This document shows positions 1 to 64,000 of a stretch of 64,000 nucleotides of DNA, in pieces. The position numbers and the translations under genes are program-made. Within the stretch, counting starts at the first letter, position 1, and the number at the start of each line of letters is the position of its first letter. Where the stretch lies: positions 62,001 through 126,000 of the IMG/VR virus record IMGVR_UViG_3300036781_000418. One strand, written 5' to 3'. The notes beneath the pieces were generated by a model that made no database searches, was not told where the DNA came from, and was given only the letters and a program-made list of their open reading frames with translations.

Positions 1-3000
1 CTGGGTTGTTCATCTCCGCGGTCAGCGCGTCGACTTGGGTGGACGTCGTGGTCGCCAGCGTCGTGATCTGGGTGGCGTCGGCTTGCAGGTCAGTGGACCA
101 CACGTCGGCCGGTGTCAGGTCAACGTACGGCGTCAGCAGCGTCGTGAGGTTCGTCAGCTCAGCCTGGTCTGGGCCAGACAAGGTCGCACGTGCCTTCAGC
201 TCGACGGCACGCATGAACATGTCGTAGACTGAGCGGTTGACGAGGTCGTCCGCCTCGATGGCGGCTTGGAACTCAATGAAGGTCGTGTCGTCCAAGTTAG
301 CGTCGACGAGGTAGGCCTGCACCAAGCTCGTGTAAAGTTCAAGGTTGGCCGTCTCGGTGTCCGACAGACCAACGTCCAGTTGCTTCGCACGCAGCACCTT
401 GGCCAACGAGAAGAACGTCGAGAACGGGTAGCCGATGTCGTAGTAGCCGTCGACTTGATCTTCGAAGTCGTAGCCACCGGTGTCGTACCCTTGCAGGAAG
501 CCGGTGAACGTGTCGTCAAGGTTGACGGCTGCGGTCTCTTCATGGACCTGGGAGATGGCCCACTGTGGATCTTCAACGACCTGAATGTTGATCGTGTCGT
601 TGAAGAGGAAGCCCTCGTCGACGCCACCACCACTGATCAGGATGTTCAGCGTCTCGCTGAAGTTGACGTTGAAGTGTTCGTTCAGCCCTGAACCGACGGT
701 CAAGAAGACGGACTCGGCGTTCAGCGGCATGTAGGAGCTGAAGAAGCCGGTGTCCCACGTCACGCCCCAACCAGCGGCGTCGTTCTGCAGCGTGCCGACG
801 GCCTCGCCAGTGGACGCGGCCGTGATGTCCACCGCGACCTGTGGGTCAGTGAAGATCGCCTCGGAGGTTGCACCGTCACGGCGGTTGAACAGGATTGGAA
901 TCCAGTCGGAGAGGACGTCGATCTCAGGCGAGGTCGTGTCGACCTGCGTCAAGCCAGCCGAGTAGTTGACGAAGCGTGGGTCGATTGAGACGGGCTCCAG
1001 CACCTCAAGCGTCGTCGCGTGGGCCATGTTGACTGGACGGATCGCGAAGCGGATGTTGTTCGCCTTGGTGCGTTCGAACAGGAGGTAGTCGTCGGCGGAC
1101 GGCAGGCGAGCTGGGGTGGCCTTCAAGATGGCGAGGTCGCGACCGATGGACAGCGAGCGATCGTCACCCAGCAGCGACATCGTGAAGAGCTTACCGACGG
1201 TCGCCGAACCAGCGGTTGGCAGGCTGATCGTGACGTACAGGTCCTTGACTTGGTCGGTGCCGGCTCCAACGAGTTCACCGTTGCGGTACAGCATCCACTG
1301 TTCGCCCTTGGAGCCCTTGATCGTGTAGTTGAACGATGGGCAGTCTGGACGGACGTAGTCAAGGGTCAGGTCACCGGCGCTGGTCGTCCACACGTTCTCG
1401 GCCGATTCAGGGAGGAGGCCGTTGTAGAAGCCCTCCGAGACGGCGTCGTCGAAGAACTCACGCACCTCGTAGACTTGGGCTTCAGGTGGTTCGATGTAGA
1501 AGCCGACCATGCCGTTGAAGTACCACTGACCCACCTGGGCGGACGGCATCCAACCGTTGGCGGACGAGTGGACGAGGTACGACGGGCTGAACCCGTACGT
1601 TTCAAAGGTGAAGACGTCACCAGCGTCCAGGCCACCAAGTCCTGGTACCACGGTGAAGTGAATGCCAAGGTCGTCGTCCTTGTAGGACAGGCCGTCCGTA
1701 AAGCTGATTACCTTGAGCGGATCGTAGAGCTGCGCGCCAGCGTTGGCGGTCGCCGTCGAGATTCCTGAGATCGTGTAGGTGTTCGTGTCCAGCCACGTCA
1801 GCGCCCACTGGGCTTGCGTGTCCTTCTGGAACGTGTCACCGTGCATGATCAGGCGCGGGGTGTGCGAGGAGACCAGCCCGTCGGTGTCAGCCACTGGCGG
1901 CTTGTTGATGATCGTCCAGTTGAACACGTCACCACCGTCCGTGTTCTCTTGGGAGAACGTCGAGGCGGTCGTCGAGGCGTACCAGCTTGAGCTCAGGCGC
2001 GAGGCGATGAACGGCTTGTTGCCGGCCGCAAGGTTGAACGAGAAGCCGAAGCTGGACGACGAGTAGGAGGATCCAACTGGCACGGTCGCGACCTGCGTCC
2101 AGCCAGAAGAATCCAATCGCTCAAGGGCGAACGAGGTCGCGTACCACAGGCGCAGGTCAGGCGTCGTGTCTGGATCGCTTGACGACCAGATACCTTCCGA
2201 CGTGACGTTGTTTGGCATGTCGTACTGTGGGTCCGTCGCGGTTGGTTCAAGCTCCGTCTCGTCGAAGAGGTTGGAGGTAGTGGTGTCGCGTTGGATGCGG
2301 TTCAGCGGCTTGGTCGTGTCGGGCAGGGCGCGGAGGCGCCACTGTTGGCCGTCGATCGAGTCCTCAGCGAGCTGCAGGTTGAACGCCGTCAGGTCGTAGT
2401 CCACGAAGCGCGAGTCGTAGCCAAACTCCAACTGACGCAGGTAGTCCGCGTCGGACGGCGAGACGTTCGTGTAGATCGACTCGTAGGCGTCGTAGCCGCC
2501 CATGTCGTAGCCGTAGTAGAGGTCGAAGTCGTCCGAGTGAGCTGGCTCGTTCGTCACCTCAATGTAGAAGCGATCACCTGGAATGAACGTGTAGGTGGTG
2601 CCCTGCACGACCTTGAACGCCAGCTTACCGTCGTTGAACGGCACGTCCACCGTCACGGTCGCTGAGTAGCTTGGATAGTCGGGCGACGTCATCGTGAACG
2701 TCGTGCCACTGGTCGCCTCAAGGATAAACTCTGAGGTCTCTAGGGTTTGATCGATGACGTCAATGACGTCCAGCGCGCCCGTTGACGACTCAATGTGGCC
2801 GTAGCGTGTGGAGCCAAGCTGCGGACGTGAGTAGGCAAGTGGGTTTACCTTGATGAGGCTCCACGCGTCCAACGTGCACGATGGGTGGATGGTGATGCCA
2901 CCGACTGGGTGGAGTCGAACCTCCGTACCCTCGACGGCGGGAATGACACCTGGAGCCAACGCAAAGTTGACCAGTGGGTGGGTGAACTCCATGCCGATCG

Positions 3001-4099
3001 TGGCGTTGCCGATGTACCCGCTAAAGGAGCCGAACACCTGCACTTGACTCGTGTCCGCGTCAACAACCAACCGCCACTCTTGGTACTGAGGCGCGCTCGT
3101 CGGCGCGGTCATGCCCGTGACGACGAGCTGGTCGGTCTTCAAGTTGTCGTAGCGTAGCAGGCCAGTCTCACGCAGTCCAAGGTCCGACCACTTGCCGAAG
3201 TAAAGGGACGGCGAGGCGGCGGCGAGGCGACCTTCAAGGGCGTCTGGGTCGTCGTAGTCAGGAACCAAGGCGGCCAGGTCAGGGGCGGCCAGCGCCTTCA
3301 TCAAGTTGACGAGGAGCTCGTAGCTGGACGGTAGGTCGTTCGCGACGGTTGGATCGGAGACGGACGGTGCTAGGATCGCCAGGAGGTTGACAACCTCCGT
3401 TGAAACGTCGGCGTAGGTTGCTGGGTTACCAGTCGCGGTGATCGCGGCCTGGAGACCGTGCAGCTCGTTCGTCAGGACGTTGGCACAGGAACCAGGGTTC
3501 GTTAGGTCGAGCGCGACCAGTCGAGTGGCGGCCGTTGCCTTGGAGATTGTGCCTTGGTTGCGTCGTTCAGCGTACAGTGGGTTGAACATCGAACTAGCGT
3601 CGTTGACCTGGGAGACGTCAAAGACGTACGCCCCATGACTAAGGAAGACGTCGTGGCCCTCCAACAGCGGTTCACAGTGGTCCTTGCTGCCGTTCCGCTG
3701 CACGAAGGCGTCCGACAGGCCGACGCCTTGAATGGACGTTGGGTCGTAGGCGTACGGCACCAGCGGTAGGTCGGTGTCCTCATCACGGAACGCCTTGAAG
3801 GCACCTGGAGATTCATCTGGTCGATCGTTGACGGTGTACTTGCGAAATACAGGGTCAAGCGATCGTTGCAGTTGGGTTCTAGGAGTCGGCACGGTTGTGC
3901 CGCTCGAGAGGAGCGAGTACATCCACGTATCGTTCATGTGGGTCGTACTGAAGAGCTTCTCAGTAAACGACACGTTCATGTAGTCGGTGAATCGATACTC
4001 CTCACCAACGTCCGTCAGCTTGCGGCTGTACGGTTTTGTATCCAGAACAAACGCGACAAGTGACTGAATCTGTCGGCTTTGCGTGTTAGTCGTTGCCAT
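1..4099 (-). CDS. Large virion structural protein (>1366 aa, runs off the window start)
   Basis: Not in the ORF track because it has no stop in the window. ATG at 4099 (MATTNTQSRQIQSLVAFVLDTKPYSRKL...). The same frame is open at both ends I translated (ends ...LTAEMNNP at base 2), and only shadow ORFs occur elsewhere in 1-4000. Thr/Gly/Asp-rich beta-type composition and a GYDMGGYD motif typical of jumbo-phage tail/baseplate proteins. Confidence 0.85.
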   Translation of the reverse strand, partial: MATTNTQSRQIQSLVAFVLDTKPYSRKLTDVGEEYRFTDYMNVSFTEKLFSTTHMNDTWMYSLLSSGTTVPTPRTQLQRSLDPVFRKYTVNDRPDESPGAFKAFRDEDTDLPLVPYAYDPTSIQGVGLSDAFVQRNGSKDHCEPLLEGHDVFLSHGAYVFDVSQVNDASSMFNPLYAERRNQGTISKATAATRLVALDLTNPGSCANVLTNELHGLQAAITATGNPATYADVSTEVVNLLAILAPSVSDPTVANDLPSSYELLVNLMKALAAPDLAALVPDYDDPDALEGRLAAASPSLYFGKWSDLGLRETGLLRYDNLKTDQLVVTGMTAPTSAPQYQEWRLVVDADTSQVQVFGSFSGYIGNATIGMEFTHPLVNFALAPGVIPAVEGTEVRLHPVGGITIHPSCTLDAWSLIKVNPLAYSRPQLGSTRYGHIESSTGALDVIDVIDQTLETSEFILEATSGTTFTMTSPDYPSYSATVTVDVPFNDGKLAFKVVQGTTYTFIPGDRFYIEVTNEPAHSDDFDLYYGYDMGGYDAYESIYTNVSPSDADYLRQLEFGYDSRFVDYDLTAFNLQLAEDSIDGQQWRLRALPDTTKPLNRIQRDTTTSNLFDETELEPTATDPQYDMPNNVTSEGIWSSSDPDTTPDLRLWYATSFALERLDSSGWTQVATVPVGSSYSSSSFGFSFNLAAGNKPFIASRLSSSWYASTTASTFSQENTDGGDVFNWTIINKPPVADTDGLVSSHTPRLIMHGDTFQKDTQAQWALTWLDTNTYTISGISTATANAGAQLYDPLKVISFTDGLSYKDDDLGIHFTVVPGLGGLDAGDVFTFETYGFSPSYLVHSSANGWMPSAQVGQWYFNGMVGFYIEPPEAQVYEVREFFDDAVSEGFYNGLLPESAENVWTTSAGDLTLDYVRPDCPSFNYTIKGSKGEQWMLYRNGELVGAGTDQVKDLYVTISLPTAGSATVGKLFTMSLLGDDRSLSIGRDLAILKATPARLPSADDYLLFERTKANNIRFAIRPVNMAHATTLEVLEPVSIDPRFVNYSAGLTQVDTTSPEIDVLSDWIPILFNRRDGATSEAIFTDPQVAVDITAASTGEAVGTLQNDAAGWGVTWDTGFFSSYMPLNAESVFLTVGSGLNEHFNVNFSETLNILISGGGVDEGFLFNDTINIQVVEDPQWAISQVHEETAAVNLDDTFTGFLQGYDTGGYDFEDQVDGYYDIGYPFSTFFSLAKVLRAKQLDVGLSDTETANLELYTSLVQAYLVDANLDDTTFIEFQAAIEADDLVNRSVYDMFMRAVELKARATLSGPDQAELTNLTTLLTPYVDLTPADVWSTDLQADATQITTLATTTSTQVDALTAEMNNP

Positions 4100-4667
4100 T
4101 GTTGTATCTCTTAGAGTTTCGGAGGCCTTCGGCAATCTTTGCTTTGTGTTCAGGGCTCAATTTTCTACCACGCTTTCCAGCTCCGATATTTGCACAAGAC
4201 TCGGCACTACGCTTAGCTCCAGTATTTGCCTTCACCATTGCATCAATTACATGCTGAGGGCGAGGTTTTCCACGCATTTGCGCTACACGCTTTTCGATTG
4301 TTTCTGCACTTTGCTTTACGCCTCTTCGAGCCGCCGACATTTTAGCTCGCGTTTCTGGTGATGGATTATGGCAACCATCACCACCATCTGTTAGATTCAA
4401 AAGCGGGCCTTTCTTAAGATCCTTCCTTCCGAATTTTGAGATAAGTTCTTGTTCTACTAGCTCAGCAAGTTCCTGATCAAGATCATCACACACCTTTGTG
4501 ATGATCGGTTCCACTCCATTCGACTTCATCAATGCTAGACGATGAGTGAAAGGATGGCGATCTGTTCGTGTTCTGTGTTTTGACAGCCGCGGGCCTTGCC
4601 CAATTCCCACGTAGATGGGCTCATTTCGGCTTGGATCAAAATAGAGGTAAACATACTTTGCAGTCAT
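4086..4667 (-). mobile_element. Free-standing GIY-YIG homing endonuclease with NUMOD3-like repeats (193 aa)
   Basis: N-terminal YVYLYFD...IYVGIG...R motif, conserved Glu (VEQELI) and NLTDGGDG, then SPETRAKMS/SAETIEKR/SPEHKAKIA repeats. More AT-rich than its flanks. Confidence 0.88.
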
Positions 4668-4670
4668 GTG

Positions 4671-7600
4671 TTATTCGTAGCTTGGCGCAACTGGCACTGG
4701 ATCAACAACCTTGATCGAGTACACGCTGAGCCGGGATGTTTTGAACAGGTCCGTCATCGTGTAGTTGGCCGCGCAGATCTCCTCCACCGCCGCGAAGAAC
4801 AGCTCGTTGATTTGAGCCGCTGACGCGCCGTTCCAGATTGTCGTCATAGTCGCTCGTGCGTGTTCAGGGGTGTCAAACCATGAGTCGCTCTCGTTGAAGT
4901 CGAGCACCGTGATGTAGTCCGGAACCGGAGTAGGTCCACTGTCGTCCACTAGTCTGGTATTTAGAATGGTGAACTGAAGCGTCGCGTTGACCAAGTCCTG
5001 TGGAGCCAGGGCCTGGTCGGTGGCGAAGCCGAACTGGGTCGCCGTGCCGTTTCGGGTATCGTAGGCGATCCGACGGGCGCTTGGAACGGCGTTGCCGACC
5101 GCGTCCTGTCCAGCCGAGGTGCTGGTGAGCAGCGTCCAGAGCACGGCTGGAATTACGGCACGTTGTCCAGGGCGAAGCAGCGTCCACTCAGTGTGCACGT
5201 CTTTTAGGTCCATGCCATGTGGATCGTCGCGCAGGGTGAAGTCGCGCGTGAAGCGGAGCTTGAACGTGTCGTCCTGAGCCACGACGTAGTTCAGTCCGGC
5301 CACGGCGATCGCGTTGTAGGAGTAGGACGTGCCGTTGTCAGGCTGGTGCAGGGCGTCGTGGAACGTTACGTAGGTGGACGGACCGGTCGTCAACATGTCG
5401 GCCATCGACTTCACGGACGTCTTCTTACCTTGGGCGACGCTCGAACGGTCCTTAACCCAGAAGTAGTAGATCGTCGACAGGATCGAGCCGTTTTCGTCGC
5501 GCACTGGAACCTCTACGTGCTGGTAGTCAACCTTGTACTGCTGTTGGATGAGCACGTTGTCGGTGACGTCCGGGTCAAACGCGAGCTCCACGGTGGTAGG
5601 TACGTAACCGCGTACGATCAAGTGCACCTCGGCCCCAACCGGTGGCACGAAGGACAGCGTCACCGTCGTACCACTTAGGGAGTAGGAGCCGGCCAGTTGA
5701 GCGGAGCCGTTGATGTAGACCGAGATGGAGCTTAGGGCCGTGCCGTCCGGAACTTCAAAGGTCACGGTGGACGTGTCCGCTACCACCTGGTGAAAGATCT
5801 CGTCCGCCAGCACGCGCCAAGCCGACCATGTCGACATGGTCGAGCGAACCTCGGTACCATCGTTCAAGGTGAACGTAAAGTTGGCGTTCTGGATAACGGT
5901 GATGGAGGTGTTGAACGCCACCTGGTCGACGGGCCATGGACCAACGAACGGCACCCAGCACGAATTTGGCTGACGGGAGTCGGCGTCCAGCTGCTGTTGA
6001 GTCGGCACCGTCCAAGCACGCCAACCGATGCCGTTGTACGTACCGCTGGTTGGGTCCTGGTCGTTGATCAGTGACGTCGGCAGGTTTGAGCCAGCGACGA
6101 CAGTTTGGTAGCTCACCTGGTCATGTAGGATGATCATGTCGTTCAGGCCCTGCACGATGGCCTCCATCATGGTGACCGTGTTCCAGGTGCCGGCGGTCAT
6201 GAACTTGACGTTGACACGCAGCCCAAAGTTAGGCACCGTGTAGGAGAAGACCTGGTTGGCGTAGGTTGTGAAGGTTGCACCGAAGTAGTCACCTGGCGTA
6301 ACGTCGTTCGCGTCACCCCGGTCAACACGAAGGCTGATGACTTGGAAGTCGCCAGTCTCAGTTTCAACCACGCGGAAGAAGGTCGACACGTCAACGAGGT
6401 CGGTGATCGTGCCGGCGTTGTCGGTCAGCTGGAGGGTATCAACCGGTTCGGCCAGAAACTCCAGGCCACCGATCGTTGGGGTGTAGCTCGTTACGTCCAG
6501 CGTGAGGATAGCAACGGCACCGTCCGTGGAGGTCGTCACCGACTTCATGACGAAGAGCTCTTCGTCGCCGGCGTTGTCCACCATCAGGCGCTTCGTGAAG
6601 TCTGACAGGACCGTCAGCTCGGAGAGCGGTTCAGGGGTCAGTGGATCAAGGTTCCAAGCACCAACTCGCATGCCAGCGACGATGCCACGTTCAAGGAAGG
6701 TGTTGGACTCCAGCCACAACAGGCCGTCGCCAAGGCTGGACGTACCCGCTTCAACGTACAGGGTTGAGTTGTAGTCGGTTGAACCGAAGGCGCCGCCCAT
6801 GTGAGCGGCGCCGTTTGGCACGCCGGAGTATGACCAGGCGATCGGACGCGTCAGCCAGATGCGGTCACGAACGTAGTACTTCGCGTCCGCCACCACGCCG
6901 TCCGCCTTGTCGGCGGAGTCAAGGTCGGCGTCACCAGCGTCGATGAGGGCTTGGGCCGCGTAGTCGGCTGGCGACACGGAGGACTCCACCCACTCGTAAA
7001 CGTCCACGGCGGCGTAGTCAGCCAGGGTACCCCAACGGGCCAAACGGTCCTCAACACGTGGGAAGATGACCTTGTCGTAGTACGGCAGGTAGTCGAGGCG
7101 AGTCATGTCCCACCAGACACGACCAACTTCCTTCGCGCCCCACGGCCGCAGTGGGTCGTAGTTGGAGTTGCCTTCAACCAAGGTCGACACGTTGTAGCGG
7201 GCTGGGTCCAGCTTTGAGATGATGTTGATCGACTCGAGCGCGTTCGGGGTGTGTTGACCGGTAGCTGGGTGCCAGAAGACGATGTCGTCGATCTTCTCGT
7301 TCGCCACGTAGTTGAACAGCTTCATTGGGTTGAACTTGCCAACCGACACGCCCCAACCAGTGATCGTCAGCTCGGTAAAGTCGGAGACAAGGTAGGTCGT
7401 CTCGTTTAGCTTTGTGACGTTGGCGCCGTCGACGACGCGCCAGTCGGCGATGAACGGCAACGTGAGCTGGAACGGGAAGGTTAGCCCATTGGTCGCCATG
7501 TAGTCCGCGTCAATGTTCTGGGACAGGGTCGGCAGCTCGTCGGCGGTGAAGGTGGTCGGACCGTTCAGGTCGTCGATCGAGAACCAACGGGTCTCATCGT

Positions 7601-10600
7601 CCATGTCAACTTCGGTGAACGCGGCGAAGTCACTGCCAGTTGCTGGTGCGGTGGGTGGTGTGTAGTCGAAGACCAACTTGGTAAACTGCTGGACGCAGTC
7701 GTCCACGTCGATCTTCAGTTCTGGGTAGATCTTCTGGCGGGCGTCACCGTACTCTGCGACCTTGTACGCCCAGTACTCATCGATCTTCGCATCTTGGAAG
7801 CGGTCGTTGTTTAGGAAGGCTTGGATCGACGCGTTCGTGCCCTTCAGCTGGATGAGACCACGCCAGAAGTCGAACTGAGTTCGGTTCGTCAGGTCAAGGT
7901 CGGCCATGTAGTCCTTTGGCGTGAAGCCAAGCAGGGCTAGGGCATGGGTCGTGGACAGCTCGTCCTCATAAACCTTGTTCGGGTCGTAGAAACCCTGCAC
8001 CATGTCAGTCGAGGCTTGAAGGTTGCGCTTGACCTCGTCGCCTACAAGGTAGTGACCACCGTATTCTGGACGGAGGGTGGCGGTGGCTTGCTTGCGACCG
8101 TTGAAGCGGAGCGTGATGATGCGGGCGCCGGTGAACGGATCGTAGATGAGGCCTTCACCGGTGGATGGGTTGACCTCGTTAGCCAACACGAAGATGTGTT
8201 CGTACTCGTCGAACTGGGCGTGGACGCCGAACATCGGCGCGTCAGCCCAGATCTCGGCGCGGCCGTTTGAGCGCATGACGATCAAGTCCTCGGTCTTCAG
8301 CTTGACGCCAAGCGTGTCGTACACGGCTGGGTCGGCGTCAACGTCGAAGAGGGCGGTGTCGGCGAACGGCGAGAGCAGACCCTGGTTGAGCTCAATCCAC
8401 ACGTGATCCATAAACGGATTCATCACCACACCGTCGCCGAGGTTGATGCCCGCGTAGACGCGGTCCACTAGCTTCTCAATCTCCAGCTGCCAGGTACGGT
8501 TGCGACCGGTTTCTTGGTCAATGTTGTTCTGTGAGGATAGGTTGAAGATCCAACCTTCGCTGATCAACTTGTCCGTGTAGCCGTAGATTACGTCCACGAC
8601 GTTCTGCAGGCCGGTGATGATGAGCGGCAGCTGCGCGTCCACGGTGCCGGTAATCTCGGTTGGCTGGTACCATGTGCGGTCCGTGTGGGCGCTCGCCAGG
8701 GCCTTGAACGTTACCTCGTTGTTCGATGAGTACGTGTAGTACGAAATGTCCAGGTGGCGTGAGTTGTAACCGTCAATGCGGAACACCCAGTCGGAGGCGT
8801 CGTTGGTCGCGATCGGTGCGCCCGTTGAAGACAGCACGTAGGAGCCCAGCTGCACGACCGAGACACGGAGGGCCTGGGCCCAGGTGTCGGCCGCATACGG
8901 CGAACGCTTGACCCGTAGCTCATAGGCGCTCTCAGGAAGAACCTCGGAGTCGGTGAAGACGAGTAGGTCGTTGGTTTCAACCAAACCACCGGCACGGTAG
9001 CCAAGGTTGACCTCCCAGCCGCGGTAGGCCGAGATCGCGTAGCCAGCCGAGGTGTCCACGCTGAAACCACGCAGGGCCTGTGTAAAGACCTGACCAAATC
9101 CACGGAACTGGTAGTACGTTGCTGGAGTCGCGACCATGGAGATAGTCGCGCCGTCCGCCGTGCCGGTGAGGGTGTACGTGTCACCTTGACGGAATGGACG
9201 ACCTTCGTCCTCCATCAGCAGGTTGGTGATCACGTAGCCGTCAACGGCTAGCGAGGTAGCGGTGCCTTCTTCAGCGGTGCCAAGGTAGACCCCGTTCACG
9301 TCGTAGATCGAGAAGACTTGCTTGTGGTTCGCGTCGTACGCGTCGTGGACGATCGACAATGTAAAGTCGGTTGGGGCCGTGATAAGGTCGACTGACAGTG
9401 GTTGGGTACGCACGATCGCGGCGACTGGGTCACCGTGTAGGCGGAAGCGTGGGTGGCCTGGCATCGAAACGTCGAAGCCATCGTAGCGGATGCCGTCGAC
9501 TGTGACCCACTCAAAGCCCCACAGTTCACGGAGCCAGGTGAGTGGGTCGGTGACGAAGAGCGCCGAAGCCAGCGAGTAGCGGTAGTCAATCGTCCGAGTC
9601 CAGACCGTTTCAACCGGCGAACTTTCACCGAACGTGTAGGACGCGGCTGGGGTTGGCGGCAGGGTGTTCGTCACGGCGTTCACCGAGGACGAGACGACGG
9701 TGGAGACGTACGGCGGAATGAGCATGTCGCGCGTCACGTCCACGCTCAGCTTAAGGGTAGGACGCGCGGCGGCGATCGCCGACCACATGGCCTGCGACCA
9801 GTAGCGGGCCTGTTGAACAACGACTGGGTCGGTGCCGATCGAGGCTGGAGCAGTTGACACGTACCACACCGTGCCCGAGTACTCGTAGCCTTTGGTGACC
9901 GTGAAGGTCTGCTTCAGGGCCAGTGAGGCGCTCATGTTGCGTGTCCAGCCGGCGCTCGACGCCGTCCACACACCGTTGCTGGCCTGAATGGTTTCACCGG
10001 TGATGAGGATCAAGTCGCCGGCCACCAACGTATACCCATCGATCGTGACGAGACCGTTGAACGCGGCGGGCGACGTCGTGACGACCGCGACCGCCCCACC
10101 GTTGGTGAAGCCGTTGATTGGGTTCGCCACCTGATCTGGAGATACCGGGGCCGCCCACATGGAATCCCAGTTGACTGGCTTAGTCGCCTGACCAACGAGC
10201 AACCATGGTTCAATGTTTGGGCGTGACGTTGGAATGACGCCGGTGACGGTGCCTTGGTGTGCCTCAAGCAGGTTGTACCAACGAGCTGGCACGGTGGACG
10301 TGGTCAACGGGGCAGTTTGACCGACTGTCAAGCCCGAGTAGTTCCAGGTGAACGGGTCAGTCGACACGTAGTCAGGGGCCGTTGGATCGTAGCCGTTTGT
10401 GGACGCCCACTGGGCAAGCTCACGCTCAAGGGCTGGAGCCAGGTCGCTGGACAGCGCGGTCTCAACGTCCGCCTGTGAGAAGTAGGTGTGGTGCGTTGGT
10501 GGGCAACCGTCGTACAGGCGCTGTTCAAGGTTGATCAGCACGTCGTTGAGGGTGCTACCGAAGCTGAAGCTCGTCCATGGCAGGAGTTGGTTCGACTCCA

Positions 10601-13427
10601 CGGCCCAAAGGGTACCGTTCCAGACGTACAGAACGTTCGTTGGTCGCGAGTACCAGAGGTCGCCGGTGGCTGGGTTGGACGGTGCGGACAGGTCACTGAC
10701 GACGTTGTACACACGGTAGTCCACCTTACCGTAGCCCAGTGGGTAGAACCATAGTAGGCCCTTGTACGGGAGCGACGGTGGAGTTGTCGTGTAGGAACCG
10801 ACGGCCGCGGTCACTGCGTTGTCGGAGCGCTTCACCATCGTGTTTGGGCTCAGCAGCTGGTCACGCAGGTCCAATGAGTCCGTGTACGGTGGAGACATGT
10901 GGCCGTCGTGGTGACGGAGCAGGGTGAGGCCAAGTTCGTCGTCGAAGACCAGACCAGGGGTCAGGCGCGGCGAGATGCCAAGCTGCGGGGCCGTAAGTGG
11001 GAAGCCTGGCACAGCCGCGGTCGTGTCGTACAGGACGGTCTTAACGTCTTGATCCTGCACACGCTGGGTCAACAGGTAGTCCAACAGTCGATCAGTGGAG
11101 GCCGCGTCCGTCACCACCTCAACTTCGCCAAGGTAGTTGACGAAGTGGGTGAAGAACAGGTCGGAAATCGTGTTGAGACCGACTTCGTACTGGACCTTGG
11201 CACCGTCGATCATGGACAGCGGTGTCATGTCCCGCTGCATCAGCAGTGAGGCCAGCAGGTTCTGCAGCTCAGACCACAGCTTGATGGAGCCACCGAACGC
11301 GCGGTTCTCAGTTCCACCTGGAATTTGGTTGGCGATGATACCACGGAAGTGTGAGTACATCGTACCCTCTGGAACCTCGTTGGAGTTGTCCGCCGCAACG
11401 TTGTTGTAGAACATCCGTGGAACGAGCCAAGCACCCTTGTTCTCAGTGTCCGCGTTAGGCCCACCAAAGATGTCTACCAGCGTACCGTCGTCGGCCGTGA
11501 AGACGTAGCGCACGGTCTCCTCACCACCGATGGAGAACGTAAACACATCACCTGCGGTAAATGGGGTTGCCCCAACCGTGATAGTCGCGTCAAACAGACC
11601 GTTAGAGTATGGAGTACCGGCGTTGATCACCGTCAGGTCGGTCGGCGTCGTTGGAAGCTCGCTGGTCTTCGAACCAACCACCTTAAAAGTCGTCGGTGAG
11701 GTGGCGGTCAACGTCCAGATCTGCTGCACCTGGGTTGGATCGGTGGCGGTCACCGTGAGGGCGCCGTCTCCGTTGCCCACGAAGGTCGTCTCAACCACGG
11801 AGGCGGCCTGATAACCAGGGTGCCAGATCGTCTTCAGGTCAGTGCCGTCCTTAAAGAACAGGAGCTCACCGGACTCATCCACCATACCATGGTCGAAGAT
11901 GAAGTCGGCGCTGTCGGTCGTCGTCAGCTTGACACGACGTTGAAGCTGGCCGTCCACAGCGGCCGTAGCATCCTCAACGTAGAAGAAGATGGACGTTGCA
12001 AGCTTGGCCGGCGTGCCGTCGTAACGGTAGAGGTTGAACAGCGGAAGCTGGTCAAAGTCGTACTTACGTTGACCGTAGAAGATCCCAGTTGGAGGTGCTG
12101 GGTTACCGGTGGAATCAACGTGGTTGTTCAGTTCGATGTCCGCCTGAACTTCAATAATTGGGCGAGTCGCTTGGAAGACCTTCGACAGGTCGTATGGGCC
12201 GGACGCGACATCTTCACTGGACAGCCAGAAGTTACCTTCCTGCCAATCGTTCGTGTTGGAGAAAGTTAGACCGTTGGCCGTCCAGCTCCAAGCACCAGCT
12301 GAACCTGACGAGACGTACTGCTGGCCACCGCCCAGCGTGCCGTTGACCACGAAGACGACGTCGTTCACCATCCAAGTTGACACGTCAAAGTCGACCGCCC
12401 GAGTCCAGCCCTGTGCTTGGACGACGTAGATGCCGTTCTCGGCGCCCGTGTTGTCCTTAACAAGGATGCGGTCTCCGGCCTGGAGCAGTACGCCGTCGAT
12501 CGTCTGGTAGACGTTGAGGGTGCGGACGTTGTTGACCTTGCCCTTGACGCCGGTGCTGCCGGTAAAGGTGATGCCGACGGCGGTCGACAGAAACGGTGCA
12601 TCGATCAGGAACTCATCGCCAGCCGCGAAGGACTCAGATCCAGCTGGGTCGCCGTTCTCGTCGAAGATTGCGTCGCGGACAACGTTGAACGTCAGTAGGG
12701 TGACGGTGTTCGTGCCGTCGGACACGGTGAAGTCGATGACCTGGTTGTTCGAGGTCAACGTAAAGTTCTGAGTGACGGGCAGGTAGGCACCAAGGGCACC
12801 GTTCGCCGTGACCGTGCCGGTGGTTGGGGTGTCGAAGTGAACCGTCCACGTCTGTTGGTAGAAGCCGGTACCCGTCAACACGGTGTTTGTGGTCGTCGCG
12901 ACGCGCGCGTTTACCTTGTTCAAGTCACCTGGGGCTGGACGGGCAATGACGAAGTACTCAGGTGCGAGGGTCTCGTTCCAAGTCAGGTCGACGTTCTCCT
13001 GACCAGCCTGAGCCACCCAGTAGTAGTTGAAGAAGTTCGTGAACTTGTTGAGGTCGATCGGTGGCGCGTAGTTGTTACCCTGCGAGTAGAGCCAGCTGGA
13101 CTGGTCCTTAGAGATTCCAAGGACCTCGGCCTTGCGCACGAGGTCCTGCACCGTAAAGGTGTAGGTCTCGGAACCGACCATGAAGGTGATCACTGGAATA
13201 AGGGAGTTGACCTCACGTTCCGAGTTCAACTGCGGCACGGCTGGCGCGCCCGAGTCGGTGACGGGCTGCTTGCCCACGTAGCCGTACAGTGGAACGCTCT
13301 CGTCGCGCGTCATAAACCTGTTGAACAGGTTGTTGAACAGCGACTCGCTCATTGGATTCTTCAACTCCTGTGGGTACAGGGAGTTGAACGTCTGATACGG
13401 CAGGTTGTAGTCTTTGGTGGCCATCAC
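4671..13427 (-). CDS. Giant virion structural protein (2918 aa), baseplate/tail-associated
   Basis: Very long ORF with strong codon bias. Two copies of the IDG..L..GD.IL.....NG.(Y/W) domain, and a DAKIDEYWAYKVAEYG motif I recognise from jumbo-myovirus structural proteins. TAAATA promoter upstream. Confidence 0.85.
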   Translation of the reverse strand: MMATKDYNLPYQTFNSLYPQELKNPMSESLFNNLFNRFMTRDESVPLYGYVGKQPVTDSGAPAVPQLNSEREVNSLIPVITFMVGSETYTFTVQDLVRKAEVLGISKDQSSWLYSQGNNYAPPIDLNKFTNFFNYYWVAQAGQENVDLTWNETLAPEYFVIARPAPGDLNKVNARVATTTNTVLTGTGFYQQTWTVHFDTPTTGTVTANGALGAYLPVTQNFTLTSNNQVIDFTVSDGTNTVTLLTFNVVRDAIFDENGDPAGSESFAAGDEFLIDAPFLSTAVGITFTGSTGVKGKVNNVRTLNVYQTIDGVLLQAGDRILVKDNTGAENGIYVVQAQGWTRAVDFDVSTWMVNDVVFVVNGTLGGGQQYVSSGSAGAWSWTANGLTFSNTNDWQEGNFWLSSEDVASGPYDLSKVFQATRPIIEVQADIELNNHVDSTGNPAPPTGIFYGQRKYDFDQLPLFNLYRYDGTPAKLATSIFFYVEDATAAVDGQLQRRVKLTTTDSADFIFDHGMVDESGELLFFKDGTDLKTIWHPGYQAASVVETTFVGNGDGALTVTATDPTQVQQIWTLTATSPTTFKVVGSKTSELPTTPTDLTVINAGTPYSNGLFDATITVGATPFTAGDVFTFSIGGEETVRYVFTADDGTLVDIFGGPNADTENKGAWLVPRMFYNNVAADNSNEVPEGTMYSHFRGIIANQIPGGTENRAFGGSIKLWSELQNLLASLLMQRDMTPLSMIDGAKVQYEVGLNTISDLFFTHFVNYLGEVEVVTDAASTDRLLDYLLTQRVQDQDVKTVLYDTTAAVPGFPLTAPQLGISPRLTPGLVFDDELGLTLLRHHDGHMSPPYTDSLDLRDQLLSPNTMVKRSDNAVTAAVGSYTTTPPSLPYKGLLWFYPLGYGKVDYRVYNVVSDLSAPSNPATGDLWYSRPTNVLYVWNGTLWAVESNQLLPWTSFSFGSTLNDVLINLEQRLYDGCPPTHHTYFSQADVETALSSDLAPALERELAQWASTNGYDPTAPDYVSTDPFTWNYSGLTVGQTAPLTTSTVPARWYNLLEAHQGTVTGVIPTSRPNIEPWLLVGQATKPVNWDSMWAAPVSPDQVANPINGFTNGGAVAVVTTSPAAFNGLVTIDGYTLVAGDLILITGETIQASNGVWTASSAGWTRNMSASLALKQTFTVTKGYEYSGTVWYVSTAPASIGTDPVVVQQARYWSQAMWSAIAAARPTLKLSVDVTRDMLIPPYVSTVVSSSVNAVTNTLPPTPAASYTFGESSPVETVWTRTIDYRYSLASALFVTDPLTWLRELWGFEWVTVDGIRYDGFDVSMPGHPRFRLHGDPVAAIVRTQPLSVDLITAPTDFTLSIVHDAYDANHKQVFSIYDVNGVYLGTAEEGTATSLAVDGYVITNLLMEDEGRPFRQGDTYTLTGTADGATISMVATPATYYQFRGFGQVFTQALRGFSVDTSAGYAISAYRGWEVNLGYRAGGLVETNDLLVFTDSEVLPESAYELRVKRSPYAADTWAQALRVSVVQLGSYVLSSTGAPIATNDASDWVFRIDGYNSRHLDISYYTYSSNNEVTFKALASAHTDRTWYQPTEITGTVDAQLPLIITGLQNVVDVIYGYTDKLISEGWIFNLSSQNNIDQETGRNRTWQLEIEKLVDRVYAGINLGDGVVMNPFMDHVWIELNQGLLSPFADTALFDVDADPAVYDTLGVKLKTEDLIVMRSNGRAEIWADAPMFGVHAQFDEYEHIFVLANEVNPSTGEGLIYDPFTGARIITLRFNGRKQATATLRPEYGGHYLVGDEVKRNLQASTDMVQGFYDPNKVYEDELSTTHALALLGFTPKDYMADLDLTNRTQFDFWRGLIQLKGTNASIQAFLNNDRFQDAKIDEYWAYKVAEYGDARQKIYPELKIDVDDCVQQFTKLVFDYTPPTAPATGSDFAAFTEVDMDDETRWFSIDDLNGPTTFTADELPTLSQNIDADYMATNGLTFPFQLTLPFIADWRVVDGANVTKLNETTYLVSDFTELTITGWGVSVGKFNPMKLFNYVANEKIDDIVFWHPATGQHTPNALESINIISKLDPARYNVSTLVEGNSNYDPLRPWGAKEVGRVWWDMTRLDYLPYYDKVIFPRVEDRLARWGTLADYAAVDVYEWVESSVSPADYAAQALIDAGDADLDSADKADGVVADAKYYVRDRIWLTRPIAWSYSGVPNGAAHMGGAFGSTDYNSTLYVEAGTSSLGDGLLWLESNTFLERGIVAGMRVGAWNLDPLTPEPLSELTVLSDFTKRLMVDNAGDEELFVMKSVTTSTDGAVAILTLDVTSYTPTIGGLEFLAEPVDTLQLTDNAGTITDLVDVSTFFRVVETETGDFQVISLRVDRGDANDVTPGDYFGATFTTYANQVFSYTVPNFGLRVNVKFMTAGTWNTVTMMEAIVQGLNDMIILHDQVSYQTVVAGSNLPTSLINDQDPTSGTYNGIGWRAWTVPTQQQLDADSRQPNSCWVPFVGPWPVDQVAFNTSITVIQNANFTFTLNDGTEVRSTMSTWSAWRVLADEIFHQVVADTSTVTFEVPDGTALSSISVYINGSAQLAGSYSLSGTTVTLSFVPPVGAEVHLIVRGYVPTTVELAFDPDVTDNVLIQQQYKVDYQHVEVPVRDENGSILSTIYYFWVKDRSSVAQGKKTSVKSMADMLTTGPSTYVTFHDALHQPDNGTSYSYNAIAVAGLNYVVAQDDTFKLRFTRDFTLRDDPHGMDLKDVHTEWTLLRPGQRAVIPAVLWTLLTSTSAGQDAVGNAVPSARRIAYDTRNGTATQFGFATDQALAPQDLVNATLQFTILNTRLVDDSGPTPVPDYITVLDFNESDSWFDTPEHARATMTTIWNGASAAQINELFFAAVEEICAANYTMTDLFKTSRLSVYSIKVVDPVPVAPSYE

Positions 13428-13450
13428 ACTCAGGGAAATTCGCGATGGTC

Positions 13451-13456
13451 TATTTA
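13451..13456 (-). promoter_or_regulatory. T4-like late promoter TAAATA
   Basis: TAAATA ~25 nt upstream of the 13427 start. A gp55 late sigma is encoded in the window. Confidence 0.7.
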
Positions 13457-13499
13457 GAGCTTGACCAAACCTGAGAAAATCACCTCACGAGTTCGCCCG

Positions 13500-13600
13500 T
13501 AGAGGCATTAGCTGACAGATAGTGCAGGTTCATGGTGCGGCGACACGAGAGGTCACCGGTGCGTCCCGAGACGGTGCGGTGTTGAACTCAACACCGCACC
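13500..13600 (-). repeat. Dispersed structured intergenic element, copy 1
   Basis: 13-bp hairpin (13573-13600), TCGTGTCGCCG, then the 34-nt core ATGAACCTGCACTATCTGTCAGCTAATGCCTCTA (13500-13533), which is shared with 39916-39949 and 61691-61724. Confidence 0.85.
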
Positions 13601-13610
13601 CACTTCAGTG

Positions 13611-13982
13611 TCACTCGGCCTCGTTCTTGATCCACTCGAGTGCAAGTTTCAGCTCCTCAATGAAGAGCTCTCCAGCCTCTTCAGCGTTGCTAAAAACCTT
13701 GCCATCCAGCTTGTTAAAGTTGCCGTCCATCTTGTACCAGCTGACCCGTGCACCCACTCGTGTGTCACGTGTCAAATCGTAACACAACGAAATAAACGGC
13801 AGTGGTTCATAAGAATCATTCGATATTACCTCGACAACACCTTGATTGTCCTTTAGCTCGTAGGTAATGGTCTTGTGCTTGAGCATCTTTGCGCAGAGTG
13901 CGGTCGCCTGCTTGGCCACCAACCCCGCGTGAAACTTGGCTTCTTCAAAGCCGTCAGATTCAAATAGTTGAGCTACGTTCAT
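13611..13982 (-). CDS. Putative internal head protein, CTS-like leader family (123 aa)
   Basis: MNVAQLFES leader. Clear paralog of 13979-14329 (LV.KQA.....KM.KH..I.YEL.D..G, WY..DG, EEAG.LF...LKLA). Confidence 0.7.
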   Translation of the reverse strand: MNVAQLFESDGFEEAKFHAGLVAKQATALCAKMLKHKTITYELKDNQGVVEVISNDSYEPLPFISLCYDLTRDTRVGARVSWYKMDGNFNKLDGKVFSNAEEAGELFIEELKLALEWIKNEAE

Positions 13983-14329
13983 GGCTTAGACTGCTCGTTG
14001 TACTCGCTCACCGCCAACTTTAGCTTACGCATGAAAAGCTGACCGGCCTCCTCAACGGTGTCGACAGTTTCAAGGTCGATCTCACCGTCCTGATACCATC
14101 CTACTTCAAACTCAGTGCCTGCGGAATGGTCGTCGCGTTTGATGAACGGCACCTCGTGCTCAACACCTTGCACCAATGTGACTGCGAGGCCTTCTTGGTC
14201 GTCAAGTTCGTAGTTGATCTCTTCATGCTTAATCATCTTTTCCAGATAGACGTTGGCCTGCTTTACGATGAGCTGCATGTGCAGGTGATCGTCTTCGTAG
14301 TCGCTTTCAAGTAGGTGTCGTAGTTTCAT
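13979..14329 (-). CDS. Putative internal head protein, CTS-like leader family (116 aa)
   Basis: MKLRHLLES leader, 4-nt coupled overlaps with both neighbours, paralog of 13611-13982. Confidence 0.7.
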   Translation of the reverse strand: MKLRHLLESDYEDDHLHMQLIVKQANVYLEKMIKHEEINYELDDQEGLAVTLVQGVEHEVPFIKRDDHSAGTEFEVGWYQDGEIDLETVDTVEEAGQLFMRKLKLAVSEYNEQSKP

Positions 14330-14685
14330 TGTTTATCCCCGTCATTGTCGCGCACCTTGTTAACGCGCTCGATCTCGTCCTTAAACACCTTCCAAGCGTC
14401 CGATGATTTTACGAACAGCTGTTCGTCCCAGCCAGTCTTACGCACAATTACCATGTAGTGGCGACCCATGTGGTCGCGCTCGTTCCACGCCATGATTGGG
14501 TAGTCAGAACCGATACGCGGCTGGATGTTAATGACGTGTGCCGTACCTGAGCCCATGTACATAATCCGGTACTCTGGAGCCGGTGCCAGCTTCTTCGCCT
14601 TGATGAGGAACAGCTGCATGTCCTCATCAGCATGTTCTGGAACGGTGCTGTCGACTTCGTCTTCCAAGAGTGAGTTAAGCTTCAT
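14326..14685 (-). CDS. Putative internal head protein, CTS-like leader family (119 aa)
   Basis: MKLNSLLED leader and DEDMQLF helix shared with the family. Translationally coupled. Confidence 0.7.
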   Translation of the reverse strand: MKLNSLLEDEVDSTVPEHADEDMQLFLIKAKKLAPAPEYRIMYMGSGTAHVINIQPRIGSDYPIMAWNERDHMGRHYMVIVRKTGWDEQLFVKSSDAWKVFKDEIERVNKVRDNDGDKQ

Positions 14686-15821
14686 GTTGATCCCTCTCCT
14701 CGGCTGTGCTTGTCGTTCGCCTCTTTGATCAGCTTTAGCAAGTGCACGTAGGCCTCGGTAATGTCGACATAGTGCGCCTCGATTATATCCGACAAACTAA
14801 CAAAGAAGTGCGCAAAGTGGTTGCCGATCCGACGTTTGCTACTAGCCCAGGTTGTAAAACCAATTGACGGAAATGGAACGTGCGAATTGTTGACCGGACG
14901 CAGCGCAAAGATGCCCTCTTTTGTTTTATAAAATTTGTATCGCACCGCGGCTTTTTGATTGATGGCCTTAAGCAACAGCCCCATGTCTTCGTTGTAACCT
15001 TTAACGGTTTCTGAATTGAGTTTATCGCCAAATTCGCTCTCATAAAGTTTGGCATCATTGCACTTGTCAATTTCAACCAACATAAACTTAAGAGCCTCGG
15101 CTACCGTCTTAAACTCAAAGTTAACGTGGCCTGGATGGTGGCTTGGACGCTTAACGGTCACAAAGATGTTCTTGCCATTTTTGCTCCAAAACCTGGTCTT
15201 GCTGTATTGCATTACCGGATATTTTGACGATTTATGTTCAGGAACGATGTCGAAGCTCTTCATGTCATCGTCGTTGCTGCTAATCTTGTACGACACCTTA
15301 GCCCGCTTGTTGATGGCGATGGCTGCGAGGTGCATGTCTTCAATGGTGCCACGGTACTCCTCTTCTGAGTGAGTTGAGGTGGACCTTTGACCTTCATGCA
15401 AGGCGTACACATGGTACGTGATGTTCTTGACGGCGTCAGGCTCCGCGGCCTTGTACTGTGGAAAGTTCTTCTTAAACAGCCGACTGTAGATTCGAGCTCG
15501 CTGTTCACCCTGTGGATCATCTTCGACGCTCCACAGGAACCGCTTTGGATGGTGAAGGTCGATGAACTCCTGAACGGCGGCCGTGAAGAAGCCGAACACC
15601 TCGAGGGCGGCGTGGTCGTTGGTTGGCTTCGCGGACGCGTAGGACGCGGACGAAGACGTGTCGTAGAAGGCGATCTCCCAGGCCTCTTCATCCTCGTTGA
15701 AGTCGCAGACGACGGTGATTGGCCGACCAGCAATCTTCTTACGAACCTTGAACATCGTCGGGGTGTTCTTAACCAGCTCGTAGTTGGCCCGGCCAGGGCT
15801 GAGAATTTCATCGAGCTTCAT
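14682..15821 (-). CDS. Three-module putative internal head protein (379 aa)
   Basis: MKLDEILS start and two internal repeats (EDM.L...AIN..A.V.YK), each preceded by LHE/LYE. Confidence 0.75.
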   Translation of the reverse strand: MKLDEILSPGRANYELVKNTPTMFKVRKKIAGRPITVVCDFNEDEEAWEIAFYDTSSSASYASAKPTNDHAALEVFGFFTAAVQEFIDLHHPKRFLWSVEDDPQGEQRARIYSRLFKKNFPQYKAAEPDAVKNITYHVYALHEGQRSTSTHSEEEYRGTIEDMHLAAIAINKRAKVSYKISSNDDDMKSFDIVPEHKSSKYPVMQYSKTRFWSKNGKNIFVTVKRPSHHPGHVNFEFKTVAEALKFMLVEIDKCNDAKLYESEFGDKLNSETVKGYNEDMGLLLKAINQKAAVRYKFYKTKEGIFALRPVNNSHVPFPSIGFTTWASSKRRIGNHFAHFFVSLSDIIEAHYVDITEAYVHLLKLIKEANDKHSRGEGST

Positions 15822-16188
15822 AGCTCAACCTTTCCTTAAGCAGGTCAAAGAACAGCTTTGACGCGTCTGTAAACCGCAGGAGCCGCGTGTATACACGTCT
15901 ATTGTCAGATCCAGGATGGTTGCACGTGACCACGAAGTGTTTCGGTACAACGCCACGCTGCGCTCGCTCCTCAATGAACACGTTAAGGTTTGGATAACCG
16001 TCGGTCCATTGCGCACTGTTCAAGCTAAGTACTGGACTTCGTGTGGTTCCATTCTGTTGAACTGCATACAGGTTGTTTGTCAACTTACGAGTAAGCTCCA
16101 GCGCCAAGTCCATGTCATCCGCAGCGTCAGCCCATTCGGCTTCGCTCATTCGGTGAACATCGGCTTGTTCGAAGATATCAAGCTTCAT
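15808..16188 (-). CDS. Putative internal head protein, CTS-like leader family (126 aa)
   Basis: Start re-assigned to MKLDIFEQ at 16188, which overlaps the upstream gene end. DDMDLAL helix. Confidence 0.7.
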   Translation of the reverse strand: MKLDIFEQADVHRMSEAEWADAADDMDLALELTRKLTNNLYAVQQNGTTRSPVLSLNSAQWTDGYPNLNVFIEERAQRGVVPKHFVVTCNHPGSDNRRVYTRLLRFTDASKLFFDLLKERLSYEAR

Positions 16189-16537
16189 GCTGTAGCTCCA
16201 AGCGTTCACGGAACGCCTTGAACGCCTCACTTGAGGTCTCGTAGTATTTGAAAAACCTAGAGTTGCCGTCGGTCCAGCCTTCTCTGACTGCGTAGTGCAG
16301 GATAGATCCATCTTTACGCTTACCGTTTTTCTTAAGTATCATGATAGGCTGACCGATAACATGACCAACTGGAACTAGACACATGCTGTCAATTGCCTTA
16401 ACGATGTGAAACTTTCCACCAGCAGCGTTCAAGATGTCACAGCACAGCTGTAGTTGATCAAGTTCGGCTGCCCAGTCCTCTGGGTTCATGGCGTTGAAGA
16501 ATGTTTTGCCGGCCTCGTGCAGTTGATCAAGCTTCAT
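16178..16537 (-). CDS. Putative internal head protein, CTS-like leader family (119 aa)
   Basis: MKLDQLHEA leader and EDWAAELDQLQL..DILN helix similar to both neighbours. Confidence 0.7.
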   Translation of the reverse strand: MKLDQLHEAGKTFFNAMNPEDWAAELDQLQLCCDILNAAGGKFHIVKAIDSMCLVPVGHVIGQPIMILKKNGKRKDGSILHYAVREGWTDGNSRFFKYYETSSEAFKAFRERLELQHEA

Positions 16538-16935
16538 TTCAGCGCCTCAGCTTCCTTGACGTACGTCATAAAGGTTTCCACTACCTCGTTAAGGTTTCCA
16601 GAAATGGATGCTGTAGCCCATCCTCGATGTGAACCTCTATGAGCGGTAAAGTGGGTTGGCGTTGCACCTACATTAACCGTGGTCTTTCTCCAAACCCAAA
16701 TTGTCGGGTAGGTTATCATGGATTTTTTAGGCTCTAGTATGGCGAAGCTGTTCGTTGGTGAATCCTTGTTTACCAACCTGATAATGTACTGGATGCCACT
16801 TAGGCGCTTGTTGAGTACGTCTGCCAACAAATCAAGGTTCTCAAGACCTTTGTGCCAGCTTTCTTTGTCTAGTACCATCACCTGGTTCCGCTGGCGAGCG
16901 CTGGGCTTTCTAACTGGAAGGCGGCCATCAAACAT
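16534..16935 (-). CDS. Paralog of the internal-protein family whose leader appears frameshifted (133 aa)
   Basis: ESWHKGLENLDLLADVLN helix matches the family. An out-of-frame ATG AAA GCT AAC sits at 16948. Confidence 0.65.
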   Translation of the reverse strand: MFDGRLPVRKPSARQRNQVMVLDKESWHKGLENLDLLADVLNKRLSGIQYIIRLVNKDSPTNSFAILEPKKSMITYPTIWVWRKTTVNVGATPTHFTAHRGSHRGWATASISGNLNEVVETFMTYVKEAEALK

Positions 16936-16947
16936 GGTTAGCTTTCA

Positions 16948-19900
16948 TCACTTCACCTGCCGAATGATCGTTGGGGTCAGGGCCTCGACCACGTCGATGT
17001 CCGCCACGGTAGCGGCCGACTGGAGGATCTCGTCGCCACCACACTGGACCGTGAACATGTCACCGAACGAGTTGGTGGAGTACAGCGGCACCAGCACAAC
17101 CGAGGCGATCTCCGTTGGAAGACGCTGGTGCATCAAGGAGATGAGCTCGGTAGCGTAGAACGTCTCGCCAAAGTCCCAGTTACTGATCTCAAAGTACGTG
17201 TTGATGACGTTCAGCAGCTCCTCCTTGACGCGCTCGTTCGTCAAGGACGCTCCAGAGGAGCGTACCACCTTGAACTTAGCGCGGAGCTGAGGCTCAGCTA
17301 GCTGACCAAACATCAGGCGCAGGGAACCAGGGTGGAACACCACCGTGTCGGCCAGCATCTTGTTGGTAAGCAGGTAACCGTATGAGTTGCGCAGCTCCAG
17401 TGGAGTCGGCGGCGTTGGCTTCGTCGTGCTCAACCCACGGACGAACGCGATCATGGAGTCGTAGTAACCTTGGGTCACCACGTAGGCGTCGTGGATGTTC
17501 GTCGACGACGGGTCGATAATGTTGTTGAACGGGGTAAAGTGCTGCCACATGAACGTCAAGCCATCGTCCGTGTTTGGCCCAGGCATCTTCAAGCGACGTC
17601 CCCAAAGGTTGGAGATGTCGGAGAAGGAGCCGTCGTTGGCGAACGACGTGACCGGCTGTCCACCTGAATCCTGAGGAATCGATGGGTACGTGACGGTTGG
17701 ATCACTCAACGCGAAGTATTCGTAGTTGCCCTCGCCAAACGTCTCGAACTGTAGGAGCCGGTCAGGGATCAAGTCACCGGACGAGTCCTCCTGCAGCATG
17801 TCGGACGGTACCACCGAGAGCTGGTTAAAGTCTGGAATGCCCGATGAGTCCTTCACCGCACCAACCACGTCGTAGATCTGCGACTTAGTTAGGTAGGAGT
17901 AGTTTGGGGCGACACCGTACTGGTTGCCAGGCAGGACCTTGATGTTGTCGAAGACGCGCTTCTTCGTTTCGTTGTCGAGGATCTGCTCAGCGTCGTTGTA
18001 CCAGAACTTCGTGGTCGGTGATTCGACGATCAGCGCCAAGTCACGGTAGTTGATCTCGTAGCCAATGACGTTGTTGGACGGTGCTTGGCGCAGCTTGCGA
18101 ATCAAAATGATCCATGAGTGCTGCTTCTGGGACACGTCCGTGTTGTTCAAGTTGAACAGCTGGTCGGCAAACGGTGGCAGGGTAGTGGTTGTATAGTCTG
18201 GGAGCTGGGAGGCGCCCGACAGAATCTCCCACCAGCCGTTCAAGTTGACCGTTGGGCGGCCACTAAACGTGCGTTGGGTCAGGGTACCGTCGATCGCTGG
18301 GTCCATGTCAGAGGCCGTGTCCAGCACAAACGCGTCGCCTGGCTCAAAGGCGGCACCGCCCGTCGTCTGGTTGACCGTGGCGAACATGATCGAGGACGTG
18401 AAGCCGGCCGGTTGAATGTAGATCGCCGAGCCGATGGTGTCCTTGCCCGTCGAGATGGTTCCACGCAGGTTGGAGCGAACCGAAAGGGTCTCGCCGTCGG
18501 CGCCTACTTGAATCGTCCAAACTTCACCCACGTAGTAGGTTGGGCGGACCGCTGGGTCGGCTTCCTGCTTGACGGGCACCTTGTTGTGGACGGTAATCGT
18601 GCCTTCACCAACGCCGGCCGTGTACGGGTTGTAGCGCAGACCGAAGTAGTCTTGGTCAGCGATTGGCTGCAGACCGGAACCGACGTCGCCTGGTGGGTAC
18701 TTGTTGATGCCGTCGATCGTGCGTGGGACGGCGGCCGCGTAGATGCGTGAGTCGTCCTTTGGGTTCAGCGTTGGGTCTGGAATGACGGCCCAAATCTTGT
18801 TGTCTGAGCCTTCGATGAACTCGAGTGGCTCGCCGTACCAGTGACGGTCGATCAGGCCTTGGATAGCCGTCTTCTCCTTCAACGAACCGTCTGGGACGGA
18901 GCCGTCAAGGATGTTGACGAACGCGTTGTTTAGAGTGCGCCACAGTCCAGCACGGTTGTCCTCGATGAAGACACGACGTGGTGGAGCGACGACCCCTTGG
19001 AGCAGTGGATCCGCCGCACCGATGTGAACCAGCATGTTGATCACGCCGGTGTCGTTGAGCAGCGGCTCGATGACGTTGTCGATCAACGCCTGCCCAGTGG
19101 TCGACACGGTGGTCGAGTTCAGGGTGAGGTTGTAGCGCATGGACAGGTCGTCACCGAACAGCTTGACGTTCTCGTACTGTCCCGACGCATCGTTCCAGTC
19201 AATGTACTTTGGCTGACCCGCAAACGTGCGGTTGACCGTCTTCAGACGGAGAATTGACGGGTCGCGTAGTGGGAAGGTGTTGTAGTCCTGCCCATTGACC
19301 ATGCGGTTCTGGGCGTAGTACGTGGCTGGAGCGGACTGACGGATGTGCTCGATCGTCTCCGAACCGGCGCCGTTCTGCAGGGTCGTCGTCAGGGAAAACG
19401 TGAGGGCGCACGTCTCGGTGTTACCGTTGGTCGCGGTGTAGGTGAACGACAATGGTTGGTTGACCACCTTGTTCTTCTGCACGACGACGGCCTTGTTGAT
19501 GGACTGCCGCATCCAGAACCGGAAGGAACCCTGTGGGGCCTCCGAGAAGTCACCGTCACCGAACAGGATGGCGATCTGGTCGTTCTCCAGCGTGTCCACT
19601 TCGTACTTAAAGCGGGTGGAGCGGTCGTCGTTGAAGATGAGGTTCTGCTCGGCCACCGTATCAACTTCGGTCCAACGTTCGGCGATCTCACCTTGGTCGT
19701 TCAGGCGCTGCACCCAGACGTCGGTTGAGTTGACGTTGTTTGGCAGGAACTCAAGGCGGCGATTCGGCAGCTTGTCCGTGATGTCGTACTCGATGCGGGT
19801 GATGGTGCCCTGCTTCGTGAAAGCCAGGAAGCCGGTGTAGTCGGAGCCGTCGCCCACTCCGTCGTTCGCGTAGATGATGGTAAACGGTGAGTTCAAGTCT

Positions 19901-20574
19901 GGCTCACGTTCAAACGGGCCGTTCTCGTCCAAGTCGGCCGGCACGACCTCCATCGGCACGGAGTCCAACCCCGTGTTGGCCGTGTAGGCGTACACCCCGT
20001 TGATGAAGGAGTTGTCGTCCGCGTTCAGGGAGTAGAGGTCCATGACCACGTCGTTCACCTGGAACGACTTCTGTGGCTGACCGTAGCGGGTTGTCAAAAC
20101 ACGGTTCACGACGAGCGTGAACTGCTCCTTCCAGTTAGGGTTGTTTGGGTCGTTCCAGTTGATGACCTGCCCGGAGATATCGACGCCACGGGAGTCGATC
20201 ACACGCTCCGTCGTGGAGATTGAGGAGAACTTTACCAGGCCACGGGACGCGATGTTCCGAGTCGCCTTGTACGAGATCAGCTTCGCCAGGCGCAGGATGG
20301 ACTGCTTCCGCTGGGCGGTTGTGATGAAGTTTTCATGGGCCACCATGTCCACACGGTAGGCCAGCTGTTCCGCGACGTAGGCAAACGACTCGATGTACGC
20401 GATCAGCTCGGAGCTGGCGATCAAGTCGTTGAAGACCTCGGGGTAGTAGATCCGGAGGTAGTCGATCAACGACGCCCGAATGGTGTCGAAGTCAAAGGAG
20501 GTGAAGTTGACCTGGCTGAAGGCCTGGTATACGGCCTCCCAGCTTTCAGCCGAGTTGGTGTTCCGGAACGTCAT
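16948..20574 (-). CDS. gp6: Baseplate wedge subunit, gp6-like (~1208 aa)
   Basis: FTSFDFDTIRASLIDYL...FNDLIASSELIAYIE, ENFITTAQRKQSILRLAKLISY and ETIEHIRQSAP..Y.AQNRMVNGQDY are gp6 hallmarks. Start moved to MTFRNT at 20574, downstream of TAAATA at 20601. Confidence 0.9.
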   Translation of the reverse strand: MTFRNTNSAESWEAVYQAFSQVNFTSFDFDTIRASLIDYLRIYYPEVFNDLIASSELIAYIESFAYVAEQLAYRVDMVAHENFITTAQRKQSILRLAKLISYKATRNIASRGLVKFSSISTTERVIDSRGVDISGQVINWNDPNNPNWKEQFTLVVNRVLTTRYGQPQKSFQVNDVVMDLYSLNADDNSFINGVYAYTANTGLDSVPMEVVPADLDENGPFEREPDLNSPFTIIYANDGVGDGSDYTGFLAFTKQGTITRIEYDITDKLPNRRLEFLPNNVNSTDVWVQRLNDQGEIAERWTEVDTVAEQNLIFNDDRSTRFKYEVDTLENDQIAILFGDGDFSEAPQGSFRFWMRQSINKAVVVQKNKVVNQPLSFTYTATNGNTETCALTFSLTTTLQNGAGSETIEHIRQSAPATYYAQNRMVNGQDYNTFPLRDPSILRLKTVNRTFAGQPKYIDWNDASGQYENVKLFGDDLSMRYNLTLNSTTVSTTGQALIDNVIEPLLNDTGVINMLVHIGAADPLLQGVVAPPRRVFIEDNRAGLWRTLNNAFVNILDGSVPDGSLKEKTAIQGLIDRHWYGEPLEFIEGSDNKIWAVIPDPTLNPKDDSRIYAAAVPRTIDGINKYPPGDVGSGLQPIADQDYFGLRYNPYTAGVGEGTITVHNKVPVKQEADPAVRPTYYVGEVWTIQVGADGETLSVRSNLRGTISTGKDTIGSAIYIQPAGFTSSIMFATVNQTTGGAAFEPGDAFVLDTASDMDPAIDGTLTQRTFSGRPTVNLNGWWEILSGASQLPDYTTTTLPPFADQLFNLNNTDVSQKQHSWIILIRKLRQAPSNNVIGYEINYRDLALIVESPTTKFWYNDAEQILDNETKKRVFDNIKVLPGNQYGVAPNYSYLTKSQIYDVVGAVKDSSGIPDFNQLSVVPSDMLQEDSSGDLIPDRLLQFETFGEGNYEYFALSDPTVTYPSIPQDSGGQPVTSFANDGSFSDISNLWGRRLKMPGPNTDDGLTFMWQHFTPFNNIIDPSSTNIHDAYVVTQGYYDSMIAFVRGLSTTKPTPPTPLELRNSYGYLLTNKMLADTVVFHPGSLRLMFGQLAEPQLRAKFKVVRSSGASLTNERVKEELLNVINTYFEISNWDFGETFYATELISLMHQRLPTEIASVVLVPLYSTNSFGDMFTVQCGGDEILQSAATVADIDVVEALTPTIIRQVK

Positions 20575-20600
20575 GTAGTGGATCGAGGTTAGCGATCCAC

Positions 20601-20606
20601 TATTTA
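20601..20606 (-). promoter_or_regulatory. Late promoter TAAATA
   Basis: Lies ~27 nt upstream of the gp6-like start. Confidence 0.7.
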
Positions 20607-20615
20607 GCCAGAACC

Positions 20616-21041
20616 CTACAGCTCGGCGGCTTGCTCCCTGGCGATCATGGCCGCGAACATCAACCAGGCGTACCGCCATTCCTGCTTCTCTGGACCAGTT
20701 GGGCGCTGTTCGTCGAACTTTCCTGGCTTACGCAGCTTGACCTTAGTCAGCGGCGGGTGCGGCCAGACTTTCGTCTGCTTCGTGACGACGGTGCCGATTT
20801 GATCGAACTCCACCAGCGAGTACCGGCGCATGCCCATGTCGGCCATACCCTTCAGGATCAAGTGGATGTCGTCGTTTGCCGCGCCTTGGTCGTCCTTGTG
20901 ATACTTCCGACTGGCGAAGCTGACGGCCGCGCAGGAGTACATGTAGCCCACACCAGTCACGTAATCAGGGTGGTAGAGGAACTCGTTGGCTGCCAACTCA
21001 AGAATGTCGGCCATTCGGTGAAGGTCAGTTGCAGTCGTCAT
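20616..21041 (-). CDS. Hypothetical protein, paralog 3 of the RYAWLxFAAMIAREQA family
   Basis: Probable start MTTATDLHRMADILE. Ends WRYAWLMFAAMIAREQAAEL. Confidence 0.75.
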   Translation of the reverse strand: MTTATDLHRMADILELAANEFLYHPDYVTGVGYMYSCAAVSFASRKYHKDDQGAANDDIHLILKGMADMGMRRYSLVEFDQIGTVVTKQTKVWPHPPLTKVKLRKPGKFDEQRPTGPEKQEWRYAWLMFAAMIAREQAAEL

Positions 21042-21405
21042 GGCACTTCGCTTGTTCTCGCGCAATCATCGCGGCGAACGTCAGCCAGGCGTAGCGAGCC
21101 TGCTGCTGAATATCGGTGTTAAAGCTGAGGCTTGTGAACTCCATAACGGAGTGCGGATTGACGCCCATCGCCTTTAGACCAGCTATGATCTGCTTGAAGT
21201 CACGCTTTGCGCGCTTAATCCGATTGACGTACTCACGCGTTTGGCCACTGATTCCTACAAGTTCATAGTGGATGTAGAACGGCTCAATGTTGTGGCGGAC
21301 GCCGACGGCGTCTCGGATCGCGTGGCAGCTGTAGTAAAGGGAGCTAGGCCTCAGGTACTTGTCGGCCGCCTCTTCAAGAATATCCGCAATTTCGTGTAGG
21401 TTCAT
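21025..21405 (-). CDS. Hypothetical protein, paralog 2 of the RYAWLxFAAMIAREQA family (126 aa)
   Basis: ADILEEAA...YSCHAI...QQARYAWLTFAAMIAREQA. Confidence 0.75.
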   Translation of the reverse strand: MNLHEIADILEEAADKYLRPSSLYYSCHAIRDAVGVRHNIEPFYIHYELVGISGQTREYVNRIKRAKRDFKQIIAGLKAMGVNPHSVMEFTSLSFNTDIQQQARYAWLTFAAMIAREQAKCHDDCN

Positions 21406-21818
21406 TTGGCCTCCGCTTGTTCTCGTGCGATCATCGCTGCGAACATCAGCCAGGCGTAGCGAGCCTGCTGACGACTGGATATGTTTGGAAATTCACTGAA
21501 CTCTGAGAACGAGTTTACCTTCAAGCCCATGGCCGTCAGACCTTTTTGAATAGCCTTCAGCGTGCGACGCGCGTTCATCACCGTGGTAACCTGTTCGCAA
21601 AACAATGGAAAACCCTTGTACAGCAGGTACTTGACTTCAATCTTGTATCGAGCGGCGATGGCATGTTGAATTGCCAAGCAGCTGTACACCGCCTTCTTGG
21701 AGGCGCCGTTGGTGGGCGCCAAGTGGTTGTTCGCGGCGTCTTCAAGAATCTCAGCGTACGCCGACAGCCTGATGTAGCCCATTAGCCGTTTATGCTGCGC
21801 TTCGGTCAACTTTCCCAT
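21402..21818 (-). CDS. Hypothetical protein, paralog 1 of the RYAWLxFAAMIAREQA family (138 aa)
   Basis: AEILEDAA...YSCLAI...QQARYAWLMFAAMIAREQA. Confidence 0.75.
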   Translation of the reverse strand: MGKLTEAQHKRLMGYIRLSAYAEILEDAANNHLAPTNGASKKAVYSCLAIQHAIAARYKIEVKYLLYKGFPLFCEQVTTVMNARRTLKAIQKGLTAMGLKVNSFSEFSEFPNISSRQQARYAWLMFAAMIAREQAEAK

Positions 21819-21870
21819 GGTGGTCCGGTTCCTTCAAGGTTGGTGTCGTGTATGGTTCATCAACTAAGTC

Positions 21871-21904
21871 GGACCGGTTGAACCGGTGTCGCCTCGTGTC
21901 GCCG
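21871..21904 (-). repeat. Partial copy of the dispersed element (5' block only)
   Basis: CGGCGACACGAGGCGAC (21888-21904, minus) is identical to 39814-39830. An ACCGGT palindromic pair is adjacent, and the 34-nt core is absent. Confidence 0.6.
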
Positions 21905-21974
21905 AGACGACCAATGGACCACTTAGGCCCATTGTATGCTGGTCGAAACCTGATTGGCTCCTTGAACTAGAGGT

Positions 21975-22796
21975 TCAAAGCTCGGCGAAGTACTCCAACC
22001 CGGCTTCCATCAGCTCGTCCTGGCAGTCGATGATAGCTGACTTGCTTTTGACCGGGATGTACTTGGTCACGATCTTGAAGGCCTTGAACCAGTCGGTGTC
22101 TTCGTGTATGTGTTGAGTGGTCAGCATGCGCAGCCCCTCAACCTTCAGGAGTGACAGCATCGGGCCGTCGAGCTTGCCACCAATCGCCAGGGTCTCAGCA
22201 AACTTAACACGGTTGGTAAGCTCCTTGAACGTGCAGTCCAGTTCAAACGGCAGCTGGTAGTATTGGGTCACAATGGTTGGCAGGTGCTGGAGCGCATTGT
22301 CCGCCTTAACCTCAGTCAACCAGGCGCTGCCTTCGATAAACATAGGGCAGCCCTCCAGCGACTTGAGGTGTCGACAGCTTTTAATGGTGAGGTCGCCTTC
22401 CAGTCGGCGTGGAGCGCCGACTAGCTCAACGATGCCGCAGTCTTCAACCTTGAGACCGGTGCCGGCTCCGGCACCCGTAATCTCCGGGCATCCTTCAAGG
22501 TTGGACAGCTCGCGGTTGCGGATCAGCTGCAGCGCGCCGACCTTCTTCGGACCACCTTCCAGCGTCTTGATGCGTGTGCCACCCAAGGTAAAGACCGCGC
22601 CCACCGTCTGTGGTGAACCACGTAGTGAGGTTAGGTTCACCGCCCAGATGCCCGCGCCGCCTGGTACGTGCTTCGGACATTGGGCCTCGAGCTTATAAAC
22701 ATCAAGAAGGCTCAGGCTGCCATGCTCGTCCAACACGCTGTCGTCCGCGTACCGCAGCTCGCGTTCACGTACCTCGCCAAGTTGGTTGATCTTCAT
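21975..22796 (-). CDS. Leucine-rich-repeat-like protein with CTS-like leader (273 aa)
   Basis: Repeats LTSLRGSP, IKTLEGGP, LSNLEGCP, LKSLEGCP. MKINQLGE leader. C-terminus CQDELMEAGLEYFAEL. Confidence 0.8.
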   Translation of the reverse strand: MKINQLGEVRERELRYADDSVLDEHGSLSLLDVYKLEAQCPKHVPGGAGIWAVNLTSLRGSPQTVGAVFTLGGTRIKTLEGGPKKVGALQLIRNRELSNLEGCPEITGAGAGTGLKVEDCGIVELVGAPRRLEGDLTIKSCRHLKSLEGCPMFIEGSAWLTEVKADNALQHLPTIVTQYYQLPFELDCTFKELTNRVKFAETLAIGGKLDGPMLSLLKVEGLRMLTTQHIHEDTDWFKAFKIVTKYIPVKSKSAIIDCQDELMEAGLEYFAEL

Positions 22797-23389
22797 AGGG
22801 TAGCCGCCTCCGTAAAACCAGCGTCAATTAGCTCGTCTTGGCAGGCTAGCATGTTAGCGGCTGTTCGTGGCAGCCTTAGGTACTTTTCCATTACGCCTTC
22901 AAACTCTTCTTGCTGAGTCTGCTTCAAGTGTGCACCTTGAAGGTGCACACTTCGTAGACTGTTGATCTTGAGTAGACCAAGGACTGGCACCAGCTTACTG
23001 ATACCAATGGCGATGCAGTGTTGGACGTACTTGTGTAGGTCCTTTAGCTCCAGCTCAAGTTCCGTATTGGCCAAGTTCAGACTTTCAAGTTCACGACCCT
23101 TCAACACGTGTAGGTCGTCCATCTTCAACTTGGATTGACCCTTAAGATGCAGCACGTTGATGTCATGTTGAACGCGCAGCTTGCTTAGACCGTCAAGGTT
23201 GGTCAGCCCGGTTCCCTCAAGGATGATGTACAGTGCCACGTCCTTGTTGCTGTCCCCAATTACTGTGACTGGAAAGTCATCAATGTTGGTGGCGTCCAAC
23301 TGAACCAACGCCACACGCAGCAGCGAGGAGGTCTTGGTGATCCGAAAATTACCTTCACCTTTGTAGGAAATCTCTTGAAGTAGGTTCAC
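22793..23389 (-). CDS. Leucine-rich-repeat-like protein (198 aa)
   Basis: LEGTGLTNLDGL, LESLNLANT repeats. C-terminus CQDELIDAGFTEAATL. Confidence 0.75.
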   Translation of the reverse strand: MNLLQEISYKGEGNFRITKTSSLLRVALVQLDATNIDDFPVTVIGDSNKDVALYIILEGTGLTNLDGLSKLRVQHDINVLHLKGQSKLKMDDLHVLKGRELESLNLANTELELELKDLHKYVQHCIAIGISKLVPVLGLLKINSLRSVHLQGAHLKQTQQEEFEGVMEKYLRLPRTAANMLACQDELIDAGFTEAATL

Positions 23390-23847
23390 TTGACTTCCTT
23401 GTGATCGGCGTCCACGGAGATCATGCGCATGATCTCCTCGTGGGTCGCCACAACCGTGCCGCTCTTCTGGTTGTTGAACGGCACGAAGGCTCCCGAACGG
23501 CGACGGTCAGTCTTCACTCGAGCGCGTGAGTTGGCCGCCTGCAGGGCGATGTTCAAGTACTGAGCGGCGACTTCAGCGTTGCGAGCCGCGTACCGAGGTT
23601 CAATCACCTCAAGGTAGGACGTCTGTAGTTCGTACGCGCCCATGGCCTGCTCGAACACGGTGTCGATCTTCTTGTCAATCTCCACGTCCTCGGCGTCCTT
23701 CTCCTCAGGTGCGGCCTGAGTGGCAAGGGCGGTGGACGGTTCGTTCACGATCTGTTCCGGCATGGCCGAGTCGTAGGTGTCGTCAAACTCGTTGGCGTCA
23801 ACGTCGAAGATCTGGTCAAGTGGTGAGTCGAATTTACGTGGGGTCAT
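23386..23847 (-). CDS. Probable terminase small subunit-like protein (153 aa)
   Basis: Acidic N-terminus, helical core with IEPRYAARNAEVAAQYL.IALQA and a short C-terminal helix. Coupled to the gp4-like gene. Assignment is by recalled resemblance only. Confidence 0.5.
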   Translation of the reverse strand: MTPRKFDSPLDQIFDVDANEFDDTYDSAMPEQIVNEPSTALATQAAPEEKDAEDVEIDKKIDTVFEQAMGAYELQTSYLEVIEPRYAARNAEVAAQYLNIALQAANSRARVKTDRRRSGAFVPFNNQKSGTVVATHEEIMRMISVDADHKEVK

Positions 23848-24359
23848 TTTGCGGTTGCGTCCTTGGTGTAGACCATGCTGGTCGGCGTCTGGCCTTGCTT
23901 ACGGAAGATCGACTTCTCGGTGATGACGCGGAACGTCGCACCTTGCGAGGCGGCGAACATGGCGGCGGCCTCCCACTTGGCCTGGTTAACGGCCACGATC
24001 ATTCGGTTCTGCGGGGTTGGGTTACGGCCCAGCACGGTTTCATGGTACGGCTTGATCTCAACGATCTCCTTCCGCACCGCACCTGAGGTGTCACGGTAGA
24101 TGACGATGAAGTCTGGGTAGTAACGGTGCACCAGGTTGTCAACTGGACTCTTATATGGAATTGCTAGTTCTTCAGACGCCCACTGAATCACCGACGGGTG
24201 CATGTCCAACCACTTCAGAAACGTCACCTCCCACGAGCTCCGGAAGAAGATCGCGTTGGGGTTGCCTACGTACTTGGCCGGATTCTTTGGAATGAACCGA
24301 CCCTTCATCGTCGAGCGTGTCTTGGTGTTGGCGCTGCGCGCCTGTCGTCCGTTCGCCAT
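23844..24359 (-). CDS. gp4: Head completion nuclease, gp4-like (171 aa)
   Basis: KGRFIPKNPAKYVG.P..I.FRSSWE..F..W.D....WASEEL.IPY.SP.D...HRYYPDF...EIKP is the T4 gp4/TnsA-like signature. Confidence 0.92.
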   Translation of the reverse strand: MANGRQARSANTKTRSTMKGRFIPKNPAKYVGNPNAIFFRSSWEVTFLKWLDMHPSVIQWASEELAIPYKSPVDNLVHRYYPDFIVIYRDTSGAVRKEIVEIKPYHETVLGRNPTPQNRMIVAVNQAKWEAAAMFAASQGATFRVITEKSIFRKQGQTPTSMVYTKDATAK

Positions 24360-24832
24360 TACTTTACGCTCCGCAGCTTCGCTTTAATGAGGGTGTTGTA
24401 GTTGTTGATGATCTTATTTATGAACGCCACCACCTTGTTTGGATCGGTAAAACCACGCTTAGTTGGAAACTTCGAGTCCCAGAACTTGTTCACGTCAACG
24501 ACGGAGTCGAAGCCGTTACCGAAGCCGCATCGGACATCGTAGGTGAGGCCTGTAGATCGACCAGGGCTGGAGTGACCGTTGTACGCTTCCAGCTGCACAA
24601 TAACCGAAATGTGGTCGGATTCATCTTCATCAGGGTCACCCAGCTTAAAGCCGTTCCAGTAGAACTCAGGGCTTTTATAGCCGCGTTCGACGGTCTGATG
24701 TCCGCTGATTTGAGGGTACGGTGTAAATCCGGCCTTTTCCAAGAGCTTACCAAACAAGAGCATGTCCACCTTGGCGTCTTCTGGATCCCAAGGTGGACTG
24801 GATTTGTTGACCTCAAATAGATGCAGCTTCAT
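24359..24832 (-). CDS. Putative internal head protein, array B member (157 aa)
   Basis: MKLHLFEV...PWDPEDAKVDMLLFGKLLEKAGF. Confidence 0.72.
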   Translation of the reverse strand: MKLHLFEVNKSSPPWDPEDAKVDMLLFGKLLEKAGFTPYPQISGHQTVERGYKSPEFYWNGFKLGDPDEDESDHISVIVQLEAYNGHSSPGRSTGLTYDVRCGFGNGFDSVVDVNKFWDSKFPTKRGFTDPNKVVAFINKIINNYNTLIKAKLRSVK

Positions 24833-25287
24833 TTGACCTTCTCGTATTTGGCCACGACTTCTTTGTCGTAGAGTTCAGCTCCGCGCTGCAGGCTTCTGAT
24901 CACAATTGACGGATCAGCTTGTGGCCCAGTTCCGTAGAACAGCTTGATCTGCGGAATGTTTGGCCTACTACCGGTCTTATCCACGAAGTAGTAGGAGAAG
25001 GAGTAGAACATACCGTCGGTTGGAGTGGACTTTGTTTTAGTAGGTCCCAGTCGTTCCACAGCTTCCATGAAGACCTGGAAGCTGAAGTCCTTTCGATCGC
25101 CCTTGAACATTGGGCTGTACATGGTCAGCTCAAGCCTTGGCGATGGCGCCGACACGCTCTCAATCGGTTCATGGCCGAAGCCGCGCTTCATCCAGATCTT
25201 CGAGAACAGGGTCAGATTTAGGCGCGCCTCTTCATCGTCCCATGGCTGGGCATCCTCAGGACGGGCTTCAAACAGGTCAAGTTTCAT
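24829..25287 (-). CDS. Putative internal head protein, array B member (152 aa)
   Basis: MKLDLFEA...PWDDEEARLNLTLFSKIWMKRGF. Confidence 0.72.
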   Translation of the reverse strand: MKLDLFEARPEDAQPWDDEEARLNLTLFSKIWMKRGFGHEPIESVSAPSPRLELTMYSPMFKGDRKDFSFQVFMEAVERLGPTKTKSTPTDGMFYSFSYYFVDKTGSRPNIPQIKLFYGTGPQADPSIVIRSLQRGAELYDKEVVAKYEKVK

Positions 25288-25751
25288 TGTTTCCCCTTCA
25301 GCTCGTATTTATCTTGGACGTACGGCTTGTAGACCGACTCGACCCAATAATCCAACCACTCCAGCACCTTCTTCTCTTGAAAGAGCTTCGTGCTAAGGAA
25401 CTGATCTCCCAACTCCTCAATGTCGGCTTCGGTATGCAGGGCACCGTTTACATTGGCGCCTACGTCAATCTCATAGACGAACGGAAAGCCGGCTGCCTTG
25501 GCGGTTTGGGCTGGTTTGGTGTCGCCACGGTTGTTACCAGCAAAAATGGAGACGTCCATCACGAAGTCATCATCGCCGTTCTTGTACACTGGACTCCGAA
25601 GGTAGAGGTCTTGACCTTCGTACGTAGGGTTGTTTCCCTTTGGAACCTTAATCGACGTGAAACCATGCTTCTTCATGAAGGCAGCGAACAGTTGGAGGTT
25701 CGTGTTCGCCTCGTCGTGGTCGAACTCCTCAAGTAGGCTGGTGAGCTTCAT
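25284..25751 (-). CDS. Putative internal head protein, array B member (155 aa)
   Basis: MKLTSLLEE.FDHDEANTNLQLFAAFMKKHGF. Confidence 0.72.
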   Translation of the reverse strand: MKLTSLLEEFDHDEANTNLQLFAAFMKKHGFTSIKVPKGNNPTYEGQDLYLRSPVYKNGDDDFVMDVSIFAGNNRGDTKPAQTAKAAGFPFVYEIDVGANVNGALHTEADIEELGDQFLSTKLFQEKKVLEWLDYWVESVYKPYVQDKYELKGKQ

Positions 25752-26248
25752 GGGGTCACCACCTTGAACTTGTTCTTGACGTGCGTCTCGTAGATGGCGA
25801 GCACCTTGCGCAGGTAGACCAGGAACTTTGATGGATCGTCGAACGCCTTCGACCAGGTGTTTTCAAACGTCTTCGTGACCGCGGAGTTAAGCCCCTGGGT
25901 TGCATGGGTCTTGTGATCCACTTCGTTCAGCAGGTCATACTCGATCTGGTACATCGTTGTCCATGGACCACGCCCTACGGATGCACGTCCACCATACGCG
26001 CTTAGGTTCATGTTGATGTACACGTTGTCGTAGTCTTCGTAGTCGTCCGTTTTAAACGGAACACGGAAGAGCGGGGAGGTGTACAGCTGCTTGTCGCCGC
26101 CGGAGTCGAGTCCATTGGGTTCTTCATGGATAACCTTGCCAGCCGTAAACCCAGCACGCTCCAACACCTTCCCAAACAGGTGAAAGTTTGTAAGCGCGTC
26201 GTCTTGGTCGTAGCCCTTGTTATGGGTCTCAAAAAGGGCGAGCTTCAT
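25748..26248 (-). CDS. Putative internal head protein, array B member (166 aa)
   Basis: MKLALFET...YDQDDALTNFHLFGKVLERAGF. Confidence 0.72.
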   Translation of the reverse strand: MKLALFETHNKGYDQDDALTNFHLFGKVLERAGFTAGKVIHEEPNGLDSGGDKQLYTSPLFRVPFKTDDYEDYDNVYINMNLSAYGGRASVGRGPWTTMYQIEYDLLNEVDHKTHATQGLNSAVTKTFENTWSKAFDDPSKFLVYLRKVLAIYETHVKNKFKVVTP

Positions 26249-27540
26249 CAGGTACCTCCACCAAGTAGATCACCGCTGCCCGCGAAGAGTGGTGTTGGCT
26301 GCGTGGTGCCGAAGCCTTGACCCGTTGAGTTTGTGAACGTTGCGTCACCGCCGAACGTTTGGCTGTCGGAGACGACTGGTCGTGATGGTCGAGCAAAACT
26401 TTGGGCCGCACTTGTGGTCAGCCCTGAAACCTTCGTCGTCGCGGTCGATCCAACGAGACTACCAACCAAATCGGCGGTACCACCCAAGCCAGGCACCACC
26501 CGAAGTTGACGACCCAGTGTGTCGCTGGTAATCTTCTGGGCAGCGCGGCCGAGGACGGCGCCAAGGGTGCTGCCGAGTAGACCCGATAGACCAGCGGCGT
26601 TACCACCAGTCGCCTTGCCTGGAACGCTGATGTCTCCAGGCGCGCCCTTCCAGGCGCGGTTCGAGTAGTCTGGGCCTGGGTTGGCGGTCAACGTGCCAAG
26701 TTCATTCATCACCATGAAGTCGTAGTCGAACCGCATGGACAGGCCGTTGAAGTCAGTTGACTCGTGCGCCATGTCTTCAAGGTCGAAGGACTCAATGCGC
26801 GGGTTAATGAAGTCCCAAGCCACGGCCTTAGGTGCGTCGTTCAACCCAACTGTGTGGTCAATGTACATCTGGATGATGCGGATACCTTGGATGACGTTGC
26901 CGATGTCCGAGTCAACGACCCCACGCTGGGCGAAGTCACGCCCAACGCCGAACGCCATACCAGAGCCGGAGTTGTAGGCCGCTACAACCTCGGGTAGGGT
27001 CTTGTAGTTGTTGATCGACTGCCGCGTGATTGGCGACTGGGCCATCATCAACAGCTTAAAGAAGTGGAACACGGAGTTGCCGACGTCTTCAACGAACGCC
27101 AACGTCAAGGCTTGGTGCTTGATGGTCTTCAGCACCTTCGTCTTGAAGTTGTACATGTTGACCTCCTCGTAGTCGTAGTCGACCTTTGGGCGGTCGATCG
27201 ACTTGATCATGTACGTGAAGTTCTGGTCCTTCGACAACTGGTCTACAAGCTGCTTGACTTCAGGGTTCGCAATGTTCGGCTTGAACAGGAACTGCACCTT
27301 GAACATGAACTTGAACTTTGGCCGAGAGTTCGAGTTCGCGGCACCAGCCGCGTAGTCCGAGGCGTGCCAGGTGCCGTCGTTTCGGTTGATGGGCGCGTTC
27401 TGGTTAACCCCAAAGGCGGAGCTAATTGCTGGGTTGATCTTGTTGCGTGCAAAGTCCTCAACCGCGGTGCCGAACAGCTCAGTGCCAGTCCGTTCAAGGT
27501 TGATGCCCGATGACTTAACGAGCTGGGAAATATCTGGCAT
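26248..27540 (-). CDS. Tail-tube-fold protein (gp54/tube initiator-like) with a Gly/Ser-rich C-terminus (430 aa)
   Basis: RPKFKFMFKVQF...IKSIDRPKVDY..EEVNMYN.K.KV...I....LTL.F.ED parallels the tube protein at 30539-31135. Confidence 0.7.
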   Translation of the reverse strand: MPDISQLVKSSGINLERTGTELFGTAVEDFARNKINPAISSAFGVNQNAPINRNDGTWHASDYAAGAANSNSRPKFKFMFKVQFLFKPNIANPEVKQLVDQLSKDQNFTYMIKSIDRPKVDYDYEEVNMYNFKTKVLKTIKHQALTLAFVEDVGNSVFHFFKLLMMAQSPITRQSINNYKTLPEVVAAYNSGSGMAFGVGRDFAQRGVVDSDIGNVIQGIRIIQMYIDHTVGLNDAPKAVAWDFINPRIESFDLEDMAHESTDFNGLSMRFDYDFMVMNELGTLTANPGPDYSNRAWKGAPGDISVPGKATGGNAAGLSGLLGSTLGAVLGRAAQKITSDTLGRQLRVVPGLGGTADLVGSLVGSTATTKVSGLTTSAAQSFARPSRPVVSDSQTFGGDATFTNSTGQGFGTTQPTPLFAGSGDLLGGGT

Positions 27541-27541
27541 G

Positions 27542-27572
27542 AAAAAGCCCTATGGAACCATAGGGCTATTTA
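27542..27572 (-). promoter_or_regulatory. Late promoter TAAATA directly followed by a perfect hairpin and T5 run
   Basis: TAAATA 27567-27572. Inverted repeat 27546-27555/27558-27567, then TTTTT before the ATG at 27540. Confidence 0.7.
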
Positions 27573-27589
27573 CAAGGGATTAGAGTTGT

Positions 27590-27910
27590 CTACTTTTCAA
27601 GTGGTCCAACTTTAACCGTGAAGTCGGATCGACCGCCTTCAAGGGCTGATACAAAGTTGGTGTCGTCAAAGACCAAGTCGTATGAGGCAAGGATCTTGCG
27701 AAACTTCTCCGACTTGATCATGTCGTACGTGTCTGAGGTGTTGGTTGGATCCTCAGGAAAGTTGATGTAGATGTGTTCATTCTTGAGGCCGCCCACGGAC
27801 GTGCCGACCTTCTTCAACAGCAAGTTGATCGCCCAGTCCAGGTCCTCGTACTCTTCGTCGTTCTTCAGGTCGATGCCGTACTTGCCTTCAAGCAGTTGTG
27901 TTAGCTTCAT
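27590..27910 (-). CDS. Putative internal head protein with CTS-like leader (106 aa)
   Basis: MKLTQLLEG leader. Its own TAAATA lies at 27929-27934. Confidence 0.7.
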   Translation of the reverse strand: MKLTQLLEGKYGIDLKNDEEYEDLDWAINLLLKKVGTSVGGLKNEHIYINFPEDPTNTSDTYDMIKSEKFRKILASYDLVFDDTNFVSALEGGRSDFTVKVGPLEK

Positions 27911-28664
27911 CTTTGGTCGTCGTTTCTCTATTTACAGCGTACTCACCTCGAGCTCGACCGCTTACCTTGGTTGGATCTTTCTCTGGTTGATCGGCCCAGC
28001 GATAACTAAGCCAGTTTGGAGAGGCAAGACGGTAGGTGAGGGTTCCACCCGCTAAGCTTAGCGCGGTGCAGGCTTCACGCATGTTCACATAGGCGACTTC
28101 GTCAATGATCAGCGCACGGTATCGTTGTTTGAACTTTTCTGAGGCCAATTGACCAGCCCGTTGGTTAGCCTTTGCTTCCTCAGATGGTTTGTAGCCGCGC
28201 TCCTTCAGGGTGTCGAGTCGGTTTTGAATTGCCTCGGCTGATATGGTTTTGCCTTTGTGTGCCTTGCTGATGTTGGCGCACCATTCAGGGGTGCGTTCAA
28301 CGGTCTTAAAGTGTTGGGATAGCTTCTGACGAGTTTCTTCGGATGTTGCTGGTCGATCAACTGCACCCAATCCACCAGCGCCACAGTTTAAACATTGTGG
28401 ATCAGCACGAAGTTCTGGTGTGATGATCTCTTTTTCACGATCTGAAGCAGCCTCCCTAGACTCACAAAGTTCTACAATTTCACGTGTGTGATTTTCTCTG
28501 CCATGCTTTTTCACTGAGCGTGTGAGGCGCACGCCGCTGCCTAGATATTGATCTTCAAGATCATCTGTGGAATGCATGCCAATGTAGTAGCGACCTGTGA
28601 TGATGCAGGTAGTCTTGTAGATGATGTGATATTTGCGACGAGAAGCTCTAATATGTTGAGACAT
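27888..28664 (-). mobile_element. Free-standing Seg-like GIY-YIG homing endonuclease (258 aa)
   Basis: YHIIYKTTC..TGRYYIGMHST..L.D.YLGSG motif, Glu in REKEII, LNCGAGG, then NUMOD3-like repeats and a C-terminal helix-turn-helix-like region. Lower GC than its flanks. Confidence 0.9.
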
Positions 28665-28668
28665 AACA

Positions 28669-28701
28669 AAATAGCTCTGTAGTTGAACACAGAGCTATTT
28701 A
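28669..28701 (-). promoter_or_regulatory. Late promoter TAAATA within a 12-bp hairpin upstream of the endonuclease
   Basis: AAATAGCTCTGT (28669-28680) pairs with ACAGAGCTATTT (28689-28700). TAAATA at 28696-28701. Confidence 0.7.
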
Positions 28702-28724
28702 GCGTGGCCGGCAGTTATGTGACG

Positions 28725-30440
28725 TCAACTATATTGCAAAAGGTCCTTCCAGTTCGGTGCGCCCGAACGGAGGATGTCCATGCCCTTGGTAAACTCACGC
28801 ATGGTGACTTGGTCGAACACGCCTTCCGCGTGCTGCTTGATCAGCGCGTCAAGCAGCTCTTCCTTCCGCTCAATCGACACGTCGGTGCCACCAAGGGTTG
28901 GGAGGATCGAGCGCATGCGAATGAGAATCTGTTCAGGCGTCATCGTCATGTCGATCTTCGCTGAACGTGACAGGATGGCGGTGTCAAACTCCGACTTCTT
29001 CAAGTTGGAGATGAAGATCACACGGCCCGTGAACTCGAACGACGATGGGAACTTGATCTTGTCTGGGGACATCGACGTGGCCTTGGCGGCCGCCTTCTCC
29101 TTGGCCCGCAGTTGACGTGGCGTAAGGTCCTCGTCGTCCTCTTCATCTTCAGGTGGTGGCGCCTTAGCCGTCTCACCGTTCAAGTCACGATCGATCTGGG
29201 TGTAGAGCTCTTCACGTCGATCATGCGACATCTTAGAGACGTTGATCGTCTGGTTGGAGACCCAGGAAATTTCACGCACCGGCGATGTGTCAAGGGCGGC
29301 CTTCAGAATGTTCGTTGCATCCTCGTTGCCCCACATAGAGTCCAAGTCGTCGAAGATGACGAGGCCGCTCTTGCGGTACATAAACAGCGTCTCGTAGATC
29401 TTGATTGGGGACGCCTTGCCTGACAGCTTCTGGTAGTCCTCACCCTTCACCAAACCGTTGTGCTCGACCGTCTGCATGATGGTGTACGTTTTGCCGGTAC
29501 CTGGACCACCGTAGACGATCAGCGAACGAAGGGAACCACGGCAGGCCATCTCCACGAGCTGGGCCATGTGGCCGTATAGGGTCGCTGGGTCCTTCAGTTC
29601 ATCGGGAGTGGCTCCCTTCTGCATGGAGTTCTGAATCTGCTTGTACAGGGCCTGGGCTTCCGGCACGTCGGCCGCCGGAAGGAAGCGCTTCGTGGTTGGA
29701 TCCTGCGCGGTCACCTTGATGTAGAGGATCTTACCGCCGGCCACGGCGACCTTTGAGCCCTTATCATCGACGTCGATCACGTCCTTGACTTCGTCGTCCT
29801 TAGACGACTTCGGCTCAACCTTCGTGTCCTTGGACGTCACGTCCTCAGCGGCGCCAGGTTCTGAGTTCCACTTACCGCGACCGATCTTCTGGCTGCGAAT
29901 GTAGGCTGGAATCAACACGTCGTTCTTGTCGGCACACGCCTTGATCTGCTCCCACGTAACGCTCGACGCTCCAGACTTGCCGTACATCGCGACCATCATG
30001 TCGTAGAACTTGTCGGAGCCGACACGTGACGCCATCTCGTCAAGCTGAATCGTCTCGTTCATCGCGTTAACGGCGACTCGGCCCACCTTAGGGGCCTTGA
30101 TGAGCTTCGCGATCTCGTTGAAGGAGCCTAGCACCGTGGCCGATTCGAGGTCGCTGACGTTGATCGTGTGAGCCGGACCGTGGTTAGTGGCGAAGTGGTC
30201 CCAGACGTCGATGTTCGTCAGGTGACCGCCCTTAGCACGTAGTCGAAAGGCACGGGTTCCGAAGATGAACAGGTAGCCGAGCTCACCACCAAGGTGCTCC
30301 ACACCCTTCTTACCACCGTAGCGGTAGACGGAGGTACCAAGTACCTTCGGTATGCGTCGGGCGAAGACTGAAACCAGTCGTTCAATGTTGTCGTCGTTGA
30401 CGGTAGCCTCAACGAGGTAGGAGGCGAAGTTGATTTTCAT
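28725..30440 (-). CDS. P-loop AAA-type ATPase with a long N-terminal region (571 aa)
   Basis: Walker A GGPGTGKT, Walker B VIFDDLD, VIFISN sensor region and ILSRS arginine-finger-like motif. MKINFASYLVEA leader. TAAATA at 30466-30471. Confidence 0.85.
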   Translation of the reverse strand: MKINFASYLVEATVNDDNIERLVSVFARRIPKVLGTSVYRYGGKKGVEHLGGELGYLFIFGTRAFRLRAKGGHLTNIDVWDHFATNHGPAHTINVSDLESATVLGSFNEIAKLIKAPKVGRVAVNAMNETIQLDEMASRVGSDKFYDMMVAMYGKSGASSVTWEQIKACADKNDVLIPAYIRSQKIGRGKWNSEPGAAEDVTSKDTKVEPKSSKDDEVKDVIDVDDKGSKVAVAGGKILYIKVTAQDPTTKRFLPAADVPEAQALYKQIQNSMQKGATPDELKDPATLYGHMAQLVEMACRGSLRSLIVYGGPGTGKTYTIMQTVEHNGLVKGEDYQKLSGKASPIKIYETLFMYRKSGLVIFDDLDSMWGNEDATNILKAALDTSPVREISWVSNQTINVSKMSHDRREELYTQIDRDLNGETAKAPPPEDEEDDEDLTPRQLRAKEKAAAKATSMSPDKIKFPSSFEFTGRVIFISNLKKSEFDTAILSRSAKIDMTMTPEQILIRMRSILPTLGGTDVSIERKEELLDALIKQHAEGVFDQVTMREFTKGMDILRSGAPNWKDLLQYS

Positions 30441-30495
30441 TTGTTCTGCTTGGCGGACGATGTGGTATTTACATGGCGCTCGAGGTGCGGATGCG

Positions 30496-30518
30496 AAAAA
30501 GGCTCCCCGAAGGGAGCC
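30496..30518 (-). terminator. Rho-independent terminator after the tail tube gene
   Basis: GGCTCCC-TTCG-GGGAGCC followed by TTTTT on the minus strand. Confidence 0.85.
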
Positions 30519-30538
30519 GATCGCTTGGGAGCAGAAGC

Positions 30539-31135
30539 TTAACCGGCGACGTTACCGCCGAGTGCCGTACCGTAACCGTCACCGGTAACGATGTTGCGCA
30601 CGTGGTCGAAGCGAAGCGTCAGGGAGATCGTGACGGCGCCGGAGTCGGCGTAGTCAAGATCACCGAACTCAGCGGCCGAGATGAACACGCCTTCAAAGAT
30701 CCAGGTAGAGGTCACGCCTTCGTCACCGTCCAACTGTTCGATCTTCATACCAAACTTGTAGTCCGAGCCCGTTGCCGCGGTGTTCAACCAGCGACCGTCA
30801 AGGTCGACACCAACCAGGCGTTGCTGGGTTTCCAGCTGTCCGGTGATGACCTTCTTGGCGAGGCCGGTGATGTCGTCTTCAACGACCATCGAGGTGGTGG
30901 ACCAGGTGTACTTGCCTGCGACGTAGGACGTCGAGTTGTAGCGGTTGATCTGAACGTTTTCGAATTCAAGCTGTGGCAGGTTGACGGTGGTGGCCTGCAT
31001 TGTCAGGTTACGAGAGTTCGTACCCGACACCAGACGGCCCATGTCCAGGAACGTCACACGCCACTTGTTCTTCATCTGTGGGTGGAGGTGTCCTGAGAAG
31101 CCGCCGGCGATACCGAAGTTGGCTAGAGTTGCCAT
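30539..31135 (-). CDS. gp19: Tail tube protein (198 aa)
   Basis: Follows the sheath gene. Tube fold pattern WRVTF...VNLPQLEFENVQI.RYNS.SYVAGKYTW.....VEDD and W.FEG.F.....GDLDY. TAAATA at 31164-31169. Confidence 0.88.
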   Translation of the reverse strand: MATLANFGIAGGFSGHLHPQMKNKWRVTFLDMGRLVSGTNSRNLTMQATTVNLPQLEFENVQINRYNSTSYVAGKYTWSTTSMVVEDDITGLAKKVITGQLETQQRLVGVDLDGRWLNTAATGSDYKFGMKIEQLDGDEGVTSTWIFEGVFISAAEFGDLDYADSGAVTISLTLRFDHVRNIVTGDGYGTALGGNVAG

Positions 31136-31182
31136 TGTTTCTCCTAATTAGAGTGCTTACGCCTATTTAGAGCGCGTACCCG

Positions 31183-31211
31183 AAAGACGTGGGAGGGGTT
31201 TCCTCCCACGT
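31183..31211 (-). terminator. Hairpin terminator after the tail sheath gene
   Basis: 10-bp stem 31187-31196/31202-31211 followed by CTTT, immediately after the stop codon. Confidence 0.65.
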
Positions 31212-31214
31212 TCA

Positions 31215-33062
31215 TCAGATGTCGGCGCCAGTCGTCAGCACGTTGATGGTCACGTAGATGAATTCAGCCGCCTTGGTAGGCTTGATGTAGACGTCTAGGT
31301 ACAGCTCGTTGCGGTCGATGCGATCCGGCGTGTTGTTCGTCGTGTCGCAGATCGAGGCGAAGTCGTACAGACCGCGCTTGGTCAAGATGTCGTTCAGCTG
31401 ACCGTCGGCCGCGGCCTTCAGGTTGTCACGAGTCTGTTGGTCGTTCGGTTCGAAGACGAACGGCAGGGAACCCTTACGCAGTGCACGACGGAGGTACATG
31501 ATCAGACGAGCGACGTTGATGCGGTCCAACGCTGAAGCCACAGGGGCGGACGTCTTCTGACCGAACACCAGGATACCACGGCCAATGATGTACGTGATTG
31601 GGTTGATGTTCTTGTCGTATTCGTACAGGTTGTCACGTTGACCGTCGTTCAGCGTCGCTTCCACGAAGGTGGTGGCGGTGCCAAGGGTACCGGTGATGTA
31701 GCCCATGTTCGAAACACCAGACACGACGCCACGTTGGGTGCCAGCTGGCGCGATCCAAACGTAGGCCTGCGAGTCCGAGAACGCGATCGTGCGAAGTGCA
31801 ATGCCCGAAGGAGCGCACAGGACGTTCGTGCCGTCGATGTTTGAAGCCAGACCCCATGAGTAGTAGTACGCGACGTTTTCGTTCACCACGCGGTCTGAGG
31901 TCAGGGCCCACTGGGCGACCTGTTCAGGCGTCATGTTGGACGGTGCGTCGGCAACGACCATGGCTTCTGACTTTACGTCAACGCTGAGCGCGGCGAGTTC
32001 GTCGGTAGTTTCCCAGTAACCAGGGCAGGCGGTCAGGTTGAACTCGTACAGGTCCGAACGAACTTCCGTGTTGGAGTTGATCGACGCTTGCAGGGCCGTG
32101 ACGATGGCGAGGCGGCGTGCCGCGTCGTTTGCACCGAGTGGGTTGCTGATCGTGACCGTCGAAACCGTGATCGTGAAGTCGTCGCCAGCCACAAACGGCA
32201 CGGAGCCGGAGGACAGCAGGAAGTTCACACGGTTGTTGTCGAACGCGGAACCGACCACACCAGTACCAGCGGAGCCGGAGACCGTGCCGGAGACCGAGAA
32301 GGCCGTTGGGGAGGTCATGGTGACCGTCAACGTTTCAGGCACAGCGAGCGTGTCTGGGACGAGACCGGAGATCAAGCCGTTGCCGGTGTTAGCCGAGTCA
32401 GGCAGCGCGGCGTAGGCCACGTTGAAGATGAACTTGTCACCCGAGGCGAACGCGGTGGAACCAGCTGAGATGGTGAAGGCGATCGAGGTGGACGCGAAGG
32501 CGATACCCACAACACCTGTACCGACGTAGCCAGTAGTCGAACCTTGAACTGAATAGTTCGTGGACGACGTGAAGGTCACCGTGAACTGCTGCGGCTTGAC
32601 GGCGTTTGAGTAGGCCGTGACGGCGCTCAAGGTGCCGTTGCCGATGCCGTTGTAGACGAGTGAAGCCGCTTGGTACGCTGGGGTGCCAAGGCTGATGAAC
32701 GTCTCTGGGGTGTCGTCAAGGTCGATGTTGGCGCGAACCACGTAGGCACGAGTGCCAGTTCCAAGGAACTGGTTCAGCGCAAACAGGCCGTATTCGTTGC
32801 GAGCGTCACCATGGAACTGGTTGCCCGACGAGTCGGCGACGAAGTATGGAACTCCGTACAGTTCAAGGGCTTGGGACACGCTGGTGACCGTCCGAACGAC
32901 GCCGTATTCTTGGGTACCGGCCGCAGGGGTAATGCCGTCAGCCTGCGTCTTGTTCGCACGGGTAGCGATGAAGAACAGTGGCAGTGTCGAAGCGGTGCCT
33001 GGAATAAAGAAGCTCTGGTTGTTTACCGATGTGGAAACTCCAGGGGATACCAATGTAGGCAT
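31215..33062 (-). CDS. gp18: Tail sheath protein (615 aa)
   Basis: MPTLVSPGV start, WIAPAGTQRG, RDNLYE...INPI, GQKT......LDRINVARL, FVFEPND..TR and DRNELY.D.YIKPTKAAEFI. TAAATA at 33114-33119. Confidence 0.95.
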   Translation of the reverse strand: MPTLVSPGVSTSVNNQSFFIPGTASTLPLFFIATRANKTQADGITPAAGTQEYGVVRTVTSVSQALELYGVPYFVADSSGNQFHGDARNEYGLFALNQFLGTGTRAYVVRANIDLDDTPETFISLGTPAYQAASLVYNGIGNGTLSAVTAYSNAVKPQQFTVTFTSSTNYSVQGSTTGYVGTGVVGIAFASTSIAFTISAGSTAFASGDKFIFNVAYAALPDSANTGNGLISGLVPDTLAVPETLTVTMTSPTAFSVSGTVSGSAGTGVVGSAFDNNRVNFLLSSGSVPFVAGDDFTITVSTVTISNPLGANDAARRLAIVTALQASINSNTEVRSDLYEFNLTACPGYWETTDELAALSVDVKSEAMVVADAPSNMTPEQVAQWALTSDRVVNENVAYYYSWGLASNIDGTNVLCAPSGIALRTIAFSDSQAYVWIAPAGTQRGVVSGVSNMGYITGTLGTATTFVEATLNDGQRDNLYEYDKNINPITYIIGRGILVFGQKTSAPVASALDRINVARLIMYLRRALRKGSLPFVFEPNDQQTRDNLKAAADGQLNDILTKRGLYDFASICDTTNNTPDRIDRNELYLDVYIKPTKAAEFIYVTINVLTTGADI

Positions 33063-33130
33063 TATTTTCTCTCCTGTGATGGATCCTTTACGGATCCGGT
33101 GCTAATCTCTGGGTATTTATGACCCGCTTG

Positions 33131-33159
33131 GAAAGACGGCACGTTTCGTGGCCTCTTTC
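33131..33159 (-). terminator. Probable terminator after the amidoligase gene
   Basis: Imperfect stem GAAAGAGGCCACG-AAA-CGTGCCGTCTTTC directly after the stop at 33164. Confidence 0.5.
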
Positions 33160-33163
33160 AGGT

Positions 33164-34348
33164 TCATGTCTTCTTAGCCGCCGCCTGCGCTTTTAGGGCC
33201 AGGGCGTCCTCCAATGGGATTCCAGCTTTCGCGATCAACTTGGTCACCTTCTTCAGGTATTCGTTGCGGTACAGTTCAGGCGTCGTGGCGATCTTCAACG
33301 CCTCCAACCAGCGGCCAAGTTGCTCCAGCAGGAGCTCCTCTTCATGGTGGTAGTCAGCACCACCCGCGACTCTGAACTCCAGGTACCCGTCGGCCAGCTT
33401 ACTGAGGTTTACGGAGCTGTATTTACCAGACTGCTTCAGGATTTCCCGTGCCTCGTCCATCACCACCTTGACGTCACGCGCCCCAGCTCCAGTACCGATC
33501 GCCTTTATCAGCCGCTTGGCGTGCGGTACGGCTACGTTGGAGAACAGTCGGTTGAACTGCTTCAGCGCGTGCTCCTCGCCCATGAACAGGACCAGCTTCA
33601 GTGGATCCAGTTGGTTGAGGTTTGGGATGGAGATGTTGACGTGTACTCCAGTGCTTGAGTTCGTCTGGAACTTGGCCTTGGAGAAGAAGGCAAAGCATGT
33701 CCTCATGGTCGCGATAGCCTCCTTGGCGGGCAGTGGGGCGGTGACAATTTCAAGTCCAACACCTCGTTTATCTTCTGGCTTAATGGACGAATCTTCAACG
33801 ATCTTCCAGTCTTTAATTCCATGGTCATCGAGCTTGAAGTAAACGCCTAGCTTATCACCCAACGCGAAACCAACGCTCTTGGCGGTCTCCCAGAAGGCAT
33901 GGTGCTGATCGAGGTTGGCCTCAACCTTGTAGACCTCGTGGTGACTGGCGTCGGTGAAGCCAAACTTTGGGTCAAGGCGATGCTTCTTTACAAGCTCAAA
34001 CACCGAGCCGTAGGCGTCGTTGATCCATGCATTTTCATCTGGCTGTTCAAATTCATCTGGGTCACCTTTGTGCTCAGCTCGTCGATCTTCAACCCAGTAG
34101 TCGAACTCGCGCTCTAGCTTTTGGTGTTCAGCTCGCGACAGGGTGAAGTACTCGGCGATGATGTAGTAGTCGTCCGAGTCTAGGTCGATCGACGCGGGCG
34201 GTTCATCGTCACCATGGGCTTGAAAGAACGGTGAGTTTTCCGGTACGACCACCTCAAACTCGAAGCCAACGTGGGCGTTGGATTGGTCGATGCCGGAGGT
34301 GAGGGTCTTGGCGCTCATGGAGCGCTCGAAGAGGACGTCTAGTTTCAT
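33164..34348 (-). CDS. Putative amidoligase (COOH-NH2 ligase, Amidoligase_2-like) with CTS-like leader (394 aa)
   Basis: HVGFEFE, W.IVEDSSI, GLEIVT.P, NSSTGVHVNIS, KYSSVN and YLEFR motifs. MKLDVLFER start. Confidence 0.85.
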   Translation of the reverse strand: MKLDVLFERSMSAKTLTSGIDQSNAHVGFEFEVVVPENSPFFQAHGDDEPPASIDLDSDDYYIIAEYFTLSRAEHQKLEREFDYWVEDRRAEHKGDPDEFEQPDENAWINDAYGSVFELVKKHRLDPKFGFTDASHHEVYKVEANLDQHHAFWETAKSVGFALGDKLGVYFKLDDHGIKDWKIVEDSSIKPEDKRGVGLEIVTAPLPAKEAIATMRTCFAFFSKAKFQTNSSTGVHVNISIPNLNQLDPLKLVLFMGEEHALKQFNRLFSNVAVPHAKRLIKAIGTGAGARDVKVVMDEAREILKQSGKYSSVNLSKLADGYLEFRVAGGADYHHEEELLLEQLGRWLEALKIATTPELYRNEYLKKVTKLIAKAGIPLEDALALKAQAAAKKT

Positions 34349-35127
34349 ACTGGAAGTGGGAAGTCGCTGACTGGGCCTTCAGGCGGTCGGTCGGTAATCT
34401 CAAACTGGGCGACCGTCGTGGAGAACGGAATAACGGAGCCGTCGTCCGCAATTTCCTGGATGCCGCCGTTGTCGATACCGATGGACACGATGATCTTGCG
34501 GACCAAGTCGTCCTTAACGCCCATTGGAATGCTCAACCAGATCGGCACGTCGAACGTGAACGTCCAGACAAGGTTCCGACGATCGGTCGAGGACGGGTAG
34601 TTTTCTTCGTTGGCGATGTCGACGAGCTCGACCTTGGTGATCGTTGTCCAGTCCCACTCCGCGTCGTTCTTCTGAATCTGCAGGTCGGGGTTGAACAGGA
34701 CGAGCAGCTGTTCCAGGATCTGGTGCAGCTGCTGGGTGTTGGACGCGAAGACCGCCAGCTCCATGCGCATGTTGTACGGAATCGGCATGGCGCGCTTAAT
34801 GGTCGTCAGGTCGTCAGGGAAGACGCCACCCACCTTCATCGTCACCTTCTGGTCAACGTAGGACGGTGCCTTCCGGCGTTCAGGGGCCAGCTCAATGGAC
34901 GACATGTAGGCGGACATGATCGGCACGCTGAACACGCGGTTCTGGGTGTTACCCGCCATGATCGCCGCGACGACGCGGTCCTTGTTCCCGACAACGCAGG
35001 GCACCGAGATGAACTGGGCCTCGTCACACTCACCCTTGCCCGTCATGACCTGCAGTCCGTTGAAGATGTTGCAGAACTGCAGGATGTAGGCGCGTAGCTG
35101 TTCGTTGTAGAAATAGTGGGTGATCAT
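34345..35127 (-). CDS. gp15: Tail completion/sheath stabiliser, gp15-like (260 aa)
   Basis: HYFYNEQLRAYILQF..IF, VP...G...R, P.MS, P.PYNM.MEL.VF..N..Q..QILEQ.L..FNP signature. Confidence 0.88.
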   Translation of the reverse strand: MITHYFYNEQLRAYILQFCNIFNGLQVMTGKGECDEAQFISVPCVVGNKDRVVAAIMAGNTQNRVFSVPIMSAYMSSIELAPERRKAPSYVDQKVTMKVGGVFPDDLTTIKRAMPIPYNMRMELAVFASNTQQLHQILEQLLVLFNPDLQIQKNDAEWDWTTITKVELVDIANEENYPSSTDRRNLVWTFTFDVPIWLSIPMGVKDDLVRKIIVSIGIDNGGIQEIADDGSVIPFSTTVAQFEITDRPPEGPVSDFPLPV

Positions 35128-35130
35128 GGA

Positions 35131-35472
35131 TTAGTCCTTGTCAAGTTTGTATTTAGACAGCACATCCTGCATTACGACCTTGCCAGGCAGCTGCTTGACC
35201 TTCTCCGCGTGTGCCTTCTGTAGGCGATGAAACCCGTCGATCACGGCCCACTTGTGCTTCCACAGCGCGCAAAGGATTGGGGCAGTTAGGTCGGCGTCGA
35301 CCGTTCGCTCTTCATCACTTGCTTCATCTAGCATCCACTCAAGGTCAGCCACGTTGAAGTAAACGACCGGGTCCTTGTCCACCGCCTTGAAGACCTTGTT
35401 GATGTCGTACTTGACACCATCATGTGTAAAGGAGTCGCCTGGGGTTTCTTGGTAAAGTTCAGTTAGGCGCAT
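35131..35472 (-). CDS. Small ParB/Srx-like domain protein with CTS-like leader (113 aa)
   Basis: ADL..PIL......VIDGFHRL.KA motif. MRLTELYQE start. Confidence 0.7.
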   Translation of the reverse strand: MRLTELYQETPGDSFTHDGVKYDINKVFKAVDKDPVVYFNVADLEWMLDEASDEERTVDADLTAPILCALWKHKWAVIDGFHRLQKAHAEKVKQLPGKVVMQDVLSKYKLDKD

Positions 35473-35473
35473 G

Positions 35474-36007
35474 TTACCACCACTTCAGTTTCTCAAGCTT
35501 TGGCTTGGTGAGCACATCAGTCCAGCCCATGAGCGGCCCAACGTGAACCCTGCTGAGCACGTCGTAGTCTTTATGGTTTGGATAGGTGAAGCGCTCAACG
35601 TAAAGTTTGTCACCAGGTCTATATTTCCAGTTAGGATCTGGTGCCAGCTCTGGTAGGTACTCCTTTAGGAACTTGTGCACTACCTTTCGATAGAGTTCAA
35701 TTTCAAGCTCTAGGTCATCTTCACTTAGGCTTTTTAGGTTCTTGGGTTTCATGCTCACCACTGACTCACGCTCACCGCCAATTGAAATGCGGCTTGGAGA
35801 CGGCTGCGACTTAATCTGTCGAACGTCAGGCTTGATAGCGGCGAACACCTTATCACTGAACTCGGCCGTTCTAGTAGCAAGGTCGATGATCTGATCATAG
35901 TGCTCCTTGAAAAATTTAGGCTCGCAGAGGCAGTGATTGTCGCGCAACCGTGACTTCAAGGCGATAAGCTCATGGTTAACAGCTTCAAGTAGTTGATCAA
36001 GCTTCAT
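35474..36007 (-). CDS. Putative internal head protein with CTS-like leader (177 aa)
   Basis: Start re-assigned to MKLDQLLEA at 36007, giving a 4-nt overlap with the gp14-like stop. More AT-rich than its flanks. Confidence 0.7.
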   Translation of the reverse strand: MKLDQLLEAVNHELIALKSRLRDNHCLCEPKFFKEHYDQIIDLATRTAEFSDKVFAAIKPDVRQIKSQPSPSRISIGGERESVVSMKPKNLKSLSEDDLELEIELYRKVVHKFLKEYLPELAPDPNWKYRPGDKLYVERFTYPNHKDYDVLSRVHVGPLMGWTDVLTKPKLEKLKWW

Positions 36008-37854
36008 GTGATGGTCTTCGAGTTGAGTGGAGTGGTCGTTGTCCGCTCGAAGATCGTCTTCTGCGACGGCTTGTGTGAGCTTGGCGGACGACGCTTTGCG
36101 GTCTCGACGTGGGCCCACATGCCCTTGACGCCGTTGAAGCGGTACAGGCGAGCTGGAATCTTCAAGGCATCTTCGTAGATCAGACGGAAGAACTTGCCGT
36201 CTACTTGGTTGGCTGGATCAGGGAGCTTGAAGCCCTCGGTGTACGGTTGACCATCAGGTGGCAGTGCGTCGGCCACGTAGATCTGATCGCCATCGTAGGA
36301 GCCTGGTGCCTGGAAGCGATTGGCGGCGGAGGCCAGCTCGCGGATGTTGCCACCAGTCTGCGGCCAGGCGGTCTCAGCTTCGGCGGCGACGGCTTCGGCC
36401 GAGGTGAGGGTGTCGGTCTGAATCTGCTTGACACCGTCGAAGAAGGTGCCGTCGTCCACCACGTACTTCTGGGTGTTGACCGTACCGAGCAGGTCGCGGT
36501 GTTCTTGGCCAGGGATGAGCTGTGAGGCTTGGAAGCGGTAGATGATCGGGCGCCAGGTCGTGGTGTAGCCGTCCGCCGCCCATGACGTGTCGATCACCTC
36601 AAGAAACTTACGAACTGGAATGAGGTTGTGGTCATACTGCATGGCGCTTGGCAGCTCCAGCACGTCACCGATGACGATTGGGCGGCCCAACGTCGACACC
36701 ATGGTCGCGTAGGTCGTCGTGAAGATCCACGTGTCGGCGATCTGGAAGCCAAACTTTGATAGGTCGGAGATTGCGTCGAACGGTGTGAAGGCGACCTTGA
36801 TCTGCAGTGACTGCTTGGCGTAGTCGCGGTCGCGGTTCTCCATGAACAGTGGATCTTGGATGTCGTCCAAGCGCGTCACTTGGAAGTCGAACAGCTCGAG
36901 CTTGTCCACTTCCCATGGCTGGTTGCCAATGATGCCGGAGAAGGACGTTGGGACAAGGCGCCAGTAGCGGGTGCCACCCGACTGCTTGATGCGCACGAGC
37001 TGGGGCGCGGGCGAGTCGGCAAGGTTAACCACGTCGACACGGTACCACGACTGCTCGACGAGCAAGGTGAACATGTCGCCGACCGTAAAGGGGGTTGAGC
37101 CAGCGACGAGGTCGAAGCTGCCCAGTTCAGAGACGAAGCGCTGTCCAACGTTCGCGAGACCGACCAAGAAGGTCGACGCACCGGTGAAGAACACCTGAAA
37201 CTGGGTGGTGGACATGGCCATCACCATCATCGAGCCTGAGGCCGAGCGTTGGTCCGCCTTCCAGTTGGTGATGTAGCCGTTGCCGACGCCCGTGTAGGCG
37301 ATCTTGGTTGGGTCGACGTAGAACGACCCGTTGGAGCGCTCTACTCGAACCTGCAGGGCACGGCGCCCTGCAGTTGGTTGGGTGATGCGGAACGACGTGA
37401 TGTGCTGGAGGACTGGGGCCGGTGGACCGTAGGTCTCCTGGCCGTAGGACGTCTTTACCGTGCCAAAGTCGTAGCCCACCCAGGCAGGCGTCGTGACGAC
37501 CGCGATGCCGGTTTGAGGCGACGTCCAGGTGTCCGCCAACGAATCGAACGCGTTTCCGGAGCCGTTGATTGGGTTGCCGTTGCCGACCAAGTCGATCAAC
37601 TTGCCCTGCTCATGGATGCCAAGCAGCTTGAAGACGTTCAGTGGCGCGCCCGAGATGTTCAGGTTTTCCGCCGCCAAGCTTTCCTGGCTGGTGTCGTCGC
37701 CGTTCGTCGTCAGGTCGTCGTCCGCCAAGCAGACGTCCGGTGGAACGTACGGCGTGGTTGGGGTAATCGGAGGCGTGATGCCGCCACCCGGGTTAGTAGG
37801 GTCAAAGAGCGACCCAGCGCCAGCCGGGCAGTCGGTGATTGGTGGATATGGCAT
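36004..37854 (-). CDS. gp14: Neck/head-closure protein, gp14-like, with inserted domains (616 aa)
   Basis: E.LNISGAPLNVFKLLG, DPLFMENRDRDY, DLSKFG and GRPIVIGDVLELP motifs. Adjacent to gp13- and gp15-like genes. Confidence 0.8.
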   Translation of the reverse strand: MPYPPITDCPAGAGSLFDPTNPGGGITPPITPTTPYVPPDVCLADDDLTTNGDDTSQESLAAENLNISGAPLNVFKLLGIHEQGKLIDLVGNGNPINGSGNAFDSLADTWTSPQTGIAVVTTPAWVGYDFGTVKTSYGQETYGPPAPVLQHITSFRITQPTAGRRALQVRVERSNGSFYVDPTKIAYTGVGNGYITNWKADQRSASGSMMVMAMSTTQFQVFFTGASTFLVGLANVGQRFVSELGSFDLVAGSTPFTVGDMFTLLVEQSWYRVDVVNLADSPAPQLVRIKQSGGTRYWRLVPTSFSGIIGNQPWEVDKLELFDFQVTRLDDIQDPLFMENRDRDYAKQSLQIKVAFTPFDAISDLSKFGFQIADTWIFTTTYATMVSTLGRPIVIGDVLELPSAMQYDHNLIPVRKFLEVIDTSWAADGYTTTWRPIIYRFQASQLIPGQEHRDLLGTVNTQKYVVDDGTFFDGVKQIQTDTLTSAEAVAAEAETAWPQTGGNIRELASAANRFQAPGSYDGDQIYVADALPPDGQPYTEGFKLPDPANQVDGKFFRLIYEDALKIPARLYRFNGVKGMWAHVETAKRRPPSSHKPSQKTIFERTTTTPLNSKTIT

Positions 37855-37859
37855 TGAGC

Positions 37860-37884
37860 TAGGCCTGAGTGTCAGGCCTATTTA
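37860..37884 (-). promoter_or_regulatory. Late promoter TAAATA overlapping a 9-bp hairpin
   Basis: TAAATA 37879-37884. Stem TAGGCCTGA/TCAGGCCTA at 37860-37880, just upstream of the ATG at 37854. Confidence 0.65.
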
Positions 37885-37888
37885 CTCA

Positions 37889-39763
37889 TCAGCCCCAGCT
37901 AAAGGAGATGTTACCCACACTCATCAGTTCACCCGACTCAAAGTCGAAGATCTGCTGGCGGAGCTCGGTGAAGTCCTGACGGGCCTCAGACAGCAGCGTG
38001 TCACCGTTAAGGGTGATCGTACCGGCGGCGCCAGGAGTACCGGAGGAGTACTTGGACCGGATCAGGCCCAGCGTCTCCTTGCACTCGGCGATCGCCCAAC
38101 CCTGAATCCACTGCTTGCACCAACGGTCAAGCATAATTTCCTGCTCCGGGCGCTCAACCATGGCCTCAATGACGACCTTCTCGTTCTCCGGAATACGGCG
38201 CGTCACGTACAGTTCACGACGTGCTTCGTTCCACAGGAACGTGAACTCACCCGCAAAGACCTTCTGGAACTCCTGGGACAGCGAGTGAACCAAGTGAATG
38301 GACAGCAGGTCGGTGTGCTGGGACGAGTAGTACTGGTTTAGGAACGTCTGGAAGTAGATGTTGTTCTCACCAGACAAGGTCGTCGCGCCGAGGATGTTCA
38401 GACGGTGGATCTTCTGAACGATGACGATGCGGTCCGTGAAGTCGGCCGGCGAGTTCATGTAGTACGTCTGCTGGTCACGCAGGAAGGTGTACATGAAGAA
38501 GCGCCGTTCGTAGGCACCACCCGACAGCTGACGGTATGTGTCCAGTGCGTTGTCGATCGCGATGTTGAACTGCTCTTCCTGCAGCTCCACGCAACGAGCC
38601 GGCCAACCAAGCTGGGACTTTAGAATTTGGATGAGGCGCAGCCGTTCATCGTACGAGCCGTCCGACCCGATGCCCACCTTGTCGGTAGTTGGCGTGCCTT
38701 GCTGGTCCGTGTTCGCTTGAATCCACTTCGTGCCGGTGAAGGCCATCAGCTGGCGACGGCGGGTGTTGTAGAAGAGCAGGCCCTTGTATGGGGTTGGCAG
38801 TTCAAGGTTCTGCTGGACGAACGTGACCGTGAAGCCAGGCGTCATGCCACCCGCGTAGCTGAAGACGGTCGTTGAGTCGGTCGGAATCTGCCAGGTCGCA
38901 CCGTCCCAGTAAAAGATTCGACGTTCGGTGAGCGAGTAGAACATGTCGCCGACCGCCTTGTCAGTTGGAAAGTCAACCTGCATCACGATGGTGCCGTACG
39001 GTGCCCAGCCACCGCCAACTCGAACTTGGAAGTTTGCCGAGGTAACTGGCGTCCAAGCGGCGCCGTCGAAGATCAAGAGCTGGGAGGTGTAGAGGTAGAC
39101 CTGCCCAAGGATGCCAGGATCGGTTTCACCGGTGATGATGGAGTCCGCGCGCGTTGGAATCCAGATGCACATGTCACCGTCGTAGTACTGGACGATGTTC
39201 AGCTGTTTGTCGTAGTAGACTTGGCCGGGTACTGGGTTGAGCGGTGCCGACGGCAGAGACGGGATTGAGCCCGAGTACGTGAACGAATCCTTCTCAATCC
39301 GCGAGCTCTCAAGTGGGTACGACTGGACACCAATTGGGTAGTACTGCAGGATGTTCGTGCCAGCATGGACGGACGCGTAGTAGATCGTGTTCGCGTCGGT
39401 GCCGTTGACCGTGACGGTCCAGGTGGTCGTGCCGTCTGTAGATACGGTGCCGGTTGGAAACGGCTGGTTGAGGATCTTCGAGTAGAAGCCGACGACTTGG
39501 GCGTCCTCAATGGTCGAGGCGGTCGTGTCACCGTACATCGTGGACGCTACATAGGCCGTGCCGTCGACTGGGTAACGATCGGAGTCGACGGGCGAGGTGG
39601 CCAACGTGATGACCGCACCGTCCACGACGACCGAGCTGGTTGGTCGTGTGATGGTCAGAAGCAGTGAGGTCGGTGACGCCCGCTCCAGCACCAGGTTAAA
39701 CTTACGTGCGTCGATCCATAGGTCGTGGGTTGTGTTGTCGCTGATGCCGTCGGTCGTGGCCAT
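37889..39763 (-). CDS. gp13: Neck/head-tail adaptor, gp13-like, with a long N-terminal extension (624 aa)
   Basis: C-terminal ~230 aa carry LKSQLGWP..CVEL.EEQ...AID.AL, WCKQW...WAIAECKE.LG.IRSKY and G.ITLNG..L..EA. TAAATA at 39787-39792. Confidence 0.87.
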   Translation of the reverse strand: MATTDGISDNTTHDLWIDARKFNLVLERASPTSLLLTITRPTSSVVVDGAVITLATSPVDSDRYPVDGTAYVASTMYGDTTASTIEDAQVVGFYSKILNQPFPTGTVSTDGTTTWTVTVNGTDANTIYYASVHAGTNILQYYPIGVQSYPLESSRIEKDSFTYSGSIPSLPSAPLNPVPGQVYYDKQLNIVQYYDGDMCIWIPTRADSIITGETDPGILGQVYLYTSQLLIFDGAAWTPVTSANFQVRVGGGWAPYGTIVMQVDFPTDKAVGDMFYSLTERRIFYWDGATWQIPTDSTTVFSYAGGMTPGFTVTFVQQNLELPTPYKGLLFYNTRRRQLMAFTGTKWIQANTDQQGTPTTDKVGIGSDGSYDERLRLIQILKSQLGWPARCVELQEEQFNIAIDNALDTYRQLSGGAYERRFFMYTFLRDQQTYYMNSPADFTDRIVIVQKIHRLNILGATTLSGENNIYFQTFLNQYYSSQHTDLLSIHLVHSLSQEFQKVFAGEFTFLWNEARRELYVTRRIPENEKVVIEAMVERPEQEIMLDRWCKQWIQGWAIAECKETLGLIRSKYSSGTPGAAGTITLNGDTLLSEARQDFTELRQQIFDFESGELMSVGNISFSWG

Positions 39764-39813
39764 AGGGGCTCCATGTGATGCTTCCCTATTTAGGTGCCGA
39801 GCCGGCGTACGAT

Positions 39814-39949
39814 CGGCGACACGAGGCGACGACGGCGTCGCTCGGTCGGTCTACATACTGTACCTTACACGTCGTCGACCTTAGGTGCACCGGTGACACC
39901 GGTCGTCGCCGTAACGTGAACCCGCACTATCTGTCAGCTAATGCCTCTA
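39814..39949 (+). repeat. Dispersed structured intergenic element, copy 2
   Basis: CGGCGACACGAGGCGAC (39814-39830), CGTCGCTCGGTCG, a variable middle, GTCGTCGCCG, then core GTGAACCCGCACTATCTGTCAGCTAATGCCTCTA (39916-39949). Confidence 0.85.
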
Positions 39950-39962
39950 AAACGAAATCGCG

Positions 39963-40163
39963 ATGAGAACCGTACAGCACATGTTTATGCCCACGCAGAC
40001 GATCAACGGGGTGATCAAGAAGGCCAACCTTCATGACGTCACCCCGTTGGAGTTGATTGAGCTCAACACCTCGTTCAACGAACTGAACGAGGGTCGCGTG
40101 CCGAGACCCGGTCAGGTCTTCACCGTGCCGATCCTAGACCGTCACTCGTCTACTGGACCGTAG
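39963..40163 (+). CDS. Small LysM-like protein (66 aa)
   Basis: TI..VIKK......L.ELN......PRPGQVFTVP pattern. This is the only plausible plus-strand gene in the region. Confidence 0.5.
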   Translation: MRTVQHMFMPTQTINGVIKKANLHDVTPLELIELNTSFNELNEGRVPRPGQVFTVPILDRHSSTGP

Positions 40164-41269
40164 CACCACTTCATGCGGAGCTGGTCAAGCGTGTTGGTGG
40201 ACACGAGCGGCTTGACAATGACACGCCACTCCTCCACGGACATGGCGCCCTTGACAAAGGACGAGCTGAGGGTCAGGAATTCTGGCTTAGGCAGCAGGTA
40301 GCAGATCGTCACGTGCGGTGAGATCCGACGGTTTGCGTCCAACAGGGCGCGCTCGTACTCTAGGTCCGCCGCACCTCGAATTCCACGGAACAGAATTGTC
40401 GCTGACAAGTCCGACGCCGCGCCAGCTACTGACTTACGATCCTTTAGTCCAAGCACGATGATGTTCTGCTGCGGCAGGCTCTGAACGTCGTGCAGCACCA
40501 TCTCGTTGATCTCGAACTCGCTGAACAGCGTCTTCTTGGCCGGGTTGGACGCACAAACAACGTACAGACGGTCAACGCACTTGGCGGCCTCGTTGATCAT
40601 GTCAAGGTGTCCAAGCGTAATTGGGTCAAAGGTGCCAGCGAACGCGCCAATTCTGGCGGTAGCCGGAACTTTCGATTGGGCACGAACGTCGTTGATCAAG
40701 ATGGCGACTTGTCGGTCCACATCATAACAGGAGGTGTCGAGTGTACGAACCTTCTCTCCAACGCCAATCACGCTGCGGATGTCGTTTGCACGTTGGAGAC
40801 GCAGCACCGTGCTGATCTTTTCATTCGACCAACCACGCTCTTTCAACCGCTCCAGTTGAACATGCTCACGCACACTGGCGTGAACGATGAGGTCGGCTTC
40901 ACACACGGCTTGCTTATCGTCCATCATACCAAGGTGCGGGTACTCGACGATGACGTCCATGTTCTTCATGACGTTTGCGACGAACTGCAGCACATGGGGC
41001 TTCGTTTCAGCCTCCATGAACTCGCGAACTTCAGACTGCGCGAAGGCCACCTCACGAAGTTCACCAAGCCCGACCTCACGACCAATTAAGACCCACAGCG
41101 CGGTGCGCGAAGCCCGCATCTCGGGGGTTGTCTGGTTCGGCAGTCCGAACCAGTACTGGCGGATAAAAGCGTCTACACTGAAGACACTGTAGTCCCCAAG
41201 GCCGGCGCCGAGCTTCTCGACGATGGTTGATTTGCCCGAGGCTGCTTGGCCGACGACGATGATCTTCAT
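40142..41269 (-). CDS. coaE-coaD: Dephospho-CoA kinase-like / phosphopantetheine adenylyltransferase fusion (375 aa)
   Basis: N-terminal half has GQAASGKSTI...SVD..I, EYPHL and QLERLKERG..(CoaE-like). C-terminal half has AFAGTFDPITLGHLD, V..NPAKK.LFS, FRGIRG..DLEYE..L..ANR and SSS.VK (CoaD). Confidence 0.85.
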   Translation of the reverse strand: MKIIVVGQAASGKSTIVEKLGAGLGDYSVFSVDAFIRQYWFGLPNQTTPEMRASRTALWVLIGREVGLGELREVAFAQSEVREFMEAETKPHVLQFVANVMKNMDVIVEYPHLGMMDDKQAVCEADLIVHASVREHVQLERLKERGWSNEKISTVLRLQRANDIRSVIGVGEKVRTLDTSCYDVDRQVAILINDVRAQSKVPATARIGAFAGTFDPITLGHLDMINEAAKCVDRLYVVCASNPAKKTLFSEFEINEMVLHDVQSLPQQNIIVLGLKDRKSVAGAASDLSATILFRGIRGAADLEYERALLDANRRISPHVTICYLLPKPEFLTLSSSFVKGAMSVEEWRVIVKPLVSTNTLDQLRMKWCYGPVDE

Positions 41270-41270
41270 G

Positions 41271-41519
41271 TTAGTCCTTTGGAGTTACGCCGTAGGAAAC
41301 CTCGGCTTCGGTGATGAGCAGAATGCGCTCGACGTTCAACTGCTGCAGGGCCGTCTTGTGTAGCGCAGCGTCCATGACCTGTTGGTTGCGGATCAAGTTG
41401 CCAAGTCGAATCCGCATCTTGTTGAGGAGCGCAAGCCGCGTGTTGATCTCGTCCAGTCGCGACGTTGAAGGTGGCGCCGAGTTTGGAGGGTTAAAGAGGC
41501 GACGGATGAAGCTCAGCAT
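41271..41519 (-). CDS. Hypothetical protein (82 aa)
   Basis: Probable start MLSFIRRLF, overlapping the upstream stop. Helical composition. Confidence 0.55.
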   Translation of the reverse strand: MLSFIRRLFNPPNSAPPSTSRLDEINTRLALLNKMRIRLGNLIRNQQVMDAALHKTALQQLNVERILLITEAEVSYGVTPKD

Positions 41520-41965
41520 TGGTGCTGTCCCTTCAACTCCATCAGCTTGTCCAGCAGCTTTTGCTCGGTTCTGAGGGTGTTGTTGGCCAGCTTGATCTCC
41601 ATGTCCATTTGATTGACGCGCTGTTGGGCCTCCATGAGCATCCGAGTGAACAACGACTCGGATAGCTCCTGCACCATCGTGTCGCCGTTCTCGATGCGCC
41701 ACGGAACGTTCTCGTTGGTGGACGGGCGGTTGATGCGAATTCCATGACGCCGTCCGTATAGGTCCACCATGTAGGCGGAGTACTCCTCACGCCGGAATTG
41801 GTTGTAGTTAGCGTCAACTTCAGGGGTAATCTGCACGTAGCCACGCAACCAACCAGGTGAATCCGTGCAGACGAACTTCGCCGGGATGTTGTACCGATGG
41901 CGTCCACGCACGGTCAGGTGATACCACTGATCAGGAAAAACTTGAAGCAAATTTATCAGACGCAT
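41513..41965 (-). CDS. Hypothetical protein with C-terminal coiled coil (150 aa)
   Basis: GGAGGT RBS upstream and part of a coupled operon. Confidence 0.7.
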   Translation of the reverse strand: MRLINLLQVFPDQWYHLTVRGRHRYNIPAKFVCTDSPGWLRGYVQITPEVDANYNQFRREEYSAYMVDLYGRRHGIRINRPSTNENVPWRIENGDTMVQELSESLFTRMLMEAQQRVNQMDMEIKLANNTLRTEQKLLDKLMELKGQHQC

Positions 41966-42021
41966 GAGCGCACCTCCGTGCGCATCATATAACGACGCCG
42001 TTGCAGCGTTGCCGACGGCGA

Positions 42022-42882
42022 TCAGGACCTCAGCAGCGCGTAACCCGATTCAGCCGAGTTGAACGTCACCGTGAACTGATTCGAGTTGTCATAGGTCACG
42101 TCGGCCGGCTGAACCGGCTTCACCCCACCGACGGTGTTCACGAAGAAGGAGTGCATGCAGATGAACGGTGCTGCCAGGTTCATGTTGTGCACGATGATCC
42201 AGGTAGTCGAGGTCACGGACTGTGTGTACCTGAACGACGTGCCCGCACTGGCTGAGTTAGCCACGGACCAGATGTTCGACGGTGAACCTGACCAGATCAT
42301 CAATGAACCTGACGTGGTGTTGTACCAGGTCTGTCCCTGGAACGGATTCAGCGGTGCGGACGGGCCGGCAAAGTTCTGAATGGACATGATCAGGTTGTCC
42401 TGCATGCCCTCACCCCACATGATTGCGTCACGTCCGAAGAGGTTGATCGGTCGATCCGTATAGAGCTGACGCTCAAGGACCAACTTGCTGGCTTCGCCGG
42501 TAATCGGCAGCAGGTAGGTGCTGACGTTGTTGACGCTGCCAGTCGTCAGCTCCGCGCCGGTACCAGCCGGAAGTGTATCACGTAGAAAGATGCGGGTGTT
42601 ACCGCCGACCAGGGCGACCGACACGTTCGGATCTGAGTTGGAAGTCGGCGTGTAGACCGTGTAGGTGCCGGTAAACCGATCATTGTCCACCAGCTGCAGG
42701 GTGGTGGCTGGCAAGACGGTCGTGTCGGCCGGTTGCGCTTGGTAGTACGGGGTCCGAACTCCGGCCGAACTGATCCACTCCTTACCATGGAACATGGCGG
42801 TGTAGTCAAGGGCGACCTCAAGGTACGACAGCACGCCGGGACCTGAGCTTGGAACGATGTTGACGATGGCTAGAATGTTCAT
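42022..42882 (-). CDS. Virion structural protein, probably fibre- or baseplate-associated (286 aa)
   Basis: QNFAGPSAPLNPFQGQTWYNT motif typical of jumbo-phage structural proteins, and a W.I.HN(L)-type C-terminal beta domain. Late promoter upstream. Confidence 0.72.
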   Translation of the reverse strand: MNILAIVNIVPSSGPGVLSYLEVALDYTAMFHGKEWISSAGVRTPYYQAQPADTTVLPATTLQLVDNDRFTGTYTVYTPTSNSDPNVSVALVGGNTRIFLRDTLPAGTGAELTTGSVNNVSTYLLPITGEASKLVLERQLYTDRPINLFGRDAIMWGEGMQDNLIMSIQNFAGPSAPLNPFQGQTWYNTTSGSLMIWSGSPSNIWSVANSASAGTSFRYTQSVTSTTWIIVHNMNLAAPFICMHSFFVNTVGGVKPVQPADVTYDNSNQFTVTFNSAESGYALLRS

Positions 42883-42885
42883 GCG

Positions 42886-42912
42886 AAAATAGGACCGTGT
42901 AGGTCCTATTTA
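42886..42912 (-). promoter_or_regulatory. Late promoter TAAATA in the 5' arm of a 10-bp hairpin
   Basis: AAATAGGACC 42887-42896 pairs with GGTCCTATTT 42902-42911. Confidence 0.68.
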
Positions 42913-42918
42913 GTGAGC

Positions 42919-43116
42919 TCACCACATGCCGTCGGTGAACCATTCCTGCTCAGAGCTTCGCTTCTCTCGATTGTCCTGCTCGATCATCTCTTGCATGGTG
43001 GTGTAGACGTTCTCACCACAGTCTAGACAGCACTCAGTGAAGGTCTGCATGTTCCGGTGCTTGCAGCTTTGGAAGCGCTCGATGCGCTTCGCCAGCTTCT
43101 GAGAGTCCCAGGTCAC
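42919..43116 (-). CDS. Small Zn-ribbon-like hypothetical protein (65 aa)
   Basis: GTG start overlapping the upstream TGA. CKH...CCLDCG motif. Confidence 0.55.
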   Translation of the reverse strand: MTWDSQKLAKRIERFQSCKHRNMQTFTECCLDCGENVYTTMQEMIEQDNREKRSSEQEWFTDGMW

Positions 43117-43697
43117 GTGTACAGCTTCTCGAGCAAACCGACGTTGTCGCCGTGGACTGGGGCCACCCAGCCAGTCGGCTTGATCATGTCCGGCAAGCCG
43201 AGCGGATTTGGGCGCTCTGGCTTGATGCCAGGTTCCTTCTGCATGTTGGCGGCCATGACGCGAGTCCAAGCTTCGTCCGCGTCGACGTCGAGGGCGTTCA
43301 GTGTGCCGATCGCCACGACACAGAGGTCGATCATCGCGTCCACGACGTCGTCGGCCGCGGAGTTGCCGTTCGCCTTGGCCGCTTCACCGTTGACGGTGGA
43401 CGAGCTCAGCAGCACAGCGTAGGCGGTCTTGGCCTCGTCCAACTCTTCCTGTAGGAAGTTCAGACGGAACTGGAGGTAGGCCAGCAGCTTTGACTTGTCG
43501 AACTGACTGACGGCGTCGTTGACGCCGAACTTGTGATGCATCTCGGAGATGTCGTACACCCACTCTGATGGTTCAGCGTGTCCCTCACCAATGGAGGCCA
43601 AGGCGTTGATCAGGCTCTGAGCGCCCGTTCGAGCTTCCTCGCCCAGGGCGGACAGCTCCTTGTTGATTTCATTGATTGCGTTTCGTAGATCGGACAT
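43113..43697 (-). CDS. MazG-like / PRA-PH all-alpha NTP pyrophosphohydrolase (194 aa)
   Basis: LQEELDE...VVDAMIDL.VVAIG...AW.RVM.AN..K, plus a D(M/L)IKP.GW.AP C-terminus. Confidence 0.85.
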   Translation of the reverse strand: MSDLRNAINEINKELSALGEEARTGAQSLINALASIGEGHAEPSEWVYDISEMHHKFGVNDAVSQFDKSKLLAYLQFRLNFLQEELDEAKTAYAVLLSSSTVNGEAAKANGNSAADDVVDAMIDLCVVAIGTLNALDVDADEAWTRVMAANMQKEPGIKPERPNPLGLPDMIKPTGWVAPVHGDNVGLLEKLYT

Positions 43698-43759
43698 TTT
43701 CTCTCCATTAAAGCAGCCAACCGGCTGCGGGAGAGTAAGGTGTATTCTACGACGACGGC

Positions 43760-44353
43760 TTAGATGCCGATCCCCAGCTTGTGTTCAATGAGCTGCATCA
43801 GTGGGTCGTTGGCGTCGTTGAACTTCAAGGCTGACTCGACCCAAAGCTTACGGCGATCTTCATCGTATGGATTGGACGCTGGAGCCAGCTTGGTGATGGC
43901 CTTGCTCCAATCGATGATGCCCAAAATTACGAACTCATCGTGCTTCCAGTTGGTGTAGGCTGCGATGATTACGTGCACTGGCTTTTTTTCACGAAGGGCC
44001 ATGCGCGTCCACTCAGCGTCCTGCGAAACGGACGCTGAGATGTTCTGGCTCAGCACCTGAACGCCACCCTCGACTTCATGCCACCCCATGGCCTTCACGT
44101 CGTACCATACCCCGTAGGCCTTAAAGTCAAACTTATACTCCTTCTCAAACGAGGTGTACTCAACGTTGTTGATCGTGAACAGCCACTTAAGGGTGAGCTC
44201 CACCGCCAAGCCGATGCGCATGTTGTGGTGCTTAAGATCGAGTGCCAGGTCAGTATAACTGCGCGGGTACTGCAAAAGCAGGTGCTGCTGGATAAAGTTC
44301 GGCGTGTGAAACCGTGTGCCAGTGTCTATTCTGAACCCAGTTCTGGTTGCCAT
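43760..44353 (-). CDS. PD-(D/E)XK-like nuclease (197 aa)
   Basis: G...E helix followed by FDF...YDVK catalytic-like spacing. More AT-rich than its flanks. Confidence 0.55.
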   Translation of the reverse strand: MATRTGFRIDTGTRFHTPNFIQQHLLLQYPRSYTDLALDLKHHNMRIGLAVELTLKWLFTINNVEYTSFEKEYKFDFKAYGVWYDVKAMGWHEVEGGVQVLSQNISASVSQDAEWTRMALREKKPVHVIIAAYTNWKHDEFVILGIIDWSKAITKLAPASNPYDEDRRKLWVESALKFNDANDPLMQLIEHKLGIGI

Positions 44354-44541
44354 AAATTATCCACCTTTGAAGGGTCAACTGGATCTACGGTGGCTAGCTC
44401 AGTTAAGAGCAGCCTACCGTCGATGTAGGTGAGCAGCCGCGTCGCCCACTCATCTGGGCCTGCAACGCCGGTACACGGCGTGCAGACGGTGATGGTCTTT
44501 GTGGAGGCTTTGATCGCCTCCACCAGCTGCTCAATCGTCAT
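44326..44541 (-). CDS. Hypothetical protein (71 aa)
   Basis: Fits between neighbouring genes on the operon strand. Confidence 0.5.
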   Translation of the reverse strand: MTIEQLVEAIKASTKTITVCTPCTGVAGPDEWATRLLTYIDGRLLLTELATVDPVDPSKVDNLWQPELGSE

Positions 44542-44544
44542 GGT

Positions 44545-44946
44545 TTAGCGAATGTTCTTGATTGAGGAACCAGCCATGGCGTACGTGCCCATCAGGTCAC
44601 GATGGTTGCCGGACCAGTGCCACTTGTTCTCGATGAACGCGCGGAACGAGCCACCGTCAAGGTTGATGTTCTCGTCGACTGAGAATTCAAACATCGTGAT
44701 GACGTCTTCATAGTCGGACGAGTGGTCTTCTGGGAAGTTGATCTCGAACTCAAAGTCCTTTAGCGCCATCACGTCCTTGACCTTCTTCACCTTCTTGACG
44801 GCCAGTTGCAGGTCGGCAAGCAAGCGCTCTTGGTAGGCCGCAACGGCCTCGGCGTACTCGGCCTTGTGGGTTTCAAGGTTCTTCTGGAGGGTGGAGATCA
44901 GTAGGAGTCGGTTGACGTTGACCGAACGTTGATGGGCATGCAGCAT
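44545..44946 (-). CDS. Hypothetical helical protein (133 aa)
   Basis: Probable start MLHAHQRSV. A TACAAT -10-like box lies upstream at 44977-44982. Confidence 0.65.
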   Translation of the reverse strand: MLHAHQRSVNVNRLLLISTLQKNLETHKAEYAEAVAAYQERLLADLQLAVKKVKKVKDVMALKDFEFEINFPEDHSSDYEDVITMFEFSVDENINLDGGSFRAFIENKWHWSGNHRDLMGTYAMAGSSIKNIR

Positions 44947-45018
44947 GGGTGACACCGGGTGGGTTGATGAAGTGTCATTGTATGATCCCACCAACCCAAC
45001 GGTCACCTGAACGAAGGA

Positions 45019-45396
45019 TCAACTGCCAATTGAGAACTCAAGCTTCAACGTCTCCTTGACGTCAAGCTGGATGTAGTAAAGGTCGACGAACGCGATAATC
45101 GCGTTGTTGTCCGGCGTCGCTAGCACGGCCATGTCGATCAGCTGGACGCGTGGGTCGAAGTCGATCACTTGGTTCAAGTCGTCACGCACGATCTGCAGGG
45201 TTTGCTCGTCTAGTGGCTCAAAGGCGAGCAGTGGAATTCGCGTGCCAAAGTCGGCGCGGTGCGGGCGTTCACCACGTAGCGTGTAGATGTGGTTCATCAG
45301 GTCCGCCTTTACCGTCTCTTGGTTTGAGATGGCGAACGTCGTACGTGACTGCAGGAACTTTGCGGTTGAGAAGCCGCGGTACAGAGGAATCGGCAT
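45019..45396 (-). CDS. gp25: Baseplate wedge subunit, gp25-like
   Basis: YRGFST...VKADLMNHI.T.RGER..R.DFGT.I..L.FEPL...DPRV signature. Confidence 0.92.
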   Translation of the reverse strand: MPIPLYRGFSTAKFLQSRTTFAISNQETVKADLMNHIYTLRGERPHRADFGTRIPLLAFEPLDEQTLQIVRDDLNQVIDFDPRVQLIDMAVLATPDNNAIIAFVDLYYIQLDVKETLKLEFSIGS

Positions 45397-45398
45397 GA

Positions 45399-46508
45399 TC
45401 AGGCTTTCCAATTTTCATTTCGTGAACCCTTCGTGCCAGCACGAGTCCAAGGCTCGTGGGCCGGTACGATGGTTGGTGTATCTGGACAAGTGGCCGAGGC
45501 GGCTTGTGGTCCGTTCAAGTGAATGTTTGATCCGGTCTGCAGGATGTTGCTAGCCGCGAGAATGTTGAAGTCGGCGTTCGATTCAAGGTTAACGCCGTTT
45601 CCGGCAGCATGGAGCGCACCACACGCCGCAAGCTTCACATCAGCACTGGCCTGCAGGTTGATGTTGCCACCGGCCTGCAGTGAGAAGTCCTTCGCCACCG
45701 TGATGTTCAATGAACCGTCCGTGGTGATCGCCATGTCGTCGCCGGCGTAGATGTGCACGCGACCGTCTTGGTCAAGCTCAACCCACGCTGCACCTCGGGC
45801 CGTGGAGATGTAGACCCGTTCGTTTGCGTCGTCCAACAGGATCTGGTGGCCAGCTGCCGTGACGATTCGAGTGCGACCCGTCGTTGGGTTGTCCTGCATG
45901 ATAAGGGCATGACGACCAGGTGTCGTGAGCGAGTACGTCTGTGGGTCGTAGTTCGCCTTGCCACTGTCCAACGTTGGATCGACTACGTTCGTCTGGTAGC
46001 CCTCGTTGCCGTCCTTCTCAGTCTGGGCCTGCGCGACCTGGCGCTCGTAGACGCCACGAGTCATGGCCTCCGAGGCGGTGAGGTTGCCGTTGAACTGGGC
46101 TTGGAGGTTGGACGCCGCCGGCTCCAACGCCGACAGCACGTCCGTGACTGGTCCTGATTGATTACGGCCGTGTGGTAGCGAACGGTTGCCGTGGTCGCGC
46201 CAGATGGAGCCCATCAGCACGCGTCGGTTTGGATCTCCGTACAGAAACCCAACGATGACGACTGCGCCGGTCTTCGGTGGCAGCACGAGGCCGTAGCCCG
46301 TCAACCCTGAAGCGACGGCCGCAGTTGGACCAGCTGGATAGTCCCGAGTCTGACCACCAAGCTGGCTCATGTACTTTGCCCATGGCAGCTCCGCAACCTT
46401 GTATGAGTCGCCGTCAATGGCTGGCACCCACACCTTGACGCGGTTCATCTGCTGAGGATCGTTGGTGTCAACTACAACACCCTCTTCAAGGAACGGACGC
46501 GAGCTCAT
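45399..46508 (-). CDS. gp5: Baseplate central spike, gp5/VgrG-like OB fold plus beta-helix, no lysozyme (369 aa)
   Basis: GVVVDTNDP....RVKVW.P...LPWA OB fold, then TAAGHQILLDD, GAAWVELDQDG.VHI and beta-helix repeats ending NIHLNG...HEPW. Confidence 0.88.
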   Translation of the reverse strand: MSSRPFLEEGVVVDTNDPQQMNRVKVWVPAIDGDSYKVAELPWAKYMSQLGGQTRDYPAGPTAAVASGLTGYGLVLPPKTGAVVIVGFLYGDPNRRVLMGSIWRDHGNRSLPHGRNQSGPVTDVLSALEPAASNLQAQFNGNLTASEAMTRGVYERQVAQAQTEKDGNEGYQTNVVDPTLDSGKANYDPQTYSLTTPGRHALIMQDNPTTGRTRIVTAAGHQILLDDANERVYISTARGAAWVELDQDGRVHIYAGDDMAITTDGSLNITVAKDFSLQAGGNINLQASADVKLAACGALHAAGNGVNLESNADFNILAASNILQTGSNIHLNGPQAASATCPDTPTIVPAHEPWTRAGTKGSRNENWKA

Positions 46509-48649
46509 CGTGTACCTCCAGTTGGCTTAACGACCTGTGGACCGCTGGCCGTGACGGCGCTGACGCCGAACATGGTGTACGGCTTCAGCTCAAGTTCGTG
46601 GGTAAACTTCGAGCCTGAGATCTTGCTGGTGATGGTGGACAGCCAGTAGTAGTTGTCGAAGAGCAGGCGACGTTGAAAGGCGGCGCCTTGTACCAGGTCG
46701 TTGGAGACGAAGTCGACGTTCGGTCCGAACACATTCACCTTCACGAAGACAGGAGTCGTGACGAACTTCGGGCCGGTGAACTGCACCTTCAGTGCGCTCG
46801 ATCCTGTGCGGACAATGTTGCCGTTGCTGCGACCAATAATGTCCGCCTCAATGGCGGTGCGGTAGGTCGACTTCACACTCGCGTTAGAGGTGGTGCCGCC
46901 GTTCGTACCCGCTTCGGTGGAGGACACATGCGGTTGGATGGTCGTCAACGTCACGAACACGATAAGGTCTGGGTTGCCACGCAGCTCCAGCTTAGCGTCG
47001 TACGGTCCCAAATTGTAGAAGGCGGATAGGTTGCGTAGGTACCGTTGCGACAGCGTCTGTGGCGAATCGTCTGCCTCAGACGGTCCAGTAGCCGAGTTAA
47101 ACGCCGAGTAGTTCGTACGTTCGGCCGCCGTCTTCATCGGCATGATCACTGGGTCCTTGGCGCGCATGTTCGTGATGACGTCGTCCTTCTCCACGCCGTC
47201 ACCGTCCGTCTGCTGGGCTTGGCCACTGTCGGCCGCAACGTACGTGGCCGCCTGTCCAAGCTTAGACTTATCCGCCAGCAGACTGACCATGTTCTCGATC
47301 TTTAGGTCCATGTCCAACACGTCGATGTTTTTGCCCGAGAAGATGTAGTCCAGTTCAATGTAGTTCTTCGGTTCCTTCTTGCCAGTCTCTGGATTGACGG
47401 CGAAGAGCGCTTGGTCGCCAGCGGTCAGCGGCGCCTTGGAGTTCTTGTTAAGGTAGACGTTCGGCACCTCAAACTCAAATACGTCGATGTGCACGACGAT
47501 CGAGTTGTCGTCGCTAGTCATGCTTAGCAGGTTCTTGTAGAACTTCACACTGGAGCCAGCGGCCGTCTTTGAGAAGTTGCCGAGACGCATCACGTCGGCA
47601 GTCTGCTTGAAGATAAAGTCGAGTACCTCGGTGATGGACATGGTCGAGTCCACGGAGACGTAGGAGTCCTGTGGTGTCGGCTGCGAAACTTGCTGGGCGT
47701 TCGTGCTGCTCTTCTGCTTCGAGGCCTTGGCCTTCGCCGTCTTTGAAGCTTGCTCGGCCTTTAGCAGTGCGACGAAGTCAACTTCGGCCGCGCCATGTGA
47801 CGACGGACCGTTGAACTTGAACTTGCGCCAGCTCTCTGGGATGGTGATCATGTACTGTACAGGCCGACCAAACTTTGAGTTAGCCGGCTGGGACTTGTTC
47901 TCGGCTCCAGGTTGCTGGGACTTGACGTTGATCTGGTTGTAGTACGTAAGCGACTCATCGTTGAGTCGCTTCTCGAAGGAGTCGACCACGTCACCCAAGG
48001 TGTTGGTCGAGACGCCTGTGAAGAAGGATGAGGCGTTGCCGATGTGCGTCCACTTTGGATTGAACTTAGAGTTGCTCGGCGTGCCGATCAGCGGGAAGAG
48101 TTCGCACGAGTAGATGCCCTTCGTGTCGGTCAGCTGCACTTGAATCTTGTTCAAGATGGCCGGCACCGTCACGGTCTGAATCGTCTCGGACGTACCGTCC
48201 GCACGGTTGCCGACGAACAGGAGCTTCACCAGCAACGTCAGGCCGTCGAAGTTCACCTGAAGCTCTTGGTCCATCATCCACTGTAGGAAGTTGGCGAACG
48301 AGATGCCAACTGAGTCAAGCACGTCAAAGCTCATGCCCATAGACGTCGAGCTGGGGGTCGTGCTGCCTGGCACGTTGAAGCCGGCGATGTGTGCGTCCAT
48401 GCTGAAGTTGTCGATCGTGAACTGGGAGAACCGACGGGTGTCGATCATCAAGTAGGCGAGGCTTGAGCTTCCAGGCAACTTCAACTGTTCGCCAAGCTTC
48501 TTAGCACCGTCGATGGCGAGCAGGGACTGCTTCATGGACGTTGGATCGGTCGCCGTAAACTTGCGCACCGCTTCCGTAGATCTGGCGGCCAACACGATGT
48601 AGTGGACGGAGTGCGACTGAAACTGATCTAGACTGTTCTGATATTTCAT
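46505..48649 (-). CDS. Probable baseplate hub/tail protein, gp27-like (714 aa)
   Basis: Positioned between gp53-like and gp5-like genes. YIFSGKN.DVLD.D, LELRGNP and Y....I...ISG..FT.EL C-terminal pattern. Confidence 0.6.
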   Translation of the reverse strand: MKYQNSLDQFQSHSVHYIVLAARSTEAVRKFTATDPTSMKQSLLAIDGAKKLGEQLKLPGSSSLAYLMIDTRRFSQFTIDNFSMDAHIAGFNVPGSTTPSSTSMGMSFDVLDSVGISFANFLQWMMDQELQVNFDGLTLLVKLLFVGNRADGTSETIQTVTVPAILNKIQVQLTDTKGIYSCELFPLIGTPSNSKFNPKWTHIGNASSFFTGVSTNTLGDVVDSFEKRLNDESLTYYNQINVKSQQPGAENKSQPANSKFGRPVQYMITIPESWRKFKFNGPSSHGAAEVDFVALLKAEQASKTAKAKASKQKSSTNAQQVSQPTPQDSYVSVDSTMSITEVLDFIFKQTADVMRLGNFSKTAAGSSVKFYKNLLSMTSDDNSIVVHIDVFEFEVPNVYLNKNSKAPLTAGDQALFAVNPETGKKEPKNYIELDYIFSGKNIDVLDMDLKIENMVSLLADKSKLGQAATYVAADSGQAQQTDGDGVEKDDVITNMRAKDPVIMPMKTAAERTNYSAFNSATGPSEADDSPQTLSQRYLRNLSAFYNLGPYDAKLELRGNPDLIVFVTLTTIQPHVSSTEAGTNGGTTSNASVKSTYRTAIEADIIGRSNGNIVRTGSSALKVQFTGPKFVTTPVFVKVNVFGPNVDFVSNDLVQGAAFQRRLLFDNYYWLSTITSKISGSKFTHELELKPYTMFGVSAVTASGPQVVKPTGGTR

Positions 48650-48655
48650 ATGTGG

Positions 48656-49042
48656 TTAAACAACCGGAACGATGAAGTTCGTAGGCACCTCGCGAGTGCT
48701 TGGGTAACCGCCGAGCTGGCCAGTAAGCAGGGTCTTAGCTCGCGAGACGGTTGGAATGTAGAGAACGCGACCAATGGAGGTCTCCGCCCATGGGTCAAGC
48801 AGACCGTTGTACTGAGCGATGAACCACCAAAGTCGCGAGTCACCAAGGTAGGTGTACGCGATGTTGTCGATTCGACCAGCTGTGTGCATGTCCACGACGA
48901 TCGTGTTGTCGGATGGATCGGCTTGAAAGACCGACCGTTCCCACCACTCCAGTCGAACGGTGTTCACCTCAGTTTCGCCGCCAGCCACGTACCGAGAGTT
49001 GGTCACGTTGGTGGAGTTGGTTTCTTCAATGTTGACTGCCAT
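48656..49042 (-). CDS. Baseplate wedge protein, gp53/LysM-like (128 aa)
   Basis: GRIDNIAY.YLGDSRLWW.IAQYN...DP.....G..L.IP motif. Confidence 0.82.
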   Translation of the reverse strand: MAVNIEETNSTNVTNSRYVAGGETEVNTVRLEWWERSVFQADPSDNTIVVDMHTAGRIDNIAYTYLGDSRLWWFIAQYNGLLDPWAETSIGRVLYIPTVSRAKTLLTGQLGGYPSTREVPTNFIVPVV

Positions 49043-49045
49043 GGG

Positions 49046-50566
49046 TTACTTTCCTAGCTTCGCGTTCAACGCGTCAATTTGACCGTTCAGCGTTGTTACC
49101 TGGGCCTGGTGAATGGACAAGTTTTCATCAATGCCAGACAGGTCACGCTTAAGGTCACTCACGGTAAACTGCAGGCTCTGGGCTGTAGCCGTATCTGGCG
49201 GTGTCTGTGCAAGGGCCTCTTGGATGAGCGCCTCTTGGTTGGCGATGTCCGCTAGCTTGTTGGTGCGTGCCTGCGTAATGGAGTTAACGATCGACTGTTC
49301 ACTGTCTCGCGTGCTAGTCTTGCTGCTGATGGAGGCCAACGTTTCCTTGTCGTCGGAGGCTGGGGCGACTGCCGGCTGCGAGGTCTCAGGCGTGTCCGTG
49401 TTCGATGGGGCGGCCGTCGCGGCGTCAGCCGACACCGGTGTAGTAGCCGAGGCGGTGGTCGTGGCGGTAGCCGCACGTTGGGAGTCACCGGTGTCGCTCG
49501 TGCCTGACGGCTGCACGACCCCATTGGTGACCTGCTGCTGGCCACCAGTTGGCTCGCCGCTGCGGGTGGATACGGTGGACGGTGGTGTGGTGTTCCAAGC
49601 GGCCTCAATGAAGCCACGACGGAAGGCGACGAGGTTGAAGCTGTTGAACTGTTCAGCCGACAGGGACTCAACTAGGTCGATGGAGACGCTCAACACCGAC
49701 GGAAATGGTACCTCCTTGTTGGAGGTCTTGTCAAAGATGCCCGTTGGCAGCCAGTCAACGTCGTCCGGCCACGTCCACTGTAGTCGCGTCAACACGACTG
49801 AAATTGGACCTAGCAAGTTGCGCCAACCGAAGAGCTCCAGCACCGGAGGCGGCGCGCCAAGCTTACCCTGAAACTGAATTGCCTGGTTTTCACCGAAGTA
49901 CGGCTTCGTCCAACCACGCAGGGTGTTGAGGTAGATGTAGTTACGACGCGCCTCTTCACGAGTACGACACGTGAACTTCGCGTTCGAGATGTTGTACTGG
50001 CCTGAAGACGAGCCCTTGTACTTTTGAAACTCACCTGGCATCTGCGACGGTGACAGCGCCTCGTAGTTGGCCGTGTAGGACTCACTGACCTGCGGCATGA
50101 TCTCGAACAGCACCTCGTCTTCACTGAGCGGTTCAATCGCCAGCAGTGGACCGAGGTCGGTGATCGAACTTGACGCACCGTCGGCAACCTTCGCCCGCAG
50201 CTTGACGATATGGCTGTTGTCGTCCGTCTGTTCTGGACCGATGGCCTCACGCACCTGCGTGGCCGTAAACGAGCTTGGTGTGGCCGCTAGCTTTGCGCCT
50301 TCAGATGAGGCCATCGAGCTGTATGGGTTGTCGGGCAACGTCAGACCAGAGGAACCAACGGCCCCCAACGATGAGAAGGTCGGTGCATCGCTCGTCATCT
50401 TGCTGAACGACGTCGAGGCCGCGCTACCAAACGTGCTGTTCATGCTCGTGTACGACTCGTTGATGACCTTCGTCGAGTCAGCCACCGAGTAGTTCAACAC
50501 CGAGTCGGACGTTGAACCGACACCAAGGGTTGGTAGGGTTGGAAATAGAGATGATAGTGCGGCCAT
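49046..50566 (-). CDS. Tail tube cap/initiator-like protein with Thr/Ala-rich linker and coiled coil (506 aa)
   Basis: F..MPQVSESY.ANY, Y.GS.S..YNI..AKF, GAPPPVL.L.GW...GP.SVVLT...W.WPDDVDW. Located in the baseplate operon. Confidence 0.65.
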   Translation of the reverse strand: MAALSSLFPTLPTLGVGSTSDSVLNYSVADSTKVINESYTSMNSTFGSAASTSFSKMTSDAPTFSSLGAVGSSGLTLPDNPYSSMASSEGAKLAATPSSFTATQVREAIGPEQTDDNSHIVKLRAKVADGASSSITDLGPLLAIEPLSEDEVLFEIMPQVSESYTANYEALSPSQMPGEFQKYKGSSSGQYNISNAKFTCRTREEARRNYIYLNTLRGWTKPYFGENQAIQFQGKLGAPPPVLELFGWRNLLGPISVVLTRLQWTWPDDVDWLPTGIFDKTSNKEVPFPSVLSVSIDLVESLSAEQFNSFNLVAFRRGFIEAAWNTTPPSTVSTRSGEPTGGQQQVTNGVVQPSGTSDTGDSQRAATATTTASATTPVSADAATAAPSNTDTPETSQPAVAPASDDKETLASISSKTSTRDSEQSIVNSITQARTNKLADIANQEALIQEALAQTPPDTATAQSLQFTVSDLKRDLSGIDENLSIHQAQVTTLNGQIDALNAKLGK

Positions 50567-51201
50567 TACTTAGCGTCCTTGATCTTCTTAGCCATGATCT
50601 TAGCCACGTTGTCGGGCAAGCCAGTAATCACCTTGAACTTGTCGTGCATGTCCTTCCGAGCGGCGGTGCGTGCCAACGTGCCGGAGACCAGCTCCAGTGG
50701 AATTTCGTCGGTCATGTTGTTCAAGATTTCGTCGGAGCCACCACTGTCGTCAGAATCTTCATCACGGCCGACGTTGATCATGTAGTGCTTGATTGGCTGC
50801 TCGTCGTCCGTCTTCAGGTACTTGTTCATCAGGTCCACGTACGTGCGCCCACGGTCCGAGCCGGTCATGACGACCAACGGCTCCTTGCCCTGCTCACGTA
50901 GCTTGTTCAGGGCCGCCATGACGTCGTTGGCGTGTACGAAGTTGATGCCGTCCGCCTTACCGGACGCCTGCATAAACTTGATGCGGTCCTCAGGCGAGAG
51001 TGGGTTACGGTTCTTATCCTGTCCAGACTTCTCACCATGGATCACCGCAACGACCGGGGTCACGTCGAGGTTGAGCTCCTTGCCCTTCGGTCCACGCGTC
51101 GCCTTCTTGGCCCGTTCAAAGAGGGCGTAGTGGGCGATGGTCGGCGGTTGAAACCGCCCAAACATGACCAGCACCGGTGTACGAGATGTGGGATTTGCCA
51201 T
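50566..51201 (-). CDS. Cytidylyltransferase-like (HIGH-superfamily) nucleotidyltransferase (211 aa)
   Basis: FGRFQPPTIAH, NPLS..DR..FM, V.TGSDR and SGT.AR motifs. Start MANPTSR at 51201, after TAAATA at 51230-51235. Confidence 0.85.
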   Translation of the reverse strand: MANPTSRTPVLVMFGRFQPPTIAHYALFERAKKATRGPKGKELNLDVTPVVAVIHGEKSGQDKNRNPLSPEDRIKFMQASGKADGINFVHANDVMAALNKLREQGKEPLVVMTGSDRGRTYVDLMNKYLKTDDEQPIKHYMINVGRDEDSDDSGGSDEILNNMTDEIPLELVSGTLARTAARKDMHDKFKVITGLPDNVAKIMAKKIKDAK

Positions 51202-51343
51202 TGATCGTGCAGCGTAAGTGGGTATGTCATATTTAGATCGAGAGTAGGTCCTTGATCCTGACACCAATGGACCGTGTTCAGGTCGTTAAATAGAATCCAC
51301 CTTATGCTGTTCTACACTATCGCCGTGCCCTCGGCTTTGCCTC

Positions 51344-51826
51344 ATGACAGCAGTTGTTCCTAAGAAAACCGTCAAACCCGCCAAACGAGAAAAGTCCACG
51401 TCGACTAAAGGTCACTACGTCAAGAACGCCGACCTGCTGCCTGCCTTCCATGAGGCCAAGGCGCTGAACAAGCTGACGCCGAAGCTAGCTGAGATGCTCA
51501 TGAAGATCGCGGAGCGCTACTCGTACCATCCATGGTTTGTTGGCTTCTCCTACCGCGAGGACATGGTCGCGTTCGCCATCGTCAACCTCTGCGCTAACTG
51601 GCATAAGTTCAACCCTGAGAAGTCAAGCAACCCCTTCTCCTACTACACGACGGCCTGCTACCGCAGCTTCCAGGCCTACCTTGGTGACGAGCGCAAGGAG
51701 CGCGACGGCCGTGACAAGCTGCTGATTGAAGCCGGGGCCAACCCATCGTTTAACTACCAGATGCGCGGTGGCAAAAGCTCGGACGACCATGCCTTTTCAG
51801 GCGGAGGAGGTGGAGACCATGAGTAA
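51344..51826 (+). CDS. gp55: Late-transcription sigma factor (160 aa)
   Basis: HYVKNADL, IAE.YS..P.F..FSYREDMV..A..N......FNPEKS.NPFSYYT.ACY..F.....ERK signature. Upstream of gp47/gp46 as in T4. Confidence 0.93.
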   Translation: MTAVVPKKTVKPAKREKSTSTKGHYVKNADLLPAFHEAKALNKLTPKLAEMLMKIAERYSYHPWFVGFSYREDMVAFAIVNLCANWHKFNPEKSSNPFSYYTTACYRSFQAYLGDERKERDGRDKLLIEAGANPSFNYQMRGGKSSDDHAFSGGGGGDHE

Positions 51827-52121
51827 CTATCCATTGCACGTTGAGTTCATGCCCAACGACCTACTGTTGTCTACCGAGGATGAAGTGCTGCAGCACTTCG
51901 TAGACGAGTTCCAGAAGCAAGATCCAAGTTTATCGCCAGCCCACATTCGTGGTTCAATGGTTGAGCAGCTTCGGTCAATCTTAGCTAACGGCAAGTACCA
52001 TCGTCAAGAACGTGTATTCATTACATGCTCTACAGCCCAGCTCCTACAAGACTGGAAGGACGTACCGTATGAATTTATCCTAGCCGCCTTCGAGCACTTG
52101 AAGTTTAAGCACAATGATTGA
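51819..52121 (+). CDS. Hypothetical protein (100 aa)
   Basis: Start MSNYPL at 51819 after a GGAG RBS, overlapping the gp55 end. Confidence 0.6.
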   Translation: MSNYPLHVEFMPNDLLLSTEDEVLQHFVDEFQKQDPSLSPAHIRGSMVEQLRSILANGKYHRQERVFITCSTAQLLQDWKDVPYEFILAAFEHLKFKHND

Positions 52122-52338
52122 ACTATCAACTCACGACATGCCTGAACGCTCGGACATGGCTGGCTGCTTCAGCAACTTGACACAGTCCAAAAAGGACCTG
52201 CTGAAGTCGGTGACCGCCAACTGGCACTACCGAGACGGCGTCTTACACGAAGACGGTTCCATGGGCACCGTAAAGATCAGTCACCTTCAGCTCCTTGACA
52301 CCTTAGCCTGGGTGCTGCTGAACGCCAAGCAGGGCTGA
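52114..52338 (+). CDS. Hypothetical protein (74 aa)
   Basis: Coupled to the upstream ORF on the operon strand. Confidence 0.55.
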   Translation: MIELSTHDMPERSDMAGCFSNLTQSKKDLLKSVTANWHYRDGVLHEDGSMGTVKISHLQLLDTLAWVLLNAKQG

Positions 52339-52412
52339 TCACGATACCAAGGTTCGTTGGCCGACCGCTTGCTTACAATGCAAGCATACCATCCGTAGCT
52401 GTCCTCAGTCTC

Positions 52413-53489
52413 ATGATGGTATCCAAATTTAACGACTTTGCCAACGCCCGAGTTCTCATGTTCACCGACATTCACGTCGGTGCTCGTGGCAACTCGGAGC
52501 AGCACCTCAATGACTGCATCCAGTACATCGAGTGGTTCATCGAGCTGGCCAAGCGCGAGCGTGCCACCCACATCGCCTTCCTCGGCGACTACTTCGAAAA
52601 CCGCAGCTCGATCAACGTCCAGTCCCTGAACGTTGGCACGCAGATCATGCGTCGCCTAAACTCGCTCGGCATCCCAATCATCTTCATGGTTGGAAACCAC
52701 GATCTGTACCACCGCAACACGCGTAAGGTCTTTTCAACGGACTCCTACAAGGACCTTGAGAACGTGCTGGTTGTCTCCGAACCGATGGAGCTGACGAAGG
52801 ACGTGTTAGTCGCCCCGTACCTCTTCAAGCAAGAGTACCTCGACATGGCCGACCAGATCAACTCCCACAAGTACGTCTTCGGTCACTTTGAGTTTCGTGG
52901 GTTCGTGGTGACCGGTGACACCAAGGTCCTCGAGCACGGCCCCGATGCAAGCGCCTTCACCGGTCCGAAGTTCATCTTCTCGGGCCACTTCCATAAGCGA
53001 CAGGTGGCCGGTAACGTCATCTACATCGGCAACACGTTCCCCACGAACTTTGGCGACGCTTGGGACACTGAACGCGGTGCTTCTCTGCTCGACATGTCAT
53101 CCGACGACGTCCTGTTCTTCGACTACCCCGACGCCCCACTGTTCTACAAACTTCGCATGACCGAGCTGTTGGCTAACCAGTCGCTCTCCTTCAAGGAGGG
53201 CGGTCGAGTTCGGTGTACCTTGGACCTTGATGTTGGCTACACTGACGTGCAGACGATCCGCGAGGAGATGATTGAGGCCTACAAGCTCCGTGAATTCCTC
53301 ATTGAAGAGGACTTCATCTCCAAGAAGGAGCTGATCGCCGAGGGCCTCGACGTTGACTCACTCGCCGTCGACCTATCCATGCTGCACAATACGATCGGCA
53401 CCCTGATCCGTGAAGGCGTGCAGCAGTCCCCAACGATCGACCCTGACCTGTTGATCAGCATCTTCGACGAACTTAAACTGGAAAAGTAA
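52413..53489 (+). CDS. gp47: Recombination nuclease subunit, Mre11/SbcD-like (358 aa)
   Basis: FTDIHVG, FLGDYFENR, VGNHD, FGHFE and FSGHFHK metallophosphoesterase motifs. Confidence 0.93.
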   Translation: MMVSKFNDFANARVLMFTDIHVGARGNSEQHLNDCIQYIEWFIELAKRERATHIAFLGDYFENRSSINVQSLNVGTQIMRRLNSLGIPIIFMVGNHDLYHRNTRKVFSTDSYKDLENVLVVSEPMELTKDVLVAPYLFKQEYLDMADQINSHKYVFGHFEFRGFVVTGDTKVLEHGPDASAFTGPKFIFSGHFHKRQVAGNVIYIGNTFPTNFGDAWDTERGASLLDMSSDDVLFFDYPDAPLFYKLRMTELLANQSLSFKEGGRVRCTLDLDVGYTDVQTIREEMIEAYKLREFLIEEDFISKKELIAEGLDVDSLAVDLSMLHNTIGTLIREGVQQSPTIDPDLLISIFDELKLEK

Positions 53490-53490
53490 C

Positions 53491-53808
53491 ATGGCCTTTT
53501 GGAAAACTGCCCCCGTCTCGGAAGAGCCTGAAATTACCCTGTACGACTGGAAGGTCTTCGAGCTTAACGACGGCTCGCGTCACTTCGTCGGCACCAACGG
53601 CGCGCGCGGCTCCGGCCGAGTCAGTTCGTCGATCCAAACATTTGACCCAACCACGATGAGTGGCGTGACGCGCTCTGGGCGCGTCTACAAGCTGGTTGGT
53701 GAAAGTGGGGATTCAATTAACGGTCTCTACACCTGGACAGGTTGGTGCCATGTTAACCGTGTCGATGACTGCATCGACGTATCAAACTTTATCGGAGAAA
53801 CTAAATGA
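53491..53808 (+). CDS. Hypothetical protein (105 aa)
   Basis: RHFVG....GRVSS.I..FD.....GVTRSGRVY.L.G pattern. Coupled within the operon. Confidence 0.7.
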   Translation: MAFWKTAPVSEEPEITLYDWKVFELNDGSRHFVGTNGARGSGRVSSSIQTFDPTTMSGVTRSGRVYKLVGESGDSINGLYTWTGWCHVNRVDDCIDVSNFIGETK

Positions 53809-54347
53809 CCTGTATCGTCGGACTTGAATACCACGGCAAGGTGCACATTGGTGGAGATCTACAAGGCACTGGCTGGAACAACAAGATCAAGCACGACCAG
53901 CCTAAGGTGTTCGTACGCAACGGCATCGCCTTCGGCTACACGACCTCCTACCGGTTCGGTCAGCTGCTTGAACATGTCCTGCCCGATCCAATCGTGCCGG
54001 CTAATCCAGATGAAATCTACCCATGGTTGATCAAGGTTCTGGTGCCGAGCATCAAGGACACGCTGAAGGACGCTGGCTATGAAGGTGGTGGCAACTGCCT
54101 AATCGGTGTAAAGAGCACCTTGTGGGAGCTGCAGAACGACTACTCAATCCTTCGTTCCGTGAACGGTTACGCGTCGGTTGGTTCTGGATATGAGTACGCC
54201 AACGGCGCGATGTACGCCATGTTGACCAAGCTGAAAGGACAGGCGTTGACGGACGAAGGCGCTCAAGACCTCGTTGAGCTGGCCATCGAGGCGGCCGGCA
54301 CGTTCTCACCGTCGGTGGGTGTTGACTCCGTGATCGTGACGGTGTGA
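53805..54347 (+). CDS. HslV/proteasome-beta-like Ntn hydrolase (180 aa)
   Basis: MTCIVG start (N-terminal Thr), GGD, K, FG..., ASVGSG..YA.GAM..., A.EAA..F...VG: Ntn-fold pattern. Confidence 0.78.
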   Translation: MTCIVGLEYHGKVHIGGDLQGTGWNNKIKHDQPKVFVRNGIAFGYTTSYRFGQLLEHVLPDPIVPANPDEIYPWLIKVLVPSIKDTLKDAGYEGGGNCLIGVKSTLWELQNDYSILRSVNGYASVGSGYEYANGAMYAMLTKLKGQALTDEGAQDLVELAIEAAGTFSPSVGVDSVIVTV

Positions 54348-56101
54348 TGACGACGAACCTTATTGGACTTAACACCATGAGGTTCCTGGAGCTTACCCTC
54401 CAGAACTTCATGAGCTTCGGTAACCGTCGTACGGTGTTTGACCTGTCAACTCCTGGAACCTACCTGATCAAGGGTGAGAACAAGGACGTGGGTGGCTCCA
54501 ACGGTTCAGGCAAGACGTCGGTGATCAACGGCATCTGCTACGCCCTGTTCAACCAACCATTTGACGACATCACGCTGAACCGCCTGATCAACACGACGAA
54601 CGCCTCGAAGAACACGTTGATGGAGGTCTCGCTGTCCTTCACCAAGGGCGTGGATGAGTACCTCATCACACGTACACGTGGCGCCGAGTTTATCACGACC
54701 ATCTTGAAGAACGGCGTTGACGTCACCCCTGGTAAGGGCGTCACGGAGTGTGACGCGTTGATCTCTGAGATCGTGGGTATGACACATGAGCTGTTCACCC
54801 GCACCGTCGTCTTCTCGGGCAACAACCAGGCTTTCCTCTCACTGCCAATTTCCCAACAGCGCTCGATCATTGAGGAGCTCTTCAACATCAAGATGCTCTC
54901 GGACCTGGCCATGAAGCTGCGTCCGCTGATCAAACAAACTGAGACCGACATCTCCGTTCAGCAGGCCGTCGTTCAACAGCAGCAGGTCGCCGTCGACCTG
55001 CACCGTAAACACCTCGTTGACGCGGCCACGCGGGTCAAGCGCTGGGACATGGACCGCAACTTGAGCATGTCCACGATCGAGAAGACGCTGGCCTCCCTTG
55101 AGGGCGTGGACTTTGAGTTTGAACGTGTGCTGCATGATGAAGTTAAGAACTACACGCAGAACCGAGTCCACGTTCAACAACAGGTCAACGACGCCACCCG
55201 CATCAAGCGCGAGCTGACGAAGAAGGTCGAGAATCTGTTGGGTGAAGAGCGTCACCTGCTCGACGCCAAGTGCCCGTACTGCAAGCAGAAGTACCACGAC
55301 ACGTCCGCGAAGCTGGCCGAGATCAACGCTGAGCTGGACAAGCTGAACGACTCATTGGTGACCGTCGAGGACATGGAGCTTCGGGCAACCGAGGACTTGA
55401 AGAAGGTCGACGAGCTGTTGGCCGACCGCCGCAGTCGCATCAAGCACCCCGACTTCGACAAGCTGCTCAAGGCCAAGTCCGACGCGGCCCTACTGCAGGA
55501 GAAGCTGGATGACCTGAAGATCCAGACCAACCCACACCACGAGGCCTTCGATAAGCTAAACAGTGAAGGCGAGCCGATCATCGAAACGTCCAAGGTCGAC
55601 GTGTTGAAGAAGCGGCTGGAACATCAGCAGCTCCTACTTAAGCTGCTCGTCAACAAGGACTCGTTCGTCCGTCATCGAATCTTGAACAAGTCGCTGCCGA
55701 TTCTCAATGAACGGATGAACTACTACACCAAGCTGTTGGGTCTCCCACACGCCGTAAAGTTCCAGGCTGACATGTCCTGCACGGTGACTGAGTTCGGGCG
55801 TGAGCTTGACTTTGGTAACCTGTCGACCGGAGAGAAGAAGCGGGTGAACACGGCCATGAACTTCGCGTTCTCCGAGGTCCGGGCCCTGCTCCATGCCCGA
55901 GTCAACCTCATGCTGATCGACGAGATCGACGGTGGACTTGATCCTGAAGGGCTGGAGGCGGTCGTCAAGCAGGTGAAGTTGAAGTCTAGGGCCGATCACA
56001 TGACGATCTTCATGATCTCCCACCACCCATTGATCGACGGTCGACTAGATCGAACGATTTTGATCCGTAAGGAGCAGGGGTTCTCCTCGTTGGTAGAGTG
56101 A
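54344..56101 (+). CDS. gp46: Recombination ATPase, Rad50/SbcC-like (585 aa)
   Basis: NFMSFGN, Walker A GGSNGSGKT, coiled coil with a CPYC zinc hook, signature LSTGEKKR and Walker B LIDEIDGGLD. Confidence 0.95.
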   Translation: MMTTNLIGLNTMRFLELTLQNFMSFGNRRTVFDLSTPGTYLIKGENKDVGGSNGSGKTSVINGICYALFNQPFDDITLNRLINTTNASKNTLMEVSLSFTKGVDEYLITRTRGAEFITTILKNGVDVTPGKGVTECDALISEIVGMTHELFTRTVVFSGNNQAFLSLPISQQRSIIEELFNIKMLSDLAMKLRPLIKQTETDISVQQAVVQQQQVAVDLHRKHLVDAATRVKRWDMDRNLSMSTIEKTLASLEGVDFEFERVLHDEVKNYTQNRVHVQQQVNDATRIKRELTKKVENLLGEERHLLDAKCPYCKQKYHDTSAKLAEINAELDKLNDSLVTVEDMELRATEDLKKVDELLADRRSRIKHPDFDKLLKAKSDAALLQEKLDDLKIQTNPHHEAFDKLNSEGEPIIETSKVDVLKKRLEHQQLLLKLLVNKDSFVRHRILNKSLPILNERMNYYTKLLGLPHAVKFQADMSCTVTEFGRELDFGNLSTGEKKRVNTAMNFAFSEVRALLHARVNLMLIDEIDGGLDPEGLEAVVKQVKLKSRADHMTIFMISHHPLIDGRLDRTILIRKEQGFSSLVE

Positions 56102-56128
56102 TAAATAGGGGAGCAATGCTCCCCTATT
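56102..56128 (+). promoter_or_regulatory. Late promoter TAAATA overlapping an 11-bp hairpin
   Basis: TAAATA 56102-56107. Stem AATAGGGGAGC/GCTCCCCTATT, ATG at 56133. Confidence 0.68.
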
Positions 56129-56132
56129 CCAC

Positions 56133-56792
56133 ATGAAGCTCAACATCTTCGAGGCGCCGCCCTCCATCACCCGTAAGGTTCACCCGGACGCCATCAAGGG
56201 ACCCGCATGGATGAACAACATGGGGCTAACTGACCTCGCCGATCGATGGAAAAGCCGTACCAAGGAGGTGGACGGCGACGTGTTGATGGTCAATAACCAG
56301 CTGAAGAACCTTAAGGGCGGCCCGACGATCATCCATGGGACGTACAACGCCTCTAAGAACAAGTTGACGACGTTTGAAGGGTCCCCCACCTACGTGTCAA
56401 AGGACTTCATCGTCTACGGCAACCGGCTAACTGACTTTCTTGGACTGCACATTGAAGTCGGTGGTGACGTGGACCTTAGCAACAACCTGTTCAGGTCCCT
56501 GAAGGACATCCACAAGCACATCCTACACACCAAGACGCTGTCCATTGAGGACAACCCAATCGAGTCGCACGTGCTTGGGATCTTCAAGATCAAGGGCCTG
56601 GAAGCCCTCGAGTTCTTTCCGCAGAACGACGTAAACCCCAAAGGCATAACGGCTGACTACACAGAAACGGACAACAAGGTAGCCAAGATCGTCAACGACT
56701 GCTTCAAGGCTCACGGTGCGACGAACGTCGGCCTGTTGGAGTGCCAGGAACAGTTGATCGACGCCGGCTTCCATGAATACGCCCAGCTGTAA
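56133..56792 (+). CDS. Leucine-rich-repeat-like protein with CTS-like leader (219 aa)
   Basis: NQLKNLKGGP, NKLTTFEGSP, NRLTDF and NLFRSL repeats. MKLNIFEA start. C-terminus CQEQLIDAGFHEYAQL. Confidence 0.82.
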   Translation: MKLNIFEAPPSITRKVHPDAIKGPAWMNNMGLTDLADRWKSRTKEVDGDVLMVNNQLKNLKGGPTIIHGTYNASKNKLTTFEGSPTYVSKDFIVYGNRLTDFLGLHIEVGGDVDLSNNLFRSLKDIHKHILHTKTLSIEDNPIESHVLGIFKIKGLEALEFFPQNDVNPKGITADYTETDNKVAKIVNDCFKAHGATNVGLLECQEQLIDAGFHEYAQL

Positions 56793-56819
56793 ATACAACC
56801 TGAACCTACCAGGACCAAC

Positions 56820-57293
56820 ATGAAAACCTTGCTCGAACTTCTCTCCATGCTTCATGAGGCCGACGACGATACCACTGAGGATCAAGCGAAGACCGCCAAG
56901 GACCTCTGGGACGCCGGGTCACCTGAGGCCTACGTTTCGAAGATCCAATATGGCATCAAGAAGAACGACAACGGCACCTACCAGGTGACAACCGAGAACA
57001 ACGACCGCCGTCAGGTGATCAGCCAGTCGGTCTCGGCTTCCTACGTCTCGTCGAACTACGTCAAGATGTCCAAGGACGCGACCCCAGACGTCGAAGGCTA
57101 CGTGCTCTACCGTTCGGTCGGCCAGCAGGAAGCCATCCAGTACAAGGGTGATACAGCTCGAATCGACGTGGACGGTAAGACCGTCACCATGAACGCGGGC
57201 GACTACCTCATTAAGACGACGGACGACAACGGTAAGACCTTCTTCTCAGTTGAAACTGAGGACGCCTTCGAATCGGATTGGGAACAGAAGTGA
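56820..57293 (+). CDS. Hypothetical, possibly internal head protein (157 aa)
   Basis: MKTLLELLSMLHEA leader. TAAATA at 56790-56795 overlaps the upstream stop. Confidence 0.72.
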   Translation: MKTLLELLSMLHEADDDTTEDQAKTAKDLWDAGSPEAYVSKIQYGIKKNDNGTYQVTTENNDRRQVISQSVSASYVSSNYVKMSKDATPDVEGYVLYRSVGQQEAIQYKGDTARIDVDGKTVTMNAGDYLIKTTDDNGKTFFSVETEDAFESDWEQK

Positions 57294-58108
57294 AGATTCA
57301 TCAGCTGCATGAGATTTCGTCGGCCGACGAGTACCGCCAGACCACCGCGTATGGTGAGCCCGTGTTCATCATCGAACACTCCTCGACAGGGGACTTTAGC
57401 CCATTCAACAAGTTGATCGCGGTGGCGGCAAAGAAGGCTATGACGGGCGGCCACATGATGTTGAAGGTTGAGGTTAGGAACGCGCTTAAAAGCACCAAGG
57501 GCCTGTCGAAAGCCGACATCGGCGAGATCGACGTATCGAGAAACGACTTGATCTCAATGGAAGGTCTTGAGTGGTTTGACAGCTTCTTGAACATCTCCTC
57601 CAACAACTTGACGGAGCTACGCTGTGCGAAGACCATGCACGCGCTTGAGGTGGACAACAACGACCTGCACACCCTTACAGGTGGTCCAAAGCACTTGAGC
57701 GGACACTACTCAGCTTCTCACAACAAGCTGACTGACTTTTCCGGAGCACCGGTCGAGGTCTCGCAATCGCTGCACCTGTCGCACAACCAGATCTCGTCGT
57801 GGAGCGGCGTGAGCGGTATGCATATTCAGGACGACCTTGACCTAACCGGTAACAAGCTGAGCTCCATGCGCGGTGTTGATAAGGTCCTCAGCGGCTGTGA
57901 GGACCTTATCCTTACCGACAACCCACCGCCAAAGCACGTGTTGAACCTGTTCAACGTCGACGAGATCCGTCAGGGGGTTACCTTTGACGACGCCAAGCTG
58001 TCTAAGATCATCAACAAGCACCTGCACACCGGTGGTAAAGAAGGCATGCTCGACTGCCAAGAAGAGTTGATCGACGCTGGGTACTCACAGGAAGTCGCCT
58101 CCCTATGA
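57290..58108 (+). CDS. Leucine-rich-repeat-like protein with CTS-like leader (272 aa)
   Basis: GTG start (MKIHQLHEI) overlapping the upstream TGA. Several xxNxLxxLxGxP repeats. C-terminus CQEELIDAGYSQEVASL. Confidence 0.82.
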   Translation: MKIHQLHEISSADEYRQTTAYGEPVFIIEHSSTGDFSPFNKLIAVAAKKAMTGGHMMLKVEVRNALKSTKGLSKADIGEIDVSRNDLISMEGLEWFDSFLNISSNNLTELRCAKTMHALEVDNNDLHTLTGGPKHLSGHYSASHNKLTDFSGAPVEVSQSLHLSHNQISSWSGVSGMHIQDDLDLTGNKLSSMRGVDKVLSGCEDLILTDNPPPKHVLNLFNVDEIRQGVTFDDAKLSKIINKHLHTGGKEGMLDCQEELIDAGYSQEVASL

Positions 58109-58911
58109 AGCTACTTCAGGCGCTGTGTGAAGATACTCGAAAGATGAAGATGAAGGATGGGTCGTCCTACCGCATCGTTGAAAGCCCAAACACGCGTACC
58201 ATCTACATCGAAGAAACCGAGACAGGTGACCTAACGCCGTTCCATGGTCAATGGGAGCATATGCGCGAGGGCTTTGAGCACATGATTAAAATCAGTATTA
58301 CCTACGGTAGAATTGGCGGCTTCAACAGCTTCCACGGACTGCCAGCCGAGATCTGTGAGCACGCTGAGTTTAAGTTGGCGGGCAATGACTACATGGACAA
58401 GCTTCAAGGCTGGCCTAGTGGTGGTGAACCATACAGCTTCACGATTGAAAACGCCGCCCTCTCTACCTTTGAAGGTTTTCCAGACAAGTTTGGACACGAT
58501 CTTTCAGTTGAAAACGTTCCCATTAAGTCGTTCAAGGGCTTCCCATCTAACGTTGGCTATTCCTGCAACCTACATGATCTTGACGTAGTTGACTTCACCG
58601 GTGCTACTGGATCTACTGGGCGCAACGTTGACCTTCGCCGTTGTCATGAACTAAAGTCGTTCCGTGGCATTGACAAGCTGTTCAGCGGTGGTTTGGCAAG
58701 CACCTTGTCGATTGATAAGGTGCGTTCAATGAAGCATATCCTGCACGTCATGAACGTTCCAAATCTCCGATTTGTCAGCTTCTCTGACAACACACCCTTG
58801 TCACTACTCATCAACGAACACCTCGATGCCGGTCACGGCAAGGCGGGCGTTGTTCACCTTCAAAACGCCCTGCTCGATGCGGGGTATGACGAAGAGTTCG
58901 CTAGCCTTTAA
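58105..58911 (+). CDS. Leucine-rich-repeat-like protein with CTS-like leader (268 aa)
   Basis: FNSFHGLP, LSTFEGFP, IKSFKGFP and LKSFRGI repeats. C-terminus LQNALLDAGYDEEFASL. Confidence 0.8.
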   Translation: MKLLQALCEDTRKMKMKDGSSYRIVESPNTRTIYIEETETGDLTPFHGQWEHMREGFEHMIKISITYGRIGGFNSFHGLPAEICEHAEFKLAGNDYMDKLQGWPSGGEPYSFTIENAALSTFEGFPDKFGHDLSVENVPIKSFKGFPSNVGYSCNLHDLDVVDFTGATGSTGRNVDLRRCHELKSFRGIDKLFSGGLASTLSIDKVRSMKHILHVMNVPNLRFVSFSDNTPLSLLINEHLDAGHGKAGVVHLQNALLDAGYDEEFASL

Positions 58912-58920
58912 GGAGCCACC

Positions 58921-59091
58921 ATGCTGTTTACCGCTATTTGCCTCTTCATGCTTGGCCTGTTGTGGGGTGGTGCCAGGTGGCTAACTAACTGCGAGCATGA
59001 GTTTGAGCTGGTCATCCATGAGGAGGACGAGCTAGGTTACGCCTACACCGTCAAACGCTGTAAAGTCTGCGGCGAAGAGCGCGATACCTAA
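58921..59091 (+). CDS. Small membrane-anchored protein with a C-H/CxxC Zn-finger-like motif (56 aa)
   Basis: Below the ORF-track cutoff. AGGAG RBS. Translation MLFTAICLFMLGLLWGGARWLTNCEHEF...KRCKVCGEERDT. Confidence 0.6.
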   Translation: MLFTAICLFMLGLLWGGARWLTNCEHEFELVIHEEDELGYAYTVKRCKVCGEERDT

Positions 59092-59147
59092 GTCAGCCGC
59101 CGACCCTAAATAGGTCAGATCGTTCTGATCTGACTCATTCCATATAC

Positions 59148-59717
59148 ATGACTGAAAAACTAGAGAAGCCCAAGCGCAAGATGCGCCCTGGAGGGGGTAA
59201 GGCGAAGGGTAACGGCTTTGAAGGCCAGGTAGCCAAGAAGCTTTCAGCCGCCCTACCCATCAACTTCATCCGCTCACCTGGGTCAGGAGCCCGTGTCGGT
59301 GGCAAGAACTTCGACAAGCTCGGCGCGCTGTTCGGGGCCGAGGCCATGAAGCTCTTCAGCGCGGACGTGGTTCCAATCAACGAGAAGGAGGCGGGCTGCA
59401 CGTTCCGCTTCTCGGTGGAGTGCAAGTCGTACGCGACGTCTGACAACTTCGTTGCGCTAGCCAGTGGAACGGCCAACATCTTCGCATGGTTCCAAGAGTC
59501 CGTGGTTGACGCGGCGAAGACTGACCGCCATCCAATGTTGATCGCCCACTGGAACCGCTCTCCCAACTACGTCTTCGTTCGTCCTTGGCATATGCCACAG
59601 GCCGTCAAGCCAGTTCTCACGTTGATTCACCGCAACGAAGAAGGCTTTGGTGAAACCCTTGACGTCTACATTCTTGAAGACCTGTTGAAGCACCCTGAAC
59701 TTTGGATTGCCAAATGA
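59148..59717 (+). CDS. Holliday junction resolvase, Hjc-type PD-(D/E)XK (189 aa)
   Basis: K.KGNGFE..VAK.LS, R.PGSGA, ADV and FSVECK motifs. TAAATA at 59107-59112 followed by an 8-bp hairpin. Confidence 0.85.
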   Translation: MTEKLEKPKRKMRPGGGKAKGNGFEGQVAKKLSAALPINFIRSPGSGARVGGKNFDKLGALFGAEAMKLFSADVVPINEKEAGCTFRFSVECKSYATSDNFVALASGTANIFAWFQESVVDAAKTDRHPMLIAHWNRSPNYVFVRPWHMPQAVKPVLTLIHRNEEGFGETLDVYILEDLLKHPELWIAK

Positions 59718-60295
59718 TTACCAACCCTCGCTGGACCATCCGCGCGGACGCCGTTCGCCCAGACGGCAACTACTCTGACTTGCTGTCACAAGTCCGTCGT
59801 CACTACGACATGTACTGCTCCGCTGAGCAGTTCCTTGGCCCCTACAACGCCAAGGCCCGTGGCAAGACCATCTACGTGCCGCCATCGCGTGACATGATGC
59901 GTGAGCTGATTAAGCAATGTGGTGTCAACGACGTCACGTACTACGCCTTCCTGTCCTCGCTCGTTCGCTTCTGTGAGACGACCAAGGGCAACATGGCCCT
60001 GCCGTTGGCCCATCCGTCGACCGTGCACTCAATTCAGCTGCCTGAAGGCACGTTCGAACTGCGTCAGCAGGAGCACTCAAAGCCGGTGCTGCAGCTTGGC
60101 GTAGGTGATCCAGTCGAGCTGCGCGGTGACGTGAAGGGCAAGGTCGGCTTCGCAATCTTGCGTCCACGCATGACCCAACGAGGCATGACCTCGGCGACGC
60201 AGTGGGAGGCCCTCCTGTTCGAACACCGTCATGGTTACCTACCTATCTGGACCGACTCAGGTGTCAATCCTCGGTGGGCTGGCTCCCTGACCTAA
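59714..60295 (+). CDS. Hypothetical protein resembling the TnpB N-terminal REC/WED half, with no RuvC (193 aa)
   Basis: ATGA-coupled to the resolvase. Colinear, by-eye resemblance to IS605 TnpB N-terminal motifs (see findings). Unverified. Confidence 0.5.
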   Translation: MITNPRWTIRADAVRPDGNYSDLLSQVRRHYDMYCSAEQFLGPYNAKARGKTIYVPPSRDMMRELIKQCGVNDVTYYAFLSSLVRFCETTKGNMALPLAHPSTVHSIQLPEGTFELRQQEHSKPVLQLGVGDPVELRGDVKGKVGFAILRPRMTQRGMTSATQWEALLFEHRHGYLPIWTDSGVNPRWAGSLT

Positions 60296-60303
60296 ACGGC
60301 TGG

Positions 60304-60331
60304 TTGTATGGTGCCGAGTAGCTTCTATAAT
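60304..60331 (+). promoter_or_regulatory. Sigma70-type promoter for the PolA-like ORF
   Basis: TTGTAT (60304-60309), 16-nt spacer, TATAAT (60326-60331). The ATG at 60341 would be nearly leaderless. Confidence 0.6.
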
Positions 60332-60340
60332 GGTCACTAC

Positions 60341-61585
60341 ATGTCACCATACAAGCTTCACCATCACCACGTTCCAGTGGACCACGTCCTCCACTGGTCG
60401 TTCTTCTGGCCTGACAAGCAGCGCATCCACAAGTCAAAGGTGCAGGTTCGACAGGACCTTGTGCTGTGGTTGGCCGCGGCCTGGGTTGGCTCAAGGTCGG
60501 GCCCACCGGCCCCAAACGGTTTTCGAGGTATCAAGGTTCGACTAACCTCGCTCCGAGAGCTGGTGCGTGACTTCCAGCCAGCCGTTGAGTTCTTCTTCAC
60601 CATCACCCAGCTAGGGTTCAACCTTGAGGACAACTTTGAGGTGAGCACCCTCGTACCGAAGACCCTGTCACCTGAGGCCACTCGTGTCATTGAGGCTGAA
60701 GTCCAGCTGATGAGCTACGTTCCGGCTGAACCGCCGACCGACGCGAACGTCTCGACGGTCTATATCCAATCCAACCTTGATGTTGAGGACCTGGTGCAGC
60801 GCACGTCCAGTGCCGGACGTGGTGAGCTTGTTCCACAGCTCCGTTGGTTGATTGCCCATGGACCTAGGCATGAGTTTCACTTCATGCCGTCTGGGCGTCT
60901 CCAACTGCGAGATACCAGCGTCTACCCCGTCATGGCGATTGAAACCTGGCCAGGTTGGTTGCGCGAGGAGTTGTTTGGGGCGGGCATTGACTTGGACGCA
61001 GCCTACATCCAGTTCCTGATGCACTGGCTCAAGGAGTCGTTCAATCGTTCCGAAGCGAAGCTCAAGCTGTACTTCCCAAGCCTCATGCGGCTGATGTACG
61101 ACAAGGAAGTTTACCGTCGAGAGCTCTGCGAAGAGGGCCTGAAGTTGGAGTACAACGACACGAACAAGTTGATGATCAAGCGGCTGATCATGTGCCTCGC
61201 CAACGGTTCACGCATTTCAGGAAAGATCCTTGTTCGTCGTACTGAATTTTCAGCCGCCACGGCCGTGCTGTTGGCGGCACTTCCTGACGCGACGGACGCC
61301 CAGCTCATTGAGGTTGGCGAGGTGCTTCGTCGAATCAACGACGAGTTTAACTCGGCGCGGCGGTACGTCTACATGGAGCTGAACGCCAAGCACCCTACGC
61401 GTAAGGCGATCAAGGAGGTCTTCATCGAGTACTTCATGTGGGAACGTGAAGCTCGATACGCCCTTTGGGAGGCGATCGACCGCCATGGCATCATGGTTCA
61501 CGACGGCATCGACGGTGTTCCAGCCGAGTACCGAGCTCGACTCGGCGAACTGATGGAGCAGCTTGACCTTCGCTTCTCAGTATAG
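60341..61585 (+). CDS. Minimal family-A polymerase-fold protein with no exonuclease domains (~414 aa)
   Basis: SGRLQ...LREELF..IDLDAA (pre-motif and motif A Asp), IKRL..CLANG (motif B-like) and IMVHDG (motif C). Start placed at 60341, after the TATAAT box. Confidence 0.7.
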   Translation: MSPYKLHHHHVPVDHVLHWSFFWPDKQRIHKSKVQVRQDLVLWLAAAWVGSRSGPPAPNGFRGIKVRLTSLRELVRDFQPAVEFFFTITQLGFNLEDNFEVSTLVPKTLSPEATRVIEAEVQLMSYVPAEPPTDANVSTVYIQSNLDVEDLVQRTSSAGRGELVPQLRWLIAHGPRHEFHFMPSGRLQLRDTSVYPVMAIETWPGWLREELFGAGIDLDAAYIQFLMHWLKESFNRSEAKLKLYFPSLMRLMYDKEVYRRELCEEGLKLEYNDTNKLMIKRLIMCLANGSRISGKILVRRTEFSAATAVLLAALPDATDAQLIEVGEVLRRINDEFNSARRYVYMELNAKHPTRKAIKEVFIEYFMWEREARYALWEAIDRHGIMVHDGIDGVPAEYRARLGELMEQLDLRFSV

Positions 61586-61588
61586 ACA

Positions 61589-61724
61589 CGGCGACACGAA
61601 GCGACGCCGTCGTCGCTCGGTCGTTGAAGGTGATGAGCCAAACAGACGAGGGACCCTAGGGTCCCTCGGTTCATTTCGTGTCGCCGCTACATGAACCCGC
61701 ACTATCTGCCAGCTAATGCCTCTA
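61589..61724 (+). repeat. Dispersed structured intergenic element, copy 3
   Basis: CGGCGACACGA (61589) pairs with TCGTGTCGCCG (61676-61686). Perfect 22-nt palindrome at 61647-61668. Core ATGAACCCGCACTATCTGCCAGCTAATGCCTCTA at 61691-61724. Confidence 0.88.
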
Positions 61725-61739
61725 CGAGCGAGCGCTGTG

Positions 61740-61976
61740 TTAGTACACGGGGTGCGACGACTTGGCCGCGGCTTCAAGGCGCTTGTTGATGAACTCCACC
61801 ATCATGTCCCGTTCAAGGGCGGAGCGATCCATCACTGACTCGTAGGACCAGGAGCCTCGGGAATAGTACGAGATTTCGATGGACGCCTTGATGAGCGTCT
61901 TCACCTCAAGCTGCATTCGATCAATCGACTGTCGGATCTTGGCGTGATCGCCGCTCAAGATCAGGCGGTGAAAAAA
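61740..61976 (-). CDS. gp51-like / chaperone-T segment, either a -1 frameshift extension of the gp26-like gene or a separate 58-aa ORF from 61916
   Basis: Open -1 frame begins across the T TTT TTC site. I.Y..RG..SYE.VMD.S..ER..M.EFI helical pattern. Confidence 0.65.
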   Translation of the reverse strand, partial: FFHRLILSGDHAKIRQSIDRMQLEVKTLIKASIEISYYSRGSWSYESVMDRSALERDMMVEFINKRLEAAAKSSHPVY

Positions 61977-62740
61977 CTCACTGGGTTCAGTGGGAGCTCC
62001 ACCTTCATGTCCTGGCCACAGTCCTTGCACTTGATAGTCACCACTTGATCAGGACCCCAGTCGTTCAGGTTCTCGGCCGCCTTCGTGATGGACTCGATCT
62101 GTGGCGACGTCAGCGTCTTGATCCACTCTTCAATGTGTTCACGCTCCGTGGTGGTGTCTACTGACTCGATCATGCAGAGTAGGTTGTGGACCGACAGCTT
62201 CTTCACGTCGTCGATCGTCATCTCCTTCGACATACCAGTCATCTGGAACATCTCAATGACGTCACGGAAGCGGAGTGGGCGGGTCACCACGACTTCACCG
62301 GAGCTAAGGGTAACCTGACGAACCGTCTCAATCAAGGTCGGGTCCAACTGCTTCATGGCGAGCAGCATGTTGTCAAGGTTGACGATGTAGGAGTGGTCCT
62401 TGGCCTCGGCACAGGTGTGCTTCACCTCGATACCGAACTCATTACCGTACGTTACCAACCGTAGGAAGAACAGCAGGGCGTCGATGTCGCGACCGAAGAG
62501 CTCCAGTGGCTTCTTGATGCTCGGTGCGCACTCGGCGACGATGTCCTCGATGGCGCGACCATTGAACAGCAAGTCCTGGTTCTTCAGGCTAATTTCGTTC
62601 AAGGCCGACAGCGGCTTGATTTGAATTTCACCGGTTGAGTAGCTGGCCTCCAACTCACCGTTGTGGTACAGGGCACCACGTGACGGCAGCTGGAAGACGC
62701 GGCCTGGGAGACGGTGCTTGAGGAGTGGATTGGTTGACAT
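61961..62740 (-). CDS. gp26: Baseplate hub/tail assembly chaperone, gp26-like (259 aa)
   Basis: LPSRG..Y, I.IKPL.A..EI.L.N.D.L.NG.AI, D.DALL..LR..TYG, HTC and C..CG....VEL....FF signature. TAAATA at 62784-62789 (minus). Confidence 0.85.
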   Translation of the reverse strand: MSTNPLLKHRLPGRVFQLPSRGALYHNGELEASYSTGEIQIKPLSALNEISLKNQDLLFNGRAIEDIVAECAPSIKKPLELFGRDIDALLFFLRLVTYGNEFGIEVKHTCAEAKDHSYIVNLDNMLLAMKQLDPTLIETVRQVTLSSGEVVVTRPLRFRDVIEMFQMTGMSKEMTIDDVKKLSVHNLLCMIESVDTTTEREHIEEWIKTLTSPQIESITKAAENLNDWGPDQVVTIKCKDCGQDMKVELPLNPVSFFTA

Positions 62741-62762
62741 TCCGTGAGTTCCTTCTGGGATC

Positions 62763-62789
62763 TAAATATGGGGTAGAGGATGGTATTTA
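62763..62789. promoter_or_regulatory. Overlapping face-to-face late promoters
   Basis: Plus-strand TAAATA at 62763-62768 serves the 62819 gene. Minus-strand TAAATA at 62784-62789 serves the 62740 gene. Confidence 0.6.
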
Positions 62790-62818
62790 CGACCAACCAC
62801 CCAACTCGAAAATGACAC

Positions 62819-64000
62819 ATGGCGGATACCAACGAAATTGAAGCCCTAAAAACGCTTCAGCGGATCGAGAAGCTGCTGCGTTCGAACTCGGCTACGTCCA
62901 GCGCTCCAGCCGCCGAACGGCTGTCCGCAAAACGACTCCCTGGCGGCGCGAACAACGACACCATGAAGGACGCGGCGGACGCGAACAAGACCCTGCGTGC
63001 CGTGGCTGGAGCGTCCAAGAAGCTGAACGCCACGACGATCGCGCTAACGGACTCATTTAAGTCCCTCAACACCGACATTCGTCGTGCCTCGGTTGGCATT
63101 GGTACGTTCACAAGCCAGCTGTCTAAGGCGTTGTCCGCCCTGAAGGGCGAGGTTGCTGGAAAGCCGGCCGAGCAGGCTGAGGTCGTTGGAACTGAGAAGC
63201 CGCTGACTGAACTTGGTGACATGCTCGTCGCCACGACCAAGAACTTTAGCAACCTAAACTCGGAGCTGGAGAAGCTGGTTGGTAACTACGCTAGGCAGGC
63301 GGGCGTTGGCTCTGGTCCAGCCCCACTGCTTGGTGCAATTCCACGTGCTCCTGGCCCAGCACCCGCCCCAGCACCGGCTCCAGGGAAGGTCCCCGGTGCC
63401 CTCCAACAGACCCCGGTGTTGAGCACCATTGGAACGTTCCTTAAGGGGCTCTCGACCTCAACGGTTGGTCTCTACAGTATGACGGAGGTGCTTGGTAAGC
63501 TGTGGAAGGTCACGCAGCAGGTCACCGGTGACTTCTTCGCTCTATCCAAGGTTGGCCTCGGTTCAGCTGGAAACTTGCAGACGTTGTACGTGAACGCCGC
63601 CAAGGCGGGCATGTCGCTGGCTGACTACTCCAAGCTCCTCCAGAACAACGTGTCCTTGGCCGCACGGGCTGGATCACTGAACAACTTTGACAAGCTAACG
63701 TCCGCCGCCGACAAGCAGCTTGCCCAGCTTGGCGTCTTCGGTGAGGACGCCAAGAACCTGCAGGCCACGCTGCTGAACACGGCCACGCTGGCCGGGGTTC
63801 CACAGGCCCAGTTTGCCGACGTCCTGAACGATCAAATTTCAACGTTCGACAAGCTCCGTAAGGTCACCAACCTGACCGCCTCAGAGTTCGCCGACCTTGT
63901 TACGACGGTCTCACAGTCTGATCAAGCCCAAAAGGAGTTGGTTGGTCTCGCCCCAGATGAACGGGCTGCACGTCAAAGCCAGCTCGTTGAGCTGGCCGCC
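62819..64000 (+). CDS. Tape-measure-like protein, N-terminal part (>394 aa, runs off the window end)
   Basis: ATG at 62819 (MADTNEIEALKTLQRIEKLL...), open to the window end. Ala/Leu/Gly-rich helical composition and a Pro-Ala linker. Adjacent to the gp26-like chaperone. Confidence 0.75.
   Translation, partial: MADTNEIEALKTLQRIEKLLRSNSATSSAPAAERLSAKRLPGGANNDTMKDAADANKTLRAVAGASKKLNATTIALTDSFKSLNTDIRRASVGIGTFTSQLSKALSALKGEVAGKPAEQAEVVGTEKPLTELGDMLVATTKNFSNLNSELEKLVGNYARQAGVGSGPAPLLGAIPRAPGPAPAPAPAPGKVPGALQQTPVLSTIGTFLKGLSTSTVGLYSMTEVLGKLWKVTQQVTGDFFALSKVGLGSAGNLQTLYVNAAKAGMSLADYSKLLQNNVSLAARAGSLNNFDKLTSAADKQLAQLGVFGEDAKNLQATLLNTATLAGVPQAQFADVLNDQISTFDKLRKVTNLTASEFADLVTTVSQSDQAQKELVGLAPDERAARQSQLVELAA

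What the first reader, a model, noticed from the sequence alone, without database searches (positions are those of the whole stretch)
21975..58911. Five LRR-like proteins in two distant clusters share both a leader and a terminal CQxELIDAG(F/Y)xExAxL motif
Seen C-termini: CQDELMEAGLEYFAEL (21975), CQDELIDAGFTEAATL (22793), CQEQLIDAGFHEYAQL (56133), CQEELIDAGYSQEVASL (57290) and LQNALLDAGYDEEFASL (58105). Each is preceded by an (H/P)(V/M)L.L(L/F).(I/V)..L cap and 2-6 xLxxLxGxP repeats, and all five end in Leu. Inference: a modular receptor-like family with a variable LRR recognition surface and a constant C-terminal anchor, possibly injected binders or decoys of host immune proteins.
Basis: partly seen in the sequence, partly recalled or inferred. 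Interest (0 to 1): 0.65.

Follow-up and report, generated by a model that had tools for sequence, protein, structure and literature searches.

The report
Virion-linked LRR protein family of jumbo phages

Summary
All five ORFs exist with the quoted C-termini, the (H/P)(V/M)LxL cap, 2-5 LxxLxGxP repeats at an exact 21-residue period, and an MK(L/I)xQLxE leader. The window lies in a 342.6-kb jumbo phage with a T4-type head. Two more paralogs sit just past the window, directly after the major capsid gene.

The AlphaFold model is an LRR solenoid (Z about 15 to LRR proteins only). The last 75 residues form a family-specific module with no Pfam, PDB-sequence or PDB-fold match. A profile of it finds 2,553 protein clusters, with the module at the very C-terminus. 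Atlas neighbours are 89-100% viral. Among 185,579 species genomes, true members appear only on one mis-binned 330-kb phage contig. It is therefore not a generic LRR cap.

The leader is not family-specific. 44 of 414 ORFs in this genome carry it, in at least 30 unrelated families. It resembles the T4 capsid targeting sequence and ends in the (L/I)xE site of T4-type prohead proteases, which every complete genome holding the family encodes. RsoM2USA ORF89, a member, was reported among ten abundant virion bands.

Best reading, about 50%: packaged internal or ejected LRR binders. The target and the role of the tail module are unknown.

The parts
21975..22796 (-). Paralog A, 273 aa: leader MKINQLGE, five 21-residue LRRs, an insertion, then the C-terminal module ending CQDELMEAGLEYFAEL
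22793..23389 (-). Paralog B, 198 aa: GTG start overlapping the upstream stop (GTGA), leader MNLLQE, degenerate LRRs, C-terminal module ending CQDELIDAGFTEAATL. Its stop overlaps A's ATG (ATGA).
56133..56792 (+). Paralog C, 219 aa: leader MKLNIFE, three LRRs, C-terminal module ending CQEQLIDAGFHEYAQL
57290..58108 (+). Paralog D, 272 aa: GTG start, leader MKIHQLHE, low-confidence N-terminal part, about seven LRRs, C-terminal module ending CQEELIDAGYSQEVASL. This is the protein that was modelled.
58105..58911 (+). Paralog E, 268 aa: leader MKLLQALCE, LRRs, most divergent tail (LQNALLDAGYDEEFASL)
22773..22796 (-). Leader of A (8 codons) ending in L-G-E. Equivalent leaders lie at 23369-23389(-), 56133-56153(+), 57290-57313(+) and 58105-58131(+).
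   Evidence: T4 CTS is MKTYQEFIAE (PMC8442874)
21975..22211 (-). C-terminal module of A (last 78 aa plus stop). Equivalent modules lie at 22793-23029(-), 56556-56792(+), 57872-58108(+) and 58675-58911(+).
56102..56107 (+). TAAATA late-promoter-like motif (context GATAAATAG) 25 nt before C's ATG, followed by the hairpin AGGGGAGC-AAT-GCTCCCCT
56790..56795 (+). TAAATA motif (GTAAATAC) overlapping the stop codon of C, 24 nt before the ATG of ORF 56820, which heads the array ORF56820-D-E
56820..57293 (+). 157-aa ORF with a leader-like start (MKTLLELLSMLHE). Its stop overlaps D's GTG start. No family match.
27567..27572 (-). Nearest strong TAAATA motif (GTAAATAG) upstream of the co-directional array tail-tube-like gene, four MKLxLFE genes, head closure gene, ORF153, B, A. 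No terminator-like site was found on the minus strand between 27546 and 20500.
23844..24359 (-). Head closure (T4 gp4-like) gene, two genes upstream of B in the same array. This is the structural-module context of cluster 1.

Best explanation
These are members of a large, phage-restricted, multi-copy family of small (about 20-30 kDa) LRR proteins built in three parts.

1. An 8-10-residue N-terminal leader, MK(L/I)xxL(L/F/H)E. It works like the T4 capsid targeting sequence. It takes the protein into the prohead core and is then cut off after the Glu by the phage's T4 gp21-type (S77) prohead protease.
2. A solenoid of two to seven 21-residue LRRs with a fast-diverging surface. This is the binding part.
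3. A 65-75-residue family-specific C-terminal module: the last strand HVLGLLKI, two helices, and a tail (D/N)I(L/F)xCQxELI(D/E)AG(L/F/Y)xx(Y/F)AxL-COOH. It closes the solenoid and probably contacts one conserved partner.

The genes are transcribed late with the structural genes. The mature proteins stay in the head and enter the cell with the DNA, where each paralog binds a different host (or rival-phage) protein before any phage gene is expressed.

Shown: the family, its architecture in sequence, its spread and its phage restriction. Modelled, not solved: the LRR fold. Shown for one homologue only, from the literature: presence in purified virions. Inferred: targeting by the leader, cleavage, late timing, ejection and host targets.
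For: Fold:
- The AF2 model of D has pLDDT above 90 for residues about 100-272, while the leader (residues 1-12) has pLDDT 44.
- All 50 best Foldseek and VIA matches are LRR proteins, with Z up to 15.7.

Family spread and restriction:
- The C-module profile finds 2,553 clusters at E<=1e-3 and 833 at E<=1e-10. The module ends at the last residue in nearly all of the best 150.
- Within those, C is conserved in 141/145, Q in 145/145, A(-3) in 145/145 and L(-1) in 140/150. 81 of 146 start with the leader.
- Atlas neighbours are 89-100% viral.

Leader:
- 44 of 414 gene-like ORFs carry it, against 9 of 1,531 internal Met positions. After the leader is removed, these fall into at least 30 BLAST-distinct families.
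- Leu and Glu codons in the leader vary synonymously, and the same peptide is kept in 57%-GC G000 and 41%-GC RsoM2USA. Selection therefore acts on the peptide.
- The T4 CTS is MKTYQEFIAE and is cut once by gp21 (PMC8442874). T4 gp21 cleaves after Glu, for example ITE-6 and LTE-619 in Alt (PMC5694885). RsoM2USA ORF89 starts MKTFKQFLSE.
- Each of the seven paralogs has (L/I)xE with the Glu at residues 6-12, at or 2-3 residues past the end of the leader.

Protease and its specificity:
- PF03420 is present in G000, in all three family-bearing genomes that are at least 50% complete, and in XacN1 and PA5oct.
- All four (L/I)xE sites of the G000 capsid protein lie in its first 44 residues. The acidic scaffold candidate has 14 such sites. 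The protease itself starts MQQILKE.

Timing and context:
- [C/G]TAAATA[G/C] occurs 111 times, against 40 or fewer for any other permutation. 84 copies have an ORF start within 70 nt, usually 21-31 nt.
- The motif precedes the sheath, tube, sheath-stabiliser, adaptor, baseplate-wedge and protease genes.
- 36 of 44 leader genes lie within 3 kb downstream of a same-strand motif, against 193 of 370 other genes (p=1.7e-4).
- Cluster 3 follows portal, protease, scaffold candidate and capsid genes, with one 187-aa ORF between. Cluster 1 lies inside the tail/head-completion array.

Virion:
- RsoM2USA ORF89 (28.57 kDa) is one of ten abundant bands of purified virions identified by LC-MS/MS (PMC8504454, section 25). 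The identity and mass of that ORF were checked here.
Against: - No member of this phage has been shown to be in a virion. The RsoM2USA assignment is one gel band that 'most likely corresponds' to ORF89.
- The proteins are mildly acidic (pI 5.4-6.3), whereas the T4 internal proteins are basic.
- There is no sequence homology to T4 IPI, IPII or IPIII. The resemblance covers 8-10 residues only.
- (L/I)xE sites are not clearly depleted in the mature parts of leader proteins (observed/expected 0.93 against 1.14 in other proteins). Many members have L-I-E or L-M-E inside the tail motif.
- In the related phage XacN1, the virion-packed lipase and chitinase have no such leader. PA5oct, whose virion proteome is mapped, shows no leader expansion. 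The leader is therefore not needed for packaging in the wider clade.
- Cluster 2 lies next to recombination genes, not structural genes.
- Nothing here identifies what the LRR or the C-terminal module binds.
Confidence: 0.5

Rival explanations
1. The proteins are external virion decoration or adhesin proteins. The conserved C-terminal module anchors them on the capsid or tail surface, and the variable LRR faces outward to bind host-surface or environmental ligands, in the way Hoc-like decorations or exchangeable receptor-binding proteins do.
For: - One homologue was reported in virions (PMC8504454).
- Cluster 1 lies between the baseplate wedge and head-closure genes.
- A constant end joined to a variable binding body is the usual design of exchangeable phage adhesins.
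- The acidic pI is unlike that of the T4 internal proteins.
- The tail residues are modelled as ordered, and their position relative to the free C-terminus is fixed.
Against: - The leader resembles the T4 CTS and ends in the prohead-protease site, and it is shared with about 37 other small proteins.
- Seven to fifteen paralogs per genome would be many for surface decorations.
- No docking partner is apparent.
- Two paralogs lie just downstream of the capsid gene, not with the fibre genes.
Confidence: 0.15
2. The proteins are not virion proteins. They are intracellular late (or middle) proteins that bind host or phage factors during infection. The shared leader would then serve another purpose, such as efficient initiation on leader-proximal codons, a common N-terminal helix, or recognition by a chaperone or protease. 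The RsoM2USA band would be a co-purifying contaminant or a mis-assignment.
For: - Most leader genes lack a clear Shine-Dalgarno sequence and are translationally coupled through ATGA/GTGA overlaps, so the first codons could matter for expression.
- Cluster 2 sits next to the SbcC-like and resolvase genes.
- XacN1's packaged enzymes lack the leader.
- (L/I)xE sites are not clearly depleted in leader proteins.
Against: - Synonymous codon variety in the leader, and its conservation across genomes of 41% and 57% GC, point to a peptide signal rather than an RNA signal.
- The (L/I)xE ending has no translational rationale.
- Leader genes are enriched behind late-promoter-like motifs.
- ORF89 was among the ten most abundant virion bands (PMC8504454).
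Confidence: 0.2
3. The terminal motif is only a generic LRR C-cap found throughout cellular LRR proteins, and the paralogs are ordinary LRR proteins acquired from a host.
For: - LRR families commonly have conserved caps.
- Some SDS22-class and axonemal LRR structures align up to residue 264 of the model.
Against: - There is no Pfam or NCBIfam cap or LRR family at threshold.
- No PDB sequence matches the module (best E 0.065).
- The module modelled alone has no PDB fold match (best Z 3.1).
- The exact motif pattern in 185,579 species genomes gave true members only on one 330-kb contig, and that contig encodes this phage lineage's capsid protein.
- Atlas neighbours are 89-100% viral.
Confidence: 0.03

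Closest known systems
Ralstonia phage RsoM2USA ORF88, ORF89 and ORF90, plus about 12 weaker copies
   Same: - True family members, with leader (MKLHEISE, MKTFKQFLSE, MSFKTFLE), LRR body and terminal CQxxLIxxG(Y/L)xxxAE(I/M/L).
- The phage lineage is the same: the capsid protein is 52% identical.
- ORF89 was reported in virions (PMC8504454).
   Different: - Only 25-30% identical to the window's copies.
- They are annotated as hypothetical, and the family, leader and tail motif were not described in that paper.
- RsoM2USA also has a divergent subfamily of about 200 aa ending LQxxLIxNGFxxL(V/A/I).
[quoted passage not shown]
   Same: - A short N-terminal leader, M-K-x-(Y/F/L)-x-x-(F/L)-x-x-E, ending in an (I/L)xE site for a gp21-type protease.
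- Otherwise unrelated, fast-evolving bodies that share only the leader.
- A T4-type head gene set in the same genome.
   Different: - No sequence homology beyond the leader.
- The leader is 8 residues here, against 10 in T4.
- These proteins are acidic rather than basic.
- They have an LRR fold and a conserved C-terminal module.
- About 44 leader-bearing genes, against three in T4.
- Packaging and cleavage are not shown here.
Paralogous ejection-protein families of giant phages SPN3US and phiKZ (PMC5694885)
   Same: - Diverged paralogs that keep a near-identical N-terminal propeptide, cut after Glu by a T4-related prohead protease. An example is SPN3US gp53/gp54, whose first 15 residues are identical.
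- Many different proteins are packed in the head.
   Different: - A different phage lineage and protease family (S80, motif A/S-x-E).
- Those proteins are not LRR proteins and lack this C-terminal module.
Bacterial type III effector LRR domains (IpaH, SspH1/2, YopM class)
   Same: - Short (20-22-residue) LRR units.
- Structural matches at Z 13-14 (4nkg, 9h6w, 7ya7).
- A weak SspH2 LRR-region hit (E 4.5e-6, far below cut-off).
- In both cases the LRR is delivered into another cell as a binding domain.
   Different: - No NEL E3-ligase domain and no type III secretion context.
- The C-terminal module is unrelated.
- These are phage-encoded proteins aimed at bacteria.
SDS22-class LRR proteins with a C-terminal LRR cap
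   Same: They are among the best structural matches (6mky, 6hkw, 9fqr; Z about 15), with alignment reaching into the C-terminal helices.
   Different: There is no sequence match to any cap family. The module modelled alone matches nothing.

Membership tests
Leucine-rich repeat (LRR) superfamily | Tandem 20-30-residue repeats with an LxxLxLxxN/CxL-type conserved segment | tested here: met
   LxxLxGxP occurs at an exact 21-residue spacing, 2-5 times per protein. The consensus is ...(F)x(C/S)xxNxLtSLeGxPxxVxG....
Leucine-rich repeat (LRR) superfamily | Curved solenoid fold with a parallel beta-sheet on the concave face | tested here: met
   This rests on a predicted model only. pLDDT is above 90 over residues 100-272. 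All top-50 Foldseek and VIA matches are LRR proteins, with Z up to 15.7. The atlas search gives TM 0.76 to viral LRR clusters.
Leucine-rich repeat (LRR) superfamily | Match to a Pfam LRR model above the gathering score | tested here: not met
   Only D matches LRR_4, at 20.3 bits against a cut-off of 27. The other four have no hit.
T4-type capsid-targeted internal (ejected) head proteins | N-terminal leader of about 10 residues resembling MKTYQEFIAE, shared by otherwise unrelated proteins | tested here: met
   The leader MK(L/I)xxL(L/F)E is found in 44 of 414 ORFs, against 9 of 1,531 internal Met positions, and in at least 30 families. RsoM2USA ORF89 starts MKTFKQFLSE. The T4 sequence is taken from PMC8442874.
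T4-type capsid-targeted internal (ejected) head proteins | gp21-type prohead protease in the genome, and an (L/I)xE site at the end of the leader | tested here: met
   PF03420 scores 88.9 bits at G000 129812-130219. The site is present in all seven leaders. The capsid protein's four sites all lie in its first 44 residues.
T4-type capsid-targeted internal (ejected) head proteins | Protein physically inside the mature head, leader removed, ejected with the DNA | not testable with these tools
   The only evidence is a literature report that the homologue RsoM2USA ORF89 is in an abundant virion band (PMC8504454). Its location within the virion and its N-terminus are unknown.
T4-type capsid-targeted internal (ejected) head proteins | Small, highly basic, DNA-associated protein, or sequence homology to IPI, IPII or IPIII | tested here: not met
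   pI is 5.4-6.3. No PHROG or Pfam family with a known function matches any of the five; no direct comparison with the T4 IP sequences was run.
IpaH/SspH/YopM type III LRR effectors | LRR domain joined to a NEL E3-ligase domain (IpaH/SspH), in a secretion-system context | tested here: not met
   The proteins end with the C-terminal module. There is no NEL hit. NCBIfam SspH2 matches the LRR region only, at 24.9 bits against a cut-off of 1,243.
Known LRR C-terminal caps (LRRCT, SDS22-type LRRcap) | Sequence or fold match of the C-terminal module to a described cap | tested here: not met
   There is no Pfam hit. The best PDB sequence E-value is 0.065. The module modelled alone gives a best Z of 3.1.

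The most novel reading that the evidence does not exclude
The MK(L/I)xxL(L/F)E leader marks about 44 genes (10% of this 342-kb genome, in at least 30 unrelated families) as cargo of a T4-type capsid-targeting and protease system. On this reading the phage injects a large and diverse protein 'ejectome'. The LRR family is its expandable binder arm: hypervariable, pre-made inhibitors or decoys aimed at host defence proteins. Bacterial STAND/NLR-like sensors that end in the same LRR plus C-terminal module (P0044) would be either the targets being mimicked or hosts that captured the phage domain.
Probability: 0.2. Interest if true: 0.85.

Novelty: new variant of a known kind. Interest (0 to 1): 0.6.

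Why it matters
If the reading is right, a simple sequence tag would predict which proteins of this jumbo-phage lineage are loaded into the head and delivered with the DNA. That turns dozens of 'hypothetical' genes into a testable list. It would also extend the T4 internal-protein idea (pre-made anti-defence proteins) to a large, LRR-based, rapidly diversifying family.

The family has at least 2,553 clusters at 50% identity and no Pfam model. It is seen in only one cultured phage, so it is a sizeable blind spot in phage annotation.

The near-invariant C-terminal module, with a fixed distance to the free carboxyl end, is a clean target for structure and partner hunting. Leader plus module could also serve as handles for packaging foreign proteins into jumbo-phage capsids.

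Tried and rejected
- Megablast of the region against GenBank phages gave no match.
A degenerate DNA pattern for CQ(D/E)(E/Q)LIDAG was used instead.
- The pattern matches in Crocinitomicaceae, Oscillospiraceae and Hydrogenophilales MAG contigs are chance. No profile hit lies there.
- A borderline Apaf-1 CARD alignment to the C-module (E about 0.45) was not pursued. It was treated as noise.
- Depletion of (L/I)xE sites in leader proteins was weak (0.93 against 1.14) and is inconclusive.
- I looked for independent proteomic support in relatives. XacN1's virion-packed lipase and chitinase lack the leader. PA5oct has only about 9 regex hits, which is background level. No test was possible there.
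- Complex prediction of the scaffold candidate with paralog C gave no verdict (score 0.00). It is not evidence either way.
- PHROG scans of ten other leader-bearing proteins in the window gave no function, apart from a weak amidoligase-like hit for the 394-aa ORF 33164-34348.
- No alternative genetic code was used or needed.

Full report
**What is there.** The five ORFs exist exactly as described.
- A: 21975-22796(-), 273 aa.
- B: 22793-23389(-), 198 aa.
- C: 56133-56792(+), 219 aa.
- D: 57290-58108(+), 272 aa.
- E: 58105-58911(+), 268 aa.

The quoted C-termini are letter-perfect. D starts at GTG 57290 (MKIHQLHE), as in the database copy P0001. This start overlaps the upstream stop. The cap (H/P)(V/M/I)LxL(L/F)x(V/I)xxL is present in all five. 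LxxLxGxP recurs 2-5 times at an exact 21-residue period, with only degenerate copies in B.

The window is G000:62001-126000 of a 342,591-bp virus record with direct terminal repeats and 57% GC. A profile of the five finds two more paralogs just beyond the window:
- G000 133888-134628, ending CQEELIDAGYDEYAKL.
- G000 134625-135356, ending MQELWMDLGLEDLAQL.

No other ORF in the genome matches. As a non-circular check, a profile made only from 91 outside sequences recovers exactly these seven among 1,715 ORFs, with E from 2e-20 to 5e-8. Among the paralogs, identity is 67% in the leader, 20-24% in the body and 45% in the last 22 residues.

**The phage.**
- The capsid protein is T4 gp23-like. It is 52% identical to Ralstonia phage RsoM2USA and 45% identical to XacN1 and the Stenotrophomonas phages.
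- The SbcC-like protein is 35% identical to RsoM2USA.
- The first 45 kb of the window, on the minus strand, is the virion module. It holds a 2,918-aa structural protein, the baseplate wedge, head closure, tail tube, sheath, sheath stabiliser and adaptor genes.
- Just past the window lie the portal, a T4 gp21-type protease (PF03420, 88.9 bits), an acidic scaffold candidate and the capsid protein. One 187-aa ORF follows, and then paralogs F and G.

**Fold.** AlphaFold2 was run on D with a 26-sequence alignment. It gives pLDDT 81.8 overall and above 90 for residues about 100-272. The model is a strand-per-repeat solenoid followed by helices 235-245 and 249-262 and an ordered tail. The leader has pLDDT 44.
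- Foldseek returns only LRR proteins, including SDS22, IpaH3, Nogo receptor and LGR. E-values are weak, but probability is about 1.
- VIA-align against 48,161 chains gives Z 12-15.7, again for LRR proteins only.
- The atlas shape search gives TM 0.76 to a viral cluster.
- Pfam sees only a sub-threshold LRR_4 hit in D. NCBIfam sees only a weak hit to the LRR region of SspH2.

**The C-terminal module.** The last 65-78 residues align across all members as NPIxSHVLGLLKIxGL, then a variable stretch, then IINKHL, then DI(L/F)xCQxELIDAG(L/F)xEYAQL.
- A profile of this module against 1.84 billion representative proteins finds 2,553 clusters at E<=1e-3 and 833 at E<=1e-10. In nearly all of the best 150 the match runs to the last residue. 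Lengths are mostly 150-290 aa.
- Within those 150, C is kept in 141/145, Q in 145/145, A(-3) in 145/145 and L(-1) in 140/150.
- It has no PDB sequence match (best E 0.065) and no Pfam model.
- Modelled alone (pLDDT 81.6), it has no PDB fold match (best Z 3.1).
- ESM-Atlas neighbours are 89-100% viral.
- The degenerate DNA pattern for CQ(D/E)(E/Q)LIDAG was scanned over one genome for each of 185,579 prokaryote species. It gives true members only on one 330-kb contig binned with a Pseudobdellovibrionaceae MAG. That contig encodes a capsid protein 47-60% identical to G000's, so it is a phage of the same lineage.
- In IMG/VR the pattern finds multi-copy arrays, with at least 10 copies in 12 kb of L005.
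- Among 50,697 GenBank phage records, only RsoM2USA has complete members. It has 5 strong and about 10 weaker matches.

**The leader.** The shared start is not a property of this family.
- 44 of 414 gene-like ORFs of G000 begin with M(K)(L/I)xxL(L/F/H)E. Only 9 of 1,531 internal Met positions match the same pattern.
- After the leader is removed, these ORFs fall into at least 30 BLAST-distinct groups.
- Codons for Leu and Glu in the leader vary freely. The same peptide is kept in RsoM2USA at 41% GC. Selection is therefore on the peptide.
- 81 of 146 family representatives worldwide start with it, with the consensus MKLKELFEE.
- It resembles the T4 capsid targeting sequence MKTYQEFIAE. That sequence is sufficient to load proteins into the T4 prohead core and is removed by gp21 (PMC8442874, PMC3012670, PMC5694885). 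RsoM2USA ORF89 starts MKTFKQFLSE.
- All seven paralogs have (L/I)xE with the Glu at residues 6-12. T4 gp21 cuts after Glu in such motifs, for example ITE-6 and LTE-619 in Alt (PMC5694885).
- G000's capsid protein has four (L/I)xE sites, all within its first 44 residues. The scaffold candidate has 14. The protease itself begins MQQILKE.
- PF03420 is present in every family-bearing genome that is at least 50% complete.

**Timing.** The motif [C/G]TAAATA[G/C] is reminiscent of the T4 late promoter TATAAATA; that comparison rests on my own knowledge.
- It occurs 111 times, against 40 or fewer for any other permutation of the same letters.
- 84 copies have an ORF start within 70 nt downstream. The usual spacing is 21-31 nt.
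- It precedes the tube, sheath, sheath-stabiliser, adaptor, wedge and protease genes.
- It lies 25 nt before C (56102-56107), 24 nt before ORF 56820 that heads the array ORF56820-D-E (56790-56795, overlapping C's stop codon), and 21 nt before F.
- A and B lie in a co-directional array headed by a motif at 27572. No terminator-like site was found on the minus strand between 27546 and 20500. A weaker motif at 24420 has atypical spacing.
- Leader genes are enriched within 3 kb downstream of same-strand motifs: 36 of 44 against 193 of 370 (p=1.7e-4).

Late timing is inferred from these associations and was not measured.

**Virion evidence.** The RsoM2USA paper reports SDS-PAGE and LC-MS/MS of purified virions. 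It assigns one of ten abundant bands to 'ORF89, 28.57 kDa, unknown' (PMC8504454, section 25). RsoM2USA_89 is a family member (253 aa, 28.56 kDa). This is the only experimental link. It is a single band assignment, and it does not say where in the virion the protein sits.

**Weighing.** The best-supported reading is that these are late, virion-packaged LRR proteins. They would be loaded by a T4-like targeting leader, trimmed by the S77 protease, and probably ejected with the DNA to bind targets in the newly infected cell. I put it at about 0.5. The points against are these:
- The proteins have an acidic pI.
- (L/I)xE sites are not clearly depleted in the mature parts.
- XacN1's packaged enzymes lack the leader.
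- PA5oct shows no leader expansion.
- Cluster 2 sits among recombination genes.
- There are no direct data for this phage.

The rivals are external decoration or adhesin proteins anchored by the C-module (0.15), intracellular proteins whose leader has another role (0.2), and a generic LRR cap (0.03).

The role of the C-module is open. It is clearly part of the folded end of the solenoid. However, the near-invariance of residues at fixed distances from the free carboxyl end suggests an additional conserved contact.

**A lead on the 'immune decoy' idea.** One representative, P0044 (1,001 aa), joins a STAND NTPase region (NPHP3_N/NACHT-like) to a C-terminal 127 residues homologous to this family, including the terminal motif (hhalign probability 99.6). 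It lies among SIR2, NACHT-WD40 and NADAR genes on a 110-kb contig. This is a single case, and its meaning is untested.

Noticed in passing
window 24359-26248 (-): Four tandem paralogs of 152-166 aa, all starting MKL(H/D/T/A)L(F/L)E. They have no family match and lie between a tail-tube-like gene and the head closure gene. Other leader-bearing small ORFs lie at 13611-16537, 27590-27910, 33164-34348 (394 aa, weak amidoligase-like hit) and 35474-36007.
   Followed up: partly
window 20616-21818 (-): Three tandem paralogs of 126-149 aa, all ending (Q)ARYAWL(M/T)FAAMIAREQA. They lie directly downstream of paralog A and have no PHROG match.
   Followed up: no
window 56102-56132, 27540-27572; G000 219272, 272334: Several TAAATA late-promoter-like motifs are followed at once by a GC-rich hairpin and then the start codon, for example TAAATAG-GGGAGC-AAT-GCTCCCC-tattccac-ATG. 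This could be a 5'UTR stem-loop or an overlapping terminator of the upstream gene.
   Followed up: no
window 56787-56795: The last Leu codon and stop codon of paralog C (CTG TAA) form part of the next late-promoter-like motif (GTAAATAC). In the overlapping gene pairs, the terminal Leu codon CTA plus TGA overlaps the next gene's ATG (CTATGA).
   Followed up: partly
window 53805-54347 (+): An HslV-family (proteasome-like Ntn) peptidase gene lies directly upstream of the SbcC-like gene.
   Followed up: no
window 27888-28664 (-): A homing-endonuclease-like ORF (PHROG 314, E 3e-41) lies in the tail-gene array, between the leader-bearing ORF 27590-27910 and the 571-aa ORF 28725-30440.
   Followed up: no
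L002 5661-6947 (G000 131661-132947): The major capsid protein has four (L/I)xE sites, all within its first 44 residues and none in the remaining 384. This is consistent with a T4-like N-terminal propeptide.
   Followed up: partly
L041 8001-11006: A 1,001-aa STAND-NTPase protein ends in the same LRR plus C-terminal module. It lies in a defence-island-like neighbourhood with two SIR2 genes, a NACHT-WD40 gene and two NADAR genes.
   Followed up: partly
RsoM2USA (W01) 190-210 kb: A divergent subfamily of about ten proteins of about 200 aa, starting MKL(H/S/F)EI and ending LQxxLIxNGFxxL(V/A/I). They are weak matches to the C-module profile.
   Followed up: partly
L014-L018, L021 (contig CAZFPB010000002.1, 330 kb): A contig binned in a Pseudobdellovibrionaceae MAG carries at least 11 family members and a capsid gene of this phage lineage. 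It is most likely a jumbo-phage genome binned with a bacterium. The capsid match is split into two pieces, which may reflect an insertion.
   Followed up: partly
L001 5644-8166 (RsoM2USA ORF86): The 96-kDa protein reported in RsoM2USA virions, separated from the LRR cluster only by the small ORF87, has a clear AAA+ ATPase-type region and a weaker second ATPase-like N-terminal match.
   Followed up: no
G000 genome-wide: Most leader-bearing genes have no recognisable Shine-Dalgarno sequence, and many start in ATGA or GTGA overlaps with the preceding stop codon.
   Followed up: no

What the first reader, a model, noticed from the sequence alone, without database searches (positions are those of the whole stretch)
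59714..61724. Candidate new system: TnpB-like REC/WED-only protein + minimal PolA-fold polymerase + structured repeat RNA
Seen: a 193-aa ORF and a ~414-aa ORF are followed within 4 nt by repeat copy 3. The first ORF tracks IS605 TnpB N-terminal motifs in order: WTIRADA, LSQVRRHYD, KARGKTI, YAFLSSLVRF...GNMALP, HSIQLP, VLQLGVG.PVELR, KGKVGFAIL, QWEALL. It stops before any RuvC residues. The second retains family-A polymerase catalytic residues but lacks exonuclease domains. Established: TnpB REC/WED binds an omega-RNA scaffold and target DNA, and nuclease-dead derivatives have been domesticated (TldR). Inference: a domesticated RNA-binding module working with a polymerase on the dispersed element, for example in guided or templated synthesis or origin priming. 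The adjacent Hjc resolvase could supply cleavage. This is speculative.
Basis: inference. Interest (0 to 1): 0.82.

Follow-up and report, generated by a model that had tools for sequence, protein, structure and literature searches.

The report
Two orphan phage genes, folds identified
Two unannotated genes of a 343-kb T4-like soil phage are predicted to fold like the DNA/RNA-gripping half of TnpB/Cas12f, without its nuclease, and like a stripped-down family-A polymerase, but nothing shows that they work together or with the neighbouring repeat.

Summary
ORF193 (59714-60295) and ORF414 (60341-61585) are real, conserved genes, and a repeat copy starts 3 nt after the ORF414 stop.

- ORF193: the AlphaFold2 model (pLDDT 89.5) gives Cas12f/Cas12k N-terminal lobes as its top 22 PDB matches (best E 1.7e-3, TM 0.56). 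Its topology matches the published TnpB WED+REC description. It has no RuvC or zinc-ribbon domain and no sequence-level link to TnpB.
- ORF414: the model is very confident (pLDDT 94.3) but has no PDB match. A family-A polymerase fold rests on ESM-Atlas structure neighbours of a proxy cluster, on weak BFVD hits, and on three invariant motifs collinear with T7 DNA polymerase in a non-significant alignment.

The three-part "system" is not supported.
- Across about 60 related phage contigs, ORF193 sits directly after a resolvase-type nuclease (median gap 7 nt).
- ORF414 lies 6-2580 nt further on and is usually coupled to a small basic protein that this window lacks.
- 11 of 53 loci lack ORF193.
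- The repeat is a genome-wide element of this phage alone: 11 copies spaced about 31 kb apart.

Best reading: these are lineage-specific genes of the T4-type recombination block, gp47/gp46-resolvase. Functions are inferred, not shown.

The parts
59148..59717 (+). Resolvase-type PD-(D/E)XK nuclease, 189 aa. Its stop overlaps the ORF193 start (ATGA).
   Evidence: Pfam PDDEXK_15 E 4.6e-20. PHROG 244, annotated 'RusA-like Holliday junction resolvase', E 5.7e-14. In relatives this position holds either this nuclease or an Endonuclease_7 protein.
59714..60295 (+). ORF193: basic 193-aa protein with a predicted WED-like beta-barrel split by a four-helix REC-like insertion. No nuclease domain.
   Evidence: AF2 pLDDT 89.5, pTM 0.84. 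Foldseek against PDB: top 22 hits are all Cas12f/Cas12k, best E 1.7e-3, prob 1.00, TM 0.56. Topology matches the TnpB description in PMC10097598. Family median pI 9.5. No Pfam, PHROG, NCBIfam or PADLOC hit.
60341..61585 (+). ORF414: compact protein resembling a family-A polymerase domain, with no exonuclease domain. Invariant D217 (GIDxDxAYxQF), K280...N288-G289-S290, and H387-D388-G-x-D-G.
   Evidence: AF2 pLDDT 94.3. Invariant columns are also kept in distant relatives, two of which have Tyr-Gly at the N288 position. ESM-Atlas structure neighbours of the 413-aa proxy cluster: 9 of 10 rows are DNA_pol_A, TM 0.49-0.60. BFVD best hit E 2e-9 to an uncharacterised phage protein; hits named as polymerases are weak. 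Motifs are collinear with T7 DNA polymerase in a non-significant hhalign alignment. No PDB fold hit and no Pfam hit.
61589..61739 (+). Dispersed repeat, copy 3. Inverted arms at 61589-61599 and 61676-61686 enclose a variable interior with a bidirectional terminator-like hairpin (61647-61668). A 48-nt near-identical core follows at 61692-61739.
39814..39965 (+). Dispersed repeat, copy 2. It lies between two minus-strand genes, antisense to both.
13485..13640 (-). Dispersed repeat, copy 1. Its core ends 72 nt upstream of the 2918-aa minus-strand ORF, and its 5' part overlaps the end of gene 13611-13982.
51344..56101 (+). Upstream context: gp55-like late sigma factor (51344-51826), gp47/SbcD-like (52413-53489), an HslV-like peptidase (53805-54347) and gp46/SbcC-like (54344-56101).
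   Evidence: PHROG and Pfam hits. The same gene order is seen in relatives.
61961..62740 (-). Downstream context: T4-type baseplate hub gene, convergent with ORF414. The conserved 96-aa gene at 61740-62030 (-) follows it.
   Evidence: Pfam T4_baseplate E 2e-11 and PHROG 150. Conserved in relatives.

Best explanation
ORF193 and ORF414 are two separate lineage-specific genes of a clade of T4-like, mostly jumbo, environmental phages. They sit in the conserved recombination/repair block gp55-gp47-gp46-...-resolvase-ORF193-...-ORF414, next to the baseplate hub gene.

ORF193 is a basic nucleic-acid-binding protein. Its predicted fold is the WED beta-barrel plus REC helical insertion of TnpB/Cas12f, without any RuvC or zinc-ribbon part. 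It is co-translated with the phage's junction-resolving nuclease. It most likely helps that nuclease bind or choose branched or heteroduplex DNA (inferred).

ORF414 is a compact polymerase-domain-only protein of the family-A (Pol I / T7) superfamily with its predicted catalytic carboxylates intact. It most likely carries out DNA synthesis during recombination or repair (inferred). An invariant Tyr/Phe sits where family-A enzymes have their steric-gate Glu; this correspondence comes from the non-significant alignment.

The repeat next to ORF414 is not part of the pair. It is one of 11 evenly spaced intergenic cassettes of this one genome, made of inverted arms, terminator-like hairpins and a 48-nt core. 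Here it fills a convergent intergenic gap, where its hairpin can act as a bidirectional terminator.

Shown: that the genes are real, the synteny, the predicted folds, the motif conservation, and the repeat's distribution. Inferred: every biochemical activity.
For: - Both families are conserved but narrow: only 49 clusters at 50% identity match the ORF414 profile among 1.84 billion proteins.
- Synteny with gp55/gp47/gp46, the nuclease and the baseplate hub holds in about 60 contigs, down to 33-35% identity.
- The nuclease-to-ORF193 gap has a median of 7 nt in 75 of 78 loci, across two unrelated nuclease folds: PDDEXK_15 in 58 loci and EndoVII in 17.
- ORF193 fold. Family median pI 9.5.
- ORF414 fold and motifs.
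- Repeat: 11 copies in the 342,591-bp contig, with gaps of 18-44 kb and CV 0.27 (P about 2.5e-5 against random placement). A terminator-like hairpin is predicted on both strands.
Against: - The ORF193-Cas12f match is borderline in E-value (1.7e-3; none at or below 1e-3) and about 10% identical. Solved TnpB structures are not among the 50 hits listed. There is no sequence-level link. An independently elaborated OB fold cannot be excluded.
- The confident ORF414 model has no PDB Foldseek hit at all (best E 1.2).
- The DNA_pol_A structural neighbours belong to a proxy Atlas cluster, not to my own model.
- hhalign against T7 polymerases is not significant: probability 0.06-4.5%.
- ESM features of a distant relative point equally to the RNA_pol and DNA_pol_A families, so DNA versus RNA synthesis is open.
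- Tight gene spacing shows co-expression, not physical partnership.
- No expression data exist: only a DNA soil-metagenome run holds the locus.
Confidence: 0.45

Rival explanations
1. ORF193, ORF414 and the structured repeat form one RNA-guided or RNA-templated synthesis or priming system, with the resolvase supplying cleavage.
For: - The two fold assignments are broadly right.
- In this window the genes lie 45 nt apart and the repeat starts 3 nt after ORF414.
- In L113 the two genes are 56 nt apart with no nuclease upstream.
- The repeat's even spacing would suit origins or priming sites.
- A TnpB-PrimPol association is described in Deinococcus (PMC10691335).
Against: - The gap between the genes is usually 0.2-2.6 kb of unrelated genes.
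- ORF193 is absent from 11 of 53 loci.
- Each gene is coupled to a different neighbour.
- The repeat occurs only in this genome and one contig of the same sample.
- Relatives lack room for the repeat after ORF414.
- The repeat shows no covariation, no Rfam family and mixed orientation.
- No RNA data exist.
Confidence: 0.06
2. A split targeting-lobe-plus-nuclease enzyme. ORF193 is a TnpB/Cas12f-derived WED/REC lobe that works in trans with the adjacent stand-alone nuclease (PD-(D/E)XK or EndoVII in place of RuvC). It directs cutting to specific DNA, possibly the evenly spaced repeat with its cruciform-prone inverted arms, to start recombination-dependent replication. ORF414 would be a bystander or would extend the ends.
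For: - ORF193 follows a nuclease at a median of 7 nt in 75 of 78 loci, although the nuclease fold has been swapped.
- In TnpB the WED and REC domains read the TAM, and the REC domain, with RuvC, lines the channel that holds the guide-target heteroduplex (PMC10097598).
- The repeat has 11-nt inverted arms and palindromic hairpins and is evenly spaced.
Against: - Adjacency may only reflect an operon.
- The repeat is not conserved in relatives, while the gene pair is.
- 11 loci keep the nuclease without ORF193.
- No guide RNA candidate was found.
- Homology of the fold to TnpB is not proven.
Confidence: 0.12
3. The resemblances are superficial. ORF193 is a generic OB-fold DNA-binding or structural protein unrelated to TnpB. 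ORF414 is not an active polymerase: it could be a degenerate scaffold or another nucleotidyltransferase.
For: - No sequence-profile link to any known family for either protein.
- No Foldseek hit for ORF193 reaches E <= 0.001.
- No PDB hit for ORF414.
- The genes lie next to baseplate genes.
Against: - All 22 top hits for ORF193 are one protein family from several species, with probability mostly >= 0.8 (two lower), and they span the full length.
- The seven-strand barrel with a four-helix insertion after beta1 matches exactly.
- ORF414 keeps the invariant Asp, Lys and His-Asp in the order and spacing of polymerase motifs A, B and C. Distant relatives restore the canonical Tyr-Gly.
- 9 of 10 Atlas structural neighbour rows are DNA_pol_A.
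Confidence: 0.2
4. ORF414 is a minimal T7-like single-subunit RNA polymerase or primase, and the 48-nt repeat core is its promoter or origin.
For: - The best, though non-significant, hhalign alignment is to T7 RNA polymerase motif B (KRSVMTLAYGSK against KRLIMCLANGSR).
- ESM features of relative P0223 include RNA_pol clusters.
- The core contains CACTAT.
Against: - Real T7-group promoters share only about 12 of 23 positions with the core.
- Only about half of the cores face a downstream same-strand gene.
- Motif A is in register with T7 DNA polymerase, not with T7 RNA polymerase.
- Atlas structural neighbours are DNA_pol_A.
- Tyr/Phe at the steric-gate position argues for dNTP use (inference).
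- The phage carries a gp55-type late sigma factor.
Confidence: 0.07

Closest known systems
TnpB (IS200/IS605 OrfB) and miniature Cas12f/Cas12k: N-terminal WED+REC lobe
   Same: - A predicted seven-stranded beta-barrel with a four-helix insertion between beta1 and beta2.
- The same size: about 190 aa, against residues 1-176 of ISDra2 TnpB.
- A basic protein.
- The top 22 structural matches are Cas12f/Cas12k.
   Different: - No RuvC domain, no zinc-ribbon (TNB) domain and no Pfam OrfB signatures.
- Not in a transposon and no TnpA nearby.
- No identified omega-RNA or CRISPR array.
- It is a vertically inherited gene of a T4-like phage clade, encoded right after a resolvase-type nuclease.
Exapted, nuclease-dead TnpB/Cas12f derivatives: TldR, and sigma-factor-associated dCas12f (PMC10691335; bioRxiv 10.1101/2025.06.10.658865)
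   Same: - A TnpB/Cas12f-type scaffold kept for binding rather than cutting.
- dCas12f structures (9n9c, 9n9m) are among the Foldseek hits.
   Different: - Those proteins keep the whole, inactivated RuvC lobe and a guide RNA.
- ORF193 has lost the entire C-terminal half, and no guide is evident.
PrimPol-TnpB operons of Deinococcus (PMC10691335)
   Same: A TnpB-type protein encoded near a DNA polymerase-type enzyme.
   Different: - There the TnpB is full-length and active, and the polymerase is an AEP-family PrimPol.
- Here the WED/REC protein is truncated and the polymerase is family-A-like.
- The linkage here is loose.
Family-A DNA polymerases (Pol I Klenow, T7 gp5) and T7-like RNA polymerases
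   Same: - Motifs collinear with T7 DNA polymerase motifs A, B and C: GID, K followed 8 residues later by (N/Y)G, and VHD(G/E).
- An all-helical segment between motifs A and C, and a beta-hairpin at motif C.
- ESM-Atlas structure neighbours are DNA_pol_A.
   Different: - Only about 414 aa, with no 3'-5' or 5'-3' exonuclease domain.
- No Pfam DNA_pol_A or RNA_pol match.
- An invariant Asn replaces the motif-B Tyr, and Tyr/Phe replaces the motif-A steric-gate Glu.
- No PDB Foldseek hit.
T4 recombination/repair genes (gp46/gp47, gp49 EndoVII)
   Same: The same gene neighbourhood, with gp55, gp47, gp46 and an EndoVII or equivalent resolvase.
   Different: No T4 protein appears among the listed PDB fold hits of either model, and no annotated phage record holds either protein.

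Membership tests
TnpB / Cas12 (IS200/IS605 OrfB superfamily) | WED domain: a seven-stranded OB-like beta-barrel, with a helical REC domain inserted between beta1 and beta2 | tested here: met
   The AF2 secondary structure is beta 9-14, four helices (21-49, 59-65, 73-90, 101-104), six strands (107-169) and one helix (180-183). Foldseek: the top 22 PDB hits are Cas12f/Cas12k, TM 0.39-0.57, probability up to 1.00, best E 1.7e-3. The published TnpB description matches. This is a prediction, and the E-value is borderline.
TnpB / Cas12 (IS200/IS605 OrfB superfamily) | RuvC (RNase H-fold) nuclease domain with a D-E-D triad | tested here: not met
   The protein ends at residue 193, straight after the barrel. 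There is no further domain in any of the 61 family members, which are 188-202 aa long.
TnpB / Cas12 (IS200/IS605 OrfB superfamily) | TNB / zinc-ribbon domain and Pfam signatures PF12323, PF01385 and PF07282 | tested here: not met
   No Pfam hit at E <= 1 and no NCBIfam hit. hhalign of A3 against E. coli InsQ gives probability 0.07%. True TnpBs carry all three Pfam domains.
TnpB / Cas12 (IS200/IS605 OrfB superfamily) | An associated guide RNA (omega-RNA or crRNA) encoded at or after the 3' end of the gene | tested here: inconclusive
   ORF414 starts 45 nt after ORF193. There is no Rfam match in the window. The nearby repeat is dispersed genome-wide and shows no covariation. No RNA-seq data exist.
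TnpB / Cas12 (IS200/IS605 OrfB superfamily) | Residence in a mobile IS element, with TnpA and transposon ends | tested here: not met
   The position in the phage gene order is fixed across about 60 contigs, and no transposase lies nearby.
TldR / dCas12f-type nuclease-dead derivatives | A full-length TnpB/Cas12f scaffold with an inactivated RuvC, plus a guide RNA | tested here: not met
   The RuvC lobe is absent altogether.
Family-A DNA polymerase (Pfam DNA_pol_A, PF00476) | A sequence-profile match to DNA_pol_A | tested here: not met
   No Pfam hit for ORF414, for any of the 67 family members at E <= 10, or for 10 distant relatives. A PDB profile search found nothing. hhalign against a T7 gp5 profile gives probability 0.06-0.2%.
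Family-A DNA polymerase (Pfam DNA_pol_A, PF00476) | The right-hand palm/fingers/thumb fold of Pol I type | tested here: inconclusive
   For: the Atlas structure neighbours of the 413-aa proxy cluster (feature score 0.92) are DNA_pol_A in 9 of 10 rows, TM 0.49-0.60 over 270-312 residues. BFVD lists a '3'-5' exonuclease domain' protein and a DNA polymerase at E 0.08-0.23. Against: Foldseek of my own model against PDB gave no relevant hit.
Family-A DNA polymerase (Pfam DNA_pol_A, PF00476) | Catalytic motifs: A (Asp at a strand end), B (Lys with Tyr-Gly 8 residues on, in the O-helix) and C (His-Asp-Glu hairpin) | tested here: inconclusive
   D217, K280, G289 and H387-D388 are invariant. Position 288 is an invariant Asn in the family but Tyr in distant relatives P0223 and P0225. 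All three motifs align collinearly with T7 gp5 (GIDASGLELR, AKTFIYGFLYG, VHDE), but the alignment is not significant.
Family-A DNA polymerase (Pfam DNA_pol_A, PF00476) | An attached 3'-5' and/or 5'-3' exonuclease domain (typical but not universal) | tested here: not met
   At 414 aa, the whole length aligns to the polymerase domain of the Atlas neighbours. No exonuclease Pfam hit.
T7-like single-subunit RNA polymerase (PF00940) | A profile match, an N-terminal promoter-binding domain and a specificity loop | tested here: not met
   No Pfam hit. hhalign probability is 1-4.5%. No beta-hairpin is predicted in the fingers region, residues 219-383. The repeat core matches only about 12 of 23 positions of T7-group promoters.
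Anti-phage defence systems (PADLOC) | A match to any known defence protein model | tested here: not met
   No hit for the nuclease, ORF193, ORF414 or two distant relatives.

The most novel reading that the evidence does not exclude
ORF193 is a free-standing TnpB/Cas12f-derived targeting lobe (WED+REC) that has shed its RuvC half. It now works in trans with an interchangeable stand-alone nuclease (PD-(D/E)XK or EndoVII), and perhaps with the neighbouring minimal family-A polymerase. Together they would cut or prime at defined sites of a jumbo phage genome, such as the cassettes spaced about 31 kb apart, to start recombination-dependent replication. That would be a modular descendant of an RNA-guided nuclease serving as a core replication factor of a virus.
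Probability: 0.08. Interest if true: 0.9.

Novelty: new variant of a known kind. Interest (0 to 1): 0.58.

Why it matters
A stand-alone WED/REC lobe has, to my knowledge and in the papers I read, not been described. Known TnpB/Cas12 exaptations keep the whole scaffold. If ORF193 is truly derived from TnpB/Cas12f, the targeting half of these enzymes can be domesticated alone. It could then be paired with unrelated nucleases, and this has happened in the conserved core of a large clade of T4-like jumbo phages.

ORF414 would define a new, very small branch of the family-A polymerase superfamily, about 410 aa with no exonuclease. Two canonical active-site residues are replaced: Asn for the motif-B Tyr, and Tyr for the steric-gate Glu. 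That makes it interesting for polymerase evolution and possibly as a compact enzyme.

Both proteins give function leads for two families that are "hypothetical" in every database searched. The evenly spaced repeat is a separate, testable clue to how a 343-kb phage genome is organised.

Tried and rejected
- Pfam, PHROGs, NCBIfam and PADLOC scans gave nothing for ORF193 or ORF414.
- tblastn against 50,697 annotated phage genomes gave nothing for either protein, and megablast of the locus gave nothing.
- HMMER profiles against PDB sequences gave only chance hits.
- Foldseek of the ORF414 model against PDB gave no meaningful hit.
- The ESM Atlas search for ORF193 was uninformative because its stored model is poor (pTM 0.19).
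- hhalign of A3 against E. coli InsQ gave no signal.
- My last large homology search, on InsQ, was meant to build a TnpB profile. It returned only 93-100% identical E. coli copies and was useless for that purpose.
- hhalign of A4 against T7 RNA polymerase and T7 DNA polymerase profiles was not significant. Those profiles were built from 12 non-redundant IMG/VR relatives each.
- The distant relatives P0223 and P0225 lie on 3-4 kb contigs, so they give no context.
- I first thought the repeat core looked like a T3/T7-type promoter, from memory. Real T7-group promoters share only about 12 of 23 positions, so I dropped the idea.
- A sigma-70 promoter scan of 59000-62200 found none.
- tRNA and Rfam scans of the window found nothing.
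- A search for RNA-seq runs found only one DNA soil-metagenome run, so I did not use read laying.
- The jumbo-phage comparative genomics paper mentions neither family.
- I could not determine whether the phage also has a family-B (gp43) replicative polymerase, because only fragments of the contig can be fetched.

Full report
CONTEXT

The window is part of IMG/VR contig IMGVR_UViG_3300036781_000418 (342,591 bp). Window coordinate x corresponds to about contig x+62,000. Only one public run holds the locus, a DNA soil metagenome.

The neighbourhood is T4-like:
- a gp55-type late sigma factor (51344-51826);
- gp47/SbcD (52413-53489);
- an HslV-like peptidase (53805-54347);
- gp46/SbcC (54344-56101);
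- three paralogous genes (56133-58911);
- a PD-(D/E)XK resolvase-type nuclease (59148-59717);
- ORF193, then ORF414;
- on the other strand, a 96-aa gene and a T4-type baseplate hub gene.

OBSERVATION

The coordinates are right.
- ORF193 is 59714-60295. Its ATG overlaps the nuclease's TGA (ATGA).
- ORF414 is 60341-61585. The family alignment supports the 60341 start.
- The ORF414 stop is 61583-61585 and the repeat begins at 61589.

Both are genuine genes. ORF193 has 61 relatives at 37-66% identity with 94-100% of the query covered. ORF414 has 173 relatives with E <= 0.001. Almost all sit on large viral contigs and none has a functional name.

Neither protein matches Pfam, PHROGs, NCBIfam or PADLOC. 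Neither matches any of 50,697 annotated phage genomes or any PDB sequence.

ORF193

The AlphaFold2 model built on the 61-sequence alignment is confident (pLDDT 89.5, pTM 0.84). Its element order is:
- one strand (9-14);
- four helices (21-49, 59-65, 73-90, 101-104);
- six strands (107-169);
- a short helix (180-183).

Foldseek against the PDB returns Cas12f or Cas12k chains as its first 22 hits. They come from several species and include dCas12f. The best E-value is 1.7e-3, probability reaches 1.00, and TM is 0.56 by query. TM is 0.54 by target for chains in which only the N-terminal lobe, about 200 residues, is ordered.

The cryo-EM paper on ISDra2 TnpB describes exactly this topology. [quoted passage not shown] The REC domain (13-116) consists of four helices inserted between beta1 and beta2 (PMC10097598). 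Cas12f WED domains share the same seven-stranded core. The family is basic, with a median pI of 9.5.

The caveats are these:
- No hit reaches E <= 0.001.
- Identity is about 10%.
- Solved TnpB structures are not among the 50 hits listed.
- No sequence method links the family to TnpB.
- My attempt to build a TnpB profile failed because the search returned only near-identical E. coli InsQ copies.

The protein has no RuvC or zinc-ribbon part, so it is not a TnpB. It is at most a derivative of one half.

ORF414

The model is very confident (pLDDT 94.3), yet Foldseek finds nothing relevant in the PDB.

In BFVD the best match is an uncharacterised 509-aa protein of an uncultured phage (E 2e-9). Four unnamed 700-915-aa proteins follow with probability 1.0. 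Hits named as a 3'-5' exonuclease-domain protein, a DNA polymerase or an RNA polymerase appear only at E 0.08-2.2.

The ESM Atlas gives as first hit a 413-aa viral cluster (score 0.92, 186 of 256 features shared). The structure neighbours of that cluster's model are DNA_pol_A clusters in 9 of 10 rows, with TM 0.49-0.60 over 270-312 residues. All ten best named feature hits share the DNA_pol_A family or clan. That support is indirect, because it rests on a proxy model.

The family has invariant D217 (consensus GIDIDSAYTQF), K280, N288-G289-S290 and H387-D388-G389 (MVHDGIDG). These are retained in the most distant relatives found among 1.84 billion representatives; only 49 clusters match in all. 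Two of those relatives, of 669 and 752 aa, read Tyr-Gly where ORF414 has Asn-Gly.

A permissive hhalign run puts all three motifs in register with T7 DNA polymerase:
- GIDASGLELR with GIDLDAAYIQ;
- AKTFIYGFLYG with IKRLIMCLANG;
- VHDE with VHDG.

The alignment is not significant, with probability 0.06%. The T7 RNA polymerase alignment scores slightly better (probability 4.5%) but puts motif A out of register. ESM features of relative P0223 point equally to the RNA_pol and DNA_pol_A families.

I conclude that a family-A-superfamily polymerase domain without exonuclease is the best reading. It is not proven, and the choice of nucleotide is open. The invariant Tyr222, five residues after D217, sits where T7 gp5 has a Glu (its steric gate, from established knowledge). 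I take this as a hint for dNTP use (inference).

ARE THE TWO GENES A PAIR?

I fetched 53 loci with an ORF414 relative and 44 with an ORF193 relative from IMG/VR, plus three from other assemblies. I then mapped the neighbours with HMMs.

The order is conserved down to 33-35% identity: gp55, gp47, gp46, ..., nuclease, ORF193, ..., ORF414, ..., 96-aa gene (-), hub (-). Both families occur only in this context. Their co-occurrence therefore reflects lineage synteny and not a mobile module.

Within the block the tight couplings are different ones:
- ORF193 directly follows a resolvase-type nuclease in 75 of 78 loci, with a median gap of 7 nt. The nuclease is PDDEXK_15 in 58 loci and Endonuclease_7 in 17, which are two unrelated folds.
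- The ORF193-to-ORF414 gap has a median of 515 nt (range 6-2580) and holds variable genes, including homing endonucleases.
- In 46 of 56 loci a conserved basic protein of 65-87 aa lies upstream of ORF414, most often with an ATGA overlap. It is absent from this window.
- 11 of 53 loci keep the nuclease and ORF414 but have no ORF193 in 6 kb on either side. In L014 and L020 there is no room for it.
- None of those contigs appeared in the ORF193 scan, although that scan also missed some true members.

The close adjacency seen in this window is thus the exception.

THE REPEAT

The window has three copies: about 13485-13640 (-), about 39814-39965 (+) and 61589-61739 (+). An exact search for the 21-nt core motif finds 11 copies in the phage's own contig. 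It finds one in a 34-kb contig of the same sample and none elsewhere in IMG/VR.

The anatomy, is:
- 11-nt inverted arms (CGGCGACACGA and TCGTGTCGCCG) around a variable interior of about 75 nt that contains GC-rich hairpins;
- in copy 3, a hairpin at 61647-61668 that scores as a terminator on both strands;
- a core of about 48 nt that is nearly identical in all copies.

Three copies have the core without the arms. RNAalifold supports only the closing stem and finds no compensatory change. Rfam and tRNA scans are empty.

Orientation relative to flanking genes is mixed. About half of the cores face a same-strand gene, while others are antisense or lie in convergent gaps. Relatives have only about 30-175 nt between ORF414 and the next gene, so the element is not conserved at this position. 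A remembered resemblance to T3/T7 promoters did not survive comparison with real promoters. The repeat is therefore not a specific partner of the two ORFs.

One unexpected property stands out. The 11 copies lie at 9.0, 50.5, 75.5, 101.9, 123.7, 158.8, 202.6, 234.6, 278.2, 306.0 and 323.7 kb. The gaps are 18-44 kb with CV 0.27, and only 2.5e-5 of random placements are as even. What needs such spacing is unknown. Candidates are transcription-unit boundaries, origins, and recombination or organisation sites.

INTERPRETATION

The best-supported reading (confidence 0.45) has three parts.
- ORF193 is a WED/REC-like nucleic-acid-binding protein co-expressed with the junction resolvase. It probably assists that nuclease on branched or heteroduplex DNA.
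- ORF414 is a minimal family-A-type polymerase serving recombination or repair synthesis.
- The repeat is an unrelated genome-wide cassette, which here supplies a bidirectional terminator between convergent genes.

All functional statements are inferences, because no expression or biochemical data exist.

COMPARISON WITH WHAT IS KNOWN

Known TnpB/Cas12 exaptations keep the full scaffold and a guide RNA. They include TldR, sigma-associated dCas12f, Cas12k and Cas12m. The PrimPol-TnpB operons involve a full-length, active TnpB (PMC10691335). I found no description of a stand-alone WED/REC lobe in these papers or in the jumbo-phage comparative genomics paper.

ORF193 fails the membership tests for TnpB (no RuvC, no TNB, no Pfam signatures, no transposon context) but meets the fold test for the N-lobe. 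ORF414 fails the sequence membership test for DNA_pol_A and passes fold and motif tests only inconclusively.

I therefore rate the finding as a new variant of known kinds, of moderate-to-good interest. It is less than the new "system" proposed, but it is more than ordinary hypothetical genes.

Noticed in passing
window about 13485-13640 (-), 39814-39965 (+), 61589-61739 (+); loci L057-L068: The dispersed repeat has 11 copies in the 342,591-bp contig, spaced 18-44 kb apart (mean 31 kb, CV 0.27). Only 2.5e-5 of random placements are as even. The strand pattern is ---++--++-+. The element occurs only in this phage and in one contig of the same sample.
   Followed up: partly
window 21887-21904 (-): A solitary copy of the repeat's 5' arm plus first hairpin (CGGCGACACGAGGCGACA...), without the conserved core. 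It may be a decayed or half copy.
   Followed up: no
L002:7798-8004, L011:5786-5995 and 44 other loci: A conserved basic protein of 65-87 aa (MNAKxAKRLR...) lies upstream of ORF414 in 46 of 56 related loci, most often with an ATGA stop/start overlap. It has no family annotation and is absent from this 64-kb window.
   Followed up: partly
window 59148-59717 compared with L001:6467-6865 and L002:6507-6935: The gene in front of ORF193 is a PDDEXK_15 nuclease in 58 loci and an Endonuclease_7 (T4 gp49-type) protein in 17. This is a non-orthologous swap of resolvase-type nucleases at one position.
   Followed up: partly
window 56133-58911 (+): Three consecutive genes (219, 276 and 268 aa) share a C-terminal motif (...CQE[EQ]LIDAG[FY]...[AS]L) and a DNA repeat (56730-56767 and 58043-58080). 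This is a small paralogous family between gp46 and the nuclease, with no PHROG hit for the first member.
   Followed up: no
window 4671-13427 (-): A single 2918-aa ORF, presumably a giant fibre or structural protein, with repeat copy 1 ending 72 nt upstream of its start codon.
   Followed up: no
window 53805-54347 (+): A protein annotated as HslV-family peptidase (PHROG 1040, E 6.6e-20) sits between the gp47-like and gp46-like genes. A 179-aa gene occupies the same position in L001.
   Followed up: no
window 20625-21470: Three copies of a 60-nt direct repeat, spaced 365-421 nt apart (68-92% identical). They are probably tandem paralogous small genes.
   Followed up: no
L012:3186-3929, L048:4603-5112, L002:3459-4166: Homing-endonuclease-like genes are inserted at different points of the conserved block in relatives. 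Two look GIY-YIG-like by their N-terminal sequence, and one has a NUMOD3 domain. They account for part of the variable spacing between ORF193 and ORF414.
   Followed up: no
ORF193 residues C87, H100, H105 (window about 59972-60028): An invariant Cys and two invariant His, plus a nearly invariant H30, cluster at the REC/WED junction. They could form a metal site, reminiscent of the zinc finger inserted in Cas12f N-lobes. This was not tested structurally.
   Followed up: no

What the first reader, a model, noticed from the sequence alone, without database searches (positions are those of the whole stretch)
60304..61585. Stand-alone minimal family-A polymerase under its own sigma70 promoter
Seen: motifs SGRL, IDLDAA, K...LANG and VHDG in the order of PolA pre-motif, A, B and C, a consensus TATAAT with a TTGTAT -35 box, and an almost leaderless ATG. 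The N-terminal ~180 aa is unrecognised. A T4-like phage is expected to replicate with a family-B polymerase, so this is likely accessory. It could be a Rep-like, priming, template-independent or anti-defence polymerase.
Basis: partly seen in the sequence, partly recalled or inferred. Interest (0 to 1): 0.62.

Follow-up and report, generated by a model that had tools for sequence, protein, structure and literature searches.

The report
Minimal family-A polymerase in jumbo phage
A 414-residue gene of an uncultivated 343-kb T4-like phage folds like a stripped-down Pol I-type polymerase with its catalytic residues intact, belongs to a family no database names, and always follows a nuclease gene and a gene resembling the nucleic-acid-binding half of TnpB/Cas12f, so it looks like an unstudied accessory DNA-synthesis module rather than the phage's replicase.

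Summary
The ORF is real, probably starting at ATG 60341 (414 aa), and the four motifs are there in the stated order. No Pfam, PHROG, NCBIfam, PADLOC or PDB sequence match exists. A confident AF2 model (pLDDT 92.8) matches only family-A polymerases over residues 144-425. The closest viral models are virophage TV-Pol-type replication proteins. R201, R219, D228, K291, G300, E379 and H398-D399-G400 are invariant even in the most distant relatives. The motif A and motif C aspartates sit on the palm strand and hairpin where family A has them.

The genome has its own family-B polymerase, primase and DnaB-like helicase, so this enzyme is accessory.

The "own sigma-70 promoter" is not supported. The -35 box matches 3 of 6, TATAAT occurs at chance frequency, and homologues abut or overlap the upstream gene. 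The phage's own enriched TAAATA motif, with a gp55-like late sigma factor, lies upstream of a conserved module: PDDEXK nuclease, a TnpB/Cas12f WED+REC-like protein, then the polymerase.

Most likely it is an exonuclease-less DNA polymerase for short-patch, recombination or late DNA processing. A primase-polymerase role is the main rival. It is a new sequence family of a known kind (minimal family-A / TV-Pol-like).

The parts
60341..61585 (+). Polymerase CDS, probable true start (414 aa). The longest frame starts at ATG 60308 (425 aa, numbering used throughout).
   Evidence: ORF list. Homologue N-termini align at M12. 174 homologues of about 415 aa.
60341..60736 (+). N-terminal extra domain (aa 12-143), alpha/beta, possibly winged-helix-like. 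Function unknown.
   Evidence: AF2 secondary structure. It is not covered by the polymerase matches. There are weak winged-helix neighbours of the ESM Atlas model, TM 0.4/0.55.
60737..60982 (+). Short two-helix thumb (aa 159-183) and beta-hairpin (aa 187-206). The hairpin carries SG(R/K)L and the invariant R201-D202. R219 follows at aa 219, after the hairpin.
60983..61012 (+). Motif A: strand 227-229 with invariant D228, then A232-Y233 and Q235 at the start of the fingers.
61166..61210 (+). Motif B-like O-helix segment with invariant K291, M295 and A298-N299-G300-S301. Distant relatives have YG at 299-300.
61439..61459 (+). W-E-R-x-A-R-Y helix (invariant E379, R380, R383, Y384). By my reading it resembles the ER...N...Q helix that precedes motif C in Pol I (from memory, not tested).
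61490..61516 (+). Motif C: beta-hairpin 395-397/400-402 with invariant H398-D399-G400 at the turn.
60304..60331 (+). Judged a chance match.
61647..61668 (.). Perfect 9-bp GC-rich palindromic hairpin between the convergent polymerase and baseplate-hub genes. Likely a bidirectional terminator ending the module.
59714..60295 (+). Upstream partner gene (193 aa from ATG 59714; longest frame from TTG 59702). It has the fold of the WED+REC lobe of TnpB/Cas12f and no RuvC part. Its ATG overlaps the stop codon of the PDDEXK gene.
59148..59717 (+). PDDEXK_15 nuclease, first gene of the module. PHROGs files it with RusA-like Holliday-junction resolvases.
59107..59114 (+). TAAATAGG, the phage's enriched promoter-like motif, 34 nt upstream of the PDDEXK start. 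Probable promoter of the three-gene unit.
   Evidence: A gp55-like sigma is present.
51344..56101 (+). Context block on the same strand: gp55-like late sigma (51344-51826), SbcD/gp47-like (52413-53489), HslV-like (53805-54347), SbcC/gp46-like (54344-56101).

Best explanation
The gene encodes a catalytically competent, exonuclease-less, minimal family-A-fold (TV-Pol-like) nucleic-acid polymerase. It has a short two-helix thumb, a beta-hairpin with an invariant Arg, a palm with one Asp on strand 1 (D228) and a His-Asp on the hairpin (H398-D399), helical fingers with an invariant Lys (K291), and a lineage-specific N-terminal domain of about 130 residues. It is not the replicase. The phage has a family-B polymerase, a primase and a DnaB-like helicase elsewhere.

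It is the last gene of a conserved transcription unit: PDDEXK junction nuclease, TnpB/Cas12f WED+REC-like nucleic-acid-binding protein, polymerase. That unit lies at the end of the gp55 / gp47 / gp46 (Mre11-Rad50-like) block and probably runs from a T4-late-type TAAATA promoter.

Most likely it is a DNA-templated DNA polymerase of low processivity. It would extend 3' ends or fill short gaps in recombination intermediates or branched concatemers, alongside the two upstream gene products.

Shown: the gene, the family, the fold, the invariant residues, the synteny, the presence of a separate replisome, and the enrichment of the motif.

Inferred: DNA rather than RNA synthesis, primer extension rather than priming, the link to recombination or late DNA processing, co-transcription, and late timing.

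For: Active site. D228, K291 and H398-D399-G400 are invariant in 68 close and 17 very diverse sequences. D228 lies on strand 227-229 and D399 at the turn of hairpin 395-402. That is the topology described for palm domains (PMC7824862).

Accessory. The genome has a family-B polymerase, a primase (phrog_47, E 3e-33) and a DnaB-like helicase.

Context. The order SbcD, SbcC..., PDDEXK_15, A2-family protein, polymerase, then hub on the minus strand, is conserved in contigs whose polymerases are highly divergent. PDDEXK and the A2 gene overlap by ATGA.

Promoter. TAAATA occurs 23 times against 4.0 expected, on the strand of the genes it precedes, including tail tube, adaptor and virion proteins. A gp55-like sigma is present.
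Against: No sequence method links the family to PolA, T7 RNAP or TV-Pol. Pfam, PHROGs, NCBIfam and PDB sequence searches are blank. hhalign against my PolA, T7 gp5 and T7 RNAP alignments is not significant (probability under 4%).

Motif B lacks the canonical Arg at -4 and the Tyr (N299 here). The second acidic residue of motif C is Gly.

No biochemical or expression data exist. Co-location with SbcCD may reflect only T4-like core gene order.

The nearest cultured relative, RsoM2USA, keeps the nuclease and the WED/REC-like gene but has no polymerase gene. The polymerase is therefore dispensable for at least one lineage.
Confidence: 0.5

Rival explanations
1. It is a primase-polymerase. Like the predicted TV-Pols and the characterised CcPol-MP primase of SCCmec, the minimal family-A core would start DNA chains de novo on single-stranded template. 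The upstream WED/REC-like protein, whose WED part is an OB-like barrel, would serve as the template-binding partner.
For: TV-Pols were predicted to be prim-pols (PMC2579912). CcPol needs a small OB-fold partner encoded next to it to prime (10.1101/2022.12.02.518924). Here a conserved barrel-containing protein is always encoded just upstream. The nearest viral structural neighbours are virophage helicase/primase/polymerase proteins.
Against: The phage already has a DnaG-type primase next to its DnaB-like helicase. No helicase, integrase or resolvase of the TV-Pol or CcPol contexts is adjacent. The partner's fold is WED+REC of TnpB/Cas12f, not a plain SSB-type OB fold.
Confidence: 0.2
2. It is a minimal single-subunit RNA polymerase, comparable to N4 RNAP II. 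It would transcribe a subset of phage genes or make RNA primers or R-loops.
For: hhalign, although not significant, places K291..N299-G300-S301 on the T7 RNAP motif B segment and H398-D399 on its motif C. N4 RNAP II (404 aa), T7 RNAP and mitochondrial RNAP are among the structural matches. The two-gene arrangement recalls the heterodimeric N4 enzyme (from memory).
Confidence: 0.1
3. It is a template-independent or specialised nucleotidyl transferase used in counter-defence or DNA modification, for example tailing ends, making a decoy polymer or inserting modified nucleotides.
For: It is accessory and phage-specific. Amidoligase- and cytidyltransferase-like genes in the window hint at unusual nucleotide chemistry. 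DpoZ-type specialised family-A enzymes exist and appear among the matches.
Against: There are no PADLOC or other family hits. The gene has a fixed position inside a core recombination block, not a variable island. The invariant Arg residues (R201, R219), which I equate from memory with the primer-terminus and substrate contacts of family A (not tested), are retained.
Confidence: 0.07
4. It is an inactivated polymerase fold that serves only as a DNA-binding or scaffolding protein.
For: Canonical motif B residues (Arg, Tyr) and the second acidic residue of motif C are missing.
Against: Both metal-binding Asp positions, the fingers Lys and the hairpin Arg are invariant down to 18% identity. That pattern is expected for an active enzyme.
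Confidence: 0.03

Closest known systems
TV-Pol family (Iyer, Abhiman and Aravind 2008, PMC2579912), for example the polymerase part of virophage replication proteins of the Sputnik V13 type
   Same: It has a minimal family-A core without any nuclease domain: a two-helix thumb, a beta-hairpin with an invariant Arg, a palm with two conserved Asp, and helical fingers with a conserved Lys. It is encoded by a virus that has another replicative polymerase. Virophage helicase/primase/polymerase proteins are the best named structural neighbours in BFVD.
   Different: No profile-level sequence link was found. The RxxxK motif is only partly kept. There is no D5-like helicase, integrase or resolvase context. 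The N-terminal domain is alpha/beta, not the all-helical one described for TV-Pols. The gene sits in a core recombination block of a jumbo phage.
Pol I family polymerase domains (Klenow, KlenTaq, T7 gp5, Pol theta, Pol nu)
   Same: The thumb, palm and fingers have the same architecture over residues 144-425. In a collinear, though non-significant, hhalign alignment D228, K291 and H398-D399 fall on the motif A Asp, motif B Lys and motif C His-Asp of T7 gp5.
   Different: It is less than half the size, with no exonuclease domain. It fails PF00476. Asn replaces the motif B Tyr and Gly replaces the motif C Glu. The thumb is very short.
CcPol-MP / PolA-SSB primases of SCCmec and other Firmicute mobile elements (PMC7581432; 10.1101/2022.12.02.518924)
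   Same: A truncated family-A polymerase is encoded next to a small conserved partner that contains a beta-barrel.
   Different: CcPol is close in sequence to bacterial Pol I, and this family is not. The partner here precedes the polymerase and has a TnpB/Cas12f WED+REC fold. No helicase or serine recombinase is adjacent.
N4 RNA polymerase II and T7-like single-subunit RNAPs
   Same: They belong to the same structural superfamily and have a similar minimal size (N4 RNAP II large subunit is 404 aa). Motif B looks locally similar.

Membership tests
Family A DNA polymerase (Pfam DNA_pol_A, PF00476) | Sequence match to the family profile above its cut-off | tested here: not met
   There was no Pfam hit for the protein at E up to 1 or for any of 68 homologues. 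No PF00476 match was found anywhere in the genome.
Family A DNA polymerase (Pfam DNA_pol_A, PF00476) | Right-hand thumb, palm and fingers fold superposable on solved family-A enzymes | tested here: met
   [not shown]
Family A DNA polymerase (Pfam DNA_pol_A, PF00476) | Motif A Asp at the end of palm strand 1 and motif C His-Asp on the palm hairpin | tested here: met
   D228 and H398-D399 are invariant. Their positions are strand 227-229 and the turn of hairpin 395-402. No 3D superposition of the metal site was possible.
Family A DNA polymerase (Pfam DNA_pol_A, PF00476) | Motif B RxxxKxxxFxxxYG on the O-helix | tested here: inconclusive
   K291 and G300 are invariant. The Arg at -4 is not conserved, Met replaces Phe and Asn replaces Tyr. 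Two distant relatives do have YG.
Family A DNA polymerase (Pfam DNA_pol_A, PF00476) | Template-directed dNTP polymerisation | not testable with these tools
   This needs biochemistry.
TV-Pol (PMC2579912) | Minimal core: bi-helical thumb, beta-hairpin with an absolutely conserved Arg, palm with two conserved Asp, and no nuclease domain | tested here: met
   Helices 159-168 and 172-183, hairpin 187-206 with invariant R201, D228 and D399. The definition was read.
TV-Pol (PMC2579912) | RxxxK motif in the first finger helix | tested here: inconclusive
   K291 is invariant. A basic residue is frequent at -3 or -4 but not conserved.
TV-Pol (PMC2579912) | Profile-detectable sequence relationship to TV-Pol members | tested here: not met
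   Profiles A1 and A3 find nothing in the Ma-LMM01 genome, a stated TV-Pol carrier, at E up to 10. The profile search of 1.84 billion proteins recovered only 49 proteins. The nine divergent ones scanned had no Pfam match. No reference TV-Pol alignment was available.
TV-Pol (PMC2579912) | Link to a D5-like helicase or to an integrase, resolvase or transposase of a mobile element | tested here: not met
   The neighbours are SbcCD, a PDDEXK nuclease, a WED/REC-like protein and the baseplate hub.
PolA-SSB (CcPol-MP) primase | Adjacent small OB-fold ssDNA-binding partner plus helicase and recombinase genes | tested here: inconclusive
   A conserved adjacent partner exists, but its fold is TnpB/Cas12f WED+REC. 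No helicase or recombinase is adjacent.
T7-like single-subunit RNA polymerase (PF00940) | Profile match and the motif B Tyr that senses the 2'-OH | tested here: not met
   [not shown]

The most novel reading that the evidence does not exclude
The conserved trio may be a new kind of heteroduplex- or guide-directed DNA synthesis and repair module. In this reading the stand-alone WED+REC protein, a homologue by fold of the guide and heteroduplex-binding lobe of TnpB/Cas12f, holds an R-loop or D-loop (perhaps with an RNA). It hands the 3' end to the minimal family-A polymerase. The PDDEXK nuclease takes the place that RuvC has in TnpB. That would be a TnpB-like recognition lobe coupled to a polymerase instead of a nuclease.
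Probability: 0.08. Interest if true: 0.9.

Novelty: new variant of a known kind. Interest (0 to 1): 0.65.

Why it matters
Minimal family-A polymerases (TV-Pols) were proposed as the ancestral state of Pol I and T7-type enzymes. Only one relative, CcPol-MP, has been studied biochemically, as far as the papers read here show. This family adds a well-conserved branch that sequence methods cannot detect. It was found only in metagenomic assemblies and in none of 50,697 GenBank phage records. It lies in a conserved block of a lineage of T4-like jumbo phages, beside a canonical family-B replisome.

It offers a compact enzyme of about 280 residues for asking what the smallest working family-A polymerase needs. 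It also shows a conserved pairing with a RuvC-less TnpB/Cas12f-like lobe and a PDDEXK nuclease, which no paper I found describes. Even the conservative reading, a dedicated recombination or late-processing polymerase next to gp46/47, would add a component to the T4 paradigm of recombination-dependent replication.

Tried and rejected
- **Sequence family scans.** Pfam, PHROGs, NCBIfam and PADLOC gave nothing for the polymerase, the upstream protein or the distant relatives.
- **PDB sequence searches.** The single sequence and profiles A1 and A3 gave only noise.
- **GenBank phages.** tblastn against 50,697 records found no match.
- **hhalign.** The family against T7 RNAP alone, and against my own alignments of gammaproteobacterial PolA, T7-like DNAP and T7-like RNAP, was not significant (probability under 4%). 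The templates were narrow (Neff about 2). I use only the motif register from these, as a weak lead.
- **TV-Pol and T7 genomes.** Profiles A1 and A3 found nothing in Ma-LMM01 or T7.
- **Distant relatives.** P0163, P0165 and P0166 lie on contigs of 2-4 kb, so they give no context. Their extra regions are not related to the upstream protein.
- **Complex prediction.** The polymerase with the upstream protein returned no verdict (score 0.00). This is not evidence either way.
- **RNA searches.** Rfam on 56-64 kb found nothing. The 375-nt region after the gene folds only modestly better than shuffles (z -2.5).
- **Phylogeny.** I did not attempt a tree against PolA and ssRNAP, because the sequences cannot be aligned reliably.

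Full report
**1. The observation**

The window is part of a 342,591-bp IMG/VR virus record with direct terminal repeats, G+C 56.6%. An open frame runs 60308..61585 on the + strand, 425 aa.
- SGRL at aa 195-198
- IDLDAA at aa 227-232
- K291 followed by LANG at aa 297-300
- VHDG at aa 397-400

A word search of 5.8 billion proteins found 174 homologues. Nearly all are about 415 aa, 40-52% identical and unnamed. They lie on contigs of up to about 380 kb. 60 of 67 homologues begin one residue before the column of M12. The real start is therefore most likely ATG 60341, giving 414 aa.

**2. The proposed promoter**

TTGTAT (60304-60309), a 16-nt spacer and TATAAT (60326-60331) do exist. Several points argue against a functional sigma-70 site:
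- The -35 box matches the consensus in only 3 of 6 positions, and the consensus scan did not call the site.
- TATAAT occurs twice in the window against 3.0 expected from dinucleotide shuffles.
- In homologous contigs the gene overlaps the upstream gene by 4 nt or follows it by 2 to 13 nt.

The phage has a different, clearly non-random signal. TAAATA occurs 23 times against 4.0 expected, and TAAATAGG 6 times against 0.25. It is always on the strand of the genes it precedes and is mostly 25-50 nt upstream of a start codon. The genes it precedes include tail tube, head-tail adaptor, virion proteins and the baseplate hub.

The window also encodes a T4 gp55-like late sigma factor at 51344-51826 (phrog_234, E 9e-30). 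From general knowledge, the T4 late promoter is TATAAATA. The nearest such motif upstream of the polymerase is at 59107-59114, in front of the PDDEXK gene. None lies between 60296 and 60340. A 9-bp GC-rich palindromic hairpin at 61647-61668 follows the gene. I infer a three-gene unit, 59148-61585, read from that motif.

**3. What the protein is**

All sequence libraries are blank:
- Pfam, PHROGs, NCBIfam and PADLOC
- PDB sequences, by single sequence and by profile
- 50,697 GenBank phage records by tblastn

A profile search of 1.84 billion representatives found only 49 proteins. A few are very distant members of 360-750 aa. None of the nine divergent members scanned matched a Pfam family.

An AF2 model built on 68 homologues is confident, with pLDDT 92.8 and pTM 0.87. 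The fold searches agree:
- **Foldseek against the PDB.** All 50 listed rows are family-A DNA polymerases. The best is KlenTaq, E 0.018, probability 0.98. None reaches E 0.001.
- **BFVD viral models.** The best hits are two uncharacterised proteins of uncultured Caudovirales (E 3e-8 and 8e-6). Next come virophage proteins annotated as DNA replication protein or helicase/primase/polymerase (Zamilon, Qinghai Lake virophage), probability 1.0, ahead of ordinary phage PolA.

Those virophage proteins are, by my reading, the TV-Pol family of Iyer, Abhiman and Aravind (PMC2579912). It is defined as the minimal core of superfamily A: a bi-helical thumb, a beta-hairpin with an invariant Arg, a palm with two Asp, and fingers with RxxxK.

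**4. The active site**

The model maps onto that description as follows:
- helices 159-168 and 172-183: thumb
- hairpin 187-195/201-206: carries SG(R/K)L and R201
- strand 227-229: carries D228, followed directly by the helical fingers (232-389)
- hairpin 395-397/400-402: carries H398-D399 at its turn

In 17 polymerase domains down to 18% identity the invariant residues are R201, P207, P215, R219, D228, K291, G300, E379, G394, H398, D399 and G400. That is the pattern of an active enzyme.

The family differs from canonical family A in four ways:
- No Arg is conserved four residues before K291.
- Met replaces the motif B Phe.
- Asn replaces the motif B Tyr, although two distant relatives have YG.
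- Gly follows the motif C Asp.

A collinear hhalign alignment puts D228, K291, N299 and H398-D399 on D475, K522, Y530 and H653-D654 of T7 gp5. It is statistically insignificant, so I treat it as a register check only.

Residues 12-143 form an additional alpha/beta domain. The only lead is a weak winged-helix resemblance in the ESM Atlas model.

**5. Genomic context**

The genome carries a canonical T4-type replisome elsewhere, so the enzyme is accessory:
- a family-B polymerase (993-aa frame)
- a DnaG-type primase (phrog_47, E 3e-33)
- an adjacent DnaB-like helicase

The + strand block upstream reads as follows:
1. gp55-like sigma
2. SbcD (gp47-like)
3. an HslV-like protein
4. SbcC (gp46-like)
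5. four ORFs without clear assignment
6. a PDDEXK_15 nuclease (PHROGs: RusA-like junction resolvase)
7. a 193-aa protein
8. the polymerase

Downstream lie the terminator hairpin and then the baseplate hub on the opposite strand. The same order continues into a 1040-1059 aa gene, the T4-type portal and the prohead protease in contigs whose polymerases are far diverged. The protein between nuclease and polymerase is homologous in these contigs (hhalign E 7e-53 and 3e-34).

**6. The upstream protein**

This is the unexpected part. Its AF2 model (pLDDT 86) matches the N-terminal WED+REC lobe of TnpB and Cas12f:
- The top 25 Foldseek rows are Cas12f, TnpB or Cas12k chains. The best is E 2e-3, probability 1.0. 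None reaches E 0.001.

It has no RuvC part and no sequence-level family. Its last 20 residues are highly conserved but modelled as disordered, which suggests a docking tail. A complex prediction with the polymerase gave no verdict.

**7. Relatives in culture**

By tail sheath, the nearest cultured phages are:
- Ralstonia phage RsoM2USA (53% identity)
- Stenotrophomonas phages CM1 and RAS14
- Xanthomonas phages Xoo-sp13 and XacN1

RsoM2USA keeps genes of the sizes of SbcD and SbcC in the same order, the PDDEXK nuclease (39% identity), the WED/REC-like protein (E 3e-15) and the hub (47% identity). The 1.4 kb where the polymerase should be has no ORF longer than 77 aa and no detectable remnant. 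XacN1 and RAS14 match neither profile. The polymerase is thus confined, as far as these data go, to uncultivated members of the lineage. At least one relative does without it.

**8. Mechanism**

Best supported (confidence about 0.5): an exonuclease-less DNA polymerase of low processivity, because the thumb is very short. It would extend 3' ends or fill short gaps in recombination intermediates or branched concatemers. It would be expressed with a junction nuclease and a nucleic-acid-binding protein, at the end of the gp47/gp46 block, probably late.

The choice of DNA over RNA rests on two points. DNA polymerases give the higher structural scores. A bulky Tyr (Y233) sits five residues after D228, where Pol I has its steric gate. 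The second point is inference only.

Rivals:
- a primase-polymerase in the manner of CcPol-MP, with the barrel-containing neighbour as template binder (0.2). The resident DnaG-type primase and the lack of a linked helicase weaken it.
- a minimal RNAP like N4 RNAP II (0.1). Lower scores, Asn at the Tyr position and the gp55-type transcription system weaken it.
- a template-independent or counter-defence transferase (0.07)
- an inactive scaffold (0.03)

**9. Novelty**

The kind, a minimal family-A or TV-Pol-like polymerase in a virus, has been known since 2008. This family is new in four respects:
- It is undetectable by sequence from any described family.
- It has its own N-terminal domain.
- It sits in a core block of T4-like jumbo phages.
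- It is invariably paired with a RuvC-less TnpB/Cas12f-like lobe and a PDDEXK nuclease.

My literature searches found no paper that describes this. I rate it a new variant of a known kind, interest 0.65.

Noticed in passing
[not shown]
   Followed up: partly
window, 23 sites, e.g. 59107-59114, 56102-56109, 42905-42912 (-), 39785-39792 (-), 37877-37884 (-), 31162-31169 (-): TAAATA (often TAAATAGG) is about six-fold enriched, strand-matched to the genes and mostly 25-50 nt upstream of start codons, including structural genes. It is probably the phage's T4-late-type promoter. In several sites the motif's AATAGG forms the 5' arm of a hairpin whose 3' arm reads CCTATT.
   Followed up: partly
window 51344-51826 (+): A T4 gp55-like late sigma factor (phrog_234, E 9e-30) lies directly upstream of the SbcD/SbcC (gp47/gp46-like) genes, as in the T4 55-47-46 region.
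   Followed up: partly
L260 8625-10025 (Ralstonia phage RsoM2USA MG752970, 251624-253024): In the nearest cultured relative, the slot where the polymerase gene should be is a 1.4-kb unannotated stretch. It has no ORF over 77 aa, no tRNA, no Rfam match above threshold and no remnant of the polymerase.
   Followed up: partly
window 53805-54347 (+): A 180-aa protein matching PHROG 'peptidase HslV family' (E 7e-20) sits between the SbcD-like and SbcC-like genes.
   Followed up: no
window 57278-58108 and 58105-58911 (+): Two adjacent overlapping ORFs of 276 and 268 aa have no clear family. The first has weak leucine-rich-repeat hits (E 7e-4). They are absent from the syntenic contigs examined.
   Followed up: no
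window 22793-26248 (-): Seven head-to-tail ORFs of 152-198 aa have overlapping stops and starts. They may be a paralogous array. The next gene, 26248-27540, and 30539-31135 both hit the tail-tube PHROG 4542.
   Followed up: no
window 4671-13427 (-), 2-4135 (-), 16948-20679 (-): There are very large ORFs of 2918 aa, over 1378 aa (open at the window edge) and 1243 aa. They were not examined.
   Followed up: no
window 33164-34348 (-), 40142-41269 (-), 50566-51267 (-): Amidoligase-like, nicotinamide-nucleotide adenylyltransferase-like and cytidyltransferase-like genes are interspersed among structural genes. They may hint at nucleotide or DNA modification chemistry.
   Followed up: no
window 61647-61668: A perfect 22-nt palindrome (9-bp stem, 7 GC pairs) lies between the convergent polymerase and hub genes. 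The 290 nt between it and the hub gene holds only a possible small minus-strand ORF (61740-62030 frame). That frame corresponds to the 62-76 aa genes seen after the hub in other contigs.
   Followed up: no
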